NCBI GenBank assembly: GCA_964476155.1 | Contig: CAYYYS010000013.1 | Location: 910-64,909, forward strand | Source: an uncultured Fibrobacteraceae bacterium | Lineage (GTDB): Bacteria; Krumholzibacteriota; Krumholzibacteriia; LZORAL124-64-63 | Direction: 5' to 3' | DNA: 64,000 nucleotides | Shown: piece after piece, positions 1 through 64,000 of the stretch | How positions within the stretch are numbered: position 1 is the stretch's first letter | Layout of the letters: every line of letters begins with the position of its first letter | Position numbers and translations under genes: made by a program | Notes under the pieces: model-generated | Database searches by the model: none | What the model was told of the DNA's origin: nothing | The model's input: the letters and a program-made list of their open reading frames with translations, nothing else

Positions 1-1
1 C

Positions 2-544
2 GCGGCGATCACCGGTGGCGATATTATGGTGCGCAACTGCCGGCCTGACCATCTCAACGAACCCATGGCCGTCCTGCGTAGCATGGGGTGTGAGTTGGAG
101 GTTGGTGAGGATTACGTGCGCCTGGCGGCGCTCGATAAACTCGGTCCCGTGGAGATCAACACGCGCCCCTTCCCGGGCTACCCCACCGACATGCAGGCCC
201 AGCTGATGGCCGTGGCCAGTGTGGCGGACGGGGTGAGCCACATTACCGAGAACATCTACCCCGACCGGTTCACCCATACCGCGGAACTGCGGCGGCTTGG
301 CGCGGATATCCGGCTCGACGGCGCCACGGCGACTATTTTCGGCGTGGAAACCCTGTCGGGTGCGCCGGTCATGGCGACCGACCTGCGGGCTTCGGCGGCG
401 CTGGTGCTGGCCGGCATCGCGGCGCACGGGAAGACCATCGTGGAGCGGGTCTATCACATCGACCGGGGGTACGAGCGGATTGAGCAGAAGCTCGTGGCGC
501 TGGGGGCGAAGATCAGGCGGGAGAATCCGGCGCCGGGGCCGTGA
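2..544 (+). CDS. murA: UDP-N-acetylglucosamine 1-carboxyvinyltransferase, C-terminal part (runs off window start)
   Basis: Motifs PFPGYPTDMQAQ, ITENIYPDRF, MATDLRASAALVLAG, YHIDRGYE; frame is open to position 2. Confidence 0.96.
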   Translation, partial: AAITGGDIMVRNCRPDHLNEPMAVLRSMGCELEVGEDYVRLAALDKLGPVEINTRPFPGYPTDMQAQLMAVASVADGVSHITENIYPDRFTHTAELRRLGADIRLDGATATIFGVETLSGAPVMATDLRASAALVLAGIAAHGKTIVERVYHIDRGYERIEQKLVALGAKIRRENPAPGP

Positions 545-565
545 GAGTCGCTCAACTCAGGGAGC

Positions 566-609
566 ACTTATCCACACCCACGGTACCACGTGGTACCCCA
601 TTTTTGATG
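566..609 (+). repeat. Intergenic repeat copy A: DnaA box + 16-bp palindrome + TTTTTGATG
   Basis: 44 bp, exact reverse complement of 26144-26187; TTATCCACA at 568-576, GGTACCACGTGGTACC at 582-597. Confidence 0.95.
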
Positions 610-727
610 CGGAGTACGGTCTCTGTCATCACGTGACCCCATAGCCTTGCTGGCGCCATGATGCCAGACGATTGTATAGTGGACCCCGGACTGCATTACC
701 GCACCTCCCGCACCGGAATGGGATTGA

Positions 728-2599
728 ATGACTTCGGACACGACCCGCCACTTCATCCTCGGCACCGCCGGCCACGTCGATCACGGCAAGTCCGCGCTGA
801 TCAAGGCGCTCACGGGCGTGGAGACCGACCGCCTCAAGGAAGAGCGCGACCGCGGCATCAGCATCGAGCTGGGCTTCGCGGAGCTGCCTCTGGGCGACGG
901 TGTCGTTCTGGGCGTCGTCGACGTGCCCGGCCACGAGCGCTTCGTCAAGCAGATGGTGGCCGGCGCGGGCGGCGTGGACCTGGCTTTTCTGGTCGTAGCG
1001 GCCGACGAGGGGGTCATGCCCCAGACCGTGGAGCATCTGGAGATCCTGTCGTCGCTGGGCGTGAGCGGCGGCGTGATCGTCATCACCAAGGTGGACCTGG
1101 TGGACCGCGAGTTGGCCGAAGTGGCGGCCGAGGAAGTGCGTGACCTGTGCGAAGGCACATTCCTCGCGGACAAGCCGACGGTCATTGTTTCCGCGATCAC
1201 GGGAGAGGGGCTGGATGATCTGAAAGCGGCCATCGCGACCGAGGTGGACGCGCTCCCATCACGTACGGGCGCCGGCCCCTTCCGCCTGCCCGTCGACCGC
1301 GTGTTCACCATGCCGGGCGCGGGCGTCATCGTCACGGGCACCTGCTGGAGCGGTTCGGTCAAGACCGGCGACCAGCTCCTGGTCGAGCCTGGCGGCGCCA
1401 AGGTTCGCGTGCGCGATGTGCAGGCCCACGGTCGCGCCGTCCCGGTGGGCGGCTCGGGCCAACGGCTCGCCATGGCCCTGCACGGCGTCAAGAAGGACGA
1501 AATGGCGCGCGGTTGCCAGGTGATCAGCGCCGGCGCGGCCAGCCCTACCCGCCGCCTCGATGTCCGGCTTACCCTGGTGTCCCACTTCACCGGCGAGCTC
1601 AAGAATCGCCAGCGTGTCCATGTTCATCACGCGGGCCGAGAGGTCCTGGCGCGCGTTGTGCTGCTGGACGAGGACCTGCTTTCCCACGAGACGGGCACGA
1701 CCACGACCCTGGCGCAGATCAATCTCGAGGAGGCCCTGGTGGCCGCCGTCGGCGACCGTCTGGTGCTGCGCTTCTACTCGCCCCTGGTCACCATGGCCGG
1801 TGGCGAGATACTGGCCGTGGATCCGTCACGCCGCAAGCGCTTCGACGAAACGGGCCTCTACGAGCTGGCCGTGCTGGAGGAGGGTGATCCCGCGGATATC
1901 TTCCGCCAGGAGCTGCGAGACGCGGGGCTCGAAGGCCTCAAGGCCGCCGAGCACGAGGACTTTGTCGAAGACGTCGCCGTCCTGAGGGTCGGCAAGCGTC
2001 TCTACGATCGTGATCTGACCGACGAGGTCGTGAGTACGGTCGATGCCCTGGCCCGCGAAGCCTACGACCGGAATCCCCTGCGTGGCGGTGTAAGCAAGGA
2101 AGAGGCGCGGCGACGGGCGAAGTTTACCGCCGGCAACGCCGAGTGGAACGCGCTGGTCGAGGCCCTGGCCGCCGATGTCGGCTGGGTGACCGCGGGCGAT
2201 CGAATCGGCCCCGCCGGGGCCGCTGCTCTACCGAAGGAGTTGCAGGTAAAAGTCGATGCCGCCGAAGCGTCCTTGAAGGATGCCGGCCTCCCGGGCACCG
2301 ACACGGCCGAACTCGGCGCGGATGCCGGTGAATACCTCCGGTACATGACGACCTCCGGTCGTGCCGTGGCGATCACGCCCGAGTATCATGTTCACGTCGA
2401 CACGCTGGAGACGCTACGGGATAGCCTGCGCAAATACTTCGAAGGCGAAGGCAACTTCAAGTTCGCCGATTTCCGCGGCCTGACCGGCCTGAGCCGCAAG
2501 CTGGGTATTCCCATGCTCGAGTATCTGGACCAGCGCAAGTGGACCCGTCGCGTGGGTGATCTGCGTGTGGTCGGTCCGAACCTGAGCGAGGACGCATGA
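728..2599 (+). CDS. selB: Selenocysteine-specific translation elongation factor
   Basis: GTAGHVDHGKS, EERDRGISIELGF, DVPGHERFVKQMVAGAGG; C-terminal winged-helix GLSRKLGIPMLEYLD. Confidence 0.96.
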   Translation: MTSDTTRHFILGTAGHVDHGKSALIKALTGVETDRLKEERDRGISIELGFAELPLGDGVVLGVVDVPGHERFVKQMVAGAGGVDLAFLVVAADEGVMPQTVEHLEILSSLGVSGGVIVITKVDLVDRELAEVAAEEVRDLCEGTFLADKPTVIVSAITGEGLDDLKAAIATEVDALPSRTGAGPFRLPVDRVFTMPGAGVIVTGTCWSGSVKTGDQLLVEPGGAKVRVRDVQAHGRAVPVGGSGQRLAMALHGVKKDEMARGCQVISAGAASPTRRLDVRLTLVSHFTGELKNRQRVHVHHAGREVLARVVLLDEDLLSHETGTTTTLAQINLEEALVAAVGDRLVLRFYSPLVTMAGGEILAVDPSRRKRFDETGLYELAVLEEGDPADIFRQELRDAGLEGLKAAEHEDFVEDVAVLRVGKRLYDRDLTDEVVSTVDALAREAYDRNPLRGGVSKEEARRRAKFTAGNAEWNALVEALAADVGWVTAGDRIGPAGAAALPKELQVKVDAAEASLKDAGLPGTDTAELGADAGEYLRYMTTSGRAVAITPEYHVHVDTLETLRDSLRKYFEGEGNFKFADFRGLTGLSRKLGIPMLEYLDQRKWTRRVGDLRVVGPNLSEDA

Positions 2600-3681
2600 G
2601 CGAAGATATCGACACCACCCGCATCGCCGCTCCGCGACGTCCAACCCGCCGTGTCAACGTGGGCGACGTGACCATCGGCAACGGCGCCCCCGTACGCGTG
2701 CAGTCGATGACCACGACCCGCACCGGCGACTTCGACGCCACCATCGGGCAGATCCGCGAGCTGGCCACCGCCGGCGCCGAGATCGTGCGCGTGACCGTCA
2801 ACGACGACGCGGCCGCCGACGCCCTGCCGCGCCTGGTGGCCGAGAGCAACGTGCCCCTGGTGGCGGACATCCACTTCCAGCACACGCTCGCGATCAAGTC
2901 ACTGGTGGCCGGCGTGGCCAAGCTGCGCATCAATCCGGGCAACATCGGGTCGCGCGACAAGGTGCGCGAGGTGGCTCGCGCCGCGCAGGACCACCATGTT
3001 CCTATTCGGATCGGCGTCAACAAGGGTAGCCTGCACAAGCGATATGACGCGCAGGCCGCGACCGATCCCGCCGGGGCCATGGTGCAGAGCGCTTTGGATG
3101 AACTCGAAGTGCTGTCGACCGTAGGTTTCGACGACGTGATCGTGTCGCTCAAGAGCAGCGAGCCCATGGAAGTGATCGAGGCCTGCCGTCGCTTCGCGGC
3201 GATTTCAGACGTGCCGCAACACCTGGGCGTGACCGAAGCCGGAACGTTGCAAGCCGGCATATCCCGCTCGGTGGCGGCCATGAGCGTGTTGCTGGCCGAA
3301 GGCATCGGCGACACCATCCGTATCTCGCTCGCGGCCGACCCCGTCGAGGAAATCCTCGCCGCCTTCCACATGCTCCAGGCGCTCGGTCTGCGCGAGGGGT
3401 TCGCGCGCGTCGTGGCGTGTCCCACCTGCGGCCGCGTCGAGGTGGACGTGGTCGAGCTGGCGCGCAAGGTGGAGGCCCTGGCCAAGGACCTGCCGCCCGA
3501 CCGGGTGATCGCCGTGATGGGCTGCATCGTCAACGGGCCGGGGGAGGCCAAGGCGGCCGATCTGGGCATTGCGGCGGGCAAGACCAGGGTGGCGATCTAT
3601 CGCCGGGGCGAGTTGCATCGGAAGATCGACAAGGCGGATCTGGATGTGGTGTTGATGGAGGAGATCGAGCTGTTGAGATAG
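2596..3681 (+). CDS. ispG: (E)-4-hydroxy-3-methylbut-2-enyl-diphosphate synthase
   Basis: VRVQSMTTT, LVADIHF, RINPGNIG, HLGVTEAG, GIGDTIRISL, Fe-S ligands CPTCGR and VMGCIVNGPGEA; ATGA overlap with selB. Confidence 0.97.
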   Translation: MSEDIDTTRIAAPRRPTRRVNVGDVTIGNGAPVRVQSMTTTRTGDFDATIGQIRELATAGAEIVRVTVNDDAAADALPRLVAESNVPLVADIHFQHTLAIKSLVAGVAKLRINPGNIGSRDKVREVARAAQDHHVPIRIGVNKGSLHKRYDAQAATDPAGAMVQSALDELEVLSTVGFDDVIVSLKSSEPMEVIEACRRFAAISDVPQHLGVTEAGTLQAGISRSVAAMSVLLAEGIGDTIRISLAADPVEEILAAFHMLQALGLREGFARVVACPTCGRVEVDVVELARKVEALAKDLPPDRVIAVMGCIVNGPGEAKAADLGIAAGKTRVAIYRRGELHRKIDKADLDVVLMEEIELLR

Positions 3682-3764
3682 ATGATCTGGCTATTTCTAC
3701 CGAATGTGTTTCCTTTTGCATGTACCATCCTGACTAAACTCATCCAATAGTACGGAGTCCCCAG

Positions 3765-5399
3765 ATGTCCAATCCCGCCCAGGGGTTCAGCGAGCTGAAC
3801 CTGTCCGCCCCTCTTGTCCAGGCCGTCACGGAACTGGGTTACGAGAATCCCCTGCCCATCCAGGCGGGCTGCATTCCGCCCCTGCTGGACGGTCAGGACG
3901 TTCTGGGTCTCGCTCAGACCGGAACCGGCAAGACCGGCGCCTTCGCGTTGCCGCTCCTGTCGCGCATCGATCTGTCGCTGAAGAAGCCGCAGGTTATCGT
4001 GCTGACTCCGACCCGCGAGCTGGCCATCCAGGTGGCCGAGGCGTTCCAGGCCTACGCGCGTCACCTGAAGCGTTTTCACGTGCTGCCGATCTACGGTGGT
4101 CAGCACTATTCCTTCCAGTTCAGACAGCTCCATCGCGGTCCCCAGGTGATCGTCGGTACGCCGGGACGAATCCAGGACCACCTGGACCGGGGCACGCTCG
4201 ATCTGAGTGCCATCAAATGCGTGGTGCTGGACGAAGCCGACGAGATGTTGCGCATGGGATTCGTGGACGAGGTCGAGGCCATCGTGTCCCGGGCGCCGGC
4301 GGAGCGACAGACGGCGCTGTTCTCGGCGACGATGCCCACGCAGATCAAGCGCATCACCAAGCGGTACATGAACAAGCCCGTCGAGGTGCGCATCGAGGCC
4401 AAGACCTCGACCGCCGACAATATCGAGCAGGTGTACATGGTCGTGCCCAACTCGGCCAAGTTCCCGGCCCTGTGCCGGATCCTGGAGACCGAGTCCTACG
4501 ACGGGATCCTGATCTTCATGCGCACCCGTCTGGCCACGTCGGGCCTGGCCGAAAAGCTGGCGGCGCGGGGGTTCGACGCCTCGGCGCTCAACGGCGAGAT
4601 GAGCCAGGCGGCCCGTGAGCGGACCGTGCAGCGCCTCAAGAAAGGGAAGCTCGATATCGTGGTTGCCACCGATGTAGCCGCGCGCGGGCTGGATGTGGAT
4701 CGCATCTCCCTGGTGATCAACTACGACATTCCCGGCGACTCCGAGGCCTATATCCACCGTATCGGGCGCACGGGTCGCGTCGGGCGCTACGGCAAGGCGA
4801 TCCTCTTCGCCACGCCGCGCGAACGGCATTTCATGAAGTCCATCGAGCGGGCGACCCGTCAGCCGCTCAACCGCATGGAGATGCCCAGCCACGATACGGT
4901 CACACGCCGGCGCGTCGAAAAATTTCGCGACAACCTGGCTGAGATCATTGCCCAGGAGCCCCAGGAATTTTTCCAGGACCTGAGCTTCGAACTGATGGAC
5001 GACCTGAGCGTCGACACCCTGCAACTGGCCGCCGGGTTGCTGTGCCTGGCGCAGAAGGACCGGCCCCTGCGGGCGGAAGAGAACCGCGCCCTGTCGAATC
5101 CCCACTGGGAGGACAAGAAGCCGCACCGGAAGGAGCGGGGGGGCGGCAAGCGCAAGTCGGCGAACAATCTGGTGCCTTATCGGATCGAAGTGGGATCGAC
5201 GGACGGCGTGGAGATCCGCAACATCGTGGGCGCGATCGCCAACGAGACGGGTCTGCCGAGCCGGTACATCGGGCAGATCCGGATTCACCCCAAGTATTCC
5301 ACGGTCGAATTGCCGGATGAGATGCCGCCGGACATCAGGGAACACCTGAAGAGAACGTATGTCGCGCACAAGGCGATGAAGATTTCGCGGATGCGGTGA
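3765..5399 (+). CDS. deaD: DEAD-box RNA helicase DeaD/CsdA family
   Basis: AQTGTGKT, PTRELA, DEADEM, FSAT, ARGLD, HRIGRTGR; C-terminal DbpA RNA-binding domain (IVGAIANETG). Confidence 0.93.
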   Translation: MSNPAQGFSELNLSAPLVQAVTELGYENPLPIQAGCIPPLLDGQDVLGLAQTGTGKTGAFALPLLSRIDLSLKKPQVIVLTPTRELAIQVAEAFQAYARHLKRFHVLPIYGGQHYSFQFRQLHRGPQVIVGTPGRIQDHLDRGTLDLSAIKCVVLDEADEMLRMGFVDEVEAIVSRAPAERQTALFSATMPTQIKRITKRYMNKPVEVRIEAKTSTADNIEQVYMVVPNSAKFPALCRILETESYDGILIFMRTRLATSGLAEKLAARGFDASALNGEMSQAARERTVQRLKKGKLDIVVATDVAARGLDVDRISLVINYDIPGDSEAYIHRIGRTGRVGRYGKAILFATPRERHFMKSIERATRQPLNRMEMPSHDTVTRRRVEKFRDNLAEIIAQEPQEFFQDLSFELMDDLSVDTLQLAAGLLCLAQKDRPLRAEENRALSNPHWEDKKPHRKERGGGKRKSANNLVPYRIEVGSTDGVEIRNIVGAIANETGLPSRYIGQIRIHPKYSTVELPDEMPPDIREHLKRTYVAHKAMKISRMR

Positions 5400-5503
5400 G
5401 GGCATGACCCGGACGTGCTGGTCATTATAAATAACATCGGTTTTTGACGGAATTGTACGTATTTCGCGAGTGTAATGCTTGTATGTGGTTTAATTAGAGC
5501 GTG

Positions 5504-6949
5504 TTAACCTTTATCTGCTGGAATCCGAGGCTCCACCATCAAACTCTTCTCCCGAATACAACTCGCCGTCCCAGCCGGTGTCTTCCGCGGCTTCCGCACA
5601 TATTTGCGCAATGTATAGATGACCGGCGCCAGCCCCGAAGTCCGCGCCTTGCTGTGATAAGCCGCGATGGCCGCCGTCTTGGCCAGCACGCTGCGCGGCA
5701 CCTGATCAGGCTGTCCGGCGGTGCGCAGGATGACGTGGCTGCCCGCCACGCCCTGGGCGTGGAACCACCAGTCGTCCGGTGACGAGGCCTTGTGGGTGAG
5801 CGTGTCGTTTTCCTTGTTGTGGCGGCCGACCCACACGTCCCAGCGGTTGTCGAGGCGGTAACGGCGGAAGGGGAGGGTCACGTCCGGGACGCGACGCTTC
5901 ATGCCCGGGCGCGGCGCTTCGCCCAACAGGTCGGCGTTGGTCTCGCGCCACTCAGGTACGATCTCCAGCAGATCAACATCGTTGGCGAGCAGCTCGGTCA
6001 GCTCCGCTTCGAGGCCCGTCAGCTTGTCGACCCGTTCACTCGCACTCTCCAGACGCTCCGCGATGGTCTCTCGCCCCCGATCCGCCTTCCGCGCCTGCTT
6101 GAAGTACGCCTCCATGTTCTCGACCGGCGTGTGCGACGAGTCCAGAGCGATGGTGCGCTCGACACCCTCGGCGTCGGCCAATACGACCTCGTCCGGCCCC
6201 TGGCTCAACGCATGCAGATGGATGGCCAGCGTTTCGCCGTCCTTGCGGGCCGCGTCCCCGCGACCCGCCTTGTCCAGGTCGCGCGCGAGGTTGTCGCGAT
6301 GACGGGTCGCCGTTTCGAGGGCGCGGCGCAGGGCGGTCCGGGCCCGGGTTTCCGTGTTCGCGCGCAGGCCCGCATAGAGGTGCGCCGTCGCCACTTCCCG
6401 AAACTCCGGCGCCACTTCGGGTGTGATGGCTTCGACCGGTGGCGGCGATGTCGCCAAAGTCGCCGGATGAGGCGAAGGATGCGCCGACCACAACCGTCGC
6501 CCCCGCGCATCGGCCAGCACCAGATTGCCGCGCGGCCCGAAGAGCTGATGGGCGATGACGTAGGTCTTGCCGTCGGGACCGGTGAAGGTCAGGTAGACGA
6601 TGCGGTCGTCGGCCGGTGCGGCGACGGCTTCGAGAACGGCGTGCTTGAGATAGGGCGTGGGGGTGAGCTGTTTCTGGGGCACACGGCCGAGGGCCTTGTC
6701 CCAGGATCCGGGCGTGACCGTGTCCGTGTCCCAGAGGCAGACCGCCACGGGCATGGCGATCAGATAAAGATGCGCGGGAGGACCGGAGTCCTCCCGCGCG
6801 CGATCGATGTTTTCGACCAGGGTCAAGCGCAACCAGCCGGGGCCGCCGGCCAGTCTGACCAGATGGTGTCCCGCCAGCCTGGCGTGCCACTCTGCGGCCA
6901 GTTGGGCCACCGTTTCAGGTGAACGCCAGGGCTGCGTCGTCTCTTCCAC
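5504..6949 (-). CDS. rqcH: NFACT/RqcH (FbpA-like) ribosome quality-control protein
   Basis: NFACT-R motifs VGRHNKENDTLT, WWFHAQGVAGSHVIL, AAYHSKAR; coiled coil with YFKQARK; GTG start; N-terminus divergent. Confidence 0.82.
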   Translation of the reverse strand: MEETTQPWRSPETVAQLAAEWHARLAGHHLVRLAGGPGWLRLTLVENIDRAREDSGPPAHLYLIAMPVAVCLWDTDTVTPGSWDKALGRVPQKQLTPTPYLKHAVLEAVAAPADDRIVYLTFTGPDGKTYVIAHQLFGPRGNLVLADARGRRLWSAHPSPHPATLATSPPPVEAITPEVAPEFREVATAHLYAGLRANTETRARTALRRALETATRHRDNLARDLDKAGRGDAARKDGETLAIHLHALSQGPDEVVLADAEGVERTIALDSSHTPVENMEAYFKQARKADRGRETIAERLESASERVDKLTGLEAELTELLANDVDLLEIVPEWRETNADLLGEAPRPGMKRRVPDVTLPFRRYRLDNRWDVWVGRHNKENDTLTHKASSPDDWWFHAQGVAGSHVILRTAGQPDQVPRSVLAKTAAIAAYHSKARTSGLAPVIYTLRKYVRKPRKTPAGTASCIREKSLMVEPRIPADKG

Positions 6950-6955
6950 GCCGGT

Positions 6956-7423
6956 CTAGAAGAAAGACAGTCCGGCGGTAAGCTTGATGTCGGGCGCATA
7001 GTCCGACAGACCGAGCTTGAGCTCGAACATCAGAGCCTTCTGCGCATCGAGCGTCTTCTCTAGTCCGGCCAACAGACTGATGCCGATCCTGGTCTCGGAA
7101 TCACCCCCATCGGGGCTGATCATCATCAACCCGATTTCGCCGCCCAGATAGGGAGTGTAGCCGCTGATATCCGTCATCTTGAAAGGATAGACGACATCTC
7201 CGTTGAAGGCGTAAATCTTGCCAAATTCGTAGAAACCGATCTCGATATTGGGTGCGAGTCCGACTTCGGGCGTTAGTTCTATGCCCTTGAGATGACCACC
7301 CAAGTGGAAGTTGGTGTCATCGTCCTGGATAAGTCCACCTCGGACGCCGAACGAGTTCCCGGCAACGGCGGAACCTGCGGTGAGCATACTTATCACGACC
7401 AAGGCTATCGTTACGCGCTTCAT
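6956..7423 (-). CDS. Small outer-membrane beta-barrel protein
   Basis: Signal peptide MKRVTIALVVISMLTAGSAVA, alternating beta strands, PYLGG motif, terminal Phe; GGAGG upstream of ATG 7423. Confidence 0.7.
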   Translation of the reverse strand: MKRVTIALVVISMLTAGSAVAGNSFGVRGGLIQDDDTNFHLGGHLKGIELTPEVGLAPNIEIGFYEFGKIYAFNGDVVYPFKMTDISGYTPYLGGEIGLMMISPDGGDSETRIGISLLAGLEKTLDAQKALMFELKLGLSDYAPDIKLTAGLSFF

Positions 7424-7590
7424 CTGATGCCTCCCAACTGAGTCTTCAGGATTCAATCCACTTTGTTCTGTGGGTAGGATACTCATGCGTTACGGTTTCT
7501 TCGTCAACTGCATCTTTGGTTGTGGAGGTCGGTGCGATTGTCTACTGTTCTGCTCGACAGGATAATCCTCGACAACGGAAAGGCGTCGAA

Positions 7591-8472
7591 ATGCTCAGCA
7601 TGACCGGTTTCGGAATCGGCGAGGCGACCGCAGGATCGACCAAGATCACCGTGGAGCTCCGTTCGGTCAACCACCGCTTCCTGGATGTGGCGGTCAAGCT
7701 GCCGCCCGCCCTGGCGTCTTTCGAGATCGATATCCGCAATACGCTGAAGGCCCGCGTGGCGCGTGGGCGCGTCACCGTCGCCGCCCAGATCGAGCGCGGT
7801 GCGGAGGATACGTTGCCGACGGCCTCGCCCGAGCGTCTGGCCAGCGGTGTGGCCAACCTCCGCGATATGGCCGAGGCCTGCGAGCAGGCCGGGCTGCCGC
7901 GCCCGGAGATCGGACTGGAGCACGTACTGGCCTTGCCCGGACTCTTCCAGACCGACCCCAAGGATGAAGATCGCGAAGCCCTGCGCGAAGCCGTCGACAA
8001 GGCCCTGACCGCCGCCGTCGACGGTCTGTTGGACATGAAGACGGTCGAGGGCCAGGAGACCGCCGGCGAGATGAAGTCCCGCCTCGATTCCGTGCGCGAG
8101 AATCTCAAGATCTTGAACAAGGAGTTGCCTGGCGCCCAGGAAGAGGTTCTCGCCAAGCTGCACGAGCGTCTGGCGAAGCTGCTCGAGGATGCGGTGGAGC
8201 CCCAGCGTCTCGCCCAGGAGGCGGCGATCATCGTCGACCGGGGCAATATCTTCGAGGAAGTCGAACGTCTGGCTACCCATCTCGACCAGTACGAGACAGC
8301 CCTGGATGGTGGCGGCCAGGTGGCCAAGCGGCTTAACTTCCTGCTGCAGGAAATGCACCGCGAGGTCAACACCATGGGATCGAAGACCCAGAACATGACG
8401 ATCACCACGGCGGTGATCGACATGAAGGAAGCCGTCGAGTCCATGCGCGAACAGGTCATGAATCTGGAGTAA
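7591..8472 (+). CDS. yicC: YicC/YloC family endoribonuclease
   Basis: SMTGFG, ELRSVNHRFLD, KRLNFLLQEMHREVNTMGSK, EQVMNLE; conserved position before gmk. Confidence 0.93.
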   Translation: MLSMTGFGIGEATAGSTKITVELRSVNHRFLDVAVKLPPALASFEIDIRNTLKARVARGRVTVAAQIERGAEDTLPTASPERLASGVANLRDMAEACEQAGLPRPEIGLEHVLALPGLFQTDPKDEDREALREAVDKALTAAVDGLLDMKTVEGQETAGEMKSRLDSVRENLKILNKELPGAQEEVLAKLHERLAKLLEDAVEPQRLAQEAAIIVDRGNIFEEVERLATHLDQYETALDGGGQVAKRLNFLLQEMHREVNTMGSKTQNMTITTAVIDMKEAVESMREQVMNLE

Positions 8473-8474
8473 CG

Positions 8475-9059
8475 ATGCTGTTGCTGATCTCCGGCCCCAG
8501 CGGCGCCGGCAAATCCACTTTCGTCGAAGCCTTCCTCGCCAATGATTCGCGCGTGCGCTTCTCCGTCTCGACCACCACGCGTCCGCGGCGCGGCAAAGAG
8601 GAAGACGGGGTGCAGTACCACTTCGTCAAGGACGAGGCGTTCGACCAGTTGCTCGCCGAGGACGCCTTCGTCGAATGGGCCGACGTCCACGAACGTCGCT
8701 ACGGCACACGCAAGGCACATGTGCAGGAGATATTGGACGCGGGGCTCGTCCCGCTGCTGGATCTGGACGTGCAGGGCGGCAAGCAGGTCATCGACCTGTA
8801 TGGCGACGACATCGTCTCGGTCTTCGTCTTCGCGCCCTCGTGGGAGGAATTGGAGCGACGGCTACGCAATCGGGGGACCGACAGTGAAGAGGTCATCCAG
8901 ACCCGCCTGGCCAATGCCCGCTGGGAAGTAGGTTACGCCAAACACTACGACTACTGGGTGATCAACGACGATCTCGACGAGGCGCGCCGCGACATGATGG
9001 CCATCATCACCGCCGAACGCCGCCGTCGGACCCGTCTCGGGGACCCGCCGCTGGCTTGA
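8475..9059 (+). CDS. gmk: Guanylate kinase
   Basis: GPSGAGKS, SVSTTTRPRR, YGT, LDLDVQGG. Confidence 0.97.
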   Translation: MLLLISGPSGAGKSTFVEAFLANDSRVRFSVSTTTRPRRGKEEDGVQYHFVKDEAFDQLLAEDAFVEWADVHERRYGTRKAHVQEILDAGLVPLLDLDVQGGKQVIDLYGDDIVSVFVFAPSWEELERRLRNRGTDSEEVIQTRLANARWEVGYAKHYDYWVINDDLDEARRDMMAIITAERRRRTRLGDPPLA

Positions 9060-9106
9060 ATTATCGTCTGGCAACTTGTTGGTATGTATGGAATTGTACA
9101 TCGGAC

Positions 9107-9135
9107 TTGTCGAAACGGGTGGATTGTCGTACTAT
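9107..9135 (+). promoter_or_regulatory. Sigma70-type promoter for rpoZ-coaBC
   Basis: TTGTCG (9107-9112), 17-bp spacer, TACTAT (9130-9135). Confidence 0.55.
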
Positions 9136-9212
9136 ATGGGGTCCGGTACTCCGCCGGTGACGCCAAGGTGCGCCCGGCGGTTCGACGCGTCCAGGTTCCA
9201 TGAGGTGATCAG

Positions 9213-9446
9213 ATGACCTATGTCCGCCGCAAGGATGTAACCGACAAGATCCACAACAAGTTCGAGGCCATCAAGATCATGGCTCTGGAGAGTCGTCGGC
9301 TCAACGACCGCGCCCGCAGCGTGGGTATCGTGTTGCCGGGCAAGCTGACCAGCATCGCGATTCAGCGCCTGATCGACGGCAAGATCGAACACTTCGACCA
9401 GCGCGAGCGCGCCGCCGAGCTCCTGGAGGAACAGGAGGAGGAGTAG
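9213..9446 (+). CDS. rpoZ: RNA polymerase omega subunit
   Basis: 77 aa between gmk and coaBC (conserved synteny); NKFEAIKIMALESRRLN resembles omega N-terminal helix. Confidence 0.75.
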   Translation: MTYVRRKDVTDKIHNKFEAIKIMALESRRLNDRARSVGIVLPGKLTSIAIQRLIDGKIEHFDQRERAAELLEEQEEE

Positions 9447-9449
9447 ATC

Positions 9450-10691
9450 ATGGCGCGGGCCAACGTCCTGCTGCTGATCACCGGCGGTATCGCCGCCTAC
9501 AAGTCCTGCCATTTGACCCGCCTGTTGACACGGGCGGGTTTTTCCGTGCGCGTGGCCATGACCCGCTCGGCGCAACGCTTCGTGGGACATGTCACTTTTC
9601 GCTCACTCAGTGGCCACGGTGTGGCCACCGACCTGTGGGGCGAGGGCGACACCGATCCTCTGGACCACGTGAACCTGGCCCGCTGGGCCGATGTGGCGGT
9701 CGTCGCGCCGGCGACGGCGAACCTGCTGGGCAAGACCGCCAACGGGATCGGTGATGATATCGTCACTACGCTCCTGCTGGCCTTCGAGCGTGACCTGGTC
9801 CTGGCGCCGGCGATGAACGACGGCATGTGGCGCAACCCCGCCGTCCAGGCCAATCTCCAGACTCTGCGCGACCGCGGCGCCCACGTGGTGGAGCCCGGCA
9901 GCGGTTGGCTCGCCTGCGGTATCGAGGCTGACGGGCGCATGGCCGAGCCCGAGGAAATCCTCGACCGCGTGATCGCGGTGGCCGGTGTGGCTCCGGCCGG
10001 CGAGGTTGCCGATCAGCCCCTATCCGGTAAGCGCGTCTTGGTGACCGCCGGTCCGACCCGTGAACCCCTCGATGCCATCCGTTACCTGAGCAACCGCTCG
10101 ACCGGCGCGATGGGTGTGGCCCTGGCCCGCCAGGCCGCCGCTCTCGGCGCCGACGTCACCTTGATTCACGGTCCGCTGTCGGTGCCCGGGCCCGTCGCGC
10201 TGGGCCGTCTGGTGCCCGTGGAAACCTCGGCCGAGATGGCCGCGGCCGTCGCCGAACATCTGCCCGAATCCGACGCGCTGTTCATGAGCGCCGCAGTCGC
10301 CGACTTCACGCCCGAGACGGTGAGCGAGGGCAAGCTCAAGAAGGAATCCCTCGGCACGTCGTGGAATGTGCCCATGACCCGCACGACCGATATCCTGGCC
10401 GAAGTGGTCGACCGCGAAATCCATCCCGACGTGACGGTGATCGGCTTCGCCCTGGAGACCGAGGATCTCCATGCTCGCGCCGCCAAGAAGCTGAGCGCCA
10501 AGGGCATGGATTTCATCGTGGCCAATGATCCGGTCGTTAACGGCACCTTCGGCGCTGGCGAACATCAGGTCACGCTCATCGGACCTGACGGCGTGGTCTG
10601 GCAGAGCGATCCCGCCGGCAAAGACGATCTGGCGCGCGAGCTCCTGTCCCGGCTCATTCCCCATATCAAGGGTGATGGGGGAGACGCATGA
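9450..10691 (+). CDS. coaBC: Bifunctional phosphopantothenoylcysteine decarboxylase/synthase
   Basis: TGGIAAYK, VVAPATAN, PAMN, TAGPTREPLD, SNRSTG, AAVADF, GFALET. Confidence 0.96.
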   Translation: MARANVLLLITGGIAAYKSCHLTRLLTRAGFSVRVAMTRSAQRFVGHVTFRSLSGHGVATDLWGEGDTDPLDHVNLARWADVAVVAPATANLLGKTANGIGDDIVTTLLLAFERDLVLAPAMNDGMWRNPAVQANLQTLRDRGAHVVEPGSGWLACGIEADGRMAEPEEILDRVIAVAGVAPAGEVADQPLSGKRVLVTAGPTREPLDAIRYLSNRSTGAMGVALARQAAALGADVTLIHGPLSVPGPVALGRLVPVETSAEMAAAVAEHLPESDALFMSAAVADFTPETVSEGKLKKESLGTSWNVPMTRTTDILAEVVDREIHPDVTVIGFALETEDLHARAAKKLSAKGMDFIVANDPVVNGTFGAGEHQVTLIGPDGVVWQSDPAGKDDLARELLSRLIPHIKGDGGDA

Positions 10692-11641
10692 GCGACGACA
10701 GCCTGGAGCGCATCGTCGGCGATCTGCGGACCTACGTGAAACAGCAACAAGAAACCGGCATGGAGTGGTATCTGGACGAGGGGCCGGTTGCCGACGCGAG
10801 TTCGGCGGTCGTTGCACCCGAAGCCCCGGTGTCCGAACCCGCCACGCCTGTTGCGACCGATGCGCCCATCGCCCCTAAAGCGGCAGAACCCGCCGCCCCC
10901 GCACCCACAGCCGATAAACCCCAGGACACGGAGTTCCAGATGGCCTGCGATACCTTCATCCGCGAGACGCTTGCCCAGATCCGGAAATATCAACAGCAGC
11001 CGGCGGAGCTCAACCAGCAGGATATTTTCACCGAGCCGGAAAAGGCGGTCGAACCGCTGACCCCCGAGGGCAAGGCGACCGAGCTCGCAACCCTCGCCGA
11101 ACAGATCGCCAACTGCGAAGCCTGCAAGCTCCACGCGACCCGCACCCAGACCGTCTTCGGCGTGGGCAGTTCCGACGCGAAACTGGTCTTCATCGGCGAA
11201 GCTCCCGGCCGCAACGAGGACGAGCAGGGAGAGCCCTTCGTGGGCCGCGCCGGCAAGCTGCTCAACGACATATTGAAGGCCATCGGATTCGCGCGGGACG
11301 ACATCTACATCTGCAACATCCTCAAGTGCCGTCCGCCGAAGAATCGCGATCCCGAGCGCGACGAGGTCGACGCTTGTGAACCCTTCCTGAAGCAGCAACT
11401 GGCGATTCTTGAGCCCAAGGTGATCTGCTGCCTCGGCCGCCACGCGGCGATGACCCTACTGGATACCCGTGACAGTCTGGGCAACCTGCGCAAGAAGGTG
11501 CACTTCTACGAGGGCATTCCCGTGATGGCCACCTACCACCCCGCCGCCCTGCTGCGCAACCCCCACTGGAAGCGCGATACCTGGGAAGACGTGCGCAAGC
11601 TGCGCGCGCTCCACGACGCACTCCTCGCCGACAAGCCATGA
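10688..11641 (+). CDS. Uracil-DNA glycosylase family 4 with Ala/Pro-rich N-terminal extension
   Basis: [41 protein letters not shown]. Confidence 0.93.
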
Positions 11642-12300
11642 GCGACAAGCCCCTGCTGAGCTGCCGCGGTCTCGCCGTTTCGCCCGGCGAGGACGTGTTG
11701 CTTTCGGGGCTGGATCTGGATCTGCACGCGGGTGAACTGGTGGCTCTGCGCGGGCCTTCGGGCTGCGGCAAGACGTCGTTGTTGCGTGTGGTGTGCGGGC
11801 TGGACGATCCGGCGGCCGGTTCCATAACCCTCGACGGTCACGACGGTGATGAGATGGGATGGCCGTGTTTTCGTCGTGCGGTGTCGCTGGTGGCTCAGGA
11901 GCCTTTGTTACCGGCCGGCACGATCGGCGCTGCGCTGGCGCGGCCCTTCGCGTTTCGGTCCTGCAGCGCGTTAGCGTTCGATTCCGCCCGGGCTCATGCC
12001 ATGCTTTCCGAGTTCTTCAACGTCCCGCCTGCCTTCGACAAGAACGCCGGCGTCCTCTCGGTGGGAGAGCGGCAGCGCATAGCCCTGGCGCGGGCCCTGT
12101 TGCTCGATGTACGGGTTCTATTGCTGGACGAACCGACCAGCGCGCTGGACCCCGACGCGGCCCGGCGGGTCGAGATCGCCGTGCGCACTCGTGCCGAAAA
12201 AGGCCTGACGGCCCTTGTGGTTTCCCACGACCCGACCCAGGCCGAACGCTGGTGCGACCGCGTGGTCGACCTGGCCTCCTACGCGGGAGGCGCGGCTTGA
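11638..12300 (+). CDS. fetA: ABC transporter ATP-binding protein (FetA/YbbL-like)
   Basis: GPSGCGKT, LSVGERQR, LLLDEPTSALD, VSHD; paired with UPF0014 permease. Confidence 0.8.
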   Translation: MSDKPLLSCRGLAVSPGEDVLLSGLDLDLHAGELVALRGPSGCGKTSLLRVVCGLDDPAAGSITLDGHDGDEMGWPCFRRAVSLVAQEPLLPAGTIGAALARPFAFRSCSALAFDSARAHAMLSEFFNVPPAFDKNAGVLSVGERQRIALARALLLDVRVLLLDEPTSALDPDAARRVEIAVRTRAEKGLTALVVSHDPTQAERWCDRVVDLASYAGGAA

Positions 12301-13094
12301 CCGAGACCGCGCCCATCCTCTCCTGGCTCGACATGGTCGCCGCGGCGGGACTTTTGCTGTTGGCCGGCACGGTCAGCCTGATCCTGCGCCTCGGCCTTGA
12401 GAAGCGCCTGCTGGTTGCAGCCCTGCGCACCGTGGTGCAGCTGCTGGCGGTCGGCTACGTGCTGCGCTTCGTCTTCACAGGCGAGAAGGCGCTGATCGTG
12501 GCGGCCATGGCCGCGGTGATGGTGACGGCCGCCGGACATGCCGCCGTTCAGCGTTCGAGTCGCACTTTCGCAGGCGTGCATCTGATCGCGTTCCTGGCTC
12601 TGGTGCTCAGCGCCGGGGCGACGATCTGGCTGGTCACCGGTGTTGTGATCGGCGCGGAGCCCTGGTGGCGGCCGCGTCTGATGATCCCGTTGCTGGGCAT
12701 GATTCTGGGCAATGGGTTGACCGGTATTTCACTCTGCCTCGACACGCTGCTCGAACGTCTCGACGAGCGCCGCGCCGCCGTCGAAGCCGACCTAGCCTGT
12801 GGCGCCACCCGTTGGGAGGCTGCGCGCGAGCCGCTGCGCGAGGCGGTGCGCAAGGGTATGATTCCCATCCTGAATTCGATGACCGTGGCCGGACTGGTTT
12901 CGTTGCCCGGCATGATGACCGGGCAGATCCTTGCCGGCGCCGAACCGTTGCAGGCGGTACGGTATCAGATCGTGGTGATGTTCATGATTGCGGCAGCGAC
13001 ATCGTTGGGTGGGATACTGGTGGCGGTTATGGTTTATCGGCGGATGTTTAATGAGCGGCATCAGCTGCGGCGGAATCTGATTTGTAGGGACTAA
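12297..13094 (+). CDS. fetB: UPF0014/FetB (YbbM) ABC permease
   Basis: RTVVQLLAVGYVL, IPLLGMILGN, GLVSLPGMMTGQILAG, AVRYQIVVMF; TTG start overlaps upstream TGA. Confidence 0.88.
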   Translation: MTETAPILSWLDMVAAAGLLLLAGTVSLILRLGLEKRLLVAALRTVVQLLAVGYVLRFVFTGEKALIVAAMAAVMVTAAGHAAVQRSSRTFAGVHLIAFLALVLSAGATIWLVTGVVIGAEPWWRPRLMIPLLGMILGNGLTGISLCLDTLLERLDERRAAVEADLACGATRWEAAREPLREAVRKGMIPILNSMTVAGLVSLPGMMTGQILAGAEPLQAVRYQIVVMFMIAAATSLGGILVAVMVYRRMFNERHQLRRNLICRD

Positions 13095-13981
13095 CGCCGC
13101 TTCCGCACCGTAACCACCGGAAACTCGAACCGCTCGTCACACCCGGTGATGGGCGGCTCGAACACCGCCCCGTCCAGCCCCGCGTCACCCAACGCTGCGA
13201 CCAGATTCTCATCCTTCCACGCCTGATGACACTGCGCAAACCGCTCCGCCTCCCCGGTCCGCGCATCGATGATCCAGTACACGGTGATCTCCGCCTGGGA
13301 CGTTTCGTCCCAGTTGTGACGCTGCAGCCAGAAGTGGGGGCCGTCGCAGAGGGGGGACGCGGCGTGCAAATGCCAGTCGGTCGCGTTCTCGCGGACGAAA
13401 CCGTCGTAGGGCTGCACCTCCAACACAAACAACCCGCCGGGTTCGAGCACGCGCGCCAGGCGCTTCAGGAATTGCGCCGCCACATCCCGGCGGAACGAGT
13501 TGAACTCCCCGAACCAGAAGGTGATCGCGTCGACCTGGCCGAACTGAGCGAGGGTCTCGTCGTTCAGCTGTGTCAGGTCGGCGTGGTGAAACGTGCAGTC
13601 GAGACCATCGCGTTCGGCGACTTCCCGCGCGTGGCGTAACGGGGCCGGGGCAAAGTCGAAGCCGATAGCGGTATGCCCGCGTCGCGCCAATTCGTGACAG
13701 TACAGACCCGGTCCACAGCCCACGTCCAGTATCCGCAGTCCCTCGGTCTTCCCCAGGGCCGCCTGCAGCCGATCACATAGCCACGCCACATGGAGCCCGA
13801 CGACCTCCAGGGTCCGACTGGCCATGTGCGATCCCTGGTCCAGATGGATACCCAGCATGCGCTCACTGAAGTCGGCGTCGTGCCAGGGGATCTTGTTGCC
13901 GTCGCGCCAGGGGATGGGCGTGTCGGAATCCTCGTTGATGCGGGCCCAGGCCTGGGCGAGTTTTCCACAATCGGGGGACAT
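13091..13981 (-). CDS. Class I SAM-dependent methyltransferase
   Basis: ILDVGCGPG motif I, GFDFAP; GGAG upstream of ATG 13981. Confidence 0.85.
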   Translation of the reverse strand: MSPDCGKLAQAWARINEDSDTPIPWRDGNKIPWHDADFSERMLGIHLDQGSHMASRTLEVVGLHVAWLCDRLQAALGKTEGLRILDVGCGPGLYCHELARRGHTAIGFDFAPAPLRHAREVAERDGLDCTFHHADLTQLNDETLAQFGQVDAITFWFGEFNSFRRDVAAQFLKRLARVLEPGGLFVLEVQPYDGFVRENATDWHLHAASPLCDGPHFWLQRHNWDETSQAEITVYWIIDARTGEAERFAQCHQAWKDENLVAALGDAGLDGAVFEPPITGCDERFEFPVVTVRKRR

Positions 13982-14062
13982 GGGATCTCCACAGAGGGTT
14001 GATGGACGCATTTGCCTGTCACGACGGACGTTGCGTTGGATCATGCCTCAAGAGGGGGCGGT

Positions 14063-14127
14063 TTATCCATAACAATCCACAGGTTATGCACGGGTTTTAC
14101 AGGGGGTCGTCCACAGATTGATCCACA
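14063..14127 (+). promoter_or_regulatory. Cluster of five co-oriented degenerate DnaA boxes upstream of dnaB
   Basis: TTATCCATA 14063, CAATCCACA 14073, TTATGCACG 14084, TCGTCCACA 14107, TGATCCACA 14119. Confidence 0.6.
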
Positions 14128-14224
14128 GGAAAATCGGGAGACATGTCAAAGACGGTTTGCCTTTGGTCGCCTAGGGTGTGTTAGATTCGACGACTCGGCA
14201 AACCCGTCACGCCAGAAGCAAGGA

Positions 14225-15598
14225 ATGGACGCCTTGGAACCAGAACTCAGCCGCGCCCCCCATCCCGGGCAAAGCGTCCCCGGAAACCGTCTGCCGCCCC
14301 AGAACCAGGACGCCGAGCGTGCGATCCTGGGCGCCGTCATGCTCGACAAGGACGCGCTAGGCATGGCCATGGAGACCATCCAGGTCGAAGACTTCTATCG
14401 CCTGGAGCATCGGCTCGTTTTCCAGGTCATGTGCGAGCTGTACGAGACCGACCAGGCCATCGACGGCATCACCGTCGCCGAAGAACTCGAACGGCGCGCC
14501 CAGCTGCACAAGGCCGGCGGCAACGACTACCTGGCCGACATCCTGGCCGGCACCGCGACGGCCGCCAACGTCACCTACCACGCGCGCATCGTGCGCGACA
14601 AGTCGATCCTGCGCCGGCTGATCTCCGCCAGCAGCGAGATCGCGGGCGACGCCTTCGAGGGCGCCGACGACACCGACACCATCCTCGATACCGCCCAGAC
14701 CAAGATCTACCACATCGCCGAGAACCGGCAGACCCAGTCGTTCTTTTCGGTGAAGGACGTGGTGCCCGAAACCTTCCGCCGCATCGACGAGGCTTCGCGC
14801 CAGAAGGGCGACGTCACCGGCATCGCCACCGGCTTCCAGGAACTGGACCAGCGCACCGCCGGGCTACAGAACTCGGACCTGATCATCCTCGCCGCACGGC
14901 CCTCCATGGGCAAGACAGCCCTCGCTCTGAACATCGCCTACCATGCGGCGGTCAACGAGGGGACGCCGGTCGCCTTCTTCAGCCTGGAAATGGCCAAGGA
15001 GCAGCTGTGCATGCGTCTGATTTGCGCAAGCGGCGGTTTCAACAACCACGACCTGCGCCGCGGTAAGCTCAAGGCGGAGGACTGGCCCAAGCTCACCGAG
15101 GCCTGCAGCCGCCTGTCCGACGCGCCCATCTTCATCGACGATTCGAGTGGTATCTCGGTTCTCGAGATGAAGGCCAAGGCGCGGCGTCTGAAGCAGCAGC
15201 ACGATGTCGGCCTGATCATCATCGACTACATGCAGCTGATGACCAGCACCGCGCGGGCCGAGAACCGCCAGCAGGAAATCTCGGTGATCAGTCGCAACCT
15301 CAAGGGCATGGCCAAGGATCTCGACGTGCCGGTGATGGCCCTGAGCCAGCTTTCGCGCGCGGTGGAGAGCCGTGGCGATCACAAACCGCTGTTAAGTGAT
15401 CTGCGCGAATCGGGTTCGATCGAGCAGGACGCCGATGTAGTGCTTTTCCTGTTCCGCGAGGAATATTATAAGCCCGACGACGATACGGTCCGCAACCGGG
15501 CCACCATCAATATCGGCAAGCAGCGTAACGGGCCTATCGGGCAGTTTGATCTGCACTTCCACAAGGCTTATACGCGGTTCGGGAATTTGCAGCGCTAG
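14225..15598 (+). CDS. dnaB: Replicative DNA helicase
   Basis: PPQNQDAERAILG, AARPSMGKT, FSLEM, IIDYMQL, LSQLSR, SDLRESGSIEQDAD, KQRNGP. Confidence 0.98.
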   Translation: MDALEPELSRAPHPGQSVPGNRLPPQNQDAERAILGAVMLDKDALGMAMETIQVEDFYRLEHRLVFQVMCELYETDQAIDGITVAEELERRAQLHKAGGNDYLADILAGTATAANVTYHARIVRDKSILRRLISASSEIAGDAFEGADDTDTILDTAQTKIYHIAENRQTQSFFSVKDVVPETFRRIDEASRQKGDVTGIATGFQELDQRTAGLQNSDLIILAARPSMGKTALALNIAYHAAVNEGTPVAFFSLEMAKEQLCMRLICASGGFNNHDLRRGKLKAEDWPKLTEACSRLSDAPIFIDDSSGISVLEMKAKARRLKQQHDVGLIIIDYMQLMTSTARAENRQQEISVISRNLKGMAKDLDVPVMALSQLSRAVESRGDHKPLLSDLRESGSIEQDADVVLFLFREEYYKPDDDTVRNRATINIGKQRNGPIGQFDLHFHKAYTRFGNLQR

Positions 15599-15759
15599 TG
15601 CTCTGTCAACCTTTGATCTTGGGCTTGACGAGCCCACAAGCAGCCATCTGCTGCGTTGTACCCGCTTGAATTAGCTACGGCTAGTCCTGCGCTCGTACGC
15701 CTTGCATCTGACTACTTGTGAATTCGTCAAGCCCAAGATCAAAGGTTGACAAAGCACTA
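15596..15759. mobile_element. 164-bp TA-flanked hairpin element (MITE-like), copy 1
   Basis: TA + GTGCTCTGTCAA ... TTGACAAAGCAC + TA; long arm complementarity; 27-nt core identical to 36557-36583. Confidence 0.75.
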
Positions 15760-18288
15760 GATCGAAAACCAATAAGTAAACTTAGCCAACACCCGGTTCG
15801 CGGGTTCCTGCGAAAAGAGCAGCCCCGGGTCGAACTCGTTGGTGAACCCCGGATCGCCATCGCGGAAGTCGTATGAATCGCGGCCGTGGGTCCAGACCAG
15901 GAAGAGCGTCGAGCCCGACCTGTACTCCCAGCGATAGACCAGATTCAGGTTCACCGACGCGTAACTGAAGTCGGCGTCGCTCGGATCGAAGCCGCCCTCT
16001 GTGTACGACGTGAAGTCCCGACTGCCGGGACGCGTCAGTTCCCGCGCGTTGGCGTAGCTGCCCACCGTCAGGAACGGTTGCACGTAGAGTTCGAGCGATT
16101 GGTTGCGGCTGAACAGCAGGCTGCTGCGCAGGGTGCCCTGCCAGGTGCTTTGTTTCAACTCCGCGAAGACATACGCCACGTCGCCGATACCGCCGCCGAT
16201 ATGTTCGAAGTTGCCCAGCCATTGGGCATCGGAGAAGCCTTCCTCATATCCCACATAGACCTGGTGATGGACGCGATCACCCTGCTGCCAGGTCATCCCC
16301 GCTTCGTAGGACCGGTCCCACCAGCCGGAGGCGCCGCCGTCGTTATCGATCTGCAGGTGATAGCGGATGTCTTTGCGATAGTCGGTGCTCACGCCGATCC
16401 AGGTGGCGCGGTTTCGGGACGTCTCCAGGAGTGGTCCGCGGACGCCGTTATGTGAGCGCGTTTCGTAGGAGTTCAATCCCTCGCCATGGACCATGCAACC
16501 GGCGAATATGGTCCAGAACCCGCGGGTCTGCATCATACCGCTCAGGACACTACCCAGGGAGCGGGGGATTCCACTGCTATAGGACCACAAGACCCGGTCC
16601 GGATCGTTCGGGTCGGTTTGTGTGCGACCTGCGTAGAGCCAGCTGCGTCGCATGTAGAGTTGGGCGTGGCCCGATCGCCAGAAGGACGTTTCGTTTTCAG
16701 CATTGTGGGTGTAGGACACCTCGGCCTCGGCTTCGAGCTCGTCCGGCGCGAAGAGCAGGCCGATGTCGTTGGGATCGAGCTGGTCGTGTTCCCATGATCC
16801 TCCGGCCGAGGCGCGCCAGTCGCCGCCGGTCTTGGCGAACTCCAGGGAGCCGCCGGTGCCGCGCTTGTTGGTGGTGCGCGGTTCGGGGTCCAGGAAACCG
16901 GGATGGGGATCGACCAGCGTGTGCACGAAGGACCCGCGGACCTCGTAGTTGCGGTCGGCCAGGTCCCACTCGAAGTCGAGACCGCTGGTGAAGCCGTCGC
17001 GGCGGAAGCGGGTGGGCGTCATGACGAAACTGTCGGGATCGCGCAGCACGGCGGTCTGCATGAAGTTGAAGCGGGCGGTTCCGTCGGGGTTCTCCAGCCC
17101 GCCGCGAAAGATGGCGTAGAAGGCCTGGTCGTTGCCCGCCTCGAAGACGTTGTGGGCGCGGCCCGGCGTGGTGATGTCCGTAAACGCGATCAGGCCGGCG
17201 AGCGACAGGCCGCCGCCGGTCTTGCCGGTGAGCTTGCTCGCCAGGCGGATGCGCGCGTTCTCGTCGCCGGTGCCGATCCGGCGCGAATAGAACAGGTTGA
17301 AGTCCGGATGCTCGAAGTACCGCGCGCCCTCCACGAAGAAGGGGCGCTTTTCCTCGTAGTAGGTCTCGTAGGGGGTGAGGTTCAGTTGGGCGGGGTCGGC
17401 CTCCACCTGGCCGAAGTCGGGCTGGATGGTGGCGTTGAGGGTGATGTTGGCGGTCAGGCCGTACTTGATGTCCGCGCCCAGACTCTGGAAGTGCTGCACG
17501 TCGTCGTCGGGACCGGCGATGGCGGGATCGGTCAGGCTTTGCACCACGTAGGGCGTCACTTCGAGCTGGCGGGGGCTGCCCAGTCCCGACAGGCCGTTCA
17601 GGGTGCCGAAACGGCTGACGAAGCCGCTCAACTCGCGCTCGTAGCACACCCAGCCGGTGTCTTCGCCGCGGCCGTGTAGCCAGCGGTAGACCTGCAGGCC
17701 CCAGGTCTGTTCGTCGCCGGCGCGGAAGCGGATCGACGAGAAGGGGATGCGAAATTCGGCATACCAGCCGTGTGAGTCGGTGCTGGTCTCCACTTGCCAG
17801 ACGGCGTCCCAGTTCCAGTCGCGGCGACCGTCGTCGAACATGTAGGCGTCGGCGACCACGCCATGGAGGTTGGTGCGGAAGTTGTAACCGGTCGTGCGGT
17901 CATGGTAGGGGTCGATGTAGATGCTGATTATGTCGGAATTGTGGATGTCGTCCCGGCGCGACAGGGCACTCGAGACCAGGGACATGTCCGCTTCGGGACA
18001 GTCGACGCCGAAGTAGATGGCATCATCGTCGTACACGACCCTGAAGGTGGTCTGGACGCTGGGTTCGCCGCCGCGCTCGGGGTCGAACTGGCGAAAATCG
18101 CCGCCTTCCTGCGCGCCTTCCCAGGCGGAATCGTGAAGGTGACCGTCGACCCGGATCGACCCGTTGGGGACCCGCTCCGCGTAGATGTTGCGGTGGGGTG
18201 TGTAGATCGGCGCCGGCCCGTCGTCGGCGGTACCGAAGGTCGGGATGAGCAGGGCGACGAGGAGAAATGTCGCGGCGGCAGTGCGCAT
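15757..18288 (-). CDS. CBM9-like/DUF5916 outer-membrane protein
   Basis: Signal peptide; IRVDGHLHDSAW, AEFRIPFSSIRF, PDFGQVEAD, EEKRPFFVEG, LFYSRRIG; aromatic C-terminus FTYWFSI. Confidence 0.8.
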   Translation of the reverse strand: MRTAAATFLLVALLIPTFGTADDGPAPIYTPHRNIYAERVPNGSIRVDGHLHDSAWEGAQEGGDFRQFDPERGGEPSVQTTFRVVYDDDAIYFGVDCPEADMSLVSSALSRRDDIHNSDIISIYIDPYHDRTTGYNFRTNLHGVVADAYMFDDGRRDWNWDAVWQVETSTDSHGWYAEFRIPFSSIRFRAGDEQTWGLQVYRWLHGRGEDTGWVCYERELSGFVSRFGTLNGLSGLGSPRQLEVTPYVVQSLTDPAIAGPDDDVQHFQSLGADIKYGLTANITLNATIQPDFGQVEADPAQLNLTPYETYYEEKRPFFVEGARYFEHPDFNLFYSRRIGTGDENARIRLASKLTGKTGGGLSLAGLIAFTDITTPGRAHNVFEAGNDQAFYAIFRGGLENPDGTARFNFMQTAVLRDPDSFVMTPTRFRRDGFTSGLDFEWDLADRNYEVRGSFVHTLVDPHPGFLDPEPRTTNKRGTGGSLEFAKTGGDWRASAGGSWEHDQLDPNDIGLLFAPDELEAEAEVSYTHNAENETSFWRSGHAQLYMRRSWLYAGRTQTDPNDPDRVLWSYSSGIPRSLGSVLSGMMQTRGFWTIFAGCMVHGEGLNSYETRSHNGVRGPLLETSRNRATWIGVSTDYRKDIRYHLQIDNDGGASGWWDRSYEAGMTWQQGDRVHHQVYVGYEEGFSDAQWLGNFEHIGGGIGDVAYVFAELKQSTWQGTLRSSLLFSRNQSLELYVQPFLTVGSYANARELTRPGSRDFTSYTEGGFDPSDADFSYASVNLNLVYRWEYRSGSTLFLVWTHGRDSYDFRDGDPGFTNEFDPGLLFSQEPANRVLAKFTYWFSI

Positions 18289-18427
18289 GGGTTATGCTCC
18301 AGGTAGGCACAAGTGTCCGGGGGGCCGATATATAAACAGTCTGGATTATGGGTCCAGACCCTGATCGTGACAAGGCCGATCCCGTGATCGGTTGCGAAGC
18401 CTCTCAACACGGTTCAGCGAGGAAGAG

Positions 18428-18748
18428 ATGAGCTTGTCAGGTGTATCCAGGATAACGGGCGTGCCCATGATGCCCTTGCCCGATTACTACCTCTTTCCGG
18501 GGGCGCTCGTGCCTCTGCACATCTTCGAGCCGCGCTTTCGGCGGATGATCGCCGACCTGCTCGACACCGCCGGTCGTTTGGTCCTGGGCACCCTTCATGG
18601 GCAGGGCGCGCCGTCGGACTACGGTCCCCCGGTCTTTCCCATCGCCGGCCTCGGCGAAATCACCAGCCATCGCAAACTGGACGACGGGCGTTACCTGATC
18701 TGGCTGGACGACCTGCCCACCGAATCCGAAGCCGAGGCCGAAGCGTGA
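18428..18748 (+). CDS. LON peptidase substrate-binding-domain protein, apparently truncated
   Basis: MPLPDYYLFPGALVPLHIFEPRFRRMI; only 106 aa. Confidence 0.6.
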   Translation: MSLSGVSRITGVPMMPLPDYYLFPGALVPLHIFEPRFRRMIADLLDTAGRLVLGTLHGQGAPSDYGPPVFPIAGLGEITSHRKLDDGRYLIWLDDLPTESEAEAEA

Positions 18749-19845
18749 TCCCGTCTTCCGCCGCGTCGCCGCGAATCCTCATCACCAACGACAGCCGCAT
18801 GTGGGGTGGGACCGAACACTACGCCGTGCGCATCGCCGCCGGCCTGCATCGGCGCGGCTGCGACGTGCGGTTCCTGTGGGGCCACGACGTGGTCGGCGCG
18901 CGTGTGCGGGTCGCGGGAGTGCCCGGCGCGCGCCTGCGCCTGCGCGCCGACGGCGACCTGCCCGGCCTGTGGCGTCTCGCCCGCGAACTGCGCGCCCATC
19001 GCGCCGACGCCCTGCTGGCCACACGCTGGCGCGAGTTTCTCCTCGGCGGGATCGCCACGCGTCTGGCCGGAACGCCGCGCATGGCCATGAGCCTGGGCCT
19101 GCGCGTCGTGCCCAAGACCGACCTCAAGCGCCGCCTGATTTTCGGTCTGGCCCACCGCGTGATCGTCAACGCCGACGAGATCCGCGACGGCCTGCTCAGC
19201 CGCTCCTGGATCGACCCCGGCAAGGTTTCGGTCGTGTACAACGGCGTCGATCTGTATCGCTATCGCGACCTGACCGGCGGTGCCGCTTTCCGCGCCGAAC
19301 TGGGTGTGCCCGACGGGGCGCCCCTGCTGCTGAACATCGGCGCGTTAACGCCCCAGAAGGACCACGCCACCCTCGTCCGCGCGGCGGCGCGACTGGTCGA
19401 GCAGGTACCCTCGGCCCATGTGGTCATCGTCGGTGAAGGGTTTTTGCGCCAGGATATCGAAGCCCTGATCGCCGAGACCGGCACCGGCGAACGCATCCAC
19501 CTGGCGGGTTTCCGCGACGACGTGCGACCGGCCCTGGCCGCCGCCGACGCGTTCGTCCTCTCGTCCTACAACGAGGGTATGCCCTGGGTGATGATCGAGG
19601 CCCTGGCCGCCGGCTTGCCGTTGGTGGCCACGGATATCTCCGGCACGCGTGCATGTGTCGACGACGGCGTCAACGGCCTGATCGTCCCCGAACGTGATCC
19701 CGAGGCCTTGGCCGCGGCTTGTGTCCGCCTACTGGCGGACGACGTAAGGCACGCCGCCATGGGCGAGGCTTCACGCCGTCTGGCCGCCGAACGCTTCGAC
19801 GAAAACCGCATGATCGACCAGACCCTGGACCTTCTCCGTGGATGA
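18745..19845 (+). CDS. Glycosyltransferase family 4 (GT-B)
   Basis: GGTEHY, VYNGVD, KDHATL, EGMPWVMIEALAAGLPLVATDISG. Confidence 0.92.
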   Translation: MIPSSAASPRILITNDSRMWGGTEHYAVRIAAGLHRRGCDVRFLWGHDVVGARVRVAGVPGARLRLRADGDLPGLWRLARELRAHRADALLATRWREFLLGGIATRLAGTPRMAMSLGLRVVPKTDLKRRLIFGLAHRVIVNADEIRDGLLSRSWIDPGKVSVVYNGVDLYRYRDLTGGAAFRAELGVPDGAPLLLNIGALTPQKDHATLVRAAARLVEQVPSAHVVIVGEGFLRQDIEALIAETGTGERIHLAGFRDDVRPALAAADAFVLSSYNEGMPWVMIEALAAGLPLVATDISGTRACVDDGVNGLIVPERDPEALAAACVRLLADDVRHAAMGEASRRLAAERFDENRMIDQTLDLLRG

Positions 19846-20758
19846 TCCCCAAATGAACGACCTGCACCTGATCGATCTGGACCAGTCCCAAACCGGCTAC
19901 CGCCATTTCATCACCAGCTGGTTGTATCGTGGCGATGGGTCGACCTATATCGTCGACACGGGCCCCGCCAACACCGCCGGCGACCTGATCGACACCCTGC
20001 GCGGCCTGGACGTGACACGTCTGGATTATATCCTACTCACCCACATCCACCTGGACCACGCCGGTGCCGCGGGACATGTGGCCGAAGCCTTCCCGGACGC
20101 GAAGGTAGTGTGCTGGCCCAAGGCCGCTACCCATCTGATCGATCCGGCGCGGCTCTGGGCGGGGTCGCTGCAGGTTCTGGGCGAGACCGCTGTCATGTTC
20201 GGCGAGCCTTTGCCGATCGACGAGTACCGCCTGGTCCATCCCGACACCCTGGCCGCTCACGGCATCACCTGGCTGCACACGCCGGGCCACGCGCCGCATC
20301 ATGTGAGTTATGTCCACGGTGACATCCTGTATGTGGGGGAGGCTGCGGGCATGACTTGTCCCACGTCTACCGGCGCCTTATACCTGCGCCCCGCCACGCC
20401 GCCGCGGTTTTTTCTGGATGTGGCTCTCGACTCCCTGGATCGTCTCATGGCTCTCGATCCCCGGCCCGAGCGTTTTGTTTTGGCGCATTACGGGGCCGTG
20501 GCGGATCCGTCGACGTTCCTGGATCTGGCTCGCGATCAACTCGTCTTGTGGGTGGACGTCCTGTCCGGGTTGCGTGCGGAGATGGGTGTCGAGGACTGGT
20601 CCGCGGAATTCCAGAGCGAGGCCCTGACGGCCCTGTCCGTGGCGGATCCTTTGTTCGCGGCTTTTGCCGATCTGGACGCAGATTTGCAGACCCGTGAACA
20701 TGAGTATTTCAGGAACACGTTGGAAGGGATTCTGGGGCATTTGGCGCGAGAGGCCTAA
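19838..20758 (+). CDS. MBL-fold metallo-hydrolase
   Basis: THIHLDHAG, TPGHAPHH, LAHYG. Confidence 0.9.
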   Translation: MDDPQMNDLHLIDLDQSQTGYRHFITSWLYRGDGSTYIVDTGPANTAGDLIDTLRGLDVTRLDYILLTHIHLDHAGAAGHVAEAFPDAKVVCWPKAATHLIDPARLWAGSLQVLGETAVMFGEPLPIDEYRLVHPDTLAAHGITWLHTPGHAPHHVSYVHGDILYVGEAAGMTCPTSTGALYLRPATPPRFFLDVALDSLDRLMALDPRPERFVLAHYGAVADPSTFLDLARDQLVLWVDVLSGLRAEMGVEDWSAEFQSEALTALSVADPLFAAFADLDADLQTREHEYFRNTLEGILGHLAREA

Positions 20759-20764
20759 TCCTGG

Positions 20765-21007
20765 TTAGGCATAGGTATCGAGCAGCAGACCGGTCATACG
20801 ATTGGTCGAGCGCGCAACCGTGGCGTTGGCCTCGAAGCCGCGTACGGAGTCCTTGATCTCCACGACTTCCTTGACCAGATCGACTGGCGCGGTTTTGGGG
20901 CTTTCGTCGGTGTGACGCCAGCGAGACACCCGGTCGGCCACACCCGCCAGGCGGTCCTGGTGTGCGATCATGCCCGCGAGGGCGTTTTGTATAGCTGAGA
21001 TACTCAT
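20765..21007 (-). CDS. Small orphan flagellar basal-body rod-like protein (N and C motifs only)
   Basis: SAIQNALAGM N-terminus; VDLVKEVVE...FEANATVARSTNRMTGLLLD C-terminus; GGAGG RBS. Confidence 0.65.
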   Translation of the reverse strand: MSISAIQNALAGMIAHQDRLAGVADRVSRWRHTDESPKTAPVDLVKEVVEIKDSVRGFEANATVARSTNRMTGLLLDTYA

Positions 21008-21093
21008 CGATTAAATTACCTCCTGATATATCATCGGCAGATCTCACAATAACTTAAGTGTTCTTGATCTTATGTCGCGTCTTGGCCAGTCGC

Positions 21094-23247
21094 TCACCGC
21101 ACCAAAGACAGCTTGCGTGACACGGTGCGTCCCGCCGAAGTGATCCTCACCAGGTAGGCACCGCTCGACGCCGACCGTCCGGCATCGTCGCGCCCGTCCC
21201 ACACGAGCGTGTGCGTTCCCGGCTCATAGGCCAAACCGGCGGCCAGGCTCCGTACACGGCGCCCGGCGGTCGACCAGACGGTCACGTCAACCGGTGCGGC
21301 GGCGTCCAGTGTGAAGCGGATCTCCGCGCGGGGGTTGCCCGGGTTGGGGTACACCGCGAGGTTGAAGGCGGCGGCCGGCGCCTCGCCGACGGCCACGTTC
21401 GTGTCCAGGTTCAGCCAGATGGGATTGGTGTAGGCCCGGTGGCCGGCGTCGCCGTCGGTGGTGACGCATTCGGCCCGCAAGGCGCACCAGCCCAGGGGCA
21501 GCACGCCGGCCAGATCCAGCGACGCGTTGCCGGCCAGGCCCTGGCCCTGGCCCGATGGCGCCAGGCTCAGCAGCGAGATCTTGTTTCCCGGTTCCAGCAG
21601 CCACACGGTGACCGATGCGATTTCCCCGAACTCCGGCAGCGAAGCCCAGCGCAGGCGCAGTGTGCCGGGGTGGTCGGGGTGCGCGAGGACGTCGCCACCG
21701 ATGGCCGTGTCGTTCGCGTCGTACCAGTCGCCGTCGTTGTCGCCGTCCAGCCCGATTTCCAGGAATGGGCCGTCGGTAACGACCGAGCGGCCGGCCGTGA
21801 AGGCGGCCAGCAGGTCGACGGTGGGCGGCACCTCGCCGGACCGCGCGCCGGGGACGTAAACCACCGTTTGCACCTTGCCCATGGCGTTGTCATCGGCGTA
21901 GTCGTCCACGCTCATGTGACTGGAGAAGTTGAAATCGCCGTGGGCATCGCTGCCGCCGGAGAGGAAGAGCTTGCGTGGCGAACCGGAGGCCAGGTCGGTC
22001 TGCAGCAGGTCATCCCACAGGGCGATGCCGGTCAGCAGGCCGTTGGGGTATGGATCGTCGGACGGGTTGCCGGCGTCGAAGTCGCTCCAGGGGTCGTACT
22101 GGTCGGTGGAGTAGACCGTGCGGCGTGTGTTGAAGACCTCCACACCGCGGAAGGACGGTCGGGTGAGAGCCGCGACCAGGTCTTCGTCGCCCCAGACCGC
22201 GCCGTTGATGCCCCAGTCGTAGCCCAGGACTTCGGCACTCAGATCGTCGATGGGATGGGCCGCGTAGGCGAAGCCGCCGCCGAGGGCGTCGAGGCCGCCG
22301 GTCACCGATGGTGACACGGGACGCTCGCCCGGCGCGCCCGAGTCGGGGGAATGGACGTAGGGGCCGTCGTAGAAGAGGCAGTGCAGGGTCTTTTCCCAGG
22401 AATCCCCGTCCACCGACGCCAGATTGATTTCCACGCCACGGTGGAGCCGGAAGTCACTGTCGGAAAGCAGGGCGGCATCCACGCCCAGAGCTCCCCAGGC
22501 GCCGCCCTCGGCGACCACGTCGCGGTAGGTCGTATGAATGCCGGTCTCGTCCTGCAGGGTCCATTCCCATTGCCCGGTGGCGTAGGAGTAGTCGCCGTCG
22601 CCGGTCTCGTCCAGGTCGCAGCTGTGGTCGGTGGCGGTCAGCCAGTGCAGCCCCATGGCCACGGCGGTCTCGCGGACCGCGGGCAAGGGGGCGCCCCACT
22701 CGTAGATGTTGTTGGTGAACATGGTGTGGTAGTGGGTGTCGCCGCCGAACCAGTCGTCGGGCCAGGGGAAGGGGCCGCTGCCCACGTGCACGCGCAGGGT
22801 GCGCGATTCCGTGTAGTTGAACCAGTCGTCGCGATAGTAGACCTGTACCTCGATCTGGATGGCGTCGCCGGCCCCGTAGCCCAGGTTGGCGGGGGTCAGG
22901 AGCGTGCCGTTCGGCAGGGAGGGGTGGCCTTCGGTCACCTTGGTGATCCAGGTCCAGTAGTTGTCTTCGCTGGCGTCGTTGCCGATGGTCTCGTCGCCGT
23001 AATCGTGATTCCAGATCAGTGTTGAGCCGGCGGTGACGTCCCAGGCGCGGATCCAGTGCAGGTCACGGATATCGTCTACGTCGCAGTCCTTGAGGATGAC
23101 CGTCAACGGGATGGGGGTCTGGGCGTCGATCACTCGCCAGGGGGCATCCATGATGAAGTCCTTGGCGAGCGTGTTTTCGTATTTGTCCGATGCGGGGACG
23201 GCGGTTGACAAGAGCAGCAGGGCGATACATATCAGGGGCTTGTTCAC
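21094..23247 (-). CDS. Secreted PHP-family (CehA/McbA-like) metallohydrolase with FlgD/T9SS-like C-terminal domain
   Basis: Signal peptide; GDTHYHT, ATDH, GGSDAH; tail YPNPGNP...VWDGRDDAG...SGAY...RKLSLVR. Confidence 0.78.
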   Translation of the reverse strand: MNKPLICIALLLLSTAVPASDKYENTLAKDFIMDAPWRVIDAQTPIPLTVILKDCDVDDIRDLHWIRAWDVTAGSTLIWNHDYGDETIGNDASEDNYWTWITKVTEGHPSLPNGTLLTPANLGYGAGDAIQIEVQVYYRDDWFNYTESRTLRVHVGSGPFPWPDDWFGGDTHYHTMFTNNIYEWGAPLPAVRETAVAMGLHWLTATDHSCDLDETGDGDYSYATGQWEWTLQDETGIHTTYRDVVAEGGAWGALGVDAALLSDSDFRLHRGVEINLASVDGDSWEKTLHCLFYDGPYVHSPDSGAPGERPVSPSVTGGLDALGGGFAYAAHPIDDLSAEVLGYDWGINGAVWGDEDLVAALTRPSFRGVEVFNTRRTVYSTDQYDPWSDFDAGNPSDDPYPNGLLTGIALWDDLLQTDLASGSPRKLFLSGGSDAHGDFNFSSHMSVDDYADDNAMGKVQTVVYVPGARSGEVPPTVDLLAAFTAGRSVVTDGPFLEIGLDGDNDGDWYDANDTAIGGDVLAHPDHPGTLRLRWASLPEFGEIASVTVWLLEPGNKISLLSLAPSGQGQGLAGNASLDLAGVLPLGWCALRAECVTTDGDAGHRAYTNPIWLNLDTNVAVGEAPAAAFNLAVYPNPGNPRAEIRFTLDAAAPVDVTVWSTAGRRVRSLAAGLAYEPGTHTLVWDGRDDAGRSASSGAYLVRITSAGRTVSRKLSLVR

Positions 23248-23531
23248 GGTGTTCCTCCCAATTGAATAGCTGGGTGGAGTATATCACATGTGGTGTGTAT
23301 CCGGTTGTGCAATATCAGGGTCGTGGAGCCGTATCGAGATAATCCCCACAGGGATGCAGGATGCGACTCGGGGCGGAAGGACAGGGCCATGATCAGGAAA
23401 TGTGATCGGGAACCAGCGATGCTGTTCTCGTGTAAGTCCGTCTGTTACTGCGACGCGGACGATCCCATATCCAGGAACTGATCACGCCAACTGTGGACAC
23501 CCCCCGACATGCCCCTTATATTCGGCCGATC

Positions 23532-24320
23532 ATGACGGCCCTACTCACAAGCCTCGGCGCCTTTTCGTTCAACGCCCTGCAGAACGCGGGACGCAGCAGC
23601 ATGCTGCTGCTCGAGATCGTCATGCAGCTGCCGCAGATGTGGCGCATGCGCCGCGAAATTTCCAACCAGATGCATATCGTGGCCGTGGGATCGATGCCCC
23701 TGATCATCACCACCTCGATTTTCGTGGGCGCGGTGACCGCGGTGCAGGCCGTGTACCAGATGCAGGCCTACGTGCCCATGAAATTTCTGGGCACGGTCAT
23801 CTCGAAATCCGTCTTCATCGAACTGGGGCCGGTGCTGGTGGCGCTGGTGGTCGGCGGCCGTCTGTGCGCCAACTACGCCGCCGAGCTGGGCACCATGAAG
23901 GTGACCGAGCAGATCGACGCCCTGGAGATGCTGGCGATCGATCCCATGCGTCACCTGGCCATGCCGCGCTTCGTGGCGACGTTCCTGATGATGCCCGTGA
24001 TCACCGTTTTCGCCGACGCCATCGCCATCTTCAGCGGCTACATCGTGTCGATCGGCACCATGGACGTGACCGCCACCACCTTCAAGGAGGGGCTGCTCGC
24101 GTTCTTCGAGATGAAGGACCTGCTGAGCGGCCTGATCAAGGCCTTCTTCTTCGGCGCGATCATCGCCATGTCGGGGTTATTTTTCGGCCTCAACACGCGC
24201 GGCGGCGCCGAGGGCGTGGGCAACGCGACCATGATGGCGGTCGTCAGCAGCTGTGTGAGCGTGCTGGTGGCGGACTACTTCCTGGCCACCATCCTCTTCC
24301 AGATCATCTTCGGGAGCTGA
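23532..24320 (+). CDS. mlaE: MlaE family ABC permease
   Basis: ELGPVL, AAELGTMKVTEQIDALE, GGAEGVGNAT. Confidence 0.93.
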   Translation: MTALLTSLGAFSFNALQNAGRSSMLLLEIVMQLPQMWRMRREISNQMHIVAVGSMPLIITTSIFVGAVTAVQAVYQMQAYVPMKFLGTVISKSVFIELGPVLVALVVGGRLCANYAAELGTMKVTEQIDALEMLAIDPMRHLAMPRFVATFLMMPVITVFADAIAIFSGYIVSIGTMDVTATTFKEGLLAFFEMKDLLSGLIKAFFFGAIIAMSGLFFGLNTRGGAEGVGNATMMAVVSSCVSVLVADYFLATILFQIIFGS

Positions 24321-24321
24321 C

Positions 24322-25131
24322 ATGGGCCGTCTGCACGATATACCCCTGCCCGACTTCAGCGTGGACGACCCCGCGTCGAGCAACGGTATCGTGCTGCAGA
24401 ATCTGACCAAGACGTTCCAGGGTCGCAAGGTGCTCGACGGTCTCGATTTCACCATCAACCGCGGCGAGACCGTGGTGATCATCGGACGTAGCGGTGAGGG
24501 CAAGTCGGTCCTGCTGAAGCATATCGTACGGCTGCTGATGCCCGAGACCGGCCACGTCTGGGTCGACGGGGACGAGATCACCGGCATGGGCAAGACCAAG
24601 CTCTTCGAAGTGCGCAAGCGCTTCGGCATGCTCTTCCAGGGAGCGGCGCTCTTCGATTCGTTGACCATCTGCGGGAACGTGGGACTGGGGCTCAAGGAGA
24701 ACGGCGGCCATACCGCCGAGGAGATTCTCGACCGCGCCCACATATGCCTGGCCCAGGTGGGCCTGACCGAGGTGGGGGACAAGCTGCCGTCGCAACTGTC
24801 GGGCGGGATGAAGAAGCGCGCCGGTCTGGCGCGGGCCATCGCCATGCAGCCCGACTACATTCTCTACGACGAGCCGACCACCGGGCTCGATCCGATCACG
24901 TCGGACGCCATCAACGACCTCATCCTGCAACTGCAGGCCGAACTCAACGTGACCTCGATCGTGGTGACCCACGACATGGCCAGCGCCTTCAAGGTGGCCG
25001 ACCGCATCGCCATGATCTCGAGCGGGAAAATCATCTACGCCGCGGGAGTCGACGAAACCCGTGACACGGACCACCCGATGGTCCGCCAGTTCATCGACGG
25101 CAGCGCGCAGGGTCCGCTGGACGTGTTCTAG
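24322..25131 (+). CDS. mlaF: MlaF family ABC ATP-binding protein
   Basis: GRSGEGKS, GMLFQGAALFDSL, LSGGMKKR, YDEPTTGLDP. Confidence 0.93.
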   Translation: MGRLHDIPLPDFSVDDPASSNGIVLQNLTKTFQGRKVLDGLDFTINRGETVVIIGRSGEGKSVLLKHIVRLLMPETGHVWVDGDEITGMGKTKLFEVRKRFGMLFQGAALFDSLTICGNVGLGLKENGGHTAEEILDRAHICLAQVGLTEVGDKLPSQLSGGMKKRAGLARAIAMQPDYILYDEPTTGLDPITSDAINDLILQLQAELNVTSIVVTHDMASAFKVADRIAMISSGKIIYAAGVDETRDTDHPMVRQFIDGSAQGPLDVF

Positions 25132-25160
25132 CGGTCGTCGCGCGGCGCAAGGGAGTGCCC

Positions 25161-26051
25161 ATGGGCAGCAAGAAGGAAATCCAGGTCGGCATCACCGTTA
25201 TCCTGTCCCTGATCATCCTGGTCTGGGGAACGCTCTGGTTCAAGCAGGTGCGCTTCTCGGGCGGCGTGGACCGATACGTGGCCGAGTTCACCACCGTTGG
25301 CGGCCTGCAGGGCGGCGATCGCGTGCAGGTGCGCGGCATTCGCCTGGGCGCGGTGGAGCACTTCGCCATCGAGGGCGACGTGGTGCGCGTGCGTTTCTAC
25401 GTGGACGAGAGCGCCGGCCTGCGACAGGACGCCAAGGTGACCCTGACGAGCCAGGGCATCGTCGGCGAGATGCTGCTGGAGATTCTGCCGGGCGAAGGCG
25501 AGCCGGCCCCCGACGGTTTCGTCTACCAGGGCAAGGTCATGCAGGACATGAACGCCATGATGGACGAGGGCGCCGCGACCCTGGTCGACGCGCGCGAACT
25601 GACCCGGGAAGTGACCGCCTTCATGGCCGAACTGCGCGGCGACGGCCGACTGGGCAACATGGTCGACGAGACACGCGGCGTCATGAGCACGCTCCAGACC
25701 ACCACTGAGGAAATCGCCCCGGACCTGAAGAGCCTGGTCGCGGACCTGAGCGAAACCACCAACGCCGTGCGCGCGGCCGTGGTCGGCCCGGACAGTCTAC
25801 TCGCCGGCACGCTCCAGGGCGCCGAGACTGCCATGGCGCGGGTCGATACCCTGACGCAGCAACTGGCGCGGGCCACGATCCTGTTGACCGATGTCCTCGA
25901 GCGGCTAGAGGCGGGAGAGGGCAGCGCGGGACGGCTGTTGCAAGATGACTCGTTGTATGCGCAGGCCGAGTCGATCATCGTCGCGGTGCAGGATCTGGTG
26001 GCGGATATGAAGGCGCGGCCTAAGCGGTATTTTCATGTGAGTTTGTTCTGA
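25161..26051 (+). CDS. mlaD: MlaD/MCE family protein
   Basis: N-terminal TM helix, GLQGGDRVQVRGIRLGAV MCE motif, helical tail ending PKRYFHVSLF. Confidence 0.9.
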   Translation: MGSKKEIQVGITVILSLIILVWGTLWFKQVRFSGGVDRYVAEFTTVGGLQGGDRVQVRGIRLGAVEHFAIEGDVVRVRFYVDESAGLRQDAKVTLTSQGIVGEMLLEILPGEGEPAPDGFVYQGKVMQDMNAMMDEGAATLVDARELTREVTAFMAELRGDGRLGNMVDETRGVMSTLQTTTEEIAPDLKSLVADLSETTNAVRAAVVGPDSLLAGTLQGAETAMARVDTLTQQLARATILLTDVLERLEAGEGSAGRLLQDDSLYAQAESIIVAVQDLVADMKARPKRYFHVSLF

Positions 26052-26066
26052 GCGATCGATTGGCCA

Positions 26067-26187
26067 CCCACATCACCCTGGGGTGATGTGGGCGCAAAGT
26101 CATATCAAAAACAGGGCCTCTGGGGGCCGCAGGCAGCACTTCACATCAAAAATGGGGTACCACGTGGTACCGTGGGTGTGGATAAGT
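26067..26187 (-). repeat. Intergenic repeat copy B (DnaA box + palindrome + extra module + 12-bp hairpin)
   Basis: 26144-26187 is the exact reverse complement of 566-609; hairpin CCCACATCACCC-TG-GGGTGATGTGGG at 26067-26092 is shared with copy C. Confidence 0.93.
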
Positions 26188-26274
26188 ACCATCTCTTCGG
26201 CCCGGTTGTTATCTGAAGGCACATCAGGTAGCATTGGAATAAAGTCTCATCAGCCGGATCGACGGGAGAGAACC

Positions 26275-28488
26275 ATGAGACGACTAGTATTGCTCCTGCT
26301 CACCAATCTCATATTCGTAACCCTCTCCGCAGCCGGCGACTTCACCACCGGTGAGACCAGCATCACCCGCCTCTCCGACGACGAACGCGCGGTCATTCTC
26401 GGCGGCTTTCGTTTCCCCACAGGACCGGTTTCCGTGCGCGATTATCCCCGAGTCGGCTCCCTACCGCCCGCCCTCGACTGGCGTGACACACCAATCGGTT
26501 CCTACGTCAGCGACGTGCGTTGGCAGGGAGTTTGCGGCTCGTGTTGGGCCTTCACCGCCATGGCAGCTTTCGAATCGGCGCTGATGGTCGCCACCGACAC
26601 GCCGGACGTCGATCCCGACCTGTCCGAACAGTACATCCTGTCCTGCAACTGGGACGCGGGTACCTGCCAAGGCGGTTGGCTGGAAGGCGCGCTCGAATTC
26701 CTGCGACTGGCCGGCGCGCCGACCGAAGCCTGCTTCGTCTATATGGGGAACGATCAGATCCCCTGTCGCACGAGTTGCCACACGACCCTGGACCTGCTCG
26801 AGAAGGTCGATGACTGGTGGTTCGTCACCGCCGGATTTGCAGACCAGGTTGCCATCAAGACCGCCCTGCAGGACGGTCCGCTGTCGACGGCCTTGATGAT
26901 CCACGACAATTTCATGGGCTACACAGGGGGCATCTACGATGCCTACGGCAGTCCAGAAACCGGCGACGGCCACACCCTGCTGCTGGTGGGATACGACGAC
27001 ACCCAACAATGCTGGATCGCCAAGAACAGCTGGGGCACGGATTGGGGCGAGGACGGATTCTGTCGCATCGCCTACGACGACGGCTGCGGTTTCGCGGCCT
27101 ACACGCTGGCTTGTACCTACGATCCGCTATGGGAACCGAGCGTCGCCTGGTCACCGGCCGAGATCAACGCCGGCGAGCCTGTCGCCATCACTTACGATGC
27201 CACCGGTCGGCCCCTGCAGGGCCTCGGCGGCCTCCTGATCCACTCGGGCCACGACGACTGGGAGGGCATCACCGACACGCCCCTGACCCAGACGGATACG
27301 GACAACTGGTCGGTCACGATCACGCCGCCGATCGGGGCGCAGTCGCTGGAGTTCGTCTTCACCGACGGGCTCGACACCTGGGACAACAACGGCGGTGTCG
27401 ACTGGATCGTGCCCTTGGCCGGTTCCACGCCCGACTTTGTCATGGATGGATTGTTGGACGCGGTCGCGACACCCCTGGCGACAAACGGCACGCTGACCTT
27501 ATGGAGCGCATTCGCCGGGTCCGAGCTCTACGTGGCCATCCAGGATGAGAGAGTTCCGCGCACCGAAGATCTTTTCATCCTGGTGGCGACCGATCCCTAC
27601 GAATATCGCCCGGCTACCTGGGCCAAGGCCGGCAGCACGATGAACTGGGACTGGTTCCTGGCCGCCGAAGTCGACAACGGCTGGTCCGGCTGGTTCGATT
27701 TCGGGGAGACCGTGCAGGAGGGCGCCGCGTACCGGCGATCCAACGGGGATGTTCTCGAAGGGACGCTCGACCTCGATATTCTGATGCCGGGGCGCGCGCC
27801 CCGGGAGCTATGGTTCGCCGCGGCCGCCTACGAAACCCACAGCGGTGGTACCCTGATGCGCCAGGCGCCCGCCGGCAACAGCGACAACACGATCACGGAA
27901 TCGGAGATGATTCGCGAGGTCATCGTGGCGAACGAGCGGGTCTTGTTGGATGTGCGTCGCACGAGTGTCGGTGTGGAGATCGCCTGGGTCTTGGCCGAGC
28001 CCATGGTCGGCGAATTGAGTCTGACCGCCGCGGCTGGTGAGACCGGCTGGCTGGTTCCCTATATCACGGACGACGGTCTGCATTACTACGGCGAAGACCG
28101 TTCGGCCGCGGCACGCGGCGGTGTCGTGATCACCTATCGCCTTCAGGGCCGACGTTACGACGGCACCTCATATCTGCTGGCGGAGGGGGACACGCCAGGA
28201 CGGGGCACGGGGGCGCTGCGTCTCGATCCCGTCTTCCCCAATCCGGCCAACCCGGGCCTGGACGTTTGTTTTACTCTGGCCGTTCCCGGTCGGGTCACCT
28301 TACGCATTCTCGATGCGCGCGGACGTCTGGTGAACACGCTATTGGACGAACCACGCTCGGTCGGCGCCCATGCCGTGAGCTGGGATGGTCGGACGCATGA
28401 CGGGGTGCCCGCGGCCTCGGGCGTTTATTTCGCGCAGGTCTTGAGCGGTGATTTTACGCAGACACGCAAGCTGACGCTGGCCCGGTGA
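26275..28488 (+). CDS. Secreted papain-family (C1A) cysteine peptidase with starch-binding-like modules and FlgD/T9SS-like tail
   Basis: QGVCGSCWAF, GHTLLLVGY, WIAKNSWG; WDNNGGVDW CBM-like motif; FPNPANP...WDGR...SGVYF...RKLTLAR. Confidence 0.85.
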   Translation: MRRLVLLLLTNLIFVTLSAAGDFTTGETSITRLSDDERAVILGGFRFPTGPVSVRDYPRVGSLPPALDWRDTPIGSYVSDVRWQGVCGSCWAFTAMAAFESALMVATDTPDVDPDLSEQYILSCNWDAGTCQGGWLEGALEFLRLAGAPTEACFVYMGNDQIPCRTSCHTTLDLLEKVDDWWFVTAGFADQVAIKTALQDGPLSTALMIHDNFMGYTGGIYDAYGSPETGDGHTLLLVGYDDTQQCWIAKNSWGTDWGEDGFCRIAYDDGCGFAAYTLACTYDPLWEPSVAWSPAEINAGEPVAITYDATGRPLQGLGGLLIHSGHDDWEGITDTPLTQTDTDNWSVTITPPIGAQSLEFVFTDGLDTWDNNGGVDWIVPLAGSTPDFVMDGLLDAVATPLATNGTLTLWSAFAGSELYVAIQDERVPRTEDLFILVATDPYEYRPATWAKAGSTMNWDWFLAAEVDNGWSGWFDFGETVQEGAAYRRSNGDVLEGTLDLDILMPGRAPRELWFAAAAYETHSGGTLMRQAPAGNSDNTITESEMIREVIVANERVLLDVRRTSVGVEIAWVLAEPMVGELSLTAAAGETGWLVPYITDDGLHYYGEDRSAAARGGVVITYRLQGRRYDGTSYLLAEGDTPGRGTGALRLDPVFPNPANPGLDVCFTLAVPGRVTLRILDARGRLVNTLLDEPRSVGAHAVSWDGRTHDGVPAASGVYFAQVLSGDFTQTRKLTLAR

Positions 28489-28491
28489 TCG

Positions 28492-29529
28492 TTACCAGGC
28501 GATTCGGGCCCCGGTCAAAAAGGTGGCCATCTGGGGTTCAGTCTCTGTAAGCCGCTGTATATTTGTGTGATATCGATATTCACCGATCCAGGCGATGTTG
28601 TGGGCCAAATCCAGACGTAGGCCGGCTCCCGTATTGTAACCCAGGAAACTGTCGTTCCAGTTGTAGTAGGCGAGTCCCGCCGAGATGAACGGCACGACCG
28701 GGCCGGTCAACAGATCCAGGTGTGCGACGCCGCCGGCGTGCCATACCGGGATCGAAGTGTCGGGTTCGGGCCAAGGCGCGTCGGGCCGATGCGCGGGACC
28801 GGTCATATAGCGGCCCATCTCGACACCGTACGAGAACAGCCTGTCCGTGTCGGCCAGCAGGCTCAGGCGCCAGGCGAAGTCGGTGTGGTCGTTGACGACG
28901 CCCATGTTGCGGGCCGCGCCGGCCAGGAGCGATACATGACCGATGTTGCTGTCCGGATTGGTAACATCGGGCTGATCCGTCGGTCGTTCCAGGTTCGCGC
29001 CCGGCACGGCGTAGACCAGTTCCCAGTCGGGCAAGGCAGAGCCCACGCTGGCGCCGACCAGTCCACCGCCCACGCCGCCGGCGATAATGCCCCCGATGGT
29101 CATGAGCAGGTAGGGCGCGTTGTCATCGCCCATGCTGTCCAGGACATAGGCCATCAGGCCCGAAAAGGCGCCGCCACTCACGGCGCCGAGCACCGCGCCC
29201 GCGAGCAGGCCCGCGCCGGTGGCGCGCTCACGTGTCCACATGGCCAGAATATCTTCACTGTGGAAGCCCGCCCGCTTGTCGTTGCGCAGCAGAAAAAGAC
29301 GATCACCATCCCAGCCGGCGAAGGCGCCGGTGACCGAGGCGTTGTCGGCCAGGGACAGTTGCACGGTCAGGCCCGGGGACAGGCGAGCGCAGGCCGTGTC
29401 GAGATCGATGGTGATGATCTCACGGCTGCCGGTCTCGGAACCGACGCCCCCGATCTCGTCCGGTGTCTGGGCGAAGGTCGTGTCGGCGGTCAGAATGAGC
29501 AGGGACAAGGTCGTTATCACAAGTCGCAT
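28492..29529 (-). CDS. Hypothetical exported protein with glycine-zipper segment and C-terminal beta-barrel-like region
   Basis: Signal peptide MRLVITTLSLLILTADTTFA; GxxxG repeats; PFISAGLAYY; terminal GARIAW. Confidence 0.6.
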   Translation of the reverse strand: MRLVITTLSLLILTADTTFAQTPDEIGGVGSETGSREIITIDLDTACARLSPGLTVQLSLADNASVTGAFAGWDGDRLFLLRNDKRAGFHSEDILAMWTRERATGAGLLAGAVLGAVSGGAFSGLMAYVLDSMGDDNAPYLLMTIGGIIAGGVGGGLVGASVGSALPDWELVYAVPGANLERPTDQPDVTNPDSNIGHVSLLAGAARNMGVVNDHTDFAWRLSLLADTDRLFSYGVEMGRYMTGPAHRPDAPWPEPDTSIPVWHAGGVAHLDLLTGPVVPFISAGLAYYNWNDSFLGYNTGAGLRLDLAHNIAWIGEYRYHTNIQRLTETEPQMATFLTGARIAW

Positions 29530-29594
29530 GTCGCTCGCTTTCCCGGGGTGGCGGGCCTTCAAAACCTGGGACGGCGTTCGGTTTCCAATGCGGA

Positions 29595-30524
29595 TCAGGC
29601 CGCAGAACCACCAAAGAGCTGCCGCAGTCGAGCGCGCCAGCCGTACCGCCGGGCGATCAGGTCGCGCAGGGCGGGGATGGCGGCCATACCGGCTTCGAAA
29701 CCCCGGTCGTAGCAGTCGTCGGCGCGGCGGAAGTCGGCCCAGTGGTAGGCCGAGACATCGGGGCTGATGACCAGGTCTGCTTCCTGCAGCACGTAGTCGT
29801 TCAGGCGGAGTTTCGCGAGGGTGTCGGCACGCATCATGATTTCCATGCCCGTATTCCACTCGGTTTTTTCGGGCTCGAACGCGGGCAGGTCCACGGCGAT
29901 CACGAAGTCGGCGCCCATCTCGCGGCAGGTGCGGATGGGGATGCGGAAGAGCACGCCGCCGTCCACGATGAACTTGCCTTCGCGCACGACCGGCGGGAAG
30001 ACGCCGGGGATGGCCGAGCTGGCATAGACGGCGTCGATGAGGTCCCCTTCACGATAGATGACTTTCTGGCCGCTGATCAGATCCACGGCCACTGCTGCGA
30101 AGGGGATTTTCAACGACGTGAAGTCGCGGGTGCGGAACATCTGTTCGAGGGGGTGGCGGAGCCTGGATTCGTCGGCCAGGGCGGGGCGCGTGAATGTCTT
30201 GATGGTCAGGAATTTCCGCATCACCGTGTCGTAGAGGCCCTGCATGAGGCTCAGTTGTTCTTCCTCGCCGCTGCCCTTGGCGATGAAGTGGGTCCAGGTC
30301 TCGAGAAACTCCGGGTCCTTGGCGAAGGCCGTGAGTCGATGCCATGTCTCCTCGGCTTCGCCGACCTCGGCGTAGAGACCACCCACCAGGGCACCCATGC
30401 TGCTGCCCGTGATGATCGACGGACACAGGCCGGAGTCTTCCAGGGCGGCCAGTACGCCCGCATGGGCGAGGCCGCGAGAGCCGCCGCTGCCCAGGGCGAT
30501 ACCGATAACGGGTTGATTGCTCAT
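29595..30524 (-). CDS. Patatin-like phospholipase
   Basis: GSGGSRG, GSSMG nucleophile, SSAIPG, VDGG. Confidence 0.92.
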   Translation of the reverse strand: MSNQPVIGIALGSGGSRGLAHAGVLAALEDSGLCPSIITGSSMGALVGGLYAEVGEAEETWHRLTAFAKDPEFLETWTHFIAKGSGEEEQLSLMQGLYDTVMRKFLTIKTFTRPALADESRLRHPLEQMFRTRDFTSLKIPFAAVAVDLISGQKVIYREGDLIDAVYASSAIPGVFPPVVREGKFIVDGGVLFRIPIRTCREMGADFVIAVDLPAFEPEKTEWNTGMEIMMRADTLAKLRLNDYVLQEADLVISPDVSAYHWADFRRADDCYDRGFEAGMAAIPALRDLIARRYGWRARLRQLFGGSAA

Positions 30525-30532
30525 CGTGTCTC

Positions 30533-31528
30533 CTACCAGTCGGAATCCAGATAACTCGCGGCCCAGCGGTCGGGATCGGCGGACAGGCCCGCCGCCTCGA
30601 GTCCGTTGACGAACATGGCGCCGTCGGCGCGGCGCTCGATCAGGCCCGCGGGCAGCTTGTCCTTTTGCAGAAAGCCGTCCAGCAGCCAGAAGTCGACGGC
30701 GTTGGTCAGGCCCTGGCGATGCAGGTGCCGCAGGAAAGTCGCCACGACAGCTTGGCTGGACTCATCGGTGCGGAACTCCACCACTTCCCAGGAATCGGTC
30801 AGGACCTTGCAGACCGCGTAGCCAACGGTGTGGTCGTCGCGACGGAACAGGAAGGCGCGCATGTCGTCGCGCGGGTTGTCGACGACGCGCCAGTTCATGA
30901 AGGCGGCGCTGCGCCCGCCGTGGATCCGATCGGCGGGTTGGAAGCGGTTCAGATCCTCGGTGAAGCGGTCGACGGGGATGATTTCCAGGTCCCTGGTCGC
31001 TCCGGAGAAGTATCGCGCCCGCACCAGACCCCACACCGGCGCCAGCAGACGCGACAGCAGCTCGCCACCGGTCATGCGGCGCAGGGCTTGGGCCGACAGC
31101 ACCGCCTTGAAGACGCGGAAGTTCGCGAACTGCAGCCAACCGGCGTTCAGCAGGGCTTTTTTGGAGCCGGCCAGCGCGGCGAAGCCGGTGCCGAAGCGCG
31201 GGCCGGACACGCCGTCGGGGGCGGTGTCGATGACGAAGGCCATGACGTCGTTGAACAGTCCCTTGCCGCGGATCGCCCGGCCCATCAATCCATCGACCGC
31301 CTGCACGGCGGTCAGGTCGCGTTCGCCGTCGCGGAACGGTTGGGCGAGTTGGCCGACGGTGCCGGCCAGTTCGCCGTCGTGGACCAGCTTATAGAGATGC
31401 GGGGCGCCGAAGGGATTGCGCAGGTGCTTCCAGTCGAACCAGGTCCGTTCCTTCAACGCAAAGTCGTACTCGCGGAACAGGTCCACCAGCTCGTCGAATT
31501 CGGTGGTTTCGGCGCGGACGATTTTCAA
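30533..31528 (-). CDS. GNAT-family N-acetyltransferase
   Basis: FDWKHLRNP, AVDGLMGRAIRGKGLF acyl-CoA loop, WAASYLDSD; TTG start. Confidence 0.75.
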   Translation of the reverse strand: MKIVRAETTEFDELVDLFREYDFALKERTWFDWKHLRNPFGAPHLYKLVHDGELAGTVGQLAQPFRDGERDLTAVQAVDGLMGRAIRGKGLFNDVMAFVIDTAPDGVSGPRFGTGFAALAGSKKALLNAGWLQFANFRVFKAVLSAQALRRMTGGELLSRLLAPVWGLVRARYFSGATRDLEIIPVDRFTEDLNRFQPADRIHGGRSAAFMNWRVVDNPRDDMRAFLFRRDDHTVGYAVCKVLTDSWEVVEFRTDESSQAVVATFLRHLHRQGLTNAVDFWLLDGFLQKDKLPAGLIERRADGAMFVNGLEAAGLSADPDRWAASYLDSDW

Positions 31529-31529
31529 G

Positions 31530-32519
31530 TCAACCCCTTATCAATATCCGGTTCAGCAAGTAACGCACCGTGGCCGTCGAATCGTATCCGCCCACGCCCA
31601 GGCGCGGCAGGGCCAAGGGTGCCGTGTCGGTGTGTGTCAGGCCCGAGAGCGTGGTGAAGGCACGTGTATAGCCGGCCGTCGCAACGTGCTCCAGGACGCG
31701 CTGGTCGTGGTCGCCGTTGGGATAGGCCAGATCGACCACCGGCGCGCCGGTCGTCTCCTCCAGTATTCGGCGGGGTTCGCGCAAGTTGTAGTCCAGTTGT
31801 TCGTCGTCGAGATAGGTGAGGATGCCGTGATCGTGGCCGTGGCCGCCGAAGGTGCACCAATCGCTGCCGGCCATCTCGCGGACCTCCTCGACGTTCAGGG
31901 GGCGGAAACGGGGGAGGTGTTCATCCAGGACGGCGGCGTGTGTCTCGCAGAGGTGGCCCAGGACCGCCGCGACATTCGGGTGATCGGCGTTGCCCGCCAT
32001 CTTGATCGTCACCAGCAGACGCTGGATGTCGTTCCAGCGTTGGTCGTCGTCGACGGGGTGGAAGCGATGGATGCTCAGACCGAAGTCGCGCAGGTCGAGC
32101 TCCGTCAAAGCGGTGGCCTGTATGGCGGTGACCACCACGTCGGTCCAGAAGATCCGTTGCTCGGCCATGTGGCGGGTGGACACGAAGAACAGCGCCGGGG
32201 CGCGGTGCTTGGCGAGCAGGGGGAGCGCCAGGCGGTGGTTGTTCACGTACCCGTCGTCGAAGGTAAGCAGGATGTTGAGCCGGTCGGGCGCGAGCCGCGA
32301 CGGATCTGCGAGAGCTTCGGGACCAACAAAGTGGCCGAGGTCGCCGAGCATGGTCAGTTGCGCGTCGAAGTTCGAGACGCTGACGCGCATCCAGTTGCCG
32401 AAGTCGGCGTTGTCGCGCAGGTCATGGTACATGAGCGTGAGAATGGTCGCAGGGCCGCGGCGGGACAGCAGCCGTGTCACCAGGGTGTTGCCGAGGCAGG
32501 ATTTGACGAACTTGCGCAT
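31530..32519 (-). CDS. Polysaccharide deacetylase (CE4/NodB)
   Basis: LMYH, LTFDDGY, HGHDH, LAYPNG. Confidence 0.9.
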   Translation of the reverse strand: MRKFVKSCLGNTLVTRLLSRRGPATILTLMYHDLRDNADFGNWMRVSVSNFDAQLTMLGDLGHFVGPEALADPSRLAPDRLNILLTFDDGYVNNHRLALPLLAKHRAPALFFVSTRHMAEQRIFWTDVVVTAIQATALTELDLRDFGLSIHRFHPVDDDQRWNDIQRLLVTIKMAGNADHPNVAAVLGHLCETHAAVLDEHLPRFRPLNVEEVREMAGSDWCTFGGHGHDHGILTYLDDEQLDYNLREPRRILEETTGAPVVDLAYPNGDHDQRVLEHVATAGYTRAFTTLSGLTHTDTAPLALPRLGVGGYDSTATVRYLLNRILIRG

Positions 32520-32625
32520 GCGGACGGGAGCTCCGGGTTCGGGTTCGGGGGATGGTAGCGCAGAGGTGGGGGATGGGCAATGTCGCTGTCGGGACGACTG
32601 TAAATGTCTTATAGCGCCTAGTTCA

Positions 32626-32634
32626 TGCTATAAT
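32626..32634 (+). promoter_or_regulatory. Extended -10 promoter element for the S8 peptidase gene
   Basis: TG-C-TATAAT in the divergent intergenic region. Confidence 0.5.
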
Positions 32635-32695
32635 AGAGTGTCGCCTCCCGTCGCGATTAAAAAACCACTCTTCCGTTTTTCCGGAGGCCTCCGTA

Positions 32696-35600
32696 ATGCA
32701 TCGTCATATCCGCTTATGTGCCGCCATGCTGTTCGTTCTCATGATCGGTCCGGCCCTGCCGGTCGCTGCCGCCGACCAGCCGACGGTCACTTCCTATCTC
32801 GAACGCGCCCTCGACGACGCAACCTATCCCCATCGCGACGATGCCGGCCGTCTGGCCGTATGGGTCTACTTCCGCGACAAGGGCCTTGACGGTGCGGCTC
32901 TGGGCGCCGCCCTGGACCAGGCCGAGACCGACCTGTCAGACCGCGCCGCCCGCCGGCGCGCCAAGATGAAAACGGTCAAGGGCGAGCGGCTGGTCGACAG
33001 CACCGACCTGCACGTACACCGTTCCTACATAGACGCCGTCGCGGCGACCGGCGCCCATCCGCGCCGCGAAAGCCGCTGGCTCAACGCGGCCAGCTTCGAC
33101 GCCACCTCCGCGCAGATTGCGGCCATCGCCACCCTGCCGCAGGTCATCAAGGTCGACCTGGTGAACATGTTCCGTCGCGACGAGATGGCCGTGTTACCCG
33201 AGGACGTGGCCGCCCGCGAGGCCCGCAACGCCGAACTGCGCGCCGCCAAGGCCACCGCCTGGACCGTCGACTACGGCGGCAACCTGGCCGCCATGGAGCA
33301 GGTCAACGTGCCGGCCCTGCACGACGAGGGCGTGACCGGCGAGGGCGTGCTGATCGGCATGCTCGACACGGGCTTCCGCACCTCGCATAACGCGCTGACG
33401 CCCATCCCGATCATCGCCGAGTGGGACTTCATCAACAACGACGGCGAGGTGGACAACGAGGCCGGCGATCCCAGCAACTCCAACGATCACGGCACCAAGA
33501 CCATGTCCACGGCCATGGGCTACGAGCCCGGTCAACACGTGGCGCCGGCCTTCGGTGCCTCGGTCGTGCTGGCCAAGACCGAGGACGTGTCCCAGGAGAT
33601 CCCCATCGAGGAGGACAACTGGGTTGCGGGCATCGAGTGGCTCGACACCTTCGGCATCGACGTGGCCAGCAGCTCGTTGGGCTACCTCGACTGGTTCACC
33701 TGGGCCGACATGGACGGCAACACCGCCGCCTGCACCATCGCCGCGGACCTGGCCGTGGGCAAAGGCATCGTGGTCTGCAACTCAGCCGGCAACGAACGCG
33801 GCTCGAGCTGGAACCACATCATCGCGCCCGCCGACGGCGACAGCGTGATCGCCGTGGGCGCGGTTACTTCCAGCGGCAGCTATTCCTACTTCTCTTCGCC
33901 CGGTCCGAGTTATGACGGGCGCATCAAGCCCGACGTCTGCGCCCTGGGTTCGAGCAACCACGTGGTGAGCTCCACCAGCGATACGGCCTACACGTCGGCT
34001 TCGGGCACGTCTTTCTCCTGTCCGCTGACCGCGGGCGTGGCCGCGCTGGTTCTTTCGCGCGTGCCGTCGCTGACCCCCATGCAGGTGCGCGACGCCCTGC
34101 GCGAGACCGCCTCGCAGGCGACGACGCCGAACAACGACTACGGCTGGGGCATTATCGACGCCCACGCCGCGGCCCATTATTTCGGCGCCAACATCGTCCA
34201 CGACTCCCTGTCCGACACCGAGGACACGACCGGCCCCTACACCGTGACCTGCACCATCACCGATCGGGTCGCCCTCGACACCGATCATCTTTTCCTCAAC
34301 TGGCGTATCGATGGTGGCGGGTGGTTCAGCGAGTTGCTGAGTTCCCTGGGCGGCGACGACTACGCGGCGTCGATTACCGGCCAACCCGCCGGCACCGACG
34401 TGGAGTACTACTTGTCGGCTCTCGACGCTTTGGCCATCACCTCGACCCTGCCCCTGGACGCTCCCGTGTCGGCCTTCGCCTTTCACGTGGGGCCCGACGT
34501 CTCCGCTCCCGTGGTCACGCACCAGCCCCTGGGCGATCTGCCTCTGTTGACCTGGCCGGGAACGCTGAACGTCACCGCCGTCGACAACATCGGTATCGCC
34601 TCTGTTGTCGTGTCCTTTGACCACAACGGTGTGCCCCAGCCCGATTTCCCCCTGGTCGACCAGGGCGACGACCTCTACCTGGCCGACATCCCGGTGCTGG
34701 TGGAGCAGGTGCAGGCCGGCGACACGTTCACCTATTCGATCCTGGTGACCGACATGGGCACGGTGCCCAACACCGTCACGGTCGGTCCCTTCTCCCTCAT
34801 CGTCATCGACGCCCTGGGCGTGGTCCTGGTGATCAACGACAGCGCCGGCAAGGGAGATCCCGAGCCCAAACTAGGCATCGACAAGAGGCCGCTGCCGGCG
34901 CCGACGAAGACCCAGAAGGCTCCGGCCAACGACATCGAACGCTGGCTGAACGAAACGGGCTACGTGGTCACGCTGGTGGACGCCGCGTCCCTCCAGGCCA
35001 CGGACTTCGACAACAAGCAGTTCGCCATACTCTCTTCCGGCGACAACCTCTCGCCCGTGGCCGGCGCCGGCCTGCGCACCCTGGTGCGCGATTGGGTCCT
35101 GGCCGGCGGCAAGTTGTTCATAGAAGGCGGCGAAACGGGCTACGATGCCGAGTCGTCGCCGGGCTATCCCGGTTTCGCGGCCGACGTGCTGCATGTGTCC
35201 GACTGGCGCAGCGACAGCGCGGGCGACCTGCAGGTCGTTGCGGGCATGGGCGGACATTCGTTGCTCAACACGCCCCACGTCGTCCCCGCAACCCTCGATA
35301 TTACTTATGGCAATTACGGCGATCAGGACGCCATGGATCCGTCCCTCGACGCCTACATGGTGATGGAGACGGCGAACTACACGGGCGCGGGTGGCATCAT
35401 CGTCTTCGACGACAATCCGGCGCCCCAGTCGGCCCAGGTCGTCAACTTCTGCTTCAACCTGGCGGCCGTGGCCGACACCACCGTGGCGCGGCATCTGGTC
35501 GAGAACGCGGCGGCTTTCCTGATGGCGTCCGAGGGCGTGCCGACCGCGTCGATATCCGGTATGGTCGCCATGCTGTCCGGCGACGTCGTCTTTCCTGTCG

Positions 35601-36490
35601 AAGGCGCACTCGTCAGCGCCGGCGCCGGCCTGGAGACGCTTACCAACCAGGACGGCTACTACATCCTGGATAATCTCTACTCCGGCACCTACCAGCTGGT
35701 CGCCAGCAAGGCGACCTACACGACCGTCACCGAGACGATCGAGGTCGGGGAGGGGGAAGCCGCCTACCTGGATTTCTGGCTCGATCCCACCACGACCGTC
35801 GAGTACACCGAGAGTACGCCGATCGCCATCCCGGACAGCGACGCGAACGGCATCACTTCGATCATCACTGTCGCGGAAACCAATGCTGTCTCGGCCGTGT
35901 CCGTGCCCATCGACATCACCCACACCTGGATCGGCGATCTGATCGCCGAGTTGACCTCGCCCCTGGGCACCACCGTGCGCCTGCACAATCGCACAGGCAG
36001 TTCGTCGGACGACATCCTCGGCATCTACGGCGACACTCTCGTTCCCGACGGACCGGGCGTCCTGCTCGACTTCACGGGCGAGAACCCGGCCGGCGACTGG
36101 ACCCTGTTCATCTCGGACAACGTCGGCTCGGATACCGGCACGCTCAACAGTTGGGGTCTCATCCTCGTTCTGCCCGACCCGAACACGGCTGTCGACGACG
36201 CCACGCCCCTGGTCACGCGCCTGCTGGGCAACACGCCCAACCCGTTCAATCCGCGCACGGTGATCGCCTTCGACCTGTCGCGGGCGACGGCACCACGCCT
36301 GTCCGTCTTCGACCTGCGCGGCCGCGAAGTGCGCCGCCTGCTCGACGGGCAGACCCTGACGGCCGGCCGACACCAGGTCGTATGGGACGGTCGCGACGGC
36401 ACGGGCCGCGCCCTGGCGAGCGGACTCTACCTGTATCGCTTCAGGGCCGATGGGGTGACCGAGGAAAGGAAGATGTTGCTGACGCGGTAG
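32696..36490 (+). CDS. Secreted S8 (subtilisin-like) serine peptidase with P-domain and FlgD/T9SS-like tail
   Basis: Triad LDTG, DHGT, GTSFSCP; P-domain DITHTWIGDL...GDWTLFISD; tail PNPFNP...VWDGRD...SGLY...RKMLLTR. Confidence 0.92.
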   Translation: MHRHIRLCAAMLFVLMIGPALPVAAADQPTVTSYLERALDDATYPHRDDAGRLAVWVYFRDKGLDGAALGAALDQAETDLSDRAARRRAKMKTVKGERLVDSTDLHVHRSYIDAVAATGAHPRRESRWLNAASFDATSAQIAAIATLPQVIKVDLVNMFRRDEMAVLPEDVAAREARNAELRAAKATAWTVDYGGNLAAMEQVNVPALHDEGVTGEGVLIGMLDTGFRTSHNALTPIPIIAEWDFINNDGEVDNEAGDPSNSNDHGTKTMSTAMGYEPGQHVAPAFGASVVLAKTEDVSQEIPIEEDNWVAGIEWLDTFGIDVASSSLGYLDWFTWADMDGNTAACTIAADLAVGKGIVVCNSAGNERGSSWNHIIAPADGDSVIAVGAVTSSGSYSYFSSPGPSYDGRIKPDVCALGSSNHVVSSTSDTAYTSASGTSFSCPLTAGVAALVLSRVPSLTPMQVRDALRETASQATTPNNDYGWGIIDAHAAAHYFGANIVHDSLSDTEDTTGPYTVTCTITDRVALDTDHLFLNWRIDGGGWFSELLSSLGGDDYAASITGQPAGTDVEYYLSALDALAITSTLPLDAPVSAFAFHVGPDVSAPVVTHQPLGDLPLLTWPGTLNVTAVDNIGIASVVVSFDHNGVPQPDFPLVDQGDDLYLADIPVLVEQVQAGDTFTYSILVTDMGTVPNTVTVGPFSLIVIDALGVVLVINDSAGKGDPEPKLGIDKRPLPAPTKTQKAPANDIERWLNETGYVVTLVDAASLQATDFDNKQFAILSSGDNLSPVAGAGLRTLVRDWVLAGGKLFIEGGETGYDAESSPGYPGFAADVLHVSDWRSDSAGDLQVVAGMGGHSLLNTPHVVPATLDITYGNYGDQDAMDPSLDAYMVMETANYTGAGGIIVFDDNPAPQSAQVVNFCFNLAAVADTTVARHLVENAAAFLMASEGVPTASISGMVAMLSGDVVFPVEGALVSAGAGLETLTNQDGYYILDNLYSGTYQLVASKATYTTVTETIEVGEGEAAYLDFWLDPTTTVEYTESTPIAIPDSDANGITSIITVAETNAVSAVSVPIDITHTWIGDLIAELTSPLGTTVRLHNRTGSSSDDILGIYGDTLVPDGPGVLLDFTGENPAGDWTLFISDNVGSDTGTLNSWGLILVLPDPNTAVDDATPLVTRLLGNTPNPFNPRTVIAFDLSRATAPRLSVFDLRGREVRRLLDGQTLTAGRHQVVWDGRDGTGRALASGLYLYRFRADGVTEERKMLLTR

Positions 36491-36651
36491 TGCTCTGTCA
36501 AACAGGAAATTGGGGGTTGGCGGGCTCACGAGCGGCCATCTGCGGCGTTGCACTCCCTTGAATTAGCTACGGCTAGTCCTGCGGTCGCGCGTCTTGCATC
36601 TGAGCACTCGTGAGCCCGCCAACCCCCAATTTCCTGTTTGACAGAACACTA
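36488..36651. mobile_element. 164-bp TA-flanked hairpin element (MITE-like), copy 2
   Basis: TA + GTGCTCTGTCAA ... TTGACAGAACAC + TA; about 43-bp stem with one mismatch; same length and core as 15596-15759. Confidence 0.75.
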
Positions 36652-36683
36652 GCGCCTCGCGACTGGTCCGAGTTGATATCCAG

Positions 36684-36711
36684 AAGCGCCGGGTCCCTGG
36701 ACCCGGCGCTT
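36684..36711. terminator. GC-rich hairpin between convergent S8 and mazF genes
   Basis: AAGCGCCGGGTCC-CT-GGACCCGGCGCTT; only short T runs. Confidence 0.4.
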
Positions 36712-36716
36712 GGTGG

Positions 36717-36792
36717 TTATCCACATCCACGGCCCCACGTGGGACCCCGTTTTTGATGTGGGGTGCTTGCCCACATCACCCAGGGGTGATGT
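36717..36792 (+). repeat. Intergenic repeat copy C (diverged)
   Basis: TTATCCACA 36717-36725, GGCCCCACGTGGGACC 36731-36746, TTTTTGATGTG, CCCACATCACC hairpin 36770-36792. Confidence 0.88.
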
Positions 36793-36814
36793 AGCCTGCT
36801 GATCATATGGTTGG

Positions 36815-37165
36815 TCAGATCGTCAGGGAGAGGGATTGGCGAAGACCCTGGTCGATTCGAGACATGGTTGTAGATGACAAGCGCTTGACTTTTTCTGTCA
36901 GACGACGCTTGTCGACCGTCATCAGTTGGGTGACGTTGGCGACGGATGGGCGCGGCAGTCCGCTTTCCCTGCGGTTGATGCGTATGTTGCCGGGTGCGTT
37001 TTCCCTGGACAGGTTGGTGGTCAGCACGACCAGGAAAACGGTACCCAAGCGGCTGAGATTGTAGGCGTCCGCCGAAACCACGACGGCTGGTCGACGGAAC
37101 CCGGGTTCCGAGCCGCTTGGTGTGGGTAGGTCCGCCCACCAGATTTCCCCCCGTTTTATTGCCAA
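36815..37165 (-). CDS. mazF: MazF/PemK-family toxin
   Basis: KRGEIWWADL, GSEPGFRRPAVVVS, SGLPRPSVANVTQLMTVDK; TTG start. Confidence 0.93.
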   Translation of the reverse strand: MAIKRGEIWWADLPTPSGSEPGFRRPAVVVSADAYNLSRLGTVFLVVLTTNLSRENAPGNIRINRRESGLPRPSVANVTQLMTVDKRRLTEKVKRLSSTTMSRIDQGLRQSLSLTI

Positions 37166-37401
37166 TCGTCCGGCTCCAATGCTTCAGCCTGGAGCGCAAT
37201 CCAGAATGGATCGAGCCTACTCGATTCCGGATCGTCCCCGTAGACACGGTTCAAAGCATCTGTAATCGCCTGTTGCCCCTCTCTTTCGAGGTAGGCCGCC
37301 ATGGCGCGCTGATAGAGCCTGCTGCGGCTGATGCCCAGGAGCTGCGCCAGCTGTTCGGCATCCTCGAAGAGGGTATCCGGTATGGAAATCGCAGTTTTCA
37401 T
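37156..37401 (-). CDS. Ribbon-helix-helix antitoxin (ChpI/MazE-like)
   Basis: MKTAISIPDTLF...GISRSRLY; upstream of and overlapping mazF. Confidence 0.88.
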   Translation of the reverse strand: MKTAISIPDTLFEDAEQLAQLLGISRSRLYQRAMAAYLEREGQQAITDALNRVYGDDPESSRLDPFWIALQAEALEPDDWQ

Positions 37402-37407
37402 GCCTAG

Positions 37408-37436
37408 AGTATAACTCAAGTTATACCTCCCGTCAA
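37408..37436 (-). promoter_or_regulatory. Toxin-antitoxin promoter with overlapping operator palindrome
   Basis: TTGACG, 17-bp spacer, TATACT on the minus strand; inverted repeat GTATAAC-N4-GTTATAC at 37409-37426. Confidence 0.75.
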
Positions 37437-37506
37437 TCCGTGTGGAGCCACACAAGCAAACCCCGTGCGTGAATCTTGCTCAGTCGTCTTTTGCTCGGTC
37501 CCCCCT

Positions 37507-37535
37507 TTGACCTCCCGCCCCGTTCCCGCTATTCT
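37507..37535 (+). promoter_or_regulatory. Sigma70-type promoter for radA
   Basis: TTGACC (37507-37512), 17-bp spacer, TATTCT (37530-37535). Confidence 0.6.
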
Positions 37536-37562
37536 CCCCGGACCCGAATGGAAAGGCGATTC

Positions 37563-38990
37563 ATGGCCAAGCAGACCACGCGTTACGTTTGCGGCAATTG
37601 CGGACACGATGAAGTTCGCTGGATGGGGCAATGCCCCCAGTGTCACGAATGGAACGCCATGACAGAAATCAAGCTGGGCAAGGTCGAAGGCAAGGGCCGC
37701 GGCACCGGTTTCGCCCGCGGACGGCCCAAGCGGACCGACACCGAGGCCGTGCAGCCGGTTTCCCTGGCCGATATCACCTCGGCGAGCCGCGACCGTCTGT
37801 CGGTCGAGCCGGAGGAGATCGCCCGCGTGCTGGGTGGCGGACTGGTGGTCGGTTCGGTGGTGCTGTTGGGTGGCGAGCCCGGCGTGGGCAAGTCGACGCT
37901 GCTGACCGGTCTGGCCCTGAGTTGGGTGAGCCAGGGTGTTCGTGTGCTCTATGTGGCGGGAGAGGAGTCGCCGCCGCAGATCCGCATACGCGCCGAGCGG
38001 CTCGGTTTCGACGCCAAGCGGACCGACGGCTTCCACATCCTGAACGAAGTCGACCTGGAAAAACTGTTGGCGGCCCTGTACGCCGATCGGGAGGCCCACC
38101 CCGGGCCGGTCGTGCTGATCGCCGATTCCATCCAGACCCTGCACAGCTCCGAGATCGACGCCTTCCCCGGCAGTGTCAGCCAGATCCGCTATTGCGGCGG
38201 CGTGCTGGCCAACTTCGCGCGATCATCGGGATGTCCAGTCTTCCTGGTGGGACACGTCACCAAGAGCGGCGACCTGGCGGGACCCAAGCTCCTCGAACAC
38301 ATGGTCGATACGGTTCTCTACTTCGAAGGTGACGGCGGCGGACCCGTGCGCATGGTCCGCGCGGTAAAAAACCGCTTCGGCGCCACCGGCGAGCTGGCCA
38401 TTCTGGAGATGCGCGGCGAGGGGTTGGTGCCGGTGGACGAGGCCGGCGCGCTGTTCCTGAGCGGACGGCGCGGCGAGGAACCCGGGGCCGCGGTGTGCGC
38501 GGTTCGCAACGGGTCACGCACTTTCCTGGTGGAAGTGCAGGCCCTGGTGTCTCCCACGCGTTACGGCACCCCCCAACGGGTGGTCCAGGGCGTGGACAGC
38601 AAGCGGGTGGCCCTGCTGGCGGCCATTCTCGAAAAGCGCGCGGGACTGGACCTGGCCGGCTGCGACATCTTCGTCAAGGTGGCCGGCGGAGCGCGCCTCG
38701 ATGATCCCGGCGCCGACCTGGCCATCGTCACGGCCCTGGCGTCGTCGCTGCGCGAGATCCCGGTGCCCATGGACACGCTGGTCATGGGCGAGGTCGGCCT
38801 GACCGGAGACGTTCGCGGCGTGAGCGATCGCTCGGGACGATTGCGCGAGGCGTCCCGTCACGGCTTCAAGCGCGCCGTGATCGCGCGGGTCAAGCCCGAC
38901 CGCAAGACCGAACAGGGTGTGGCCGTGACCGCCGTGACCACCGTCGACGAGGCGGTGGCCCTGGCCCTAGCCCGGATTATTCATGACTGA
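37563..38990 (+). CDS. radA: DNA repair protein RadA/Sms
   Basis: CGNCG...CPQCHEW zinc finger, GGEPGVGKST, DSIQT, KNRFG; last 6 codons come from the downstream hairpin element. Confidence 0.97.
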   Translation: MAKQTTRYVCGNCGHDEVRWMGQCPQCHEWNAMTEIKLGKVEGKGRGTGFARGRPKRTDTEAVQPVSLADITSASRDRLSVEPEEIARVLGGGLVVGSVVLLGGEPGVGKSTLLTGLALSWVSQGVRVLYVAGEESPPQIRIRAERLGFDAKRTDGFHILNEVDLEKLLAALYADREAHPGPVVLIADSIQTLHSSEIDAFPGSVSQIRYCGGVLANFARSSGCPVFLVGHVTKSGDLAGPKLLEHMVDTVLYFEGDGGGPVRMVRAVKNRFGATGELAILEMRGEGLVPVDEAGALFLSGRRGEEPGAAVCAVRNGSRTFLVEVQALVSPTRYGTPQRVVQGVDSKRVALLAAILEKRAGLDLAGCDIFVKVAGGARLDDPGADLAIVTALASSLREIPVPMDTLVMGEVGLTGDVRGVSDRSGRLREASRHGFKRAVIARVKPDRKTEQGVAVTAVTTVDEAVALALARIIHD

Positions 38991-39148
38991 GCTACTGCGG
39001 TCGCGTATGTTCAAGCCTGACAGCACGTCCTCGGCTTTGCTACCTCAACGTGCCTACGGGCACGCCTCGGTCCCAAAACCTTGCGGACGCCCTGTCAGGC
39101 TTGAACATACACAACCTCGCTACGCTCAGTCATGAATAATCCGGGCTA
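38968..39148. mobile_element. 181-bp TA-flanked hairpin element inserted in the 3' end of radA
   Basis: Perfect 25-bp outer IR (38968-38992 / 39124-39148), perfect 19-bp inner IR (39005-39023 / 39092-39110), apical CGTGCC-TACG-GGCACG. Confidence 0.75.
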
Positions 39149-39180
39149 AGTCGCTCCCGCAAGGCGGGGGGAGGAACACC

Positions 39181-39900
39181 GTGAACACCGTCCCGACACC
39201 CCTGCATCTGATCCTCCTGGCCGGCGGCGGCGGCACGCGGGCTCGTGAGGGCGCGCATGTGCCGCCCAAGCAGTTCACCGTGGCGGCCGGTCGTCTGCTG
39301 ATGGCCTGGAGCGCCAAAGCCCTGGCGGCCCATCCCGCCGCCACCAGCCTGGTCGTGACTTGTGCGCCCGAGTGGCGGGACGCGGCTACCGAGGCCCTGC
39401 CCGCTTCGCCCCGGCTCCTGTTCGCCGATCCGGGCGAGACCCGCACCGCGTCGACCTGGAGCGCGCTCCAGGTGTTGCGCGAGGCGGTCGCACCGGGCGA
39501 AACGGACCTGGTAGCCGTCCACGACGCGGCGCGTCCCTTCGCGACGACCGACCTGCTGGGCCGTGTCTACGAAGCCGCCCTCGTCAGCGGCGGCGCCGTG
39601 CCCGGCCTCCCCGTGGCCGACACCATCGTGGCCTGTCGCCCCGACGAAACCGGTCCGGTCCGCTACCTGGAGCGAGACACGCTCCACGCCGTCCAGACCC
39701 CCCAGGTTTTCCGCTGGTCCCTGCTGTACGACGTGCACGCCTGGGCCGCCCAGGAGGGACTGTCGTTCACCGACGACGGCGGTCTGATGGCTGATCGCGA
39801 CGATCCTCCGGTGGTTGTGGCGGGGGAGGAAACCAACTGGAAGGTAACCACCGCCGCCCATCTCGCGCGGGCGTGCGAGATCCTGGAGGTCGCTGGATGA
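39181..39900 (+). CDS. ispD: 2-C-methyl-D-erythritol 4-phosphate cytidylyltransferase (IspD/TarI family)
   Basis: LAGGGGTR, PKQF, VHDAARPF, VQTPQVF, TDD, NWKVTT; GTG start after GGAGG. Confidence 0.85.
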   Translation: MNTVPTPLHLILLAGGGGTRAREGAHVPPKQFTVAAGRLLMAWSAKALAAHPAATSLVVTCAPEWRDAATEALPASPRLLFADPGETRTASTWSALQVLREAVAPGETDLVAVHDAARPFATTDLLGRVYEAALVSGGAVPGLPVADTIVACRPDETGPVRYLERDTLHAVQTPQVFRWSLLYDVHAWAAQEGLSFTDDGGLMADRDDPPVVVAGEETNWKVTTAAHLARACEILEVAG

Positions 39901-40868
39901 ACGATGTTTGCGCCATCTGCGGCAACGCGTCCGATAATCGCCGCCACCAGGCCCGCGAGATGATGTTCGGGCTGCGTGACATCTTTACCTACCTGGAGTG
40001 CGGCGATTGCGGATGCCTGCAACTGGTCGACCCGCCGGCCGATCTCGCCCCCTACTATCCGTCGGACTATTACTCCTATGCCGCCGGACACGCCGACCGA
40101 CTGGCCTGGCTGAAAGCCTGGCTCAAGAAACGCATGGCCGGCGCCCGCTTGCATGGAGGCGATCCCCTGGGGGCGTGGCTGCTGCGTCGATACCCCGTCC
40201 CGCCGTACCTGGCCTGGCTGGCCTTCATGAAGCTGGACTTCGCAGCCGCCGTCCTGGACGTGGGCTGCGGCGCGGGCGAGCTGCTGTGTGAGATGAAGCG
40301 TGACGGATTCCGTTACCTCCAGGGTGTGGACCCGTTCATCTCGGCCGAACTCGATCTGGGCGGGGGTGTGAAGATCCATCGTCACGGCCTCGAGGCGCAG
40401 GACGGTTCCTTCGACCTGGTCATGCTCCACCACTCCCTGGAACACATGCCCGATCAGCGGGATGTCATGGCCCACTTGCGGCGACTCGTGCGGCCGGGTG
40501 GTTGGCTGCTGATCCGCGTGCCGGTAGTCGACAGCGTGGCCTGGCGGGAGTACGGCGTGGACTGGGTACAGCTCGACGCGCCGCGCCATCTCTACCTGCA
40601 CACCCGGCGCAGTCTGGATCGACTGGCCGAGGGCGCGGGTTTCGCGAACCGTCGCCTCCTGCACGACGCCACCGGGTTCCAGTTCTGGGGCAGCGAACAG
40701 TATCGTCGCGACATGCCGTTGCGGGATCCCCGATCGATTGCGTCCAACCCCGGGCAGCCCCTCTTCGACCGCGCGGAACTGGCCGGGTTCGATCGTCGCG
40801 CCGAGGAGCTCAACGCGCGGGGTGAAGGTGATCAGGCCGTGTTCTTCTACCAGGCTCCGAATGAGTGA
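39897..40868 (+). CDS. Class I SAM methyltransferase with N-terminal Cys cluster
   Basis: CAICG, CGDCG, LDVGCGAG, HSLEH, LDAPRHL. Confidence 0.87.
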   Translation: MNDVCAICGNASDNRRHQAREMMFGLRDIFTYLECGDCGCLQLVDPPADLAPYYPSDYYSYAAGHADRLAWLKAWLKKRMAGARLHGGDPLGAWLLRRYPVPPYLAWLAFMKLDFAAAVLDVGCGAGELLCEMKRDGFRYLQGVDPFISAELDLGGGVKIHRHGLEAQDGSFDLVMLHHSLEHMPDQRDVMAHLRRLVRPGGWLLIRVPVVDSVAWREYGVDWVQLDAPRHLYLHTRRSLDRLAEGAGFANRRLLHDATGFQFWGSEQYRRDMPLRDPRSIASNPGQPLFDRAELAGFDRRAEELNARGEGDQAVFFYQAPNE

Positions 40869-40972
40869 CATCGTGTTCTTGCCGTGGTCTGATAGTTTAC
40901 CTTTATTGTCCGGGTTCAAGGATTGCGTGATCCGGATCGCGTCGGCCCCCGAACCGACCTGAAAGAAGCACC

Positions 40973-41554
40973 ATGTCCCATCATCACGATCGCACACGTA
41001 CGCTCTTGTCGACCGTCGTCTTGACCCTGTTTCTGACCGCCGGTGCCGTGGCCGCCCAGGGCGAATACAGCGTTCTGGGCCTGTCGGCCGCTCCCGACGC
41101 CTATGTCGACGAGATCGATGTTGCCTACGGCCAGGACTTCCAACTCTACGTGATCATCGCCGGCCCCGGCGCGGTCGAGCCACTGACCCGGGACTTCGTC
41201 TCGGTCAATTGGGCCGTCCTGCAGGCCTGTTGCGGCGGGTCGCCCGCCACCCTGATCGAGTCCGATCTGCACACGGACCAGCTCGTTCATGAGGGCGATC
41301 CGATCTATGGCGTCCATACCAGCGCGCCGACCTGTGTCGATGCGGAGATCATCACCGTCGCCACGCTCACCTTCACCTGGCTCTACGAACCCGTCACCGG
41401 ACCATTCCTGCTGGGCGCGGCGTCCATGTCGGCCGCGGAGTTCTGTGGGGGAGAGACGGAGTTCCTGTCCGGCTGTTCGGTGCGGGTCGCGCCCCTGGGG
41501 TATACCCCGGCGGCGGACCACACCTGGGGCGAGGTCAAGTCCCTCTTCAGGTAG
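40973..41554 (+). CDS. Hypothetical secreted protein with C-terminal TWGEVKSLFR motif
   Basis: Signal peptide (LLSTVVLTLFLTAGAVAA); four Cys-containing segments; terminal motif shared with 53839 and 55153 proteins. Confidence 0.75.
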   Translation: MSHHHDRTRTLLSTVVLTLFLTAGAVAAQGEYSVLGLSAAPDAYVDEIDVAYGQDFQLYVIIAGPGAVEPLTRDFVSVNWAVLQACCGGSPATLIESDLHTDQLVHEGDPIYGVHTSAPTCVDAEIITVATLTFTWLYEPVTGPFLLGAASMSAAEFCGGETEFLSGCSVRVAPLGYTPAADHTWGEVKSLFR

Positions 41555-41779
41555 CTGCGACGCGACGCTGAGCCTCGTTTTTCATAGAGACCTTCCGACC
41601 GCCGAGACTCCGGTTATCAACCGAGTCCCGGCGGCCCCATTTTGCAGTCCATTTTCACTGCCAAAATAGGCTTGTGCCGCTTGATCGGGATCGATCCAGG
41701 ACACATATTCGTACCGGTATAGCCTGTTCTGAAATTCCGTCCCTGACTGGCCGTTAGACGGCTTCGACAGGAGGCTCTC

Positions 41780-41986
41780 TTGAGCAAGAAAAAAGAGAAC
41801 GAAACCCCTCCGGTGATCGAGATCAATGCCGAGTGGTGTAAGGGATGTGGCATCTGTATCGAGTACTGTCCCACGGACGTACTGGCCCTCGAAAGCGGTA
41901 TCGCGGTGGTGGTCAAACTCGACGAATGCACCCGCTGTCAACTCTGTGACTACCGCTGCCCCGATTATGCAATCACCGTAACGTGA
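41780..41986 (+). CDS. korD: 2x[4Fe-4S] ferredoxin, delta subunit of 2-oxoacid:ferredoxin oxidoreductase
   Basis: CKGCGICIEYCP and CTRCQLCDYRCP; AGGAGG before TTG. Confidence 0.88.
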   Translation: MSKKKENETPPVIEINAEWCKGCGICIEYCPTDVLALESGIAVVVKLDECTRCQLCDYRCPDYAITVT

Positions 41987-42007
41987 TCGCGGAAAGGAAC
42001 CTGGCCG

Positions 42008-43159
42008 ATGCCTGTTACCAAGAGAAATGACAGAGTCCGGGTCATGACCGGCAACGAAGCCTGCGCCGAAGCGGCGCTCGCGTCTGGACTCAAGTTCTTT
42101 GGGGGTTATCCCATCACACCGTCCTCGGAGATCGCCGAAGAGCTGTCGACCAAGCTCCCGGCCGCCGGCGGCAAGTTCATCCAGATGGAGGATGAGATCG
42201 CCGCGATGGGTACGGTGATCGGTGCATCCCTGGCCGGCGCGAAATCCATGACCGCCACCAGTGGCCCCGGTTTTTCGCTGAAGCAGGAAAACATCGGTTA
42301 TGCCTGCCTCACCGAGGTCCCGTGCGTCATCGTCAACGTGATGCGCGGCGGGCCGAGCACCGGGTTGCCGACGATGCCCCAGCAGTCGGACGTGATGCAG
42401 GCGCGCTGGGGAACCCACGGTGATCATCCGATCATCGTCCTGGTGCCGCAGAGCGTGGCCGAGACCGTCGACTTGACGATCCGCGCCTTTCACCTCACCG
42501 AGAAGTACCGGATCCCGGTCATCCTGCTCATGGACGAGACCGTGGGACACATCAGCGAAAAGATCACGCTGCCGGACCCGGCCGAGGTCGATATCTACGA
42601 ACGGAAGCAACCGACCGTGTCGCCGGACAAGTACCTCCCGTACGAACACACCGAGAGCGACATCCCCGAGATGGCGTCCTTCGGTACCGGGTACCGTTTC
42701 CACGTGACCGGCCTCTGTCACGACCAGACGGGTTTTCCGACCAACGACCCGGTCGAGATCGAGAAGCAGATGCTGCGGATCAACCGCAAGCTGGAGCGGT
42801 ATCGGGACGATATCATCGAGGTGGAAACCGACGGCGATGCGGATGCCGAAATCGGTATCTTCGCCTACGGCTCCACCGCTCGGTCCGCCAAGCGCGCCAT
42901 GTTGATGGCCCAGGAGAAGGGCATCAAGGTCAGCTACCTGCGGCCCCGCACCATGTGGCCGTTCCCCGATCGCGAGGTGCTCGCCATGGGCGAGCAGGTC
43001 GGCAAGATCATCGTGCCGGAAATGAATCTCGGCCAGGTCGCCCACGAGGTCGAATGGGCGGTCGGTGGACAGGCCGAAGTGATCAAGGTGAACAAGATCA
43101 ACGGTGAACCGATCAGTCCGCTCGAAATCCTGGCGGCCATCGAAAAGGCGGTGAAGTGA
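42008..43159 (+). CDS. korA: 2-oxoacid:ferredoxin oxidoreductase alpha subunit
   Basis: GYPITPSSEI, QMEDEIAA, TATSGPG, RGGPSTGLPT; substrate (2-oxoglutarate) inferred. Confidence 0.9.
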   Translation: MPVTKRNDRVRVMTGNEACAEAALASGLKFFGGYPITPSSEIAEELSTKLPAAGGKFIQMEDEIAAMGTVIGASLAGAKSMTATSGPGFSLKQENIGYACLTEVPCVIVNVMRGGPSTGLPTMPQQSDVMQARWGTHGDHPIIVLVPQSVAETVDLTIRAFHLTEKYRIPVILLMDETVGHISEKITLPDPAEVDIYERKQPTVSPDKYLPYEHTESDIPEMASFGTGYRFHVTGLCHDQTGFPTNDPVEIEKQMLRINRKLERYRDDIIEVETDGDADAEIGIFAYGSTARSAKRAMLMAQEKGIKVSYLRPRTMWPFPDREVLAMGEQVGKIIVPEMNLGQVAHEVEWAVGGQAEVIKVNKINGEPISPLEILAAIEKAVK

Positions 43160-43980
43160 TGGAAACCTTCGACTACACCACCTATCTGAGGGACAAGAAG
43201 TTTCCCCTGATCTGGTGTGCGGGTTGTGGACACGGCATCGTCATGAAGTCGATCCTGCGCGCCGTCGATCGTGTGGGCTGGGACCAGGACAAGATGGTCA
43301 TGGTTTCGGGCATCGGCTGCTCCAGTCGCATGCCGGGCTACGTGGACTTCAACACGTTGCACACGACCCATGGCCGGGCGTTGCCTTTCGCCACCGGCGT
43401 GAAGATGGCCAACCCCGACCTGCACGTCATCGTGATCACCGGTGACGGCGACGCCACCGCCATCGGCGGCAACCACTACATCCACGCGGCGCGGCGAAAC
43501 ATCGACCTCACGGTCGTTCTGCTGAACAATACGATCTACGGCATGACCGGTGGTCAGGTCAGCCCCACGACCCCGCGGGGCAAGAAGGCCAGCACCGCGT
43601 CGTTCGGCAACGTCGAGCCGACGTTCAACATCAGCGGCCTGGCCCAGGCGGCCGGCGCGTCCTTCGTGGCCCGCGGCACCGCCTACGGCGCCGTGCAGCT
43701 CTCGAAGTACATCGAAAAGGCCCTGCTCAAGAAGGGGCTCTCGGTGGTCGAGGCCATGTCGCCCTGTCCCACCGTTTACGGCCGGCGCAACAAGTACAAG
43801 AATCCCGTCGAGATGTATGACGAACTGAAGGAGGATTCGGTGCCGGTCAAGAAGGCGGCCAAGATGTCGGAAGAGGAGCTTGACGGCAAGATCGTCACCG
43901 GTATCCTTACCGATGTCGATAAGCCCGAGTACACTGCGGAATACGCCAAGCTCATCGAAAAGCTGGGAGGGTCGTCATGA
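43159..43980 (+). CDS. korB: 2-oxoacid:ferredoxin oxidoreductase beta subunit
   Basis: WCAGCG, SGIGCS, HGRA, TPP motif GDGD...NNTIYGMTGGQ. Confidence 0.92.
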   Translation: METFDYTTYLRDKKFPLIWCAGCGHGIVMKSILRAVDRVGWDQDKMVMVSGIGCSSRMPGYVDFNTLHTTHGRALPFATGVKMANPDLHVIVITGDGDATAIGGNHYIHAARRNIDLTVVLLNNTIYGMTGGQVSPTTPRGKKASTASFGNVEPTFNISGLAQAAGASFVARGTAYGAVQLSKYIEKALLKKGLSVVEAMSPCPTVYGRRNKYKNPVEMYDELKEDSVPVKKAAKMSEEELDGKIVTGILTDVDKPEYTAEYAKLIEKLGGSS

Positions 43981-44525
43981 GTTTCCGCTATGAGGTCCGT
44001 TTGAGCGGCGAAGGTGGCCAGGGATTGGTGCTCGCCGGCAAGGTGCTCGCCGAGGCGGCGGCCATCTACGACGACATGAACGCCACCCAGAGCCAGTCCT
44101 ACGGGCCCGAGGCCCGTGGCGGCGCCAGCCGTTCCGAGGTCATCATCTCCGACGGTGACATCGACTATCCCAAGGCCGTGAACATCGACCTGTTGCTGGC
44201 CATGACCCAGGAGTCGGCCAACAAGTACCACGGCGATCTCAAGGACGGCGCCATCATGCTGGTCGACAGCCACGCCTGTCCCGACATCCCCGAGGGCAAT
44301 TTCAAGGTCTACAGCGCGCCGATCATCGAGATCGCCCGCGAGAAGGTGGGCAAGGTGCTGGTGGCGAACATCGTGGCGCTCGGTTTCATCACCGAGTTGG
44401 CCAAGGTGGTCACGCAGGAGGCGGTCGAGGCGGCTGTCCTGGCGCGTGTTCCCAAGGGTACCGAGGAGCTCAACATGACAGCCTTCAAGGCCGGGGTCGA
44501 GGCGGCCAAAGACCTGGTGAGCTAG
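43977..44525 (+). CDS. korC: 2-oxoacid:ferredoxin oxidoreductase gamma subunit
   Basis: GEGGQG, SYGPEARGG, NIVALG. Confidence 0.92.
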   Translation: MSFRYEVRLSGEGGQGLVLAGKVLAEAAAIYDDMNATQSQSYGPEARGGASRSEVIISDGDIDYPKAVNIDLLLAMTQESANKYHGDLKDGAIMLVDSHACPDIPEGNFKVYSAPIIEIAREKVGKVLVANIVALGFITELAKVVTQEAVEAAVLARVPKGTEELNMTAFKAGVEAAKDLVS

Positions 44526-44531
44526 CTCTTT

Positions 44532-47498
44532 CTAAAGTTCGAGTTCGACGAGCAGGTCGCGGACGATGTCCGCGACCTGTGCCGTTCTGGTGATGATGTC
44601 GTCGAGGAGGACCTGCCGTCCCGCTTCGTCGTCCGGGCCGTCGCTGTAGCCCTGCACCCAGGCCAGATGTCCCAGTTCTTCGGGCAGGATATCGTCCTCG
44701 GCGGCCACGGTCAGGTGGTAGATGTCGCGGATGTGCTTGAGGTGGCGGAAGGCGGAGAACATTACTTCCAGATCTTCGGCGCGATGTTCAAACCGAGCGA
44801 CCAGGTGTTGTTGCAGATCCCAGGAGACCGGCAGCCAGAATCCCGCGCGGGCCATCAGGATCATCAGCATCAGTTCGATGTCCCGCAGGCCGCCCTTGGT
44901 CTCCTTGATGTTGAGCGTCGAGATGATGCCCTGATCCACCGCCTGATGGCGCGAGCGGATCTCCTTGGCCATCCGGGACGTGAAGTACGCCTCGCGGTCG
45001 AGGATATAGGGTCGGATGATCTGTCGGTAGAGTTCGGCTTCGTTCTTCTTGCTGCCGACGATCTTGCGTGCGCCCAGGAGCTGTGACATGTCGATGAAGG
45101 CCACGTCGTCCGGGTTTTCGAAGAGTCGTTTCAGCTCCGAGAAGGTCGTGACGTAGTGGCCGAACCGCTCCGCGAACCGGTACTGGGGCATGGTTCCGCG
45201 CTTGATGATCTCGCTGTTCATCCGCGTCATGATCCGGCCGCAATATTCGCGGATCTGCGGATCGTCCGAGTTGAGCAGGATGACCAGGTCATAGTCGTCG
45301 TCGAAGGCCAGTTTGCGGCCGTGGCCGCCGGCGGCGTAGATGGCCAGCAGGTCGCGGGTGCGGATACTCTCGGACGAGTGCGTGCCCACCTCCTGCTTGC
45401 AGACGTCGAATAGCGATTCCAGGTAGTTGTCCACGAATTCGGTGAATTCGGCGTTGACCTGCTCGATCGGCAATCCCTCCCGGCATTCCAAACCAATGCG
45501 CAGAAACTCCAGGTCGTAATAGCTGCCCAGTTCCTTTCGCTTGCGGTCGAAGGTGGGGAAGGTCTCGAAGCGGGCAAAGAAACCCTTGGCGATCACCTCG
45601 AGCATTTCGGTTTTACGCAGATGACGGATGCATTTGGGGTAGCGGTCGACCGTACGCTGCAGGAACCGCCGGAAGTAATGGCTGGATGTGCAGTGAAGAC
45701 GACAGAAATGCAACAGGTCCTTGCGCAGTGATTCCACTTCCGCGTCCCACACGTCGTTCTCGAAGATCAGCGCGAAGCGGTCGCGGTCCGTCTCGCTCAG
45801 TCCGGTCAGGAAGTCGTTCAGCAGTTTGGGATAGTGATCGAACAGGGCGGTTACGCGCGGGATCACGTCGGTCGATTCTCTCAGGCGGTCCAGCAGTGCG
45901 GCGCTGAGTTCGCGGTGCAGGATGCGGGCGTTCTCGTGGCTGCGTTGTCCGTGCAGCAGGATCAGCAGCTGCATGACCACCTTGATCGTCGAATCGCTCC
46001 ACTTGGCGTAGCGTCGTACGAGCTTGCCGCGGTCCCTGTCGTTGAGCGACATGAAATCGTCCACGAATTCGATGACCAGCTCGCGGTTCTTGCGCATGGG
46101 ACTCATGACGTCGTCCCAGAACCGGGTGCCGCGGAAGAAGTGCAGGGTCTGGACGAACTCCACGGCGATGTTGTTCGTCTTTTCTTCGCCTTCGGTGTGC
46201 GCGTCGCGTCCACCGAGGTATTTCGCGAAAACGCTGATGCGCTCCAGATGGTCGCGCAGATCGTCCATCAGGATCCGGCCGGCCTTGCGTACGGTCTGTA
46301 CGTGCTCGTGGTAGTGGATGAGCAGGTGCTCGTAGCCGCAGACGACCCCCACGTTCCGGTAACCCATCAGCGCAGCCACCGCTTCGAGCTGGGCGCGTGA
46401 TCCTTTTTCCTGGAGGAGGATCTTTTCTTCCTGAACCTCCAAAAGCTGGTAGAGGAAGCGGAAGACCTCGATGAAGGAGAGGGCGTCCTCGAGGTCCCCG
46501 TAGGTCTGCATGTGTTCGGGATCCCGGGCCATGAGCTCTTCGAGGATGCGCCAGGCGTTGACCTCCTTGATACCCAGGACGGTCTTGCGGGCGGACAGCA
46601 GGCCCTTGATGATGCGCAACGCGTCCCGCTTGGGGTGAACGCTGTCGTCCGGCATCTTGCGCAGCAGCAGGTCGTTGATCTCGCCCATCATGCCGCGCAG
46701 GTATCCCTCGTGGTAACGGTTGTCCTGGCCGGGGTCGTAGTAGTAGCGGTCGGTCACGCGGGAGGTGAAGTCGGCGAAGAGCGATCTGTTGCCGATGATG
46801 GGCCGCGCGCCGAGCAACTCGGTGATGATGATGAAGTCACGGATCGCGCCGTCGAGCAGTGTCCCGTACTCGTCTATCGAGGCGGAGTAGCTCTTTTCGC
46901 CCACGTGTTCGGAGAGGTGCAGGTGCAGGGGGATGGCCCGGCGCATCATCTCCCGCTGCAACGACGAGATGGCGTGGTTCAGGGCTTCACGGTGATCGAC
47001 GTTGCTGTCGATGATGCCGAGGTCGAGATCGTCCTGGTCGGCTCGCGTGCCCACGCCGCAGATCACGAAGTCGAGCTGATTCTCCTGCGCTAGGAAGAGT
47101 TCGAGCAACTTGCCCATGTAGGCGCTGGTCAGCCGCCGCAGGTCGCGTCCCGTCAGCAGCATGAAGTCGCGGTAGACCTCGTAGCGGTCGGCCTCCGACG
47201 CCAGACCCAAACGCAGGACATCCACCGCCCGCGTATTGAGGTTCAGCAGCTGGAAGGCGAAGTAGCAGCCGAGAAAGTCGAGGCGCTCCTTCTCGTCGTG
47301 ACCCATCTCGCAGATCATGTCCATCTCCTGCGCCAGGTCGGGGGCCGAGGCCCAGAAATGGATCTCGTCGATGGCGCCGGATTCCTCCAGGCGTTCGCTG
47401 AGCAGGTCCTTGTGCTTGGCGATGAAGTGGGTGTACTTGCGGTGATGGTTGCCCAGCTTGCCGATGCTTGTCTGGAGGCGGTTGAAGTCGTTCAGCAT
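44532..47498 (-). CDS. 988-aa protein with two pol-beta-superfamily nucleotidyltransferase domains (GlnE/GlnD-like architecture, divergent)
   Basis: NT1 CGVGTRADQDDLDLGII; NT2 AAGGHGRKLAFDDDYDLVIL; LLGARPIIG and LLGARKIVG; NIKETKGGLRDIE. Confidence 0.72.
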   Translation of the reverse strand: MLNDFNRLQTSIGKLGNHHRKYTHFIAKHKDLLSERLEESGAIDEIHFWASAPDLAQEMDMICEMGHDEKERLDFLGCYFAFQLLNLNTRAVDVLRLGLASEADRYEVYRDFMLLTGRDLRRLTSAYMGKLLELFLAQENQLDFVICGVGTRADQDDLDLGIIDSNVDHREALNHAISSLQREMMRRAIPLHLHLSEHVGEKSYSASIDEYGTLLDGAIRDFIIITELLGARPIIGNRSLFADFTSRVTDRYYYDPGQDNRYHEGYLRGMMGEINDLLLRKMPDDSVHPKRDALRIIKGLLSARKTVLGIKEVNAWRILEELMARDPEHMQTYGDLEDALSFIEVFRFLYQLLEVQEEKILLQEKGSRAQLEAVAALMGYRNVGVVCGYEHLLIHYHEHVQTVRKAGRILMDDLRDHLERISVFAKYLGGRDAHTEGEEKTNNIAVEFVQTLHFFRGTRFWDDVMSPMRKNRELVIEFVDDFMSLNDRDRGKLVRRYAKWSDSTIKVVMQLLILLHGQRSHENARILHRELSAALLDRLRESTDVIPRVTALFDHYPKLLNDFLTGLSETDRDRFALIFENDVWDAEVESLRKDLLHFCRLHCTSSHYFRRFLQRTVDRYPKCIRHLRKTEMLEVIAKGFFARFETFPTFDRKRKELGSYYDLEFLRIGLECREGLPIEQVNAEFTEFVDNYLESLFDVCKQEVGTHSSESIRTRDLLAIYAAGGHGRKLAFDDDYDLVILLNSDDPQIREYCGRIMTRMNSEIIKRGTMPQYRFAERFGHYVTTFSELKRLFENPDDVAFIDMSQLLGARKIVGSKKNEAELYRQIIRPYILDREAYFTSRMAKEIRSRHQAVDQGIISTLNIKETKGGLRDIELMLMILMARAGFWLPVSWDLQQHLVARFEHRAEDLEVMFSAFRHLKHIRDIYHLTVAAEDDILPEELGHLAWVQGYSDGPDDEAGRQVLLDDIITRTAQVADIVRDLLVELEL

Positions 47499-47515
47499 GA
47501 CAGGTCCATGTCGCT

Positions 47516-48181
47516 TCAGTCCTCCAGCCCCGACCGGTAGCGTCCGGTGGCGGGGTCCTTGTAGACTTTCACCTGCTTGTACAGCTTGATGCCGCGCCGA
47601 CCGGTGGCGATGTCCAGGAAGAGGCTGTCGAGGCAGCCGGCCAGGTCGTCCATCTGTTCCTTGAGGCTCTCCAGACGCGAATGGAGGGCGGCTTCGTCCA
47701 TGGTGCCGCCCGCGGTGGAGAGTTCCTCGCGGATGTGGTAGAGCTTGAGGGCCAGGACGGTGATGCGGTCCACGATGCTCGCCGGCGATTCCGAATGCAA
47801 TGGTGCGGTCGGACTGGGCAGACCGGCGGTGGACAGGATCTGCATGACCTGGGCGTCGAAGATCTCGATGGTCTTCACGCGGCGCGCATTGGAGGCGTCG
47901 ATGGAGCGCTTGACCTCGGCGAGAACTTCGTCGCCGGCCTCGTGGGCGCGACTGCGGTCCTCTTCGTGCCACTGGTAGGTGTTGATCAGCTGGAGCAACT
48001 CGGCCACGCCGGCCCAGCCGACGTGCTCGGGCGACAGCACGCGCAGGCCGTCGTCCCAGCTCGGGATCAGGTGCTCTTTCTCGTGCCAGCTCTCTATGAC
48101 CTGCCAGATGATGGGCAGCAGAACATCCGCGGCGGGCAGTCCCACGGGAAGAATCTTGGCTTCGGGACCATGTGAGGTCAT
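47516..48181 (-). CDS. DUF4254-family helical protein
   Basis: QWHEED, KRSIDASNARR, SESPASIVDRITVLALKLYH, YKQVKVY; AAGGA RBS. Confidence 0.75.
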   Translation of the reverse strand: MTSHGPEAKILPVGLPAADVLLPIIWQVIESWHEKEHLIPSWDDGLRVLSPEHVGWAGVAELLQLINTYQWHEEDRSRAHEAGDEVLAEVKRSIDASNARRVKTIEIFDAQVMQILSTAGLPSPTAPLHSESPASIVDRITVLALKLYHIREELSTAGGTMDEAALHSRLESLKEQMDDLAGCLDSLFLDIATGRRGIKLYKQVKVYKDPATGRYRSGLED

Positions 48182-48274
48182 TATCTGTCCTTATCTTGAG
48201 ATGATGAAACTCGCACAAGACTAGACTAATGAACCGGCCTCGGCAAGCACGACCGGCCACCAGGGAGACCACGG

Positions 48275-49324
48275 ATGATGGACTGTTGCGGACGCGTCGG
48301 GAAGATCGGCGGGAGCCTGGTGGCGGCCATGGTCGTGGTGGCCCTGCTCGGCACGACGCTCGCCGCGGCGGGCACCGCCGCTCCGGTCCCCCTGCATCCC
48401 CTGATCGGCGACACGCTCGACCGTGATGAAGCCGCGCGCTGGGGCCTTTTCCGCGACCTGCCCGACCTGGACCACGCCACTTTCCATATCGAACCGACGG
48501 GTGGTTTTCTGGTCCGTCTGTATCTGGCCGGACCGGACGGCCCCTCCCGGCGCGAGCGCCATGTGCCGCGTTCGGTCTGGGACGCGTGGCGCGAGCGTCT
48601 CGACGCCGGCGAATCGGCCGCCGGCATCGGTGTCCCCCCGACACCCGGCGCGCGGGCGGTCTGGCCCGAGACGCCCCTGCCCGTCGGCCTCACGGCGCCG
48701 CAGCCACTGCCGGCGTCACCCGACACGATCATCCCTCTGTCCGCGGCCGACTGGATCACGCTCGTGGACGTGGGCTACAAGCACAGCACCACCAGTTTCG
48801 GCGACTACTTCACCGATATGCTGCACCTCGGCGTCGCGGTCGGCCGCCCCCTGGGCGACTGGTTCGTGCCGACGTTCGGCTTCACGGCCGCCATCGGCGA
48901 TATGAACGACGATTTCGAAGCCGTAACCGGCAACGGCAAGACGGCCCACTACGCCATCGAGCTGGGCGCCCAGCTCCGGGCCTCCCTGGGCGAACGGGCC
49001 AACGTCTACCTGGGACTGGCCGGCGGCTATTACATCCGCTCCCTGCGCTGGGGCGGCATGATCTATTACAGCGATCTGGGCATCTATGAGTCCGGCACCT
49101 TCGTCCGGGAGCAGTCCGATTGGGGCGGCGCGGCCCGCTTCGGCCTGCAGAAACGCCTGGGCTCGCCCGGCACCCGCCCGCGGCTTCTGGATTTCAGTGT
49201 GCGCTACGAACAGTACCGGGCCGAGGCGTCCCTGCTGGTCGACCCCGAATCGGGGGACACCTTCATGGCCGCGGACACCGACGCCTGGGTGAGCATTTCC
49301 CTGGGTCTCATCGTGGGTATCTAA
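48275..49324 (+). CDS. Hypothetical outer-membrane protein (N-terminal domain, Pro-rich linker, beta-barrel)
   Basis: Signal peptide; alternating strands; VYLGLAGGYY; terminal ISLGLIVGI. Confidence 0.6.
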   Translation: MMDCCGRVGKIGGSLVAAMVVVALLGTTLAAAGTAAPVPLHPLIGDTLDRDEAARWGLFRDLPDLDHATFHIEPTGGFLVRLYLAGPDGPSRRERHVPRSVWDAWRERLDAGESAAGIGVPPTPGARAVWPETPLPVGLTAPQPLPASPDTIIPLSAADWITLVDVGYKHSTTSFGDYFTDMLHLGVAVGRPLGDWFVPTFGFTAAIGDMNDDFEAVTGNGKTAHYAIELGAQLRASLGERANVYLGLAGGYYIRSLRWGGMIYYSDLGIYESGTFVREQSDWGGAARFGLQKRLGSPGTRPRLLDFSVRYEQYRAEASLLVDPESGDTFMAADTDAWVSISLGLIVGI

Positions 49325-49338
49325 CGAAGGATGGACGC

Positions 49339-49983
49339 ATGATCCTGAACGACCTCTCGCGCGGCGACGCCGTAGTGCATCAGCTGCACCTGGGCGGCGA
49401 TCGCAATTTCAGCTACCTCTTCGGTGATCGCGTCAGCGGCGAGGCTGCGGTGGTCGACCCGGGTTTCGAGCCCGACGCATTGGCCGAGGCCGCAAAAACG
49501 GCGGGCCTGACCGTACACCATGTCCTGATCACCCACGGGCATGCCGACCATGTGGGCGGGCTCGATCGGCTGCTCGAGTTGACGGGCGCGAATGTCGCTG
49601 CCGGGGCGATTCGTCTGGGAGAGCGTTCCCTGACCCCGTTGCCCACCCCGGGCCACGCGCCCGACCACACCTGCTGGCTGTTCGAGGGTTTCCTGGCCAC
49701 CGGGGATCTGCTGTTCTGCGGCAAGGTAGGCGGCACCGGCCCGTTTTTCCCCGGCTCGAGCGCGGAAAAGGAGTGGGCGTCACTGCACAAGGTGCTCGAA
49801 CAGCCCGACAAGACCATCGTGCTGCCCGGACACGACTACTACGGCGGCGAGGGGGAGATGCCCCACTCGACCGTCGGATTCGAGCGTCTACACAATCCCT
49901 TCCTGCTCTGCACCGATTTCGACGCCTTTGCCCATCTCAAGGAGAACTGGGCGGCCTACAAGGAAAAGCATGGTATTCGCTGA
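49339..49983 (+). CDS. MBL-fold hydrolase, glyoxalase II-like
   Basis: NFSYL, THGHADH, TPGH, TGDLLF, PGHDY, ERLHNPFL. Confidence 0.88.
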   Translation: MILNDLSRGDAVVHQLHLGGDRNFSYLFGDRVSGEAAVVDPGFEPDALAEAAKTAGLTVHHVLITHGHADHVGGLDRLLELTGANVAAGAIRLGERSLTPLPTPGHAPDHTCWLFEGFLATGDLLFCGKVGGTGPFFPGSSAEKEWASLHKVLEQPDKTIVLPGHDYYGGEGEMPHSTVGFERLHNPFLLCTDFDAFAHLKENWAAYKEKHGIR

Positions 49984-50089
49984 GAATTCCGGCTGGATCG
50001 TGGCCCTAAAAGAGATTATGCTGAGCCGCTCGCGGGATTGCCTGCGGAACACGAAAGTATCGACCCTCTAGAAATCGGGAGTTTAATCC

Positions 50090-51616
50090 ATGCTAGCCAG
50101 CATCACGGATTTGATGCAGTCCTTCGCCGACACCTATAGCCGTGTCACGCCCGACTGGTTGGAGCAGTTCACTCCGGTGGTTCTACTGCTGATCGTGGTG
50201 GCTTTCGTCTTCTATCGCCTGCCAACGGTTGACGTGGGTCACGACAAGGGCTTCAAGCGGCGCCGGATCATGAATTGGCTGCCTCTGGGTCTCACTTACG
50301 CCTTCTTGTATATGGGGCGTTACAACCTGACAGTGAGCAAGTCCGCCTTTGAGAACCTGGCCGGCGGCGGCGGCAGCTCCATGATGGGCAACGATGCCTT
50401 CGGCGTGATCTTCGGCGTGGGCACGATCGTCTACGGTTTTTCCTTCCTGATCAACGGGCCACTGACCGATAGGCTGGGCGGTCGGTTCGCCATTCTCGTC
50501 GGCGCCGCCGGCGCGATTGTCGCCAACCTCCTGATGGGACTGGCTTCGCTTTCGCTTTTGCATGACGGCCCCCTGTCTGGCTTCCTGGTCTCCAACTTCG
50601 TCATTGTCTTCTCAATTCTCTACGCCGCGAACATGTATTTCCAGAGTTTCGGCGCAGTAGCCATCGTCAAGGTAAACTCCTCGTGGTTCCACGTGCGCGA
50701 GCGTGGTGTCTTCGGGGCCATCTTCGGTATCCTGATCTCGCTGGGCATCTACTTCGCCTTCGACCTGGGCGGCATGATCCTCGATAGCATGGGGCTGGCT
50801 TGGGTTTTCCTGATGCCGGCATTGCTGCTGACGCTATTCTGGATCATCGACTACTTCATTGTTTATAACAAACCCAGCGAGGCGGGGCAGGAGGATTTCA
50901 ACACCGCCGATGCCACATCGGGAGATGAGGGACCGCAACTCGGCGCGATCAAGGTCTTCAAGATGATGCTGACCAACCCCATCATCATCACCATCGCCCT
51001 GATCGAGTTCTGCAGCGGCTTCCTGCGTCAGGCGATCATGCAGTGGTTCAAGATCTTCGCCAAGCAGACCGATGCGATGCTCGGCCTCAAGAGCAGCTTC
51101 GTCTACGAGAACTGGGGCCTGATGCTCTGCATCGCCGGCATCCTCGGCGGCGTGTTCGCGGGGACGATCAGCGACCATCTCTTCCAGTCGCGTCGGGGAC
51201 CCGTCGCGGCCTTCCTCTACGGCACTATGCTGATCGGTTCGGTGATGTTGATCTTCTTGTATCAGACCCCATTTGTAGGCTGGCTGGTGCTGATCATGTC
51301 CATGGCCGTGATCGGCGTCCACGGCATGTTGTCGGGGACCGCCAGCATGGACTTCGGCGGCTCCAAGAACACGGGCATCGCCGTGGGCATCATCGACGGC
51401 TTCGTTTATCTCGGCACGGCCGTCATGTCGTTCACCTATGCCATCGTCCTGCCCAAGGAGAAACTCGACGCCGCGGGCGAGATCATCGGCCCGGCCATCG
51501 ATCCCGCCAACTGGAAGGCGTGGCCCATCGCCATGGTCCCCTTGGCGATTCTGGGGCTGGTTCTGGCCACGCGTGTCTGGAACGCCAAGCCGAAAAGCAA
51601 GTCCTCGGCCCACTGA
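50090..51616 (+). CDS. MFS transporter, GlpT/UhpC (organophosphate antiporter)-like
   Basis: Many TM segments; YMGRYN, ERGVFGAI, SDHLFQSRRGP, GIIDGFVYLG. Confidence 0.8.
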   Translation: MLASITDLMQSFADTYSRVTPDWLEQFTPVVLLLIVVAFVFYRLPTVDVGHDKGFKRRRIMNWLPLGLTYAFLYMGRYNLTVSKSAFENLAGGGGSSMMGNDAFGVIFGVGTIVYGFSFLINGPLTDRLGGRFAILVGAAGAIVANLLMGLASLSLLHDGPLSGFLVSNFVIVFSILYAANMYFQSFGAVAIVKVNSSWFHVRERGVFGAIFGILISLGIYFAFDLGGMILDSMGLAWVFLMPALLLTLFWIIDYFIVYNKPSEAGQEDFNTADATSGDEGPQLGAIKVFKMMLTNPIIITIALIEFCSGFLRQAIMQWFKIFAKQTDAMLGLKSSFVYENWGLMLCIAGILGGVFAGTISDHLFQSRRGPVAAFLYGTMLIGSVMLIFLYQTPFVGWLVLIMSMAVIGVHGMLSGTASMDFGGSKNTGIAVGIIDGFVYLGTAVMSFTYAIVLPKEKLDAAGEIIGPAIDPANWKAWPIAMVPLAILGLVLATRVWNAKPKSKSSAH

Positions 51617-51627
51617 GGTAATCGCCC

Positions 51628-53493
51628 ATGAAAGTCTCGTGTCTTCTCCTGCTGGCGCTGACCATTGCGGTCGGCGCCGGCGCCGCTGATACCCGGACCT
51701 TCGTCATCGCGGACGGCGACACCGTCTGGCTGACCGATCCCATCGTCATTCTCGGCTCGCGCGTGCCCGCAGCCCTGCCCGGCCTCATCCGCCCGGTGGC
51801 CATGATCGGCCCCGACGCCGATGTGCCCGTCCGCTCGACGGCGGAACTCCTGGCTCTGCTGCCTGCCGTCGAAGTGAACCAGCGTCAGCAATACGGCACC
51901 CAGGCCGACCTGAGCATCCGCGGTTCCACCTTCGAACAGGTGCAGGTCCTGCTCGACGGTTGGGATGTGGGCGACGCCCAGACCGGTCATCATAATCTCG
52001 ACCTGCCGCTGGGCCTGGCCGACGTGGTGCGGCTGGAGGTCCTGCGCGGCCACGGGTCGGCCCTCTACGGCGCCAACGCTTTCGGCGGCGTGGTGAACGT
52101 GATTCCGCGTACGCCGTCGGACCGGCGTGGCGGCGCGATGGCGGTGGGCGGCGGCGATTTCGCCACCCGTTTCGCCCGTCTCCGGTTTGAGAGCGGTGCC
52201 GGCGCGGTCATGGGGCTCGACGGCAAGGCCTGGGTCTCGGGCGAGTGGTTCCGCACCGACGGCGATCGGGACGGGACCGATGTGGAGAACGGCTCTATAT
52301 CCCTACGCGCCACGGGTCGCACTGGCTGGGGCGAAATCGAGACCTTGTCGGGCTACGCTCGCCGCGAATTCGGCGCTTTGGATTTCTACGCGCCCTACCC
52401 GTCCTTCGAGAAGACGGAAACCGCCTTCACGGGCTTCAAGGTGAGGGCCGATCTCTCCGATGCGGTGGTCCTGGAGCAGCGCCTGGGCGGCCGCCGCCAT
52501 CGAGATCGCTTCACGCTCTTCCGCGATGATCCCGACATCTACTTCAACGACCACGTCACGCGTCGCACGACCGCCGAAACCCGTTTGCTGATCGAGGCCG
52601 GTCATGGTCTGGCGGTCGCTGTGGGTGTGGACGGCATGTACGAGGATATCCGCAGCGATGGTATTCGCAGCGGCGTGGCCGGACCGGCCCTGGGTGACCA
52701 CGAGCGTCGCCGGGCGTCCGGGTCGCTGGAATTCACGGGACGTCACGCGCCTCTGCGCTGGAGTCTGGGGGCGCGCCTGGACAGCTGGTCGGTCGCCCGG
52801 CCCCGCCTGTCGCGCTCGGCCGCCGCGAGTCTCGACCTGGGGGATGGCGTGTCGTTAAGGGCTTCGACCGGCACTGTATTCCGCGTGCCGACCTTCACGG
52901 AGCTCTATTACGAGGATCCGGCCAACGTGGGCGATCCGACCCTGTCGCCGGAGTCCGGCTGGTCGCGGGACGCCGGCGCCGAGATTCGACGCGGCCCCTG
53001 GACGGTGGTCTGGGAAATCTTCGCGCGTTACGAGACCGATCTGATCGACTGGGCGCGTCCGCGCGACGCCACCGACGATCCTTGGCGGGTCATGAATATC
53101 ACCACGGGGGAGGTGCGCGGCACGACCCTGTCCTACCGTCTCGACACGCCCCGCGGAGATGCCTTCTACCTGCACCACACCTATCTGGAAAAGACCCGCA
53201 GCCTGCCCGACCATCACGTCGCCAAATATGATTTTCTGGCGCCACGCCATCTGGTCGCCACTGGTGTCACCGTGAACTGTTGCCGTTTCCTGCGTTTGAC
53301 ACCCCAGGTGCGGCTGCGAGATCGTGCGGACGGCGGCGGACACGGAGTCGCTGATCTACGTGTTTCTCTTGCGCACAATATCTGGCGGCTGGATGTGGAT
53401 GCCACGAATCTGCTGGACCTGGATTATTTTGAGATTCCGGGTGTTTTCATGCCCGGGCGATTGGTTACCGCAACGATGAAATATCTCTTTTAA
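51628..53493 (+). CDS. TonB-dependent receptor
   Basis: Plug SIRGSTFEQVQVLLDG, LEVLRGHGSALYGANAFGGVVNVI; FRVPTFTELYY; NLLDLDY; terminal Phe. Confidence 0.9.
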   Translation: MKVSCLLLLALTIAVGAGAADTRTFVIADGDTVWLTDPIVILGSRVPAALPGLIRPVAMIGPDADVPVRSTAELLALLPAVEVNQRQQYGTQADLSIRGSTFEQVQVLLDGWDVGDAQTGHHNLDLPLGLADVVRLEVLRGHGSALYGANAFGGVVNVIPRTPSDRRGGAMAVGGGDFATRFARLRFESGAGAVMGLDGKAWVSGEWFRTDGDRDGTDVENGSISLRATGRTGWGEIETLSGYARREFGALDFYAPYPSFEKTETAFTGFKVRADLSDAVVLEQRLGGRRHRDRFTLFRDDPDIYFNDHVTRRTTAETRLLIEAGHGLAVAVGVDGMYEDIRSDGIRSGVAGPALGDHERRRASGSLEFTGRHAPLRWSLGARLDSWSVARPRLSRSAAASLDLGDGVSLRASTGTVFRVPTFTELYYEDPANVGDPTLSPESGWSRDAGAEIRRGPWTVVWEIFARYETDLIDWARPRDATDDPWRVMNITTGEVRGTTLSYRLDTPRGDAFYLHHTYLEKTRSLPDHHVAKYDFLAPRHLVATGVTVNCCRFLRLTPQVRLRDRADGGGHGVADLRVSLAHNIWRLDVDATNLLDLDYFEIPGVFMPGRLVTATMKYLF

Positions 53494-53838
53494 CGGTGGA
53501 TATAGTTGCGTTTACGAAATAAGATCTCGACACTCGGACGCAATTTCGAAGGCACAGCCTAATATATGATGAAAGTGCATTATTAAGTCAACAATATCCA
53601 CAATCACACCGATGGGACGTAATCAGATAGAAAAATTCCACAACTAAGTGAAAAAACTGTTGAATATTGGTCACGTATTGTGATACGATTGGTATCAAGT
53701 AAGGGATTCTGTGAGACCCATTGCGTTTTTGCACAATCAAGCAATAAGCTGCTTCGTCTCCAGATCCGTAATCGTAGTGTTTCCAGAATATCATTGTGGG
53801 AGCGCTATCCAACCGACTCTCGTGAGGGGGATCTTTTC

Positions 53839-54789
53839 ATGAGAAACTTGATGAAGCTCCTGGCCGTCGCCGCAATCATCACCCTGTTCGCCGGCTTCGC
53901 GGTCGCCAAGACCCTGCAGCCCGTGTCCAAGGACATCATCGTCAAGGACAGCTACATCGGCATGGATCGCGGTCTGCTGGACTGCACCGGCCAGGTCGAG
54001 CTGACCGACGGCGTCACGTCCTACGGTGACAACACCGGCATGCCCAACAACGTGACGACCTATGGTTGTAGCTCCTGGAACGAGTCCGGCGGCGAAGTTG
54101 TGCATCACATCTTCTTTGCCGACGAAGTCGAGTGGTCGATGGTCATCAACATGGGTGGCTGCGATCTCGACATCGCCATCCTCGACCAGTGCGACGAGGA
54201 TCTGGGTTGCATCGGCGTCGCCGACAGCAGCGTCGACGGCACGGGCCCCGGCTGGATCGGTGACGTCTACTTCGTCGTCGACGGTTACAATGAAGCCGCC
54301 TGCGCCTTCGATATCACCGTTACCTCGACGCCCTACATTCCGCCCGAGCCCATCGGCTTCTGCGACCTGGTCCAGGATGTCGATGGCGTTGGCGTGTTCA
54401 CCGGTGACACCTGCGACGGCGAGAACCTGATCACCAGCATGGACTGCTCGACCTACACCGAGAACGGCTTCGAGCACTTCTACAGCGTGTTCATGCCTGC
54501 CGGTTCGTCCTTCACGGTCGACCTGATTCATGCCATCGACAGTGCCCTGTGGGTCCTGGATGGTTGTGAAGAGCCCTACGCTTGCCTGGCCTACGCGGAT
54601 AACGAATGGCCTGCGGGCACCGAGACCATCACCTATGCGAACCCCGGCGGCGACACGACCGTGTTCCTGGTCGTGGATAGCTGGAGTTCCGACTCCTGTG
54701 GGGCCTACGAGTTCATGTTCACCCCGACGGGTGGCGCTATCGCCAACGAGCAGCTGACCTTCGGCGAGGTCAAGGCTCTGTTCCAGTAG
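53839..54789 (+). CDS. Secreted acidic protein with two Cys-containing beta-sandwich repeats and C-terminal TFGEVKALFQ motif
   Basis: Signal peptide MRNLMKLLAVAAIITLFAGFAVA; internal repeats ending VYFVVDGY and VFLVVDSW. Confidence 0.75.
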   Translation: MRNLMKLLAVAAIITLFAGFAVAKTLQPVSKDIIVKDSYIGMDRGLLDCTGQVELTDGVTSYGDNTGMPNNVTTYGCSSWNESGGEVVHHIFFADEVEWSMVINMGGCDLDIAILDQCDEDLGCIGVADSSVDGTGPGWIGDVYFVVDGYNEAACAFDITVTSTPYIPPEPIGFCDLVQDVDGVGVFTGDTCDGENLITSMDCSTYTENGFEHFYSVFMPAGSSFTVDLIHAIDSALWVLDGCEEPYACLAYADNEWPAGTETITYANPGGDTTVFLVVDSWSSDSCGAYEFMFTPTGGAIANEQLTFGEVKALFQ

Positions 54790-54829
54790 GTTGTTGTGAT
54801 ACGGATCGCATTGTCGATCCTCACGAGAT

Positions 54830-54861
54830 GGCCCCGGGGTTCTCCCTGGGGCCTTCTTCTT
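54830..54861 (+). terminator. Intrinsic terminator
   Basis: GGCCCCGGGG-TTCT-CCCTGGGGCC followed by TTCTTCTT. Confidence 0.65.
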
Positions 54862-55057
54862 GCATGCTACGCAGTGTTCATCTGTTTCTGGACAGGCTCT
54901 TTGCGGGCGTGCTATTGATTCCCCTGATGTTTTATTTCGGAAAGGGATCAGCAATCTGTTGTCGACAAAGGGAATGAAGTGGTCGTACCTTGGGTTAGTG
55001 ACCGATCGGCGCTAATCATGGCTACTCGGCTCTTTTTGGCAATGGCGTGTTTATTTG

Positions 55058-55066
55058 TGGTATAAT
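55058..55066 (+). promoter_or_regulatory. Extended -10 promoter element
   Basis: TG-G-TATAAT in the AT-rich region upstream of 55153. Confidence 0.5.
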
Positions 55067-55152
55067 AGTATCGAGTTTGGAACTAGGATTCACGTGATCG
55101 GGCGCCAAGGGCGACCCGACTCCAGGTTTCTCTCAGGAGGAAGGGAACTGAT

Positions 55153-56247
55153 ATGAGAGCAGGATCATGGATGGTCGTCGTGTTGATGATCGGACTGCTG
55201 GCGTCTTTCGCGGTCGCCAAGGATCTCCAGCGCACCGACGACGAGACCTTCGGGAAGATGAACCGCCTGCACGGACCGGCGTTCACGTCCCGCGCCACTT
55301 TCGAAGGCTTCGAGGCGGCCGTGCCACCGGCCGGTTGGTCGGCAACCGTCAACAATACGGACACCTGGGAACAGCTGGCGCTCGAGGGTGGAAGTCTCGA
55401 AGGCGACTTCGCCGCTTACATCCACTGGAACACGACGGTGGCCCAGGACGAGGCCATCGCCTTTTCGCACACGGTCGATGTGGCCGGCGACGAGTATGTT
55501 CTCAGCTTCTGGATGGCGGGGTCCCGTGGCATGGAGTGGGATCTGAACGCGACCGAAACCGTCGCGGTCGACGGCACGAGTGTTTTCGACTGGGACACTG
55601 CGCCCAACCCGGGCGAAAATTTCGTCTGGGAGAAACACTTCATCGACCTGACGGCCTACGACGGCCAGACCATCGAGATCTCGTTCCGCTACGTCGGCAT
55701 GAATGGAGATGCCCATTATATCGACGCCGTGATGATCGACGACGGCACCGGTTACGATCCGCCGCCGCTGGACGTGCTGCCGAACGATCTCTGCGAGAAC
55801 GCCATCAACCTGGTCGAGCAGGGGCTGAGCGAGTTCGACGTCGACCTGTGTCGGGCTTATAACGACTACTCGGCCGGTGACCCGTACAACGCGTGCACGG
55901 GCTGGCCCTCCTACGGTCGCGATCTCGTCTACACCATCTACCTGCGGGCCGGCGACCTGTTCACCGCCACCATGCAGGGAACGCACGATGCGTCCATGTG
56001 GATGGCGACCGACTGCGCCGATCTGGCCGGCACCTGTGTTGTGGGCTCGGACAACACCATCAACGAGGGCCTGGAGCAGATCCCGCCCACGGACGATCCC
56101 GACTGGGTCGTGCCCGCCGACGGCTGGTACTACCTGATCATCGACGGTTATGACGTCAATGCCTGCAGCGTCGTCACCATCACCTTCTTCTCGCCCACGG
56201 CCAACGAGGACCTGAGCTGGGGTGGTTTGAAAACACTGTACCGCTGA
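55153..56247 (+). CDS. Secreted protein: cleaved-adhesin/choice-of-anchor-J-like domain + Cys repeat domain + C-terminal SWGGLKTLYR motif
   Basis: Signal peptide; FEGFEAAVPPAGW...YDGQTIEISFRY...IDAV; repeat ending YYLIIDGY. Confidence 0.72.
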   Translation: MRAGSWMVVVLMIGLLASFAVAKDLQRTDDETFGKMNRLHGPAFTSRATFEGFEAAVPPAGWSATVNNTDTWEQLALEGGSLEGDFAAYIHWNTTVAQDEAIAFSHTVDVAGDEYVLSFWMAGSRGMEWDLNATETVAVDGTSVFDWDTAPNPGENFVWEKHFIDLTAYDGQTIEISFRYVGMNGDAHYIDAVMIDDGTGYDPPPLDVLPNDLCENAINLVEQGLSEFDVDLCRAYNDYSAGDPYNACTGWPSYGRDLVYTIYLRAGDLFTATMQGTHDASMWMATDCADLAGTCVVGSDNTINEGLEQIPPTDDPDWVVPADGWYYLIIDGYDVNACSVVTITFFSPTANEDLSWGGLKTLYR

Positions 56248-56273
56248 TCGTCGTCGCGACGATCACTGCATAT

Positions 56274-56305
56274 GAAAAGCCCCGAGGCGCGGCCTCGGGG
56301 CTTTC
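56274..56305. terminator. Bidirectional intrinsic terminator
   Basis: AAAGCCCCGAGG-CGCGG-CCTCGGGGCTTT between convergent genes. Confidence 0.75.
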
Positions 56306-56323
56306 GCTTGGTGTCCGTCGATT

Positions 56324-57730
56324 TCAGGATCCGCTGAAGATCCGCACGGTCTTCCAGCGGCCCGACTGGAACCGTCCCCACAACGCCGCCGCCTGCAGCA
56401 GATAGCAGACCGAGCCACCAAGCCAGGCCGTGGTCACGTCGCCGCCCCGGTGGACGATCAGGTACCACGCCATGGGCAGGAACAGACCCCACATGATGAA
56501 CAGGGTGACCAGCATGACCGACCGCGTGTCGCCCGCTCCGGTCAGGATGCCGCTGCCGACCATCCGCATGCCGTCGGCGAACTGGAAACCCGCGGCGATC
56601 AGGACCAGCGAACCGGCAAAGGCCAGCACGGCCGGATCGTCGGTGAAGATCCGGAACAGGTTGCCGCGGGCGGCCGAGTAGATCGCCACGAGGGTCAGAC
56701 AGTAGTAGAGGCCCAGCTTGTAGACCTGGCGACCATAGGATGCCGCCCGGTCGGGACGCCTCGCGCCCACCTCGTTGCCGGTCAGCACCGAGCCGGCGGT
56801 GGTCAGGCCCCACATGGGCATGAACGAGAACGAGAGCAGCTGGATGGTGATCTGGCTCGCCGCCAGGGACACCGCGCCGGCCCGTCCGATCAGGGCCGTG
56901 AATACGGCGATGGAACTCATGTCGATGAATCCTTCGAGAGCCGAGGGCTGGCCCACGCGGATGAGTTCCATGATGGCGCGGGGATCGATACGACGGGGCA
57001 CGTGGATGCGGTAGCGACGCCGGTTCTCACGTGGCATTACGGCGACCACGATCAGGATCAGGGCGTTGATGGTGGTGCCGATGGACGTGGCGATGGCCGC
57101 GCCCTTGACGCCCATCGAAGGCACGGCCAGCAGTGTCGTGCCGCCGATGTCGAAGCCGCTCCAGCCGAAGATCAGCCACAGGTCGAGCACCGCGTTGAGC
57201 GCGTTGGCGAAGAGGCCGGCCCACATGGGCGTGCGCACGTCGCGCCGGCCCTGGAAATAGCCCGTCAACGCAAAGAGCACCTGGGTGAAGACCGCGCTCA
57301 GGGTGCGCCATTTGATATAGGTGTAGGTAGCCGCGGTCACGTCGGGCGGGTTCTTGATCAGCGGCAGGAACTCGAAGCTATAGTAGCCGAGGATCGTGAG
57401 CAGCGTGCCGGTGGTCAGCGACAGGTAGACCGTTTGCCAGGTGTAGTGCCCGACGGCCTCGTCGTCCCCCTTGCCATGGGCCTGGGCCACGAAGGTGTTG
57501 CTGATGCGACTGAGGTTGTTGACCAGGCTGTAAGAGGCCCAGGTCAACATGCCGCCCAGGCCGGCCGCGCCGAGTGCCAGGCTGGAGAAGTGGCCGAGGA
57601 AGATGGTGTCGACGGTCCACATGAGCGTCATCGACAATGTCGTCATCACGATCGGAGTCGCGAGCGCTATGATCTCGCGTCCGTGGTGGATGCGTAGTTT
57701 GTTCATTGGGGTATGCTTCTTCTCATTCAT
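56324..57730 (-). CDS. MATE-family efflux transporter
   Basis: About 12 TM; VDTIFLG, GKGD, NAVLDLWLIFG, GVKGAAIAT, GAGDT. Confidence 0.9.
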   Translation of the reverse strand: MNEKKHTPMNKLRIHHGREIIALATPIVMTTLSMTLMWTVDTIFLGHFSSLALGAAGLGGMLTWASYSLVNNLSRISNTFVAQAHGKGDDEAVGHYTWQTVYLSLTTGTLLTILGYYSFEFLPLIKNPPDVTAATYTYIKWRTLSAVFTQVLFALTGYFQGRRDVRTPMWAGLFANALNAVLDLWLIFGWSGFDIGGTTLLAVPSMGVKGAAIATSIGTTINALILIVVAVMPRENRRRYRIHVPRRIDPRAIMELIRVGQPSALEGFIDMSSIAVFTALIGRAGAVSLAASQITIQLLSFSFMPMWGLTTAGSVLTGNEVGARRPDRAASYGRQVYKLGLYYCLTLVAIYSAARGNLFRIFTDDPAVLAFAGSLVLIAAGFQFADGMRMVGSGILTGAGDTRSVMLVTLFIMWGLFLPMAWYLIVHRGGDVTTAWLGGSVCYLLQAAALWGRFQSGRWKTVRIFSGS

Positions 57731-57754
57731 GATCGTGGCAACATAGTTGGTCCG

Positions 57755-58016
57755 CTCATCTTATGACAAGCTCTGCTTGATTGAATACGGCGAGGGATCG
57801 GCTTAGATGGGGGCCGGCCATGGAGGTGTACGGGTTTCTCACCGGGGCGCTCGTCGACGACATCCTGTCGTCGGCTTGCTCGGCCTTCGGAGCTCTCCGC
57901 CATCCATGGCTCCGTGCTCCTGCGGACGCCCGGTGAGAAACCCGTACACCTCCATGACCTCCATCTAAGCCGATCCCTCGCCGTATTCGATCAAGGAGCG
58001 GTTGCCATTGGATGAG
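57755..58016. mobile_element. About 260-bp long-hairpin element with flanking direct repeat
   Basis: Two perfect 28-bp IRs (57783-57810 / 57961-57988; 57819-57846 / 57929-57956); TGGTCCGCT at 57748-57756 and 58017-58025. Confidence 0.7.
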
Positions 58017-58071
58017 TGGTCCGCTACGTTGCGAATTCGTGGAAGTTGCACACCCTGAGGACTAGCTGGAT

Positions 58072-59397
58072 ATGACGCTGATTATCGAACCCGCTGGTGG
58101 GCCTTTGTTCGGGACCGTGACGGTGCCGGGGGACAAGTCTGTTTCGCATCGGGCGGCCCTGTTTGCGCCGCTGGGGTCTGGGGCTTGCCGGATTTCCGGG
58201 TGGCTGGAGGCGGAGGATACGGGGCGGTCCTTGACGGCTGTTGAGAGTCTTGGGGCCGAGGTGGAACGTGATGGAGGAGATCTTGTGATCTCGCCGGGAT
58301 CGTTTCCCGGAATCGGAGCCGCGGCAGCCGACAGTCCCGTCATCGACATCGATTGCGGCAACAGCGGGACGACGACGCGGTTGCTGATGGGGTTGCTGGC
58401 CGGTCGACGTGTTCGGGTGCGGTTGGACGGGGATGCGAGTCTGCGGTCGCGGCCCATGGCCCGGGTTGCGGATCCTTTGCGGCTGATGGGCGCGCGCATT
58501 ACCTACGAAGGCGAGGACGGACGGCTGCCGGTGCTGATCGAGGGGTCGTCCCTGACCGGGATCGACTATCGGTTGCCGGTCGCATCGGCGCAGCTCAAGT
58601 CGGCGCTGTTGTTGGCGGGGCCGTGCGCGACGGGTGCGACGATCGTCAAGGGCGGCGGCGTGTCGCGCGACCACACCGAGAAACTGCTGATCGCCATGGG
58701 CGCCGATCTCACCGAGGACGACGATTCCTGCACACTACGCGCCGGCCGATCCCTCGAACTTTCGGACATCACCGTGCCGGGCGATCCGTCGAGCGCCGCT
58801 TTTCTGCTGGCCGCCGCGGCGCTCGTTCCGGGCAGCGAAGTGGTCGTGGCGGGGATGATGATCAATCCGACGCGGGCGCATTATCTGGGCTCGATGAACG
58901 CCATGTCGGTGCCCTTGGCTATTCATCGGGACGAGGCGGCGTCCGTGGAACCAGTCGGTACAGTGACCGCGTCCCATGGAGTCCTGCGGGCCTGTGAGAT
59001 CGGCGGCGGCGGGATTCCCGCGCTGATCGACGAGTTGCCGCTGCTGGCCGTGCTGGCGGCGCGCGCCGAGGGTGTCACCCGGATCAGGGACGCGCGGGAA
59101 CTGCGCTTCAAGGAGTCGGATCGCATCGCTACCACGGCGGCCGGACTGCGCGCGCTGGGGGTTGAGGTGGTCGAGTACGACGACGGTCTGGATATCGTCG
59201 GTTGTCCGGACGGCTTCCCGACCGATGGCGTCGCGGAGATCGTCACCTACGGCGACCATCGCATCGCCATGGCCTTCGCCGTGGCCGGGCTGGCCTCGCG
59301 CGGGGGCGTGACGCTGGACGACGACGCTTGTGTGGCTGTATCATTCCCGGACTTCTTTTCCGTCCTCGCGGATCTGCAGCAAGGAGACGTTTCATGA
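58072..59397 (+). CDS. aroA: 3-phosphoshikimate 1-carboxyvinyltransferase
   Basis: PGDKSVSHRA, CGNSGTTTRL, SAQLKSA, PGDPSSAAF, ELRFKESDRI, DHRIAM. Confidence 0.97.
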   Translation: MTLIIEPAGGPLFGTVTVPGDKSVSHRAALFAPLGSGACRISGWLEAEDTGRSLTAVESLGAEVERDGGDLVISPGSFPGIGAAAADSPVIDIDCGNSGTTTRLLMGLLAGRRVRVRLDGDASLRSRPMARVADPLRLMGARITYEGEDGRLPVLIEGSSLTGIDYRLPVASAQLKSALLLAGPCATGATIVKGGGVSRDHTEKLLIAMGADLTEDDDSCTLRAGRSLELSDITVPGDPSSAAFLLAAAALVPGSEVVVAGMMINPTRAHYLGSMNAMSVPLAIHRDEAASVEPVGTVTASHGVLRACEIGGGGIPALIDELPLLAVLAARAEGVTRIRDARELRFKESDRIATTAAGLRALGVEVVEYDDGLDIVGCPDGFPTDGVAEIVTYGDHRIAMAFAVAGLASRGGVTLDDDACVAVSFPDFFSVLADLQQGDVS

Positions 59398-60512
59398 GAT
59401 GCCTGCTCGCGGGCGAGAGCCACGGCCCGGCCCTGGTCTCGGTGATCGAGGGATTCCCCGCCGGCCTGCGTCTGCGCGAGGCCGACCTGGACTATGAGTT
59501 GTCGCGCCGACTCGAAGGCTACGGCCGGGGTCCGCGGGCCCAGTCCATCGAGACCGACGCCTGCCGGATTCTGAGCGGACTCTGGAAAGGGCGCACGCTC
59601 GGATCACCCCTGGCGGTGATGATCGAGAACCGCGACTTCGCCAAGCGGGGCGGCAAACCCCATCCCGACTGGCCCGCACCGCGCCCCGGTCACGCCGATC
59701 TGCCCGGCCGCCTGCGCTACGGCTACGACGGTTTCGCGCCGGTGGCCGAACGCGCCAGCGCCCGTTCGACCGCCGGCGTGGTGGCGATCGGCGCCTGCGC
59801 CAAAACGCTGCTGCACGAGCTGGGGATCGAGGTCTGGAGCCACACGATCGCTCTCGCGGGTATCGTGGCCGAGGGCCCCGAGCCGACCGTGAGGCGTTTG
59901 CGCCGCGTGCGCCGGGGAACGCCCCTGCGTTGTCTGGATCGTGCCGCCGAGAAAGCCATGATCGCGCGTATCGACGAGGCCAAAGCCGAGGGCGTGACCC
60001 TCGGGGGCGTGACCGAAGTCATCGCCTTCGGCGTGCCGGCCGGTCTAGGCTCGTACGCCCAACCGGATCGTCGCCTGGACGCCCTGCTGACCGGCGCCCT
60101 GGTGTCGATTCCCAGCGTGAAGGCCGCCGAGATCGGCGACGGCGTGAGCATCGCCGGGCGCGATGGACAGTCGGCCCACGACGAACTCTTTCCCGACGGC
60201 CGGGGCGGTGTCCGGCGCGAGACCAACCGCGCCGGCGGCCTCGAGGGCGGCGTCACCAACGGTGAAGTGATTTGCGCGCGGGCCTACGTGAAACCCATCT
60301 CGACCCAACGCAAGGGTCTGCGCAGCGTGGACGTGAAGACCGGCAAGCCCAGGCGGGGCTCGTGGGTCCGCTCGGATATCTGCGTGGTGCCGGCGGCCGG
60401 CGTCATCGCCGAAGCCGTCGTGGCCTGGGAACTGGCCGACGAACTGATCCGCACCCTGGGGGAGTGTCCCCTGGACGAACTCAAGACACGCTTCGACAGG
60501 ATATCAACATGA
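59394..60512 (+). CDS. aroC: Chorismate synthase
   Basis: GESHG, RPGHADL, ERASARST, NRAGGLEGGVTNG, KPIST, RSDIC. Confidence 0.96.
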   Translation: MRCLLAGESHGPALVSVIEGFPAGLRLREADLDYELSRRLEGYGRGPRAQSIETDACRILSGLWKGRTLGSPLAVMIENRDFAKRGGKPHPDWPAPRPGHADLPGRLRYGYDGFAPVAERASARSTAGVVAIGACAKTLLHELGIEVWSHTIALAGIVAEGPEPTVRRLRRVRRGTPLRCLDRAAEKAMIARIDEAKAEGVTLGGVTEVIAFGVPAGLGSYAQPDRRLDALLTGALVSIPSVKAAEIGDGVSIAGRDGQSAHDELFPDGRGGVRRETNRAGGLEGGVTNGEVICARAYVKPISTQRKGLRSVDVKTGKPRRGSWVRSDICVVPAAGVIAEAVVAWELADELIRTLGECPLDELKTRFDRIST

Positions 60513-61765
60513 GCGACGTCAAACTGCCCCAAGCCGATTTCCTGCCCATCATGAAGGAGCGCGGCTTCTTTAAGCAATGCACCGACGAAGAGACGCTGGT
60601 CGCACTGCTCCAGGCGGAAACCGTGACCGGCTACATCGGCTTCGATCCCACCGCCGACTCGCTGCACATCGGCAGCATGGTGCCGATCATGGGACTGGTG
60701 CACCTGCAGCGTCACGGGCATCGCCCCATCGCCATCGCCGGCGGCGGCACCGCCCTGGTGGGCGATCCCAGCGGCAAGACCGAACTGCGCAAGATGTTGA
60801 CCCTCGACCAGATCAACGAGAACCTCGAGGGTATCAAGGCACAGCTGTCCCACTTCATCGACTTCGGCGACGGCCCCACCGACGGCCTGCTGATCAACAA
60901 CGCCGACTGGCTGCAGGACTGGTCGTACATCGATTTCCTGCGCGACATCGGCCGCCACTTCAGCGTCAACGTGATGCTCTCGCGCGATTCGGTGAAGAGC
61001 CGCCTGGAGACGGGCATGTCCTTCATCGAACTCAACTACATGATCCTGCAGGCCTACGACTTCATGGTGCTCAACAAGGACTACGGCTGTCGTCTGCAGA
61101 TGGGCGGCGACGACCAGTGGGGCAACATCGTTTCGGGCATCGACCTCACCCGCCGCGTCAACCGGCAGGAAGTCTACGGGCTGACTTTTCCGCTCATCGC
61201 GACGGCGACCGGCGCCAAGATGGGCAAGACCGCCGCGGGTGCCGTTTGGCTCGATGCCAAGCGCACCAGTCCCTACGATTTTTTCCAGTACTGGGTGAAC
61301 GTGGACGACCGGGATGTGGAGCGCTTCCTCGGCCTCTACACCCTGTTGCCCATGGACGAAGTGCGGCGGCTCGCGGCCCTGCAGGGCGCCGACATCCGCG
61401 AGGCCAAGCGCACGCTGGCTTTCGAGGTGACGAAGTTGGTGCACGGCGAGGCACAGGCGGCGGCGGCCGAGAAAGCGGCGGCGGCCCTGTTCGGCGGCGG
61501 CGCCGAGGCCGGTTCGATCCCGTCGAGCCAACGGCCCGCGGCCGATCTGGACGGCGACGGCCTGCCCCTGATCGACGCCCTGGCCGACAGCGGCCTGGCC
61601 AAGAGCAAGGGCGAGGCGCGGCGGTTGATTCGCCAGGGAGGCATCAGGATCAACGGCGAGAAGATCGCCGACGAGATGCGCGCCCTCGTGTCGAACGACG
61701 TGCAGGATGGCAAGATCGCCCTGCAGGCGGGCAAGAAACGACATCATCACATCCACGTGGAGTGA
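60509..61765 (+). CDS. tyrS: Tyrosine--tRNA ligase
   Basis: GFDPTADSLHIG, QAYDF, QMGGDDQWGNI, KMGKT; C-terminal S4 domain. Confidence 0.97.
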   Translation: MSDVKLPQADFLPIMKERGFFKQCTDEETLVALLQAETVTGYIGFDPTADSLHIGSMVPIMGLVHLQRHGHRPIAIAGGGTALVGDPSGKTELRKMLTLDQINENLEGIKAQLSHFIDFGDGPTDGLLINNADWLQDWSYIDFLRDIGRHFSVNVMLSRDSVKSRLETGMSFIELNYMILQAYDFMVLNKDYGCRLQMGGDDQWGNIVSGIDLTRRVNRQEVYGLTFPLIATATGAKMGKTAAGAVWLDAKRTSPYDFFQYWVNVDDRDVERFLGLYTLLPMDEVRRLAALQGADIREAKRTLAFEVTKLVHGEAQAAAAEKAAAALFGGGAEAGSIPSSQRPAADLDGDGLPLIDALADSGLAKSKGEARRLIRQGGIRINGEKIADEMRALVSNDVQDGKIALQAGKKRHHHIHVE

Positions 61766-62042
61766 CGGCGACCGCGCCGACGTCGATATCATCGCCGGCG
61801 TGACCGCACTGCTCGACGCCCATTCCGAACTCGACCGTGAAAATGTCGGCTGCTATGGCGGATCCTATGCGGGCTTTACTACCATGAGCCTGCTGACCGG
61901 GACGGATAACTTTGCCGATGAGGGTCACGGAATCTCCGGCAGCTGGGAGAATCGCGTCGCTCACCGCACCATGATGCTCGAGTATTTCGAACGTTGGCTT
62001 CGGGATCGCCCCGCCGCGTGGGAGGCGCGTTGGCAAGAATGA
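61766..62042 (+). pseudogene. Remnant of an S9 (prolyl oligopeptidase/acylaminoacyl peptidase) gene
   Basis: GGSYAGF nucleophile elbow followed within about 15 aa by the EGHG catalytic-His motif; no N-terminus or credible start. Confidence 0.72.
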
Positions 62043-62464
62043 CGGAACTGATCAAGAAACTGAATCCGGCCGTGCCCCGCGGTGTGTTGCCGGTCCTGGC
62101 GGGTACCGTATGGGGTCTCGTGGGACTCATGCTTTGTGTCCGTGCCGCAGGTTGGTTGTCGATCGCACCCTTGCCGTCCGGCGCCTTGGCCGTGGCCGTC
62201 GGTCTGGTTCTGGCCGCCGTCATGATCCGCATGAGCTTTGTACCCCTGGTGCGCAAGAATCTCGTGCGCCTGGCCCAGCGCCCCGCGCGGACCTGTTTGT
62301 TTTCCATGTTCGCCTGGCGCAGCTGGGCTATCGCCCTGGTCATGTCGGTGGGCGGCGTGGTCATACGCCACAGCAGCGCCCCGAAACTGCCGCTGGCCGC
62401 CATGTATGTCGGCATGGGATTATCCCTGCTCGCCGGCTCGGTCCTGTATTTCCGGTCTCGTTAA
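62039..62464 (+). CDS. Hypothetical 4-TM membrane protein
   Basis: Hydrophobic segments LAGTVWGLVGLML, WAIALVMSVGG, YVGMGLSL; ATGA overlap. Confidence 0.7.
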   Translation: MTELIKKLNPAVPRGVLPVLAGTVWGLVGLMLCVRAAGWLSIAPLPSGALAVAVGLVLAAVMIRMSFVPLVRKNLVRLAQRPARTCLFSMFAWRSWAIALVMSVGGVVIRHSSAPKLPLAAMYVGMGLSLLAGSVLYFRSR

Positions 62465-62612
62465 ACACCATTATTTTACCCGGATATTGTCATTGCAAAA
62501 TCGAGGCGGTGTGACACAATCGGCTGACCGTTTCGTTATAGAACAAACAACTATTGCGCTGCTGCACGGAAGCGAACTATCTTCAATTGAACGCCACGGA
62601 TTGGGGGATCCC

Positions 62613-63098
62613 ATGAGTTCCGTCCAAACGCTCATCGCCGCTTTTGCCGACGAGGATCGCAGACTGCGCGATCTTGCGCTTATGTATCCGCCCGTTTTTC
62701 GCGACGTTCCGCCGACGAGCGGCAAGCTCAGCCTCAAGCAGACCCTCGGCCACCTGGCTTTCTGGGATCGTTTTACGGTCAAGTTTTTCGAGTCCCGTAT
62801 ACATGATGCCGATGTGGATGCGCCGAGTCTCGGCGAGATCGAGAACCGCAACCGCGAAGAGCTGGCCCGTATCTACGACATGCCCTATGAGCAGGTGCTA
62901 GACCTCTATAATCGCGCCACGTCCGACATACAGAATTTCCTGCGCGAACATTGGACGGACCTGGACGAAACCGAGCACGGCAATTTCAACATTCCCCTGA
63001 AGCATCGCCGGCATCACCGGCGTCTGCTGCAGAAGGCCCTGGCGGTCTTCGCACCCGAATTGATGGTCGGGGATGAGGCCCAGGCGAAGGCCGGCTGA
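62613..63098 (+). CDS. DinB/DUF1706-like four-helix-bundle protein
   Basis: LSLKQTLGHLAFWD and HRRHH motifs. Confidence 0.6.
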   Translation: MSSVQTLIAAFADEDRRLRDLALMYPPVFRDVPPTSGKLSLKQTLGHLAFWDRFTVKFFESRIHDADVDAPSLGEIENRNREELARIYDMPYEQVLDLYNRATSDIQNFLREHWTDLDETEHGNFNIPLKHRRHHRRLLQKALAVFAPELMVGDEAQAKAG

Positions 63099-63121
63099 TC
63101 CGGACCCGGCTGGAACGTATC

Positions 63122-63148
63122 GAGGGCGCCCCTGATTGGGGCGCCCTC
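63122..63148. terminator. Hairpin terminator between convergent genes
   Basis: GAGGGCGCCCC-TGATT-GGGGCGCCCTC. Confidence 0.6.
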
Positions 63149-63173
63149 ATCTTGTTGGCGTGATGCTGTCGGA

Positions 63174-63998
63174 TCAGTCGAAGTCGGCCTCGAGACCGGC
63201 CATAAATAGGTCGAGGGTCGTGAAGTAGCTGTCCGAATCATGGGTCGATAAGCTCATCTTGCGGACCGGACCCACACCGGGACAGTACCAGATCGTATCC
63301 TCACCTTCCTCGTAGATGTCTACACCGTCAGTCAGCTCGTACTCCATGGTCATTTTGACGCAGTCCAGCCAGACTATCGGGGGAGTGTCGTCTTCCTTGG
63401 CGTGAAAACCGGGGTGTTCGATGTTGAAGACTCCGGGATGGACCGTGATGGTGTACTCGACCTGTGTCGGTCCCTCCACGGGTACCGGCGAGAAGGTCGA
63501 CGTCCCGCTCCAGGAACTCTCTACCATCGGCATCCTGAGCAGATCGACGGGCGGGGTGAAGGTGATGTCCATGGTCTCGGCCTTGCCGACAGGATCGTCT
63601 TCCTCGTGGAAGCCCAGAAATTGGACAGCCGAGCCGGTCAGCTTCAGGCGGTCGTAGTCCACGAAGGGAAATTCTTCCGACTTGTGGGCCATGTCCGCAC
63701 CCTCGAACCCCCAGCGCCAGAACTCGCCGTCTGTTTTCGTCTCGTACATGGTCGCCGCGAAGAGCTCCCCGGAAGCTTTCGTCGGTTCATCGGTCCAGGT
63801 GCCGAAGTAGAGCATGGTGTACGTGTCGACAACCGGGAAGAAATCGGCCGTTCCCGCAACGGTGACTTCCCATTCGATGGTCGTGCTGTTGACGTTGCCG
63901 TACATATCCGCATAGGAGTCGAAGGTCGCGGCCAGGATGGCTCCCGGGATCAGGGGCGCATTCAGATCGACCGTGAACACCGTGTGGTTATCGGACCA
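63174..63998 (-). CDS. Hypothetical acidic beta-rich protein, partial (runs off window end)
   Basis: Frame open to the window edge; C-terminal IWYCPGVGPVRK motif. Confidence 0.6.
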   Translation of the reverse strand, partial: WSDNHTVFTVDLNAPLIPGAILAATFDSYADMYGNVNSTTIEWEVTVAGTADFFPVVDTYTMLYFGTWTDEPTKASGELFAATMYETKTDGEFWRWGFEGADMAHKSEEFPFVDYDRLKLTGSAVQFLGFHEEDDPVGKAETMDITFTPPVDLLRMPMVESSWSGTSTFSPVPVEGPTQVEYTITVHPGVFNIEHPGFHAKEDDTPPIVWLDCVKMTMEYELTDGVDIYEEGEDTIWYCPGVGPVRKMSLSTHDSDSYFTTLDLFMAGLEADFD

Positions 63999-64000
63999 GA

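Follow-up and report, generated by a model that had tools for sequence, protein, structure and literature searches.

A mosaic, hairpin-forming intergenic repeat of an uncultivated marine bacterium contains both a parS-like palindrome and a perfect DnaA box

Pfam searches of the stretch of DNA analysed here (64,000 nucleotides, hereafter the window) recognise murA, selB, ispG, deaD, a gene for an NFACT protein, yicC, gmk, coaBC, udg and dnaB, together with mlaEFD, genes for C1 and S8 peptidases with FlgD_ig-type C-termini, and mazEF. They also recognise radA, ispD, a 2-oxoacid:ferredoxin oxidoreductase, a GlnD-like protein, aroA, aroC and tyrS. The 9.3 kb to the left of the window contain rho, rpmE, prfA and prmC. 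The named homologues of SelB and MlaD are from Krumholzibacteria, with about 57-63% identity. No transposase, Y1/HUH gene or integrase was found among the Pfam matches in the window, which also contains no tRNA or tmRNA gene. The MazF/PemK-like toxin gene (36815-37165) lies within a minus-strand pair at 36815-37455 that adjoins radA, and the small partner ORF upstream of the toxin gene (37156-37455, minus strand) has no Pfam match.

Three spacers between these genes share a short sequence, described in the first-pass annotation as a three-copy 44-bp repeat that couples a perfect DnaA box to a parS-like palindrome. All three sites are present in the sequence, copy A at 566-609 on the plus strand (ACTTATCCACACCCACGGTACCACGTGGTACCCCATTTTTGATG), copy B at 26144-26187 on the minus strand and copy C at 36717-36759 on the plus strand. 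Copies A and B are exact reverse complements over 44 bp, and their similarity extends to 57 nucleotides at 91%; copy C is diverged. The arrangement of box and palindrome is real. The pattern TTATCCACA-N5-GGNNCCACGTGGNNCC matches just these three sites of the window when up to three mismatches are allowed, and none of 100 dinucleotide-preserving shuffles of the window has any match, so that no such copy would be expected by chance. Each of the three perfect TTATCCACA boxes in the 64 kb lies inside copy A, B or C. The palindrome is symmetric in A and B as claimed, but that of copy C is imperfect, with half-sites GGCCCCAC and GGTCCCAC. The repeated unit is longer than 44 bp, is modular and has more than three copies. 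The 44-mer is the core, here called M1, of a dispersed, mosaic and hairpin-forming family of intergenic repeats (Table 1).

Table 1. Copies of the repeat in the window and the modules of which they are composed
Feature	Position	Strand	Remarks
Copy A, M1	566..617	+	Present in 10 of 10 assemblies carrying an identical SelB
Copy A, parts of M1	box TTATCCACA 568-576; palindrome GGTACCACGTGGTACC 582-597; then CCATTTTT, GATGCGGAGTAC	+	
Copy A, A-type 3' tail (CGGAGTACGGTCTCTGTCATCACG)	610..633	+	Common to at least one paralog elsewhere in the genome
Copy B, M1	26136..26187	-	Box 26177-26185, palindrome 26156-26171; flagged as terminator-like by a generic scan
Copy B, M2 (TGCCTGCGGCCCCCAGAGGCCCTGTTTTTGATATG)	26101..26135	-	Decayed tandem M1 hairpin with T-run; 3-5 times flank depth
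Copy B, M3 hairpin (CCCACATCACCC-CA-GGGTGATGTGGG)	26067..26092	-	Perfect
Copy B, tail from M3 to the mlaD stop	26052..26066	-	Related to the GCCTGCTAGTCGATC tail of other full-length copies
Copy C, X: GC-rich hairpin GCGCCGGGTCC-CTG-GACCCGGCGC, then TTGGTGG	36675..36716	+	Directly 5' of TTATCCACA
Copy C, M1 with variant palindrome GGCCCCACGTGGGACC (36731-36746)	36717..36766	+	Convergent spacer
Copy C, M3 (CCCACATCACCCAGGGGTGATGT) and tail AGCCTGCTGATCA	36770..36805	+	M2 absent from copy C

M1 is about 45-57 nucleotides long, and the aligned copies give the consensus GG-TTATCCACA-YCCAC-GGTACCACGTGGTACC-CCR-TTTTT-GATGYGGRGTGC. Around it are found four optional modules, X, M2, M3 and a tail. M2 (...CCCACGGCCCCCCRGGTGACCC-TRTTTTTGAT) aligns with M1 as a decayed tandem duplicate, which is clearest in locus L009. 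M3 is a perfect hairpin, CCCACATCACCC-NN-GGGTGATGTGGG, and the shared tail module reads GCCTGCTAGTNGATC. Module X, found in copy C and in loci L006 and L025, is an upstream GC-rich hairpin, GCRCCGGGTCC-YWG-GRCCCGGCGC, whose TTNKTGG tail leads straight into TTATCCACA. The modules are combined differently among copies, as in the mosaics of REP/BIME elements: copy A consists of M1 and its own tail, copy B of M1-M2-M3-tail and copy C of X-M1-M3-tail. In a paralog at a contig end, TTATCCACA is joined to an M2-type hairpin that lacks CACGTG; thus, the coupling of box and palindrome is not obligatory. The 5' end of the element is sharp, at GG|TTATCCACA, and the 3' end is variable. Neither a recognisable target-site duplication nor clean terminal inverted repeats could be defined from the aligned copies and the spacers of relatives. 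Over the tail of copy A, depth at 616-637 is still 2-4.5 times that of the flank, and a paralogous contig matches 595-632.

Further members of the family were sought in two scans. A pattern scan of species-representative genomes returned one further copy, L001, in a metagenome-assembled genome labelled uncultured Fibrobacteraceae. A scan of metagenome contigs returned nine contigs, all from a single assembly (JACKQG01), of which two correspond to copies B and C of the window and seven are new loci. In total, 11 loci with distinct copies are known, ten from the same marine metagenome population and one in the related genome. A covariance model built from ten copies detected no additional copy in the window or in the fetched loci, and the 9.3 kb left of the window also contain none. 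One of the new loci, L007, is doubtful as a copy from the same genome: the NFACT-R-domain protein next to it (L007 2-268) is just 39% identical to the product of the NFACT gene of the window. L007 may be the locus of a paralog or may come from a different organism in the same metagenome.

Four marine metagenome runs contain 100% of the sampled words of the window, and copy number was estimated from the contigs of these runs that align to copies A and B at 80% likeness or more (26-32 contigs per run). The summed word depth is about 40-44 in the flanks, 1600-2040 over the palindrome, about 1500 over the box and 830-1300 on the T-run side, and just 130-230 (3-5 times the flank) over M2 and M3. 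Since the depth of the box is about 74% of that of the core, most copies carry the box. Core depth is 35-48 times flank depth when contigs are summed, and the individual contigs are at about the depth of the flank, which places the copies in one and the same population. As a copy number, the raw ratio (35-48) was discarded, since it is an overcount: contigs overlap by k-1 inside the repeat. At copy A, for example, the left contig extends to 595, the right one starts at 580, and the 42-nucleotide contig that they share has a depth of 134. With an overlap correction factor of 2-3 and the number of contigs per run, we infer about 13-18 copies per genome. The ten copies from the population of the window would therefore be most of the family. 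A stretch of 36 kb contains three of the roughly 15 copies, a tighter grouping than expected of a uniform scatter.

All 11 loci are intergenic, none is between divergent genes, and every copy adjoins the 3' end of a gene; the copies have spread to about 15 intergenic sites beside gene 3' ends. The T-run strand has the sense of the upstream gene at 9 of the 11 loci, and the stop codon of that gene is 0-95 nucleotides away, or farther where further hairpin modules intervene. Copy A begins 22 nucleotides past the murA stop (TGA, 542-544) and has the same sense as murA and selB. Among the seven loci between co-directional genes, the T-run strand is in the sense of the genes at five (copy A, L005, L008, L009 and L010) and is opposed to both neighbouring genes at two (copy B and L001), each of which has M1-M2-M3. 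At copy B, M1 is antisense to two plus-strand genes, mlaD and the C1 peptidase gene. Convergent spacers contain copy C (between the S8 peptidase gene on the plus strand and mazF on the minus strand), L003 and L007, and L006 is at a contig end. The interval between copies A and B was considered as a 25.6-kb island bounded by inverted repeats, and this was rejected: the genes of the interval are ordinary housekeeping genes, also syntenic in relatives, and include neither a transposase nor an integrase.

Alternatively, the palindrome, which is perfect over 16 bp, centres on CACGTG and recurs at more than ten loci, could be an operator through which a dimeric transcription factor governs a regulon. 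However, the copies follow stop codons or lie in convergent spacers, never in divergent promoter regions, and their neighbours (murA/selB, mlaD/peptidase, a recQ-like gene, asparagine synthase, an ECF sigma factor, an SSF transporter and others) have no function in common. In addition, identity of 90-100% over long flanks indicates that a unit was copied rather than that sites converged. An operator is therefore an extremely improbable explanation.

We also noticed that many large secreted proteins, the C1 and S8 peptidases among them, end in a FlgD_ig/Por_Secre_tail-like domain. Their genes are at 21094-23247, 26275-28488 and 32696-36490 of the window and also at L003, L005, L009 and L010, and several M1 copies directly follow such genes. 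As judged from their domains, these tails fit a host of the FCB group, related to Krumholzibacteria, with a putative type IX-like secretion system.

M1 can fold as one long imperfect hairpin. The inner stem, GGTACC-ACGT-GGTACC with an ACGT loop, is the "parS-like" palindrome, and in the outer stem TCCACAYC, the 3' two-thirds of the "DnaA box", pairs with GATGYGGR. CCR-TTTTT follows the inner stem when the strand is read with TTATCCACA first, and on this strand X and M2 are also hairpins followed by T-rich runs; the tail of M3 is not T-rich. The inner stem occurs as GGTACC..GGTACC, as the fully compensated GGTCCC..GGGACC (L025) and as GGCCCC..GGGACC (copy C and L009). In L003 (CCGGGGTACC..GGTACCCCGG) and L008 (CCACGGTACC..GGTACCGTGG), perfect stems of 10-12 bp have been reached via two different compensatory routes. 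On the TTATCCACA-first strand, 78% of the cells of the named structure are paired, compared with 30-58% in slid controls. Variation in M1 thus preserves base pairing, through compensatory or G·U-type changes.

On the opposite strand, 89% of the cells are paired, and the 8-bp inner helix is paired in 100%. The gap between 89% and 78% is due to the polymorphic pairs, most of which alternate between Watson-Crick and G·U pairing on the opposite strand; eight such pairs favour the strand opposite the T-run and two favour the T-run strand. This wobble asymmetry is no more than suggestive, as it comes from few independent events among related copies. The predicted fold of copy A is also more stable on the strand opposite the T-run (-22.8 kcal/mol) than on the T-run strand (-17 kcal/mol).

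These strand differences could be explained if M1 were a structured RNA on the CAUCAAAAA...UGUGGAUAA strand, either part of a small RNA or a signal that acts in cis on stability or processing, and not a terminator or a DNA repeat. Metatranscriptome contigs that span copy B and continue into the downstream peptidase gene, which is sense on that strand, are also consistent with such an RNA, but these contigs are unstranded and possibly include DNA. Furthermore, this strand is antisense to the adjoining gene end at 9 of the 11 loci. No sigma-70 promoter-like site was found in 25.8-37.4 kb of the window, and by eye there is no convincing Bacteroidetes-type -33/-7 element near TTTG. Rfam gave no match at gathering score in the whole window and, around copy B, none even at E≤10 except a chance miRNA match. 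Together with the small number of events behind the eight-to-two asymmetry, these results make a structured RNA unlikely.

The TTATCCACA-first strand carries the stem-loop and U-run of an intrinsic terminator, namely a 6-bp stem (10-12 bp in L003 and L008), CCR and then U5. On this strand M1 looks like an intrinsic terminator, which by its predicted structure would be weak by usual standards, with a spacer of three nucleotides before U5. Like intrinsic terminators, M1 combines a G+C-rich stem-loop with a T-run, lies 0-95 nucleotides past stop codons at most loci and can be followed by tandem modules. It differs from them in that an identical 45-nucleotide sequence is reused at many genes, in its short stem and its spacer, and in the orientation of copy B and L001, which face against both neighbours.

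The distribution of the repeat among relatives was then compared with its distribution in the window. Strains about 97% alike retain copies B and C, with contigs that break within the palindrome, and copy A is retained in all ten assemblies with an identical SelB. No empty site was found among these close strains (about 97% alike; same-species assemblies). In a relative with 92% MlaD identity, a full-length X-M1-M2-M3-tail follows mlaD in the position and orientation of copy B. By contrast, about 95 kb of syntenic DNA in relatives at 84% and 80% (SelB) and 83% and 75% (MlaD) identity contain no copy: their murA-selB spacer lacks the repeat, and mlaD is directly followed by another gene. At the two loci compared, the spacers of these relatives (75-84%) are too diverged to define a clean empty site. 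Presence at 92% and absence at 75-84% identity indicate that the repeat family is young and lineage-specific. An origin of the repeat from a phage or plasmid was also considered and set aside, as no viral contig or plasmid matches it.

Two further features of the murA-selB spacer were observed. Upstream of selB, at 643-682 of the window, is a promoter-like AGCCTTGCTGG-N-GATTGTATAGTGG, and AGCCTTGCTGG...GATTGTATAGTGG is the sole conserved part of this spacer in L011 and L014, from relatives with 80-84% SelB identity. In L014 (9880-9930; SelB identity 80%), the final 19 nucleotides of murA with its stop (CCCGGCGCCGGGGCCGTAG) are tandemly duplicated at the place where the window has copy A.

The first-pass annotation offered two explanations for the coupling of the motifs, a composite site for DnaA and a ParB-family protein with altered specificity, or a small repeat that carries both motifs. 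The latter is supported by the related copies, the contig depth, the counts of paired positions, the orthologous copy in the relative and the covariance-model search. The former is disfavoured by what the sequence contains. No dnaA, dnaN, parA or parB was found in the window and the approximately 9 kb to its left (73 kb), and cumulative GC skew, which climbs from 0.04 to 0.48 across the greater part of the window, has no lasting change of sign. The copies outside the window are on short contigs. There is no cluster of boxes of the kind found at oriC: each copy has one box, the copies are 10.5 and 25.6 kb apart, and the 64 kb contain just five relaxed DnaA boxes. An AT-rich unwinding element is not seen either, as GC content in 2-kb windows is never below 0.596.

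The perfect TTATCCACA could still be a DnaA-binding site on its own, in which case the family would be a set of dispersed DnaA-titration or DnaA-regulated sites. TTATCCACA is invariant in the recovered copies, though it was part of the search pattern, and the ratio of box depth to core depth is in line with its retention. About nine perfect boxes are estimated to occur by chance in a genome of about 4 Mb with 64% GC, and the family would more than double this number. However, TCCACA is accounted for as the outer-stem arm that pairs with GATGTG, and TTAT as the end of the T-rich run that follows X. No box is present in the orthologous spacers of relatives, and single boxes 10-25 kb apart, with no AT-rich element, dnaA or dnaN nearby, do not resemble an origin. 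We regard this role for DnaA as very unlikely.

A second possibility is that a ParB-family protein with shifted specificity, either the centromere-binding ParB or a Noc-like paralog, binds the palindrome and that the repeat just carries its site. The symmetric match of the palindrome to TGTTCCACGTGGAACA at 12 of 16 positions, noted in the first-pass annotation, is arithmetically correct, and the central CCACGTGG is identical in the two. The parS consensus is TGTTNCACGTGAAACA (TGTTTCAC-GTGAAACA), and bases G1 and A6 separate parS from the Noc site, NBS (PMC7383237). The half-site GGTACCAC of the palindrome retains the parS-type G1 and A6. Canonical parS has no significant match in the window (one 3-mismatch match is at chance level) and no exact match in 24 fetched loci, which counts in favour of a ParB-family site. 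In some bacteria, parS clusters or NBS/SBS sites are present in numbers comparable to the approximately 15 copies, three of them within 36 kb, seen here.

Several results argue against binding by such a protein. GGTACCACGTGGTACC has four mismatches to TGTTNCACGTGAAACA, two per half-site, where one or two in all would be tolerated for parS, and the palindromes of copy C and L025 diverge further. Positions 2-3 of the half-site differ among copies of the same genome, and the two half-sites of copy C are unlike each other. The changes preserve pairing or wobble rather than one half-site, and the stems of L003 and L008 exceed 16 bp, as expected of a folded strand and not of a fixed dimer site. All copies are intergenic and are embedded in 45-135 nucleotides of conserved flank, and the 73 kb contain neither parAB nor origin genes. 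In the paralog at the contig end, a hairpin without CACGTG takes the place of the palindrome, and no recurrent 16-bp palindrome or parS-like cluster was found in the syntenic regions of the relatives at 75-84%. ParB-family binding is, in our assessment, decidedly improbable. As far as can be judged from sequence, binding of the host DnaA or ParB at the copies is hypothetical and unlikely. The combined form, in which the repeat would be a vehicle that spreads a high-affinity DnaA box together with a parS-derived palindrome for a shifted ParB- or Noc-like protein, the three-copy cluster being origin-proximal, is given only a very small probability. If it were true, a mobile hairpin element would carry and multiply chromosome-organisation or DnaA-titration sites; and binding of either DnaA or a ParB-family protein would make this a repeat element that distributes chromosome-maintenance sites.

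The repeat was further compared with known classes of elements. Like REP, BIME and REPIN sequences, it consists of short imperfect palindromes (20-60 nucleotides) that fold as hairpins and are lineage-specific. As with REP/BIME, the copies are dispersed (11 loci), strictly extragenic, placed beside gene 3' ends and in convergent spacers, and form mosaics with other short modules that may serve as 3' hairpins of transcripts. It differs from REP/BIME in having about 15 copies instead of hundreds, in lacking a GTAG-type 5' tetranucleotide (the 5' flank of M1 is CCAC, GTGG on the other strand), and in the T-run that its hairpins carry on one strand. RAYT, the Y1 transposase that partners REP, is also absent from the window. 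The resemblance to MITE-like elements, such as the Correia elements of Neisseria and the pneumococcal BOX and RUP, lies in a non-coding modular unit of 50-150 nucleotides (compare boxA, boxB and boxC) that is intergenic, loses or duplicates internal modules and is able to alter transcript ends; unlike these, the M1 family has no clear terminal inverted repeats, target-site duplications or known parent IS. With parS and NBS it shares a 16-bp palindrome, the same central CCACGTGG, the parS-type G1/A6 and a number of sites per genome in the tens or fewer, and it differs in its two mismatches per half-site, in the unlike half-sites of some copies, and in that M1 is always part of a longer intergenic repeat, is not kept in the syntenic DNA of relatives and has no parAB nearby. 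We found no paper that reports the palindrome, REP-like repeats bearing DnaA boxes, or such repeats in the FCB-group lineage of the host. M1 and its modules make up a new family of small hairpin repeats in intergenic DNA, probably of a kind already known (REP/BIME or MITE-like), in a poorly known lineage where it is new.

Taken together, the three sites probably belong to a mosaic repeat of REP/BIME or MITE type that occupies intergenic DNA and is specific to the lineage of its host, an uncultivated marine bacterium related to Krumholzibacteria. The repeat might have been spread by a trans-acting enzyme that acts on the folded single strand, or by recombination. The copies probably persist because their position is harmless and because a hairpin with a U-run can end or stabilise the upstream transcript. 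The resemblances to a DnaA box and to parS would then have arisen incidentally from the stem arms and from the T-rich tail of the module before them, and not as a site designed for two proteins. The manner of spread, the presumed effect on transcripts and the choice of functional strand are inferred. Some observations do not fit easily with this explanation. The window encodes no mobilising enzyme, target-site duplications and clean terminal inverted repeats are not seen, and close strains have no empty site. The wobble variation, which favours the strand opposite the T-run, argues against a pure terminator role. The predicted terminator is weak, and copy B and L001 are oriented against their genes. 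The presence of 3 of about 15 copies in 36 kb and the retention of G1/A6 also count against the explanation.

A REP/BIME- or MITE-type repeat has consequences for annotation, in that these sites should not be named oriC or parS. It also bears on assembly, since metagenome contigs break at the repeat, and the copies are usable as markers for strain typing. The case also shows how sequences that match a DnaA box perfectly or resemble parS can arise within the arms of a hairpin.

Other inverted repeats are present in the window. A second, unrelated repeat family consists of hairpin elements of about 170 nucleotides, with arms of 57-63 nucleotides (86-87% complementarity) around a centre like GCCGTAGCTnnGGCTACGGC. 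Copies are found at 15592-15760 and 36481-36658 of the window and at about 4935-5100 and about 470-560 of L015. Each element starts where the gene upstream of it (dnaB, the S8 peptidase gene or rho) has its stop codon, and the ends are CTAGTGCT...AGCACTAG. In the runs of relatives, bins over 36481-36658 and the M1 of copy C are at about 6-13 times flank depth, an excess that is partly due to copy C. Right after radA, at 38968-39148, is a nested inverted repeat with inner arms of 32 nucleotides (38999-39030 and 39085-39116); its outer arms, 25 nucleotides long and perfect, include the last codons of radA and the stop, repeated in inverted orientation. Another nested inverted repeat, a large one at 57749-58022 between a matE-like gene (minus strand) and aroA (plus strand), has arms of 65 nucleotides (85% complementarity) and of 31 nucleotides (97%).

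Follow-up and report, generated by a model that had tools for sequence, protein, structure and literature searches.

An apparently undescribed family of TA-flanked palindromic elements, probably mobile DNA, in which the pairing of the arms outlasts their sequence

The palindrome studied here, copy B, is probably a one-module member of a widespread group of non-autonomous, TA-flanked palindromic mobile DNA elements of MITE-like character, which would be moved in trans and in which the fold has been kept. It lies in the window, that is, the whole stretch of 64,000 nucleotides analysed from contig CAYYYS010000013.1 of an uncultured Fibrobacteraceae bacterium. Throughout the family all helices evolve through Watson-Crick double changes, and a few unpaired loop nucleotides stay constant.

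Copies of the element in the window

Copy B has no coding capacity, and approximately 10-20 near-identical copies of it are present per host population, at different loci. Its limits are fixed by contigs with differing flanks, which break exactly at 36488 and 36652 in three DNA metagenomes. In marine metagenomes 36488-36652 is covered 10-20x as deeply as its flanks, and many contigs break off precisely at either end. Most simply, the TA at each end is a duplicated target, so that the body measures 160 bp. The features of copy B and of the other two family members in the window are as follows.

36488..36651, + strand: copy B, 164 bp including both flanking TA; body 36490-36649 (160 bp)
36488..36489, no strand: left TA, a putative target duplication, judging by the TA flanks across the family and the empty site of copy A
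36490..36501, + strand: left terminal inverted repeat GTGCTCTGTCAA, shared without change by copies A and B, with near-identical versions at loci L011, L119 and L120
36502..36519, + strand: left 18-nt variable arm segment ACAGGAAATTGGGGGTTG, differing from copy A at 9 positions, each of them compensated in 36620-36637
36518..36621, + strand: hairpin module (lower stem, middle helix, upper stem, apical hairpin), the family-wide unit; covariance model of the family (R1) 99.1 bits, E 3.6e-21
36544..36549, + strand: 5' side of the middle internal loop, GGCGTT; G30, T31 and T32 invariant in alignment A4; present in modules of all clades
36557..36583, + strand: 27-nt core, an asymmetric internal loop (5' UUGA / 5' CCUGC) around the apical hairpin
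36562-36577, + strand: apical hairpin AUUAGC-UACG-GCUAGU with a conserved T.G pair, inside the 27-nt core
36591..36595, + strand: 3' side of the middle internal loop, GTCTT (family consensus GCCTNG); in alignment A4, G74 and C75 nearly invariant, C76 and T77 invariant
36620..36637, + strand: right 18-nt variable arm segment, exactly reverse-complementary to 36502-36519
36638..36649, + strand: right terminal inverted repeat TTGACAGAACAC, with one C/A mismatch against the left repeat
36650..36651, no strand: right TA, a putative target duplication, which with C36649 reads TAG on the minus strand
15596..15759, + strand: copy A, in the same orientation as copy B; R1 92.3 bits
38968..39148, + strand: third, divergent family member, 181 bp; R1 37.1 bits, E 1.9e-6 (whole window, filters off)

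The initial annotation had described two 164-bp copies with common ends and a common 27-nt core, and both were found where it had placed them, at 36488-36651 and 15596-15759. The core has exactly two exact occurrences in the window (0 expected), and the 14-nt end TAGTGCTCTGTCAA has four, one per end per copy (0.18 expected). Both copies fold into a stem of ~45 bp with an apical domain of ~70 nt, with a fold z of -12.8 to -15.1 for RNA on either strand and of -13.0 for DNA. The 18-nt arms, CCTTTGATCTTGGGCTTG in copy A and ACAGGAAATTGGGGGTTG in copy B, had been said to differ at nine positions with compensation at each; this can be read directly (9/9), and both segments are the exact reverse complement of their own right-arm segment. 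Further compensated differences between the two copies are found in the next 13 bp of the stem (three) and in the upper stem (one).

Copy B begins in the stop codon of an S8 peptidase gene, as had also been annotated: the TAG at 36488-36490, made up of the left TA and G36490, ends ORF 32696-36490, the product of which is a Peptidase_S8 / P-domain / FlgD_ig protein in a Pfam domain scan. Copy A is placed between dnaB (14012-15598, + strand) and a convergent DUF5916/CBM9 gene (15757-18288, - strand) and supplies a TAG to both. The third member (38968-39148) is positioned after a radA-like ORF and has a 25-bp perfect terminal inverted repeat, TA flanks, the apex GUGCC-UACG-GGCAC and a fold z of -15.6; its depth is 2-8x, with break points at 38967-38971 and 39143-39145.

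Architecture and distribution of the family

At least 118 genome loci with the core 20-mer were found in MAGs of Campylobacterales, Gammaproteobacteria and Fibrobacteraceae, all of them picked by an exact 20-mer from the 27-nt core, that is, by the internal core and not by the ends. The family spans Campylobacterota, Gammaproteobacteria and Fibrobacterota, together with the organism of the window. In Campylobacterales MAGs many copies lie at contig ends. The family is built from a hairpin module of ~100 nt between terminal inverted repeats of ~30 bp and occurs in two size classes, a short form of ~164 nt with one module and a long form of ~265 nt with two modules placed head-to-head, which meet around a CCC-NNN-GGG centre. 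R1 matches the second arm of the long forms on the opposite strand with 40-85 bits, and the apex of this second arm is the reverse complement of the core. Short forms retain either module. Copies A and B both end in the terminal inverted repeats GTGCTCTGTCAA and TTGACAGAACAC, and paired ends are found in all complete members of the family.

A new structured-element family had been proposed as a candidate from the two copies, and when a described family was sought against this proposal none was found. Rfam 15 gave nothing on the element, either for the window at gathering score or for seven related loci of long and short form at E<=1. Plasmid and viral-contig collections held no copies, and a full-text search of the literature for the core string gave no match. 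This large family is apparently undescribed.

Covariation and conserved loops

That the hairpin is conserved, and not the arm sequence, was the central claim of the initial annotation, and in a larger alignment the covariation is very strong. Arm-to-arm identity between elements is 30%. In the outer 28 bp, 96.4% of positions form Watson-Crick pairs with the opposite arm of the same element, compared with 30% when the arms of other elements are substituted. Among 115 distinct modules, 89.7% of cells are paired, compared with 34-44% when the partners are slid, and double changes are present in 37 of 37 module pairs. The module covariation score is 0.788, against 0.173, and was reached by none of 500 shuffles. 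As for the 27-nt core, its conservation stands for copies A and B, in which it is identical, but the part that is constant family-wide is the unpaired loops and not the whole core. The invariance of the 27-nt core across the family is partly a search artefact, due to the exact 20-mer used for selection, and modules found later by covariance model carry other apical stems, with a loop of 2-4 nt that is variable outside the exact-core sample.

Insertion at TA and overlap with stop codons

Copies of the A/B type occupy at least four unrelated loci, and a metagenome scan with a narrow pattern returned two loci with further copies of the B type, both starting at a gac-TAG stop. In related strains the site of copy A is empty and reads GCG-CTAG-ATC (contigs in runs X5, X6 and X7). 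The empty-site contigs join 15594 to 15757, so that 162 nt are skipped, with four ambiguous letters, CTAG; the filled site has CTAG at both junctions. The empty site of copy A fits a 2-bp TA duplication; it fits equally well if the element carries a terminal TA of its own and went in next to a TA, the two cases being indistinguishable at this site. TA, the portion of the target that the copies share, is found at both ends in about 40 of the 63 complete copies, with CTAG as the commonest context in GC-rich hosts, and among the targets reconstructed for GC-rich copies with clean TA flanks CTAG (5 of 11) is followed by TTAG, GTAG and CTAA. At L092 and L044 neighbouring elements have a single TA in common. 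One side is without a clean TA at L019, L040 and L059, and the AT-rich AACCTGAG subfamily has no clean TA at all. At syntenic Campylobacterales loci, filled and empty, the intergenic regions are too diverged for alignment.

The element body begins with G and ends with C, so that wherever it inserts TAG is read outward on either strand. The stop is therefore kept when the element enters the TA of a stop codon or a CTAG shared by two convergent genes. The overlap of the TAG with gene stops is therefore explained by TA targeting together with element ends that read TAG on both strands.

Proposed mechanism and search for a mover

If copy B is a mobile element of the kind we favour, a TA-targeting enzyme would move it in trans. 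Its target and ends suggest that the mover is most likely a DDE transposase of the IS630/Tc1-mariner kind, which would act on ends of ~12-14 bp. The internal hairpin may have been kept since the element must form, or be repaired through, an intrastrand DNA fold. Such a fold might be a cruciform, or a hairpin formed where one strand is exposed, and the conserved loops may be the places at which proteins make contact. We propose that, because of such a need, each lineage that still transposes has kept perfect pairing of its arms. The binding of double-stranded terminal repeats by a transposase does not by itself explain the compensatory evolution of the arms or the conserved loops far in the interior.

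An autonomous partner was not found in the window or among 120 loci chosen by the internal core and not by the ends. No gene lies between the arms at any of these loci, with inner-arm matches sought up to 8 kb away. Searches for matches to the outer 16-nt end gave no second terminal-repeat pair; an outer-end match at L069 was rejected as a chance match inside a gene. No recurrent neighbouring gene emerged from the clustering of neighbouring ORFs, and a Pfam scan of 45 of the 47 ORFs in the window gave no transposase domain.

Comparison with described elements

The element resembles MITEs in having terminal inverted repeats, a putative TA duplication when compared with the empty site, and a small, non-coding sequence present at multiple loci. 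Ordinary MITEs have conserved ends and an interior that drifts, whereas in the present family the helices have been fully turned over by compensated changes and the interior loops are conserved.

The Correia elements (CREE/NEMIS) of Neisseria are gene-less, multi-copy elements of 100-155 bp with TA-flanked terminal inverted repeats. We know of no identified transposase for them. The Correia elements and the present family are alike in being small and gene-less, in having long and short variants and a long hairpin, in lying near gene ends and in their TA-flanked repeats; variants of the Correia repeat are given in PMC5039591. However, Correia elements are confined to Neisseria and are without the nested one-/two-module architecture, whereas the present family is found in several phyla. 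Homology between the two was rejected: with filters off, R1 finds nothing inside a genuine gonococcal copy (L121, 301-456), its best score in this locus (7.7 bits) lying outside the Correia element, and the ends differ from the 26-bp Correia repeat TATAGTGGATTAA. Only short strings in Correia elements resemble the middle loops of the present family (CGGCGTTGCC..CGCCTTAGC). The Correia consensus used for comparison is 97% identical to real gonococcal copies.

The IS630 and Tc1-mariner elements and their MITEs (ISY100; Stowaway of plants) share with the present family insertion at TA, short terminal inverted repeats and non-autonomous derivatives capable of forming a hairpin; they differ in that no transposase gene with the ends of the present family was found. 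Elements of the IS630 family duplicate TA, and IS630 prefers CTAG (PMC2170065, with the title of Tenzen and Ohtsubo 1991, which it cites). The present element likewise has a TA target with a putative 2-bp duplication, and CTAG is preferred.

Compensated evolution in a mobile repeat has a precedent in bcr1 of the Bacillus cereus group, a transcribed mobile repeat of ~155 bp in which compensatory changes maintain a cruciform-like fold (PMC3184786). It differs in having 5-bp direct repeats, in its restriction to one species group and in its interpretation at the RNA level, and it has no sequence relation to the present family.

Several other candidates were rejected. The core contains a 9-mer, GGCUAGUCC, which also occurs in the nexus of the SpCas9 tracrRNA. 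An omega or guide RNA suggested by GGCUAGUCC was discarded on account of its other structural context, the lack of a match to HEARO or any other such RNA, and the lack of an associated nuclease gene; in addition, the apical stem is unconserved outside the exact-core sample. No covariance-model match was obtained to the RNA families of Rfam, including HEARO/omega RNA, group II intron domains and ribozymes. An integron attC site needs RYYYAAC ... GTTRRRY boxes, which terminate an imperfect palindrome; copy A has TGTCAAC/GTTGACA at its ends, whereas copy B has TGTCAAA/TTTGACA. Furthermore, there is no cassette array, and copies adjoin housekeeping genes. The anatomy does not fit a retron, a dif/Xer site, a promoter or an intrinsic terminator.

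Competing explanations

It is improbable that the element is a mobile structured non-coding RNA gene, in which the module would be a guide or scaffold RNA, a regulatory sRNA or an RNase III-processed 3'-UTR element and the covariation would reflect RNA structure. The strength of the covariation and the conserved internal loops would agree with such a gene, as would the apical hairpin, in which, read in core orientation, C-G closes a UACG tetraloop and a U.G pair is conserved. All four window-type copies (4/4) lie directly after a same-strand ORF, so they would be co-transcribed, and metatranscriptome contigs do contain the element, indicating that transcription, at least as read-through, occurs. 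However, the depth of the element relative to its flanks in RNA, taken from assembled contigs that carry neither strand nor ends, does not exceed the copy-number ratio in DNA. The variable helices make almost no use of G-U pairs (about 1.5% of cells), A:C exceeds G:T by 104 to 45 in the module stems read in sense orientation, and the terminal stem is without asymmetry (G:T 26, A:C 20). The orientation to flanking genes is unbiased among the 63 copies examined (++ 8, -- 9, +- 10, -+ 8), and the long forms have the same loops on opposite strands. No site resembling a promoter or a terminator lies in the element, no Rfam family was found at E<=1, and the apical loop varies (2-4 nt) outside the exact-core sample. 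A generic structured RNA gene was rejected on the little use of G-U, the presence of the structure on both strands, and the lack of orientation bias and of a promoter-like site. The element folds equally well under DNA parameters, and folding energies are ambiguous as to strand, as 36 elements fold better on the plus strand and 26, all short forms among them, on the minus strand. The covariation involves Watson-Crick pairs alone, treats the two strands alike and does not depend on how genes are oriented, all of which speaks against an RNA gene on one strand; a hairpin or cruciform at the level of DNA, or copying from arm to arm, is favoured instead. The set of inferences drawn initially, namely RNA structure, single-stranded DNA structure or arm-to-arm copying, is supported overall, with RNA as the least supported of the three.

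There is also little probability that the element is similar to REPs and REPINs and travels as single-stranded DNA through the action of a single-copy HUH (Y1) transposase such as a RAYT or an IS200/IS605 TnpA. Such an enzyme would recognise the module in its folded state, unpaired bases included, and cleave beside TA, so that the flanking TA would be target and element end rather than a duplication. A single-strand mechanism of this kind would suit an element that has TA at its own end and inserts 3' of TA, and the empty site is compatible with it and with a 2-bp duplication alike. Selection on folding would be explained directly, and hairpin formation is thought to be essential for the mobility of REPs and REPINs (bioRxiv 10.1101/2021.07.10.451892). 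These too are extragenic palindromes that are long-lived within lineages and occur as singlets and inverted doublets, much as the modules here occur singly or as inverted pairs. The conserved unpaired or mismatched bases of the modules, the strictly Watson-Crick, strand-symmetric pairing and the sense module on each strand of the long forms also point in this direction. Against it, terminal inverted repeats of ~30 bp with symmetric TA flanks are typical of DDE elements and not of IS200/IS605 or REP. REP units measure 20-40 bp and have a GTAG or CGTC head (PMC3733652); the module, at ~100 nt, is longer and has no head of this kind. REP families are species-specific whereas the present family spans phyla, and no Y1 or RAYT gene was seen beside any copy or in the window. 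That the palindromes are due to chance or are an assembly artefact, and no feature of a family, has a practically negligible probability. Assembly errors can create palindromes, and nothing else speaks for this; the same structure in independent assemblies and runs, at no fewer than 118 genome loci and in a population with an empty-site allele, already refutes it.

More speculatively, and with a rather low probability, the hairpin module may be the substrate of a mobilisation system that has yet to be described, in which an enzyme or host machine reads a folded single DNA strand and inserts it at TA. The loops read in such a system would be 5'-TTGA/5'-CCTNC and 5'-GCGTT/5'-GCCTNG. If true, this would explain why the helices change only by Watson-Crick double changes, why the long forms have one sense module per strand and why the same loops persist across phyla. 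The family would then be a hybrid of MITEs of the terminal-inverted-repeat type and single-strand elements that are read as hairpins (IS200/IS605, REPINs, attC).

Significance

REP, Correia, ERIC and similar small palindromic repeats are decades-old knowledge. To our knowledge, neither the mover nor the reason for the retention of the hairpin has been established for most of them. With hundreds of copies in hosts of 30% to 64% GC, the family described here represents an unusually clean natural experiment, in which the compensated rewriting of every helix, the few untouched loop nucleotides and the one-/two-hairpin modularity pinpoint the nucleotides that are read. This pattern suggests that the folded DNA form matters. 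The element breaks assemblies, and annotators of marine and vent metagenomes are likely to meet it often. It also alters gene ends, which it supplies with stop codons or new C-terminal tails.

The hairpin repeat in the window

The window carries two copies of a 164-bp non-coding hairpin repeat, both in the same orientation:

15596-15759, copy A, between dnaB and a convergent DUF5916/CBM9 gene
36488-36651, copy B, starting in the stop codon of a subtilase gene

The initial annotation had described two such copies with shared ends and a 27-nt core, and this was confirmed. The end sequence, TAGTGCTCTGTCAA ... TTGACA(G/A)A(A/G)CACTA, is common to both; the window contains it at four sites where 0.18 would be expected, and the identical core at the hairpin top at two where none would be. 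In the 18-nt segments beyond the left ends the copies mismatch at 9 of 18 positions, and in each copy the left segment has its exact reverse complement in the right arm, so that all nine differences are compensated, as had been claimed; four additional differences deeper in the stem are compensated too. Both copies fold into a stem of ~45 bp with a ~70-nt capping domain (z -12.8 to -15.1 for RNA folding of either strand, -13.0 with DNA parameters). At 36604 copy B has a G where metagenome loci L119 and L120 and most metagenome contigs have a C; the C restores a lower-stem base pair, and the window copy thus bears a fresh unpaired mutation.

Copy B does begin, as annotated, with the three bases TAG that form the stop codon of a 1264-aa subtilase (Peptidase_S8, P-domain, FlgD_ig). 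This protein (32696-36490), a papain-type protein (26083-28485) and one of unknown type (21097-23247) are large and secreted-looking, with FlgD_ig at the C-terminus, a sorting-domain-like ending typical of the FCB group. Along with the Fibrobacteraceae relative L011, this gives a hint of the lineage to which the window belongs. A GC-rich inverted repeat without a T run, AGCGCCGGGTCCCTGGACCCGGCGCT (36682-36713), lies 30 nt 3' of copy B and may be the hairpin that originally closed the protease gene.

A mobile, modular family

In three marine DNA metagenomes holding the window's genome, 36488-36652 has 10-20 times the depth of its flanks, and contigs with many different flanks end exactly at 36488 and 36652. 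One metagenome assembly contains two more copies of the copy B type at other loci, both starting within a TAG that terminates an upstream ORF. The element is a mobile repeat. The two ends of copy A give TAG to both neighbouring genes. In metagenome runs X5, X6 and X7, contigs of slightly diverged relatives join 15594 straight to 15757, skipping 162 nt, with the four letters CTAG assignable to either side. This gives an empty site of GCG-CTAG-ATC, in which dnaB and the convergent gene overlap in a single CTAG that is the stop codon for both.

The flank portion common to all copies is TA, and the element body has G as its first base and C as its last; each end therefore reads TAG outward, which explains the overlap with stop codons. 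In this 64% GC genome the TA of a stop codon is among the few targets that can be tolerated, and the stop is restored on insertion. Among 63 copies of the wider family, nine left ends and nine right ends overlap a stop codon that ends an ORF of 80 aa or more, so the effect is symmetric and not strand-bound. At two loci (L092 ~6040-6060, L044 5800-5815) members of different subfamilies lie end to end with one shared TA, an arrangement that would result from insertion of one into the TA beside the other. The intergenic region after pgk-tpiA, which holds an element in three Campylobacterales genomes (L072, L116, L064; at least two subfamilies) and none in a fourth (L085 5185-5383), looks like a repeatedly used insertion region.

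The family was sampled with a 20-mer taken from the core, scanned against a single genome of each species. Among the matches listed there are more than 118 loci, mainly in Campylobacterales MAGs (Sulfurovum, Sulfurimonas, Sulfurospirillum and others), with others in Gammaproteobacteria (e.g. Thiodiazotropha) and in one Fibrobacteraceae MAG, whose copy shares its ends with those in the window. Many matches lie at contig ends, as expected of a repeat. The 20-mer also occurs within coding regions without hairpin context (L014 1652-1671, L048 4959-4978); in 596 Gb about one such match is expected by chance. A Group II intron domain V/VI (Rfam RF00029, 48 bits) on the minus strand of a gammaproteobacterial MAG locus (L081 4839-4908), 3 kb from an element, is probably unrelated.

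Complete copies fall into two size classes, ~164 nt, as in the window, and ~265 nt. In the long form a ~30-bp basal stem bears a pair of long arms and, at the centre, a very small CCC-NNN-GGG hairpin; the first-arm apex of this form is the reverse complement of the core. When a covariance model was built on the arm that bears the core (24 gapless copies), it also matched the second arm, in opposite-strand orientation (40-85 bits). The long form is thus one ~100-nt hairpin module present twice, head-to-head, with terminal inverted repeats on either side. In short forms one or other module is kept (L021, L031). The model also detects a further window member:

38968-39148, 181 bp, third, divergent TA-flanked palindromic element (37 bits, E 1.9e-6, filters off)

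This element has TA flanks and a 25-bp perfect terminal repeat, TAGCCCGGATTATTCATGACTGAGC, and is multi-copy. A variant in four metagenome runs lacks 86 nt of the apical hairpin part (39002-39087); it is a deletion derivative, itself present in the population. A radA-like ORF (37476-38990) runs 20 nt into the element, where a TGA ends it; through the insertion the protein has thus acquired a new C-terminal tail.

Conservation of pairing

That the hairpin rather than the arm sequence is kept, as first proposed from two copies, is supported by the larger family. Over 57 elements with distinct arms, left arms are only 30% identical and every position shows all four pair types; in the outer 28 bp Watson-Crick pairing reaches 96.4% when each arm is set against its own partner and only 30% against other elements' arms. 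Covariation, the test that the initial annotation set for a larger alignment, is clearly present in the module. In a gapless alignment of 24 sequences 88.7% of cells pair (32-43% with slid partners), with double-sided changes in 29 of 37 pairs; in 115 distinct modules the figures are 89.7% (34-44%) and 37 of 37, with a covariation score of 0.788 against 0.173 for shuffles (0/500). Because the 115-module alignment was fitted to the model, it is biased towards the structure; neither the gapless MAFFT alignment nor the independent count anchored on the ends of 57 elements shares this bias.

The apical stem also covaries in modules found without the exact core (AUUAGC/GCUAGU, AUUAAC/GUUAGU, AGCUAC/GUAGCU, UGCAGC/GCUGCA, AUUCCC/GGGAGU; GUGCC/GGCAC in the third window member), and the apical loop varies from 2 to 4 nt. 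The invariance of the 27-mer is therefore partly a product of the exact-word search. The constant nucleotides are unpaired, in an asymmetric internal loop beneath the apical hairpin (5'-UUGA / 5'-CCUNC) and in a middle loop (5'-(Y)GCGUU / 5'-GCCUNG).

Several observations speak against an RNA gene of the usual one-strand kind. Hardly any use is made of G-U pairs (~1.5% of cells in the variable helices); the terminal stem has few G:T and equally few A:C (26 and 20), and A:C exceeds G:T (104 and 45) in module stems when these are read in the orientation of the module itself. The element occurs in both orientations relative to neighbouring genes (++ 8, -- 9, convergent 10, divergent 8), the conserved loops of long forms lie on opposite strands, and no promoter-like or terminator-like site was found within it. 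It is present in metatranscriptome contigs, which carry no strand information, with no excess over DNA copy number. The constraint is thus strand-symmetric Watson-Crick pairing. This fits a DNA hairpin or cruciform obligatory during mobilisation, or arm-to-arm templated repair, and, with less economy, a requirement for RNA hairpins from both strands; our data cannot separate the three.

Mobilisation and relation to known elements

No candidate for the mover was found: no gene lies between the arms at any locus examined, neither a recurrent neighbour gene nor a second pair of element ends was found among the loci, and the plasmid and viral collections yielded no copies. Of 47 window ORFs, the 45 scanned are housekeeping genes without a transposase domain. 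IS630/Tc1-mariner elements duplicate TA, and IS630 prefers CTAG (PMC2170065). Because the TA flanks of the element and its CTAG preference in GC-rich hosts match this behaviour, we infer, as a working view, that an enzyme of the IS630/Tc1-mariner type may mobilise it. Such a mover does not by itself explain the compensated arms and the conserved interior loops. A single-strand enzyme that reads the hairpin in the style of REPIN/RAYT or IS200/IS605 is therefore a live rival. In these data TA duplication looks the same as insertion beside TA by an element that itself ends in TA.

The closest element in kind is the Correia element of Neisseria, which likewise has TA flanks, terminal repeats, two size classes and a hairpin, and for which no transposase is known. 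The family covariance model gave no match on real gonococcal Correia copies, which makes this an analogy and not membership. The 2.17-Mb 'plasmid' record that contains one of these copies (L121 301-456; PLSDB NZ_CP119140.1) is a Neisseria gonorrhoeae chromosome with at least 40 Correia elements. For a mobile repeat that evolves by compensated changes, bcr1 of Bacillus sets a precedent (PMC3184786). No Rfam 15 family matches the element, and a full-text literature search for the core string returned no paper, the catalogue of a recent large MITE survey (PMC11602168) lying outside the comparison. The Correia result and the lack of an Rfam match are in line with the suggested candidate new structured-element family.

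The original observation is real, and the evidence supports how it was read. The element fits best among MITE-like, TA-targeting palindromic elements, where it is distinctive in its modular one- or two-hairpin architecture, its cross-phylum distribution and its loop-only sequence conservation. On present evidence it calls for no new principle; its value is as an unusually informative case for finding out what reads hairpins of this kind.

Follow-up and report, generated by a model that had tools for sequence, protein, structure and literature searches.

The DNA that we analyzed is a stretch of 64,000 nucleotides (the window) from an uncultured marine bacterium, and within it the DNA-repair gene radA ends in six codons for ARIIHD and is parted from the next gene, ispD, by a strong hairpin, which raises the question of how this junction came about and what it means for the two genes. 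The initial annotation had proposed that a hairpin element was inserted into radA, rewrote the C-terminus of its product and broke its translational coupling to ispD. Our analysis makes it highly probable that a MITE, mobilized in trans, was inserted at a YTAR site in radA, exchanged the tail of RadA and uncoupled ispD. The features of the locus are as follows.

37563-38990, plus strand: radA/sms in its present form, 475 aa
38967-38970: left target duplication, CTAG, placed by the YTAR duplication statistics; relatives encode L-S here
38970-38990: last six radA codons and stop (ARIIHD*), supplied by the final base of the left duplication and the terminal repeat of the element
38971-39145: MITE proper, 175 bp, gene-less, one long imperfect hairpin
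39146-39149: right target duplication, CTAA
39149-39184, plus strand: remnant of the old radA 3' end, now untranslated, its encoded tail identical to that of the closest RadA relative, P0001
39181-39900, plus strand: ispD, the MEP-pathway cytidylyltransferase, 239 aa, intact, with a GTG start (Pfam IspD, 131 bits)

The inverted repeats described for the element in the initial annotation were both located, a perfect 25-nt repeat at 38968-38992 and 39124-39148 and a perfect inner 19-nt repeat at 39005-39023 and 39092-39110. The termini of the MITE comprise 16 nt, with CCCGGATTATTCATGA at 38971-38986 and its reverse complement at 39130-39145. The terminal 23-mer occurs at these two places only in the window and was never matched in 100 shuffles. 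Folded as RNA, 38960-39190 reaches -131.8 kcal/mol (z = -13.5), in agreement with the claim that a strong hairpin lies upstream of a MEP-pathway gene. The GC content of the MITE is 56.6% versus 69.3% for the flanking genes, and the sole ORF inside it, of 50 aa, lacks any family evidence. Two other hairpins in the window (15596-15759 and 36488-36651) have other termini and are separate from this MITE family.

As the initial annotation had read it, the element begins inside radA and supplies the end of the protein, which runs ...ALAL-ARIIHD-TGA with the stop at 38988-38990; the native part of the gene ends at about 38969. All reading frames meet a stop codon no more than 23 nt into the element end. 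Deletion of the element restores the frame, also as claimed, with 39149-39184 translating as SRSRKAGGGTP* and its TGA overlapping the ispD GTG at 39181. By Pfam, RadA contains AAA_25, Zn ribbon and Lon_C domains. The alignment with RadA structures in the PDB (5LKM and 8RXC) spans residues 1-464, the alignment of relatives' RadA proteins stops at residue 469-471, and the tail beyond is variable among relatives. Judged from these alignments, the swapped tail is outside the conserved RadA fold.

Evidence for the event itself came from relatives in which the site is empty. P0001, a RadA of 480 aa that is 95% identical to that of the window, is encoded on four JGI metagenome contigs (L270-L273), and its C-terminus is exactly ...ALALSRSRKAGGGTP, the tail predicted by the reconstruction. 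At that locus radA (709-2151) overlaps ispD (2148-2867), and the flanks share 92% and 89% DNA identity with the window. The JGI samples with this empty site are 3300033142, 3300033147, 3300033151 and 3300033154. Four species of the same genus also have the empty site; their RadA proteins end in ALALSR(S/A)R... and their radA genes overlap ispD by ATGA or GTGA. Both the native tail and the overlap had thus been correctly anticipated in the initial annotation. A RadA ending in ARIIHD or a long radA-ispD spacer, either of which it had regarded as contrary to its proposal, was found in no relative. Since a close relative retains the untouched site, insertion into the last codons of radA is proven. 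The site reads CTG AGC in all five relatives, so that the proposal has to assume an origin of the TA target within the lineage of the window. The insertion allele is 100% identical across contigs of independent assemblies, and this exact RadA is found on 10 contigs.

The extent of the target duplication was determined from 94 copies of the element. TA flanks about 80-90% of element ends. The base before the TA is the same as the putative last base of the element in 86 of the 94 copies (49.5 expected), and the putative first base of the element is the same as the base after the TA in 85 (47.6 expected). Because the bases on both sides of the TA match across these copies, the duplication is the 4-bp YTAR and extends beyond TA alone, with Y at target position -1 and R at +1 in about 95-97% of them. 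The 181-bp element flanked by TA that was initially delineated is therefore upheld as an insertion, of 179 bp net whether parsed with a TA or a 4-bp duplication, and is revised at its boundaries to 175 bp proper between copies of YTAR. The duplication in radA is imperfect by one base (CTAG versus CTAA). The left copy was probably CTAA originally, and an A-to-G change made residue 470 an A where it had been a T.

Additional copies of the element, another expectation of the initial annotation, were found both within this genome and well outside it. The genome has four full-length and two internally deleted copies as well as four solo ends. Within the taxonomic family, 25 of 91 genomes carry the element, as do at least 120 stretches from many phyla. 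The 16-nt termini are kept in all copies. For assignment as a MITE we required a length below about 600 bp and no transposase-coding capacity, and the element has both properties. Based on these features, together with its terminal repeats and duplication, its multiple copies and the autonomous counterpart described below, the sequence identifies it as a MITE. Two other genes of the genome, one MqnA-like and one for a PALP-family enzyme, also have element-encoded tails, both ...LTRIIHE*. Long ORFs that enter element ends were used qualitatively, given that antisense ORFs in GC-rich DNA contaminate their count. A single match in viral contigs, at chance level, was obtained in the search for carriage by phages.

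The cognate insertion sequence came only from a search by transposase family; no autonomous copy was present among the 120 cross-phylum MITE loci. In related genomes (L230, L231, L245, L246 and L276-L280) there is an insertion sequence of 1668-1682 bp whose termini are identical to those of the MITE. It carries a single ORF, encoding a 457-aa DDE transposase that scores 376 bits against NF033539 (IS1380 family transposase, cut-off 180) and 419 bits against PF13701. Its ends start CCCGG..., and perfect duplications of CTAG, of CTAA and, twice, of TTAA were observed; five of the nine copies examined have non-identical YTAR flanks. Members of the IS1380 family, as known from ISfinder, are about 1.55-2.0 kb long with one ORF, ends beginning CC and a 4-5-bp duplication. 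By transposase score, length, single ORF, CC ends and duplication, the parent insertion sequence is assigned to the IS1380 family. The likeness between MITE and insertion sequence is confined to 16-17 terminal nt, and the 16-nt termini are conserved across transposases that are only 56% identical. Given these same ends, it is most likely that the 457-aa IS1380-family transposase moves the MITE in trans. IS1380 transposases are modestly enriched with the MITE, in 14 of 25 carrier genomes versus 20 of 66 others (p = 0.03). An intact cognate transposase is absent from the assembly of this genome, in which the search returned a 61-bit remnant only (G000:C6:23438-23713). In metagenomes, the clade of this insertion sequence is represented by over 7,800 transposase homologues, most of them on orphan 1.7-kb contigs.

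Several other explanations of the junction were weighed against the insertion of an IS1380-mobilized MITE. It might be supposed that the ancestor already had the element here and that the relatives lost it by precise excision, as piggyBac-type relatives of IS1380 do excise precisely, or that the junction is an artefact of assembly, the genome being a metagenome-assembled bin. However, five independent relatives and the wider taxonomic family have overlapping genes and no element, precise excision would leave CTA(A) where the relatives show CTG, and contigs of independent assemblies carry one and the same filled allele, so that we regard the chance of either as close to negligible. It is very unlikely that the hairpin serves radA and ispD as a dedicated regulatory RNA (attenuator, terminator or processing site) rather than being a chance insertion. 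In favor of such a role are the very stable fold immediately upstream of a gene of an essential pathway and the known action of RNases on Correia and ERIC hairpins (PMC10969869). Nevertheless, the element is missing at this locus in all relatives and the same element is found at unrelated loci in unrelated phyla. Further, an Rfam search gave no match at E <= 1, a scan of 38700-39400 for sigma-70 promoters and intrinsic terminators gave none, and the elements have no orientation bias relative to genes reading into them (34 versus 30).

Two of the alternatives concern the enzyme that moves the element. A MITE of the Correia/ERIC type, with a TA duplication and moved by an IS630/Tc1-like transposase, would account for the TA at about 80-90% of the ends, and the size and hairpin of the element resemble those of Correia and ERIC elements (PMC10969869). 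Yet the bases adjoining the TA are also duplicated, DDE_3 is missing from this genome and from all element-rich genomes, the terminus was found at 0 of 20 IS630 loci with up to 3 mismatches allowed, and an IS1380-family insertion sequence with identical ends exists, all of which makes this origin extremely improbable. IS630/DDE_3 was rejected as the mobilizer on its absence here, its lack of correlation with the element and the lack of matching termini at its loci. The hairpin might instead move as single-stranded DNA, either as a REPIN with a RAYT (Y1) enzyme or as an attC-like site with a tyrosine recombinase, with the covarying stem as the recognition structure. Compensatory changes over the whole hairpin at 39 of 62 pairs (0 of 500 shuffles) and the finding that one strand of the element always folds better than the other are both consistent with this mode. 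It is nonetheless a most unlikely one, since such transposition gives no target duplication and a duplication is present, this genome and most element-rich genomes have no Y1_Tnp, and a DDE-type insertion sequence has identical termini. The Y1/RAYT transposase was likewise rejected as a candidate mobilizer, as PF01797 is absent from the genome and uncorrelated with the element.

Among known systems, the parent insertion sequence is like other members of the IS1380 family (such as IS1380, IS1247 and ISEcp1) in its transposase, single ORF, length of about 1.67 kb, CC ends and short duplication (here 4 bp). The inverted repeats of IS1247 (1672 bp), for example, measure 16/13 bp and its duplication 5 bp (PMC3281130, Table 2). 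The object in the window differs in being a 175-bp gene-less derivative with only the terminal 16-17 nt in common. IS1380 transposases are distant prokaryotic relatives of piggyBac and form the outgroup in piggyBac trees (PMC10140906, PMC10813416), and piggyBac itself has CCC/GGG ends and a 4-bp TTAA duplication (PMC10140906). The clade described here resembles it in its CCCGG/CCGGG ends and YTAR duplication, which includes TTAA; however, piggyBac is eukaryotic, whereas the hosts here are bacteria, the transposase has 457 aa and none of the accessory domains of piggyBac, and its target is the less stringent YTAR.

In Geobacter uraniireducens, the Chunjie MITE measures 178-235 bp and its RNA hairpin has -98 to -130 kcal/mol (Chen et al. 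2008, as summarized in PMC3184786 and PMC10969869). One of its copies lies within an operon and several overlap protein genes, events which, as far as those summaries describe them, are of the same kind as the insertion into radA. From the same accounts, its 21-bp terminal repeats and 9-bp duplications indicate a transposase family other than the one here, and it is reported as confined to one species, in contrast to the cross-phylum family of this study. Correia (CREE/NEMIS, of Neisseria) and ERIC (of enterobacteria) elements are small palindromic MITEs at gene ends, where their hairpins are co-transcribed and acted on by RNase III (Correia) or RNase E (ERIC), altering mRNA levels (PMC10969869). 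They differ in their TA-only duplication, unrelated sequences and restriction to one genus or family, and their mobilizing enzymes differ or are unknown; they are the best model of a possible effect of the hairpin on the radA-ispD transcript. The palindromic repeats of Rickettsia (RPE) alter the products of protein genes (PMC10969869), as the radA element does, but are translated in frame and add a peptide within the protein. In the radA element all frames are closed within about 23 nt, and therefore only C-terminal tails can be replaced.

We found no publication in a literature search for the terminal sequence, no description of an IS1380-derived MITE in a limited search, and no mention of IS1380 anywhere in a 2024 review of prokaryotic MITEs. 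A limited literature search also gave no description of the strict YTAR/TTAA target or of 16-nt termini kept over transposases only 56% identical. The MITE family is probably undescribed so far, and the kind of element is already known; the insertion into radA is an ordinary type of event.

In the sequence of events that we propose, a synonymous CTG-to-CTA change would first have created the YTAR target in radA, the native part of which has zero YTAR in 1404 nt. The 175-bp MITE then entered CTAA, 11 codons before the end of the gene, with duplication of 4 bp. Because the element end has stops in every frame, RadA exchanged its variable 11-residue tail for ARIIHD. Comparison with the relatives, in which ispD begins at the same overlap codon, indicates that the ancestral arrangement of radA and ispD is a 4-bp overlap (GTGA), and the 179 inserted bases now part the radA stop from the ispD start, at a present distance of 190 nt. 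The Shine-Dalgarno sequence of ispD, GGAGGA at 39170-39175, lies inside the radA remnant. Thus, as far as can be read from the DNA, ispD retains its start codon and ribosome-binding site and has lost translational coupling. We infer that radA and ispD are on one transcript, in which ispD, placed beyond a hairpin of about -130 kcal/mol, would need independent initiation at its own GTG and Shine-Dalgarno sequence, and the insertion may have altered the expression of ispD.

Arm self-complementarity is 0.67 versus a between-copy identity of 0.60 (from a crude global alignment), a comparison that was uninformative. We speculate, with considerable doubt, that the hairpin body is kept by selection for cruciform extrusion, which would bring the terminal-repeat duplexes side by side at a four-way junction. 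If this were true, the cruciform would be a ready-made synapse for an IS1380/piggyBac-type transposase in an element whose length is below the DNA persistence length. It would also explain why 62 base pairs are kept by compensatory change despite only 16 nt in common with the insertion sequence, as well as the upkeep of the stem across phyla and the lack of orientation bias relative to transcription. An alternative form of the idea is that selection acts through an RNA-level or host-level role of the conserved asymmetric core.

The MITE connects a widespread, multi-phylum hairpin element with a very large clade of the IS1380 family. This link accounts for binned genomes that have MITEs without a transposase, and for the build-up of such elements at gene ends and on stop codons when a genome is GC-rich; YTAR is rare within genes. 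The locus itself is a clean natural experiment in which the same gene pair exists with and without a 179-bp hairpin insertion, and comparison of the two alleles would make measurable the importance of coupling and of a -130 kcal/mol structure for the distal gene of an operon.

The 3′ end of radA in the window carries a 175-bp gene-less hairpin transposon (the MITE), with a perfect 25-nt inverted repeat at its ends (38968–38992 and 39124–39148) and a perfect inner repeat of 19 nt (39005–39023 and 39092–39110); both repeats are as the initial annotation had claimed. The strong hairpin that it had placed ahead of ispD was also apparent, as RNA from 38960–39190 folded at −131.8 kcal/mol (z = −13.5), and the element's terminal 23-mer occurred in the window at its two ends only (0 matches in 100 shuffles). 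The features of the junction are the following:

37563–38990, + strand: radA, reading ...VDEAVALAL-ARIIHD-TGA (Pfam AAA_25, Zn ribbon, Lon_C)
38971–39145, no strand assigned: MITE proper (175 bp), CCCGG...CCGGG between CTAG and CTAA
39149–39184, + strand: relic of the old radA tail, translation SRSRKAGGGTP-TGA, its TGA overlapping the ispD GTG at 39181
39170–39175, + strand: GGAGGA, the ispD Shine-Dalgarno sequence
39181 (GTG start), + strand: ispD (Pfam IspD, 131 bits)

The window copy has a private compensatory C-G pair at 38987–39129 where its closest paralogues have A-T, and the terminal 25-nt repeat thus stays perfect. Directly upstream of radA (36815–37455, minus strand) are a PemK/MazF-like toxin gene and its small upstream partner ORF, an order that is kept on relatives' contigs. 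Two copies of another 164-bp hairpin element (15596–15759 and 36488–36651; termini TAGTGCTCTGTCAA...) have ends unrelated to those of the radA MITE.

RadA was present in all 40 related genomes searched, and the alignments ended where the element starts, at residue 469–471 of 475. The RadA C-termini of four same-genus species were ALALSRARAAGEGKA, ALALSRARGGES, ALALSRSRAAGEGKA and ALALSRSRAGKGSA, and in each the radA stop and ispD start overlapped as ATGA or GTGA. Relatives with a long spacer were not found: in the wider taxonomic family ispD was always 3′ of radA at a spacing of −4 to about 60 nt, against which the 190-nt gap in the window genome is an outlier. The closest empty site was that of P0001, a metagenomic RadA of 480 aa (95% identical to the window RadA) on four JGI contigs, where radA (709–2151) and ispD (2148–2867) overlap. 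Deletion of the element plus one TA had been predicted to restore an ancestral tail and a GTGA overlap, and P0001 ends in ...ALALSRSRKAGGGTP, matching that tail at every letter; its DNA reads GCC CTG AGC CGG TCC CGC AAG GCG GGG GGA GGA ACA CC GTGA. On the two sides of the empty site, DNA identity to the window was 92% and 89%, and the alignment was interrupted exactly at the element. On these comparisons, the proposed reconstruction of the ancestral junction is correct. The empty-site relative, at about 90–92% DNA identity, is probably a sister species rather than a conspecific strain. The exact window RadA was found on ten contigs. Two of them were examined, one from ENA ERZ23498668 and one from the independent assembly JGI 3300007511; both were 100% identical to the window over 3.8–3.9 kb, element included, so an assembly error does not account for the filled allele.

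The description of the element as TA-flanked held in that TA adjoins most element ends, but the duplication proved longer. In 86 of 94 copies (chance ~50) the last base of the element was the same as the base preceding the TA, and in 85 of 94 (chance ~48) its first base was the same as the base following the TA. Together with the target consensus Y-TA-R, these matches make the duplication a 4-bp YTAR and leave CCCGG...CCGGG as the element proper. Relatives encode Leu-Ser at the radA site, which favours CTAA as the sequence first targeted; the left copy would then have changed from A to G afterwards. Since all relatives have CTG AGC at the insertion point, the target TA presumably arose in the window lineage by a synonymous change. 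YTAR occurs about once per kb in the window and not at all in the 1404 nt of native radA, and its scarcity in GC-rich DNA helps to account for the clustering of copies near the ends of genes.

Several candidates for the mobilising enzyme were considered. Neither an IS630-type (DDE_3) nor a Y1 transposase is present in the window genome or tracks the element, and identity as a REPIN was rejected on the same grounds for Y1. The duplication in the family is not confined to TA, which sets the MITE apart from Correia and ERIC elements and from the IS630 type. A DDE_Tnp_1 search of element-rich genomes instead identified an insertion sequence (IS) of 1668–1670 bp whose ends are the MITE's CCCGGATTATTCATGAA in inverted orientation, and whose only ORF (457 aa) encodes a transposase of the IS1380 family (376 bits on NF033539, where the cut-off is 180, and 419 bits on PF13701). 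Additional copies in four other genomes of the taxonomic family, and metagenomic copies with transposases only 56–78% identical, shared its 16-nt ends, were of similar length and were flanked by YTAR. Where the duplication was perfect, it was CTAG, CTAA or (twice) TTAA. Across this clade (loci L230, L231, L245, L246 and L276–L280) the 16-nt termini were identical though the transposases were only 56% identical. MITE and IS had no common sequence except the terminal 16 nt. IS1380 transposases were found in 14 of 25 genomes with the MITE versus 20 of 66 without (p = 0.03). By its termini and target, then, the element is a MITE of an IS1380-family IS. The sole trace of such a transposase in the window genome was a ~92-aa fragment on another contig (G000:C6:23438–23713; 61 bits) without a nearby element terminus. 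The transposase clade is very large (>7,800 homologues with E ≤ 1e-80), and as the majority lie on orphan contigs of ~1.7 kb, the IS assembles on its own; this would plausibly account for binned genomes lacking it. The MITE copies of the window genome are probably stranded, unless binning has removed the IS.

IS1380 transposases are prokaryotic relatives of piggyBac, whose ends are CCC/GGG and whose duplication is TTAA (PMC10140906, PMC10813416). The MITE and its IS clade mirror this signature, with CCCGG/CCGGG at the ends and a 4-bp YTAR/TTAA duplication. In a limited literature search we found no description of the MITE's terminal string and no published account of the family; IS1380 also goes unmentioned in a review of prokaryotic MITEs from 2024. 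The radA event itself is an ordinary MITE insertion, documented unusually well.

Further copies, anticipated by the initial annotation, were found. The window genome contains four full-length copies (76–100% identical), two internally deleted ones (~95 bp) and four solo ends, about ten copies or fragments in all, and the family extends across the taxonomic family (25 of 91 genomes, 12 of 28 genera). A two-arm pattern scan of a named species collection matched at least 120 stretches, with Planctomycetota, Acidobacteriota, several gammaproteobacterial families, Nitrospirota, Myxococcota, Desulfobacterota, Saprospiraceae and others, as named in the record titles, among the matches listed. Across 25 aligned copies, a 62-pair structure had 94.6% of its cells paired (35–45% in slid controls), with both-sided changes at 39 pairs, a number reached by 0 of 500 shuffles. 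One strand folded better by ~14 kcal/mol in 25 of 25 aligned and 41 of 43 cross-phylum copies. The possibility that the hairpin is an evolved regulator was set aside, since element orientation relative to genes reading in was unbiased (34 versus 30, p = 0.71, on crude gene calls), no Rfam family matched the element and no promoter-like or terminator-like site was found in 38700–39400; we take the hairpin to be a feature of the transposon itself.

From the duplication into the element, one frame stops at TAR (offset 0), another at TGA (offset 16) and the third at TGA (offset 20, a feature of the window genome's subfamily). With every frame soon stopped, insertion near a gene end costs just a short tail swap. 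Elsewhere in the window genome, the element-encoded end ...LTRIIHE* recurs in two genes, one MqnA-like and one for a PALP-family enzyme. The latter tail (...DDLTRIIHE*) is provided by a truncated copy (G000:C35:5663–5734). The former gene (...DLTRIIHE*) is separated from the next ORF by exactly a solo terminus (G000:C4:56741–56765, minus strand), inside which that ORF's first ATG overlaps the upstream stop (ATGAATGA); this remnant may supply both stop and start. A 95-bp internally deleted copy (G000:C2:140398–140492) lies between two convergent ORFs, and the duplication is the TAA stop of a GT4 glycosyltransferase.

The swap of 11 RadA residues for 6 is probably neutral. Among relatives, the residues following ALAL differ in both number and sequence, and alignment of the solved structures 5LKM and 8RXC to the window RadA reaches residue 464 only. 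The ispD ORF, GTG start and Shine-Dalgarno sequence lie 3′ of the insertion and are intact. Because radA translation now terminates 190 nt before ispD, translational coupling would be lost at the filled site. The presumed common transcript contains a very stable stem. Among known MITE hairpins, those of Correia and ERIC elements can be RNase III substrates or can change the decay of mRNA (PMC10969869), and the Chunjie MITE can sit within an operon without disturbing it (PMC3184786); by analogy, the insertion at radA–ispD may lead to cleavage of the hairpin or altered mRNA decay, or may cause no disturbance.

Follow-up and report, generated by a model that had tools for sequence, protein, structure and literature searches.

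The question raised by this locus is whether the short tail in which three exported proteins end is a sorting signal and, if so, which machinery would read it. C-terminal sorting signals such as LPXTG, PEP-CTERM and the T9SS CTD are the chief means of predicting which bacterial proteins are placed on the surface or released. The genes and tails concerned lie as follows in the window, that is, the whole 64-kb stretch of DNA that was analysed:

40973..41554, plus strand: gene of a 193-aa exported protein; ORF with a signal peptide (~1-28), a cohesin-like beta-sandwich (34-175), a linker and the tag
41501..41551, plus strand: C-terminal tag YTPAADHTWGEVKSLFR; core TWGEVKSLFR at 41522-41551, stop codon at 41552-41554
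53839..54789, plus strand: gene of a 316-aa exported protein; start MRNLMKLL, signal peptide (~1-23), two PPC-like domains and the tag; alternative upstream start at 53680 (ORF 53680/53839-54789)
54736..54786, plus strand: C-terminal tag AIANEQLTFGEVKALFQ; core TFGEVKALFQ at 54757-54786, stop codon at 54787-54789
55153..56247, plus strand: gene of a 364-aa exported protein; signal peptide, choice-of-anchor J domain (~50-195), PPC-like domain (~214-346) and the tag
56194..56244, plus strand: C-terminal tag PTANEDLSWGGLKTLYR; core SWGGLKTLYR at 56215-56244, stop codon at 56245-56247

A sequence-only reading of the window had described the three cores as exact C-termini of proteins with N-terminal signal peptides. 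Indeed, all three ORFs end precisely at these residues (n = 3), and their sequences begin with signal peptides, which form helices in the two AlphaFold models (residues 4-27 of the 40973 protein and 3-19 of the 55153 protein). The model of the 40973 protein (pLDDT 89.3) further displayed strands within residues 34-175 and a helix at 185-191. Its best Foldseek matches were cohesin modules (E 1.3e-5, TM at most 0.64 when normalised to target length), a likeness of fold only (TM ~0.5-0.6, 6-12% identity). The tag was retained in 22 homologues, with W185 and K189 invariant. In the 55153 protein, the domain that had been noticed as typical of anchored proteins was identified as choice-of-anchor J, since NF038128 matched residues 50-195 with 33.9 bits (curated cut-off 30). 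Two beta-sandwich domains follow the N-terminal helix in its model, and tag residues 350-364 have a pLDDT below 50. Of its 44 homologues, 41 carry the tag at their end, even at identities as low as 33%; the other three comprise one that misses the final R only, one with a degenerate end and a tagless fragment. A profile search with the 53839 protein gave no Pfam or NCBIfam match, but two of its regions align with the PPC-like domain of the 55153 protein, and the two proteins have a PPC-like C-terminal domain in common (25% identity, E 2e-9). The 40973 protein, as had been claimed, is otherwise unrelated to both and shares with them the tail alone.

The 10-residue motif proposed at the outset is present in all three proteins, but the true tag is longer. 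It spans ~17 residues with the consensus [PA]-x-A-[TN]-E-x-x-[ST]-W-G-x-[VI]-K-x-[LMI]-[YF]-R-COOH, in which the A-[AN]-[DE] element seen earlier in the linkers is real and represents a degenerate form of the conserved A-[TN]-E. An invariant K stands at -5 and an R at -1; AIANEQLTFGEVKALFQ is a variant in which F replaces W and Q replaces R. Across carriers, W is conserved in 98%, G in 96%, K in 100%, the terminal R in 95% and the upstream E in 91%, percentages that are partly biased by the search pattern, although the same conservation was found in families retrieved by protein search. About 5% of the window's genes bear the tag, and neither the strict nor the loose motif occurred any further in the six frames of the 64-kb window. 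The back-translated pattern, stop codon included, matched three times in the window as compared to zero times in each of 100 dinucleotide-preserving shuffles.

The tag is real, well beyond chance. When the DNA of one genome for each GTDB species was scanned, at least 119 tag loci were revealed in ~73 MAGs, where ~0.3 matches would be expected by chance (our own estimate for a 42-bit pattern and 1.2e12 positions); no match was obtained in the viral contigs scanned for the pattern. The MAGs were named as Eisenbacteria, Krumholzibacteriota, Latescibacterota, 'uncultured Fibrobacteraceae' and a few others, so that the tag is found in several candidate phyla, with labels taken from the MAG records, some of which are possibly wrong. 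In 972 kb of sequence not chosen by the tag, 38 of 40 motif occurrences were located exactly at a stop codon and none was internal, as against a stop frequency of 0.021 per codon. At pattern-selected loci the tag was the exact C-terminus in 164 of 171 occurrences, and the sole internal copies belonged to tandem [domain+tag][domain+tag] fusions. Signal-peptide-like N-termini were present in 136 of 151 carriers, most of the remaining 15 being ORFs cut by the edge of the locus; some carriers are lipoproteins.

Moreover, 148 carriers fell into 54 clusters without BLAST similarity to each other, and the tag is not limited to a few paralogues. The passengers are soluble beta-sandwich or beta-helix domains, among them choice-of-anchor J, V and W and a PepA-like domain that usually accompanies PEP-CTERM, and many carriers are enzymes or adhesin-like proteins. 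NCBIfam uses the name choice-of-anchor for passenger families whose members carry C-terminal sorting signals of various kinds. That there is no tag at all, and that the tails are alike by chance or because a single paralogous family has a conserved end, could draw on the C-terminal domain common to two of the three window proteins. We consider this vanishingly improbable: it is ruled out by the shuffles, the 54 unrelated clusters, the position count in the 972 kb and the tail-only relationship of the 40973 protein with the other two, and in both models the tag is unstructured or apart from the fold.

Which kind of signal is this? No NCBIfam or Pfam model covered the tag in profile searches, in line with the initial impression that it fits no recognised signal, and no description was found in the searchable literature; the tag is apparently undescribed. 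With E up to 1-10, T9SS HMMs still matched none of the three window proteins, the 48 cluster representatives or 10 more carriers. T9SS signals described so far take a folded beta structure, are no shorter than about 40 residues and contain motifs B, D and E (PMC11969387). The tag resembles the T9SS CTD (TIGR04183/PF18962, FlgD_ig-like; compare the 'short CTDs' of Prevotella intermedia, PMC11969387) in that it occupies the extreme C-terminus of Sec-exported proteins of the FCB group, as type A CTDs do, is modular on many passenger folds behind a flexible linker, and has conserved basic residues near its end: those of the tag are K at -5 and R at -1, that of CTDs belongs to motif E. It differs in length (~17 versus ~40-100 residues) and apparently in structure, as the CTD is an Ig-like beta-sandwich, or at least a sheet of three strands, with motifs B, D (GxY) and E, whereas the tag has none of these motifs and is predicted to be a short helix or disordered. 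Taken together, the missing T9SS HMM match, the length and the helical or low-confidence prediction set it apart from a type A CTD. In organisms with T9SS machinery, PorU removes such CTDs, and their cargo is attached or released.

A second comparison concerns LPXTG, PEP-CTERM, GlyGly-CTERM and MYXO-CTERM, the signals of sortases, exosortases and rhombosortases. They share with the tag a short conserved end on unrelated exported proteins, choice-of-anchor passengers, a small motif upstream of the terminal segment (A-T-E in the tag) and substrate genes that often adjoin the gene of the processing enzyme. These signals are, however, tripartite (motif, transmembrane helix, basic cluster), whereas the tag has ~10 residues after A-T-E-x2 and a single terminal R; it lacks a transmembrane span and matches no corresponding NCBIfam model. 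In outer-membrane beta-barrel proteins, the beta-signal is an amphipathic strand of the barrel whose last residue is aromatic (F, Y or W). The last residue of the tag is R in 95% and its passengers are soluble, which is inconsistent with such a signal.

The sequence-only reading had envisaged an amphipathic helix without a transmembrane segment. The latter part was borne out, as the ~10 residues after the linker have a mean hydrophobicity of ~0 and no transmembrane span. The helix was recovered in part: the tag of the 40973 protein is predicted to form a short alpha-helix (185-191, pLDDT ~76-79), but confidence is low in the 55153 model; in both models the tag lies outside the folded domains. 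If the helix were to act as an uncleaved in-plane anchor, like that of PBP5 or MinD, a short amphipathic interfacial segment (W, Y/F, K, R) would stick exported proteins to a membrane leaflet or LPS. The MinD MTS and the PBP5/DacA anchor are likewise short terminal amphipathic helices with aromatic and basic residues, and the W-x-x-V-x-x-L-Y spacing together with K and R comprises residues typical of membrane interfaces. The free terminal helix of the 40973 model and a moderate helical hydrophobic moment (0.31-0.52) would suit this reading, which we nevertheless regard as unlikely. The segment comprises only ~10 residues of near-zero hydrophobicity, and its moment as a helix does not exceed its moment as a strand. 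Furthermore, W, G, K, R and E are near-invariant across unrelated proteins and phyla, whereas targeting helices usually keep amphipathicity only, and this indicates a specific protein reader. Conservation of the tag is far higher than that of MinD- and PBP5-type helices, which are poorly conserved in sequence, are not modular over dozens of exported families and lack the A-T-E, an element for which an in-plane anchor leaves no role.

A specific reader could also be a receptor domain. As a docking peptide or mini-dockerin, the tag would bind, for example, cohesin-like beta-sandwiches and build surface complexes or fibres. In dockerin-cohesin pairs, too, various secreted proteins end in a common module and cohesin-like folds take part, and consistent with this are the fold of the 40973 protein, the many small tag proteins with such beta-sandwiches, the tandem arrays that small tag proteins form, a weak Cohesin match (E 0.04) in one PorU-adjacent tag protein, and neighbouring small proteins that end in a dockerin-like D-x-D-G-D...DF..F.GHY.H segment. 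Against it, the cohesin likeness is at the level of the fold only and the tag is present on many enzymes and unrelated folds, which makes this reading quite unlikely. A dockerin proper is a duplicated Ca-binding F-hand module of ~60-70 residues, while the tag has ~17 residues without a Ca-binding loop and gave no Pfam Dockerin match.

Three further genes of the window bear on the T9SS:

21094..23247, minus strand: exported protein with a T9SS type A (FlgD-like) CTD (TIGR04183, 27.3 bits, cut-off 23)
26083..28488, plus strand: second cargo protein with a T9SS type A CTD (TIGR04183, 27.4 bits, cut-off 23)
32696..36490, plus strand: 1264-aa subtilisin-like protease with a FlgD-like or T9SS CTD (TIGR04183, 20.6 bits, below the cut-off; PorU CTD region matching at E 3.6e-6)

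Since the window encodes cargo with type A CTDs, the same genome uses T9SS cargo signals. The tag is interchangeable with such a CTD in adjacent paralogues: at loci L026 and L058, the tag protein is a ~30% identical paralogue of adjacent proteins ending in FlgD_ig/Por_Secre_tail, and its 'PSATE' aligns with the linker before their CTD. No common cleavage motif was found between the tag linker and T9SS CTD junctions in a comparison of 13 sequences only. The swap indicates sorting and thereby argues against a role in degradation or quality control, in which a periplasmic protease of the PDZ type would recognise the C-terminus. The tag, like PDZ recognition, requires a free C-terminus, but it would be strange for dozens of exported enzymes and adhesin-like proteins to carry a degron constitutively, and no PDZ protease was enriched in the neighbourhoods of tag genes. 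We deem this reading highly improbable.

The neighbourhoods pointed to a different enzyme. At eight genome loci, one to four tag genes are located directly upstream, on the same strand, of a gene for a ~1400-aa Peptidase_C25 + FlgD_ig protein. The best NCBIfam match of this neighbour is the T9SS sortase PorU (NF033707; E 1e-39 to 1e-50), but its 133-169 bits remain below the equivalog cut-off of 420, and we therefore call it PorU-like (Peptidase_C25 152 bits; FlgD_ig 22.8 bits, cut-off 27). In 80 metagenome loci picked by the PorU-like gene alone, 44 tag ORFs were detected in the 320 kb upstream of this gene versus 2 in the 319 kb downstream. In three PorU-like clades the tag gene preceded the PorU-like gene at 17 of 19 informative loci, and, after removal of signal peptide and tag, these upstream tag proteins form two or more families between which no homology is detectable. 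Clades 15 and 3 (36 loci) were without tag genes. Clustering of 831 kb around tag genes recovered the PorU-like protein as the sole candidate family; the other recurrent neighbours were generic (histidine kinases, sigma factors, ABC ATPases), and no sortase, exosortase or rhombosortase gene was present.

These data bear on the earlier proposal as a whole. The checks of position, signal peptides, modularity, spread and the domain libraries all favoured an undescribed C-terminal tag with a putative role in sorting, but the independent machinery, parallel to the FlgD-like CTD class, is unsupported as written. The tight synteny of tag genes with a gene for a PorU-like T9SS sortase calls this claim into question; instead of a separate machinery, the T9SS attachment apparatus may serve the tag. 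A dedicated, T9SS-independent machinery, with a PorU synteny that is coincidental or concerns only a few small surface proteins, appears somewhat unlikely to us. The tag is unlike any T9SS CTD (HMM searches; PMC11969387), and its coexistence with ordinary FlgD-like CTD cargo in the same genomes would suit two routes side by side. Most tag genes, including all three in the window, are not adjacent to a PorU-like gene, and at locus L120 the 6.5 kb upstream of a close PorU-like homologue (60% identity) contain no tag gene. The synteny could also stem from the roles of those small proteins instead of tag processing. Nevertheless, the 44:2 asymmetry is strong, and the 831 kb yielded no other candidate family.

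The tag is probably handled by the T9SS attachment machinery. The explanation that we tentatively favour is a compact, modular C-terminal sorting tag of ~17 residues with the attachment branch of the T9SS as its most likely receptor and the PorU-like sortase as a candidate enzyme. The tag is joined by a short linker to Sec-exported proteins of many unrelated folds in Krumholzibacteriota, Eisenbacteria, Latescibacterota and related FCB (Fibrobacteres-Chlorobi-Bacteroidetes) lineages. After Sec export, a specific protein receptor, most likely the outer-membrane attachment branch of the T9SS, would recognise the tag while it is unfolded or transiently helical. The putative processing enzyme, the PorU-like C25 sortase, would cleave within or close to the conserved A-[TN]-E, and the passenger would then be either freed or anchored at the cell surface. 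We consider it possible, if somewhat doubtful, that a 17-residue linear peptide fully replaces the folded ~80-residue T9SS CTD and is recognised and cut by the PorU-like sortase or a partner encoded alongside it, or else marks an entirely separate outer-membrane sorting route. Cleavage by the PorU-like protein or a partner would define a third, minimal class of T9SS-linked signal on dozens of proteins per genome in several uncultured phyla; a separate route would be previously undescribed. If the PorU link holds true, the T9SS attachment machinery would be able to read a short linear peptide, which would be of mechanistic interest and would offer a minimal module for secretion or anchoring.

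Krumholzibacteriota, Eisenbacteria, Latescibacterota and their relatives are known from metagenomes only, and soils, sediments and sludge are rich in them. Recognising the tag, which would supply an HMM for genome annotation, would improve secretome prediction in these lineages. Current annotation is blind to it: NCBI lists the carriers as 'hypothetical' or by their passenger domain only, and the record of a protein identical to the 55153 protein is named choice-of-anchor J accordingly.

The candidate sorting tag closes three proteins encoded in the window, which are named here by ORF start as the 40973, 53839 and 55153 proteins:

40973-41554, + strand, 193-aa tag carrier, ORF ending in LGYTPAADHTWGEVKSLFR before the stop codon
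53680-54789, + strand, 316-aa tag carrier, likely start at 53839 (MRNLMKLL), ORF ending in GGAIANEQLTFGEVKALFQ before the stop codon
55153-56247, + strand, 364-aa tag carrier, ORF ending in SPTANEDLSWGGLKTLYR before the stop codon

The tails were exactly as described in the sequence-only reading, and each carrier starts with a typical N-terminal signal peptide. A six-frame regex scan detected neither the strict nor the loose motif elsewhere in the 64 kb, and the back-translated pattern with its stop codon matched three times in the window versus zero times in 100 dinucleotide-preserving shuffles. It had also been proposed that the 40973 protein is otherwise unrelated to the other two and that the 55153 protein carries a domain of an anchor-type family. 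Both proposals held: the 40973 protein has only the last ∼30 residues in common with the others, and the 55153 protein matched choice-of-anchor J (33.9 bits against an NCBIfam cut-off of 30). A PPC-like domain at the C-terminus is common to the 53839 and 55153 proteins (25% identity across 170 residues, E 2e-9). In homologue searches, the closest named relatives of the carriers were from Krumholzibacteria. Directly 3′ of the 40973 gene, three consecutive genes (42008-44525, +) encode, judging from their translations only, 2-oxoacid:ferredoxin oxidoreductase-like alpha, beta and gamma subunits.

Among 44 homologues of the 55153 protein, 41 ended in the tag, at identities down to 33%; of the remaining three, one lacked the final R only, one had a degenerate ending and one was a tagless fragment. 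The tail consensus of these homologues was xPVA[NT]Exx[SD]WGxVKxxYR, and a further 21 proteins homologous to the 40973 protein retained TPAE..SWG.VK.LYR, without any change at W185 or K189. The tag unit therefore comprises ∼17 residues rather than the 10 originally noted, in the order A-[TN]-E, two variable residues and [ST]-W-G-x-[VI]-K-x-[LMI]-[YF]-R-COOH. Its first part is somewhat degenerate in the window copies (AADH, ANEQ and ANED). In some lineages, small proteins encoded next to the gene for a PorU-like protein (a Peptidase_C25 protein of ∼1400 aa) kept W-G-x-[IL]-K and lost the terminal Y-R:

Variant tag endings of PorU-adjacent small proteins (L numbers denote loci fetched for the tag pattern or for a PorU-like gene)
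L068:1412-1975, ending ..SSWGAIKSMMD
L094:3085-3693, ending ..ASWGAIKGMYNE
L129:7777-9753, ending ..ASWGAIKSLF
L125:8430-9735, ending ..PTWGTLKGLFTE

The tag core suggested by these endings is W-G-x-x-K.

The breadth of the tag was assessed with the pattern A-[TN]-E-x3-W-G-x-[VLI]-K-x-[LIVM]-[YF]-R-stop, back-translated to a 42-bit DNA pattern. By our own estimate, chance would give ∼0.3 matches in 1.2e12 positions. At least 119 stretches matched in a collection with one genome per GTDB species, and none matched in a viral contig collection. Among the matches listed, the loci were spread over ∼73 assemblies, every one a MAG:

Record labels of assemblies with tag loci, among the matches listed
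Candidatus Krumholzibacteriota / Krumholzibacteriia, 15 assemblies
Eisenbacteria / Eiseniibacteriota, 12 assemblies
"uncultured Fibrobacteraceae", 7 assemblies
Latescibacterota, 4 assemblies
"Gemmatimonadetes", 2 assemblies
Thioalkalivibrio, 1 assembly (one 2.4-kb contig, probably mis-binned)
Unclassified "bacterium", the remaining assemblies

The contig binned as Thioalkalivibrio (Gammaproteobacteria; L057, JAABTX010000337.1) carries a single tag-bearing ORF, and its tag is probably due to a binning error rather than a true occurrence outside the FCB group. A 40-column profile of 66 diverse tails gave 8 candidates, with 7 short fragments returned, and was of no use for breadth. A second tail profile, which took all 40 columns as positions, was uninformative, as 8 of its 11 hits aligned solely with columns that precede the tag core, several of them as numerous repeated stretches.

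A position-blind regex over 831 kb of tag-selected loci gave 171 hits, of which 164 lay immediately before a stop codon, including ∼40 extra copies that the search pattern had not picked. Four others were followed by 1-7 further residues, one ran off the locus end and two were internal. The last two stem from one lipoprotein family in which [domain+tag][domain+tag] units are fused in tandem, and the double-module ORFs (L032, +, start near 267; L107, +, from 2) resemble products of read-through joining tandem paralogues. For an unbiased test of position, we took the window together with 80 metagenome loci fetched by alignment of PorU-like proteins only (972 kb in total; 0.021 stops per codon). 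Here, 38 of the 40 strict motifs were located exactly at the stop, two were one residue before it and none was internal. When carrier ORFs shorter than 150 aa were set aside, 136 of the remaining 151 had signal-peptide-like N-termini (16 of the 136 with a lipobox), and most of the other 15 were cut by the locus edge. Once signal peptide and tag had been trimmed, BLAST sorted 148 carriers into 54 clusters that had no similarity to each other, so that the tag is not restricted to a few paralogues. Both chance similarity and single-family conservation were rejected as the source of the tails.

The passenger domains include choice-of-anchor J (in the window), V and W, a PepA-like domain of which PEP-CTERM is the normal signal, and beta-helix, TolB-like propeller, lamin-tail, PPC and C39-like domains. 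By NCBIfam naming, choice-of-anchor families are passengers found with differing C-terminal sorting signals. In loci L026 and L058, the tag protein (212 or 233 aa) is a ∼30% identical paralogue of the products of adjacent genes, whose C-termini are formed by FlgD_ig/Por_Secre_tail, the C-terminal domain (CTD) of T9SS cargo. Pairwise alignment placed the tag's "...LGPSATE" opposite the linker preceding the paralogue's T9SS domain, and thus tag and CTD are alternative modules at the same position. T9SS type A cargo is encoded in the window itself. A cleavage motif common to the tag linker (A-T-E) and FlgD-like CTD junctions was not used, the likeness across 13 sequences being only a vague [TA][AG]V.[DE]. 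All bioinformatic tests that the sequence-only reading had proposed for an undescribed C-terminal sorting tag were passed, and the sorting itself we infer. It is very likely that the tag is a modular C-terminal signal of exported proteins and that a specific partner reads it.

AlphaFold models with family alignments were made for two proteins. In the 40973 model (pLDDT 89.3), a signal helix precedes a beta-sandwich (34-175), which a linker connects to a short helix (185-191; pLDDT ∼76-79) that corresponds to the tag, and the 55153 model has two beta-sandwich domains with the tag (350-364) at a pLDDT below 50. As modelled, the tag is in both cases an appendage outside the predicted fold, which suits a linear recognition motif. 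It is decidedly unlikely that the tag, helical in the first model, serves as an uncleaved interfacial anchor; its hydrophobic moment did not separate helix and strand. The 40973 sandwich was most like cohesin modules (Foldseek E 1.3e-5, 6-12% identity; TM up to 0.64 by target length, ∼0.5 by query length). A tag acting as docking peptide for cohesin-like receptors is nevertheless very unlikely, and a dockerin, like an OMP beta-signal and a tripartite sortase-type signal, was rejected as the identity of the tag on membership tests.

Concerning the partner that would read the tag, ORF clustering of the 119 tag loci among the matches listed revealed only one recurrent non-generic neighbour, the ∼1400-aa protein with Peptidase_C25 and FlgD-like CTD. 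The other enriched neighbours (histidine kinase, ECF sigma factor, ABC ATPase, sulfatase-TPR, methyltransferase, YceG and SpoIIE-PDZ) all came from generic large families and were rejected as partners. The best NCBIfam match of the neighbour was the T9SS sortase PorU (E 1e-39 to 1e-50), at 133-169 bits and hence below the equivalog cut-off of 420. In 8 loci among the matches listed, 1-4 tandem small tag genes lay directly upstream of the PorU-like gene on the same strand, and the 80 metagenome loci contained 44 tag ORFs in 320 kb upstream versus 2 in 319 kb downstream. Three PorU-like clades had tag genes upstream in 17 of the 19 loci with enough upstream flank; L120, with a close PorU-like homologue, was an exception. 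Among the upstream tag proteins there are two or more families with no homology detected outside signal peptide and tag; barring a very distant relationship between them, the link is therefore to the tag and not to a single type of passenger. An hhalign probability of 98.4% between the 40973 family and the PorU-adjacent small proteins fell to 34% after such trimming (two other family pairs: 1-3%); it was thus an artefact of the common signal peptide and tag, and homology is not claimed.

Since substrate genes adjoin the enzyme gene in other sorting enzyme-signal pairs, we regard the PorU-like sortase as the leading candidate for pairing with the tag. However, PorU-like genes without tags exist (two other clades, 36 loci, had no tag genes), most tag genes lie at other genomic sites, and no known T9SS signal resembles the tag. 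A specific PorU/T9SS mechanism stands at slightly less than an even chance. The sequence-only reading had proposed a separate machinery, which we question because the data point to the T9SS attachment apparatus instead; that an independent machine reads the tag is unlikely, and that the tag is a degron is extremely improbable.

Other genes near the PorU-like ones also stood out. Some small signal-peptide proteins in the upstream tag arrays end in "...D(W)DGD.D..DF..F.GHY.H" (L125:6321-6995, L139:6127-6717, L158:5541-6170 and L162:2-445, all +), resembling a single dockerin- or EF-hand-like calcium loop plus helix, and had no Pfam match. Beside a protein of this type, a small tag protein in L019 matched Cohesin weakly (E 0.04). 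In one clade, the PorU-like gene is immediately preceded by a ∼400-aa ORF ending in "CHDK.NSPDF..YL..V.H", with a match to Cytochrome_C554, a multihaem cytochrome family and an unexpected neighbour of a secretion sortase:

L139:8727-9923, Cytochrome_C554 match
L149:2296-3507, Cytochrome_C554 match
L158:7491-8708, Cytochrome_C554 match
L162:2523-3740, Cytochrome_C554 match
L167:2009-3205, Cytochrome_C554 match

As the first reading had supposed, the motif corresponded to no defined family signal: at E up to 10, neither NCBIfam (release 20.0) nor Pfam had a model covering the tail of any of the three window proteins or of 10 further carriers, and no family in these libraries matched more than two of 48 cluster representatives at E up to 1. 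The NCBI name of the 55153 protein refers to the passenger domain only. Open-access full text yielded no published description under motif strings, choice-of-anchor, PorU2 or T9SS/sorting signals in these phyla, an absence that is not proof. The closest published item was the "short CTD" T9SS signals of Prevotella intermedia, which still form a three-stranded sheet and carry motifs B, D and E (PMC11969387). Within the libraries and open-access literature searched, the tag is undescribed.

Three further window ORFs are recorded here. An 843-aa exported protein (15757-18288, -) with CBM9-like and DUF5916 domains and no NCBIfam match ends in FTYWFSI, like an outer-membrane barrel. The 1370-aa stop-to-stop ORF at 44532-48644 (-) looks non-coding in its N-terminal third, which is rich in arginine and proline, and the gene inside the ORF is probably shorter; the region also includes a separate ORF of 221 aa (47516-48181). 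A 349-aa exported protein without Pfam or NCBIfam match (48275-49324, +) may be a small outer-membrane protein, judging from its end (SISLGLIVGI).
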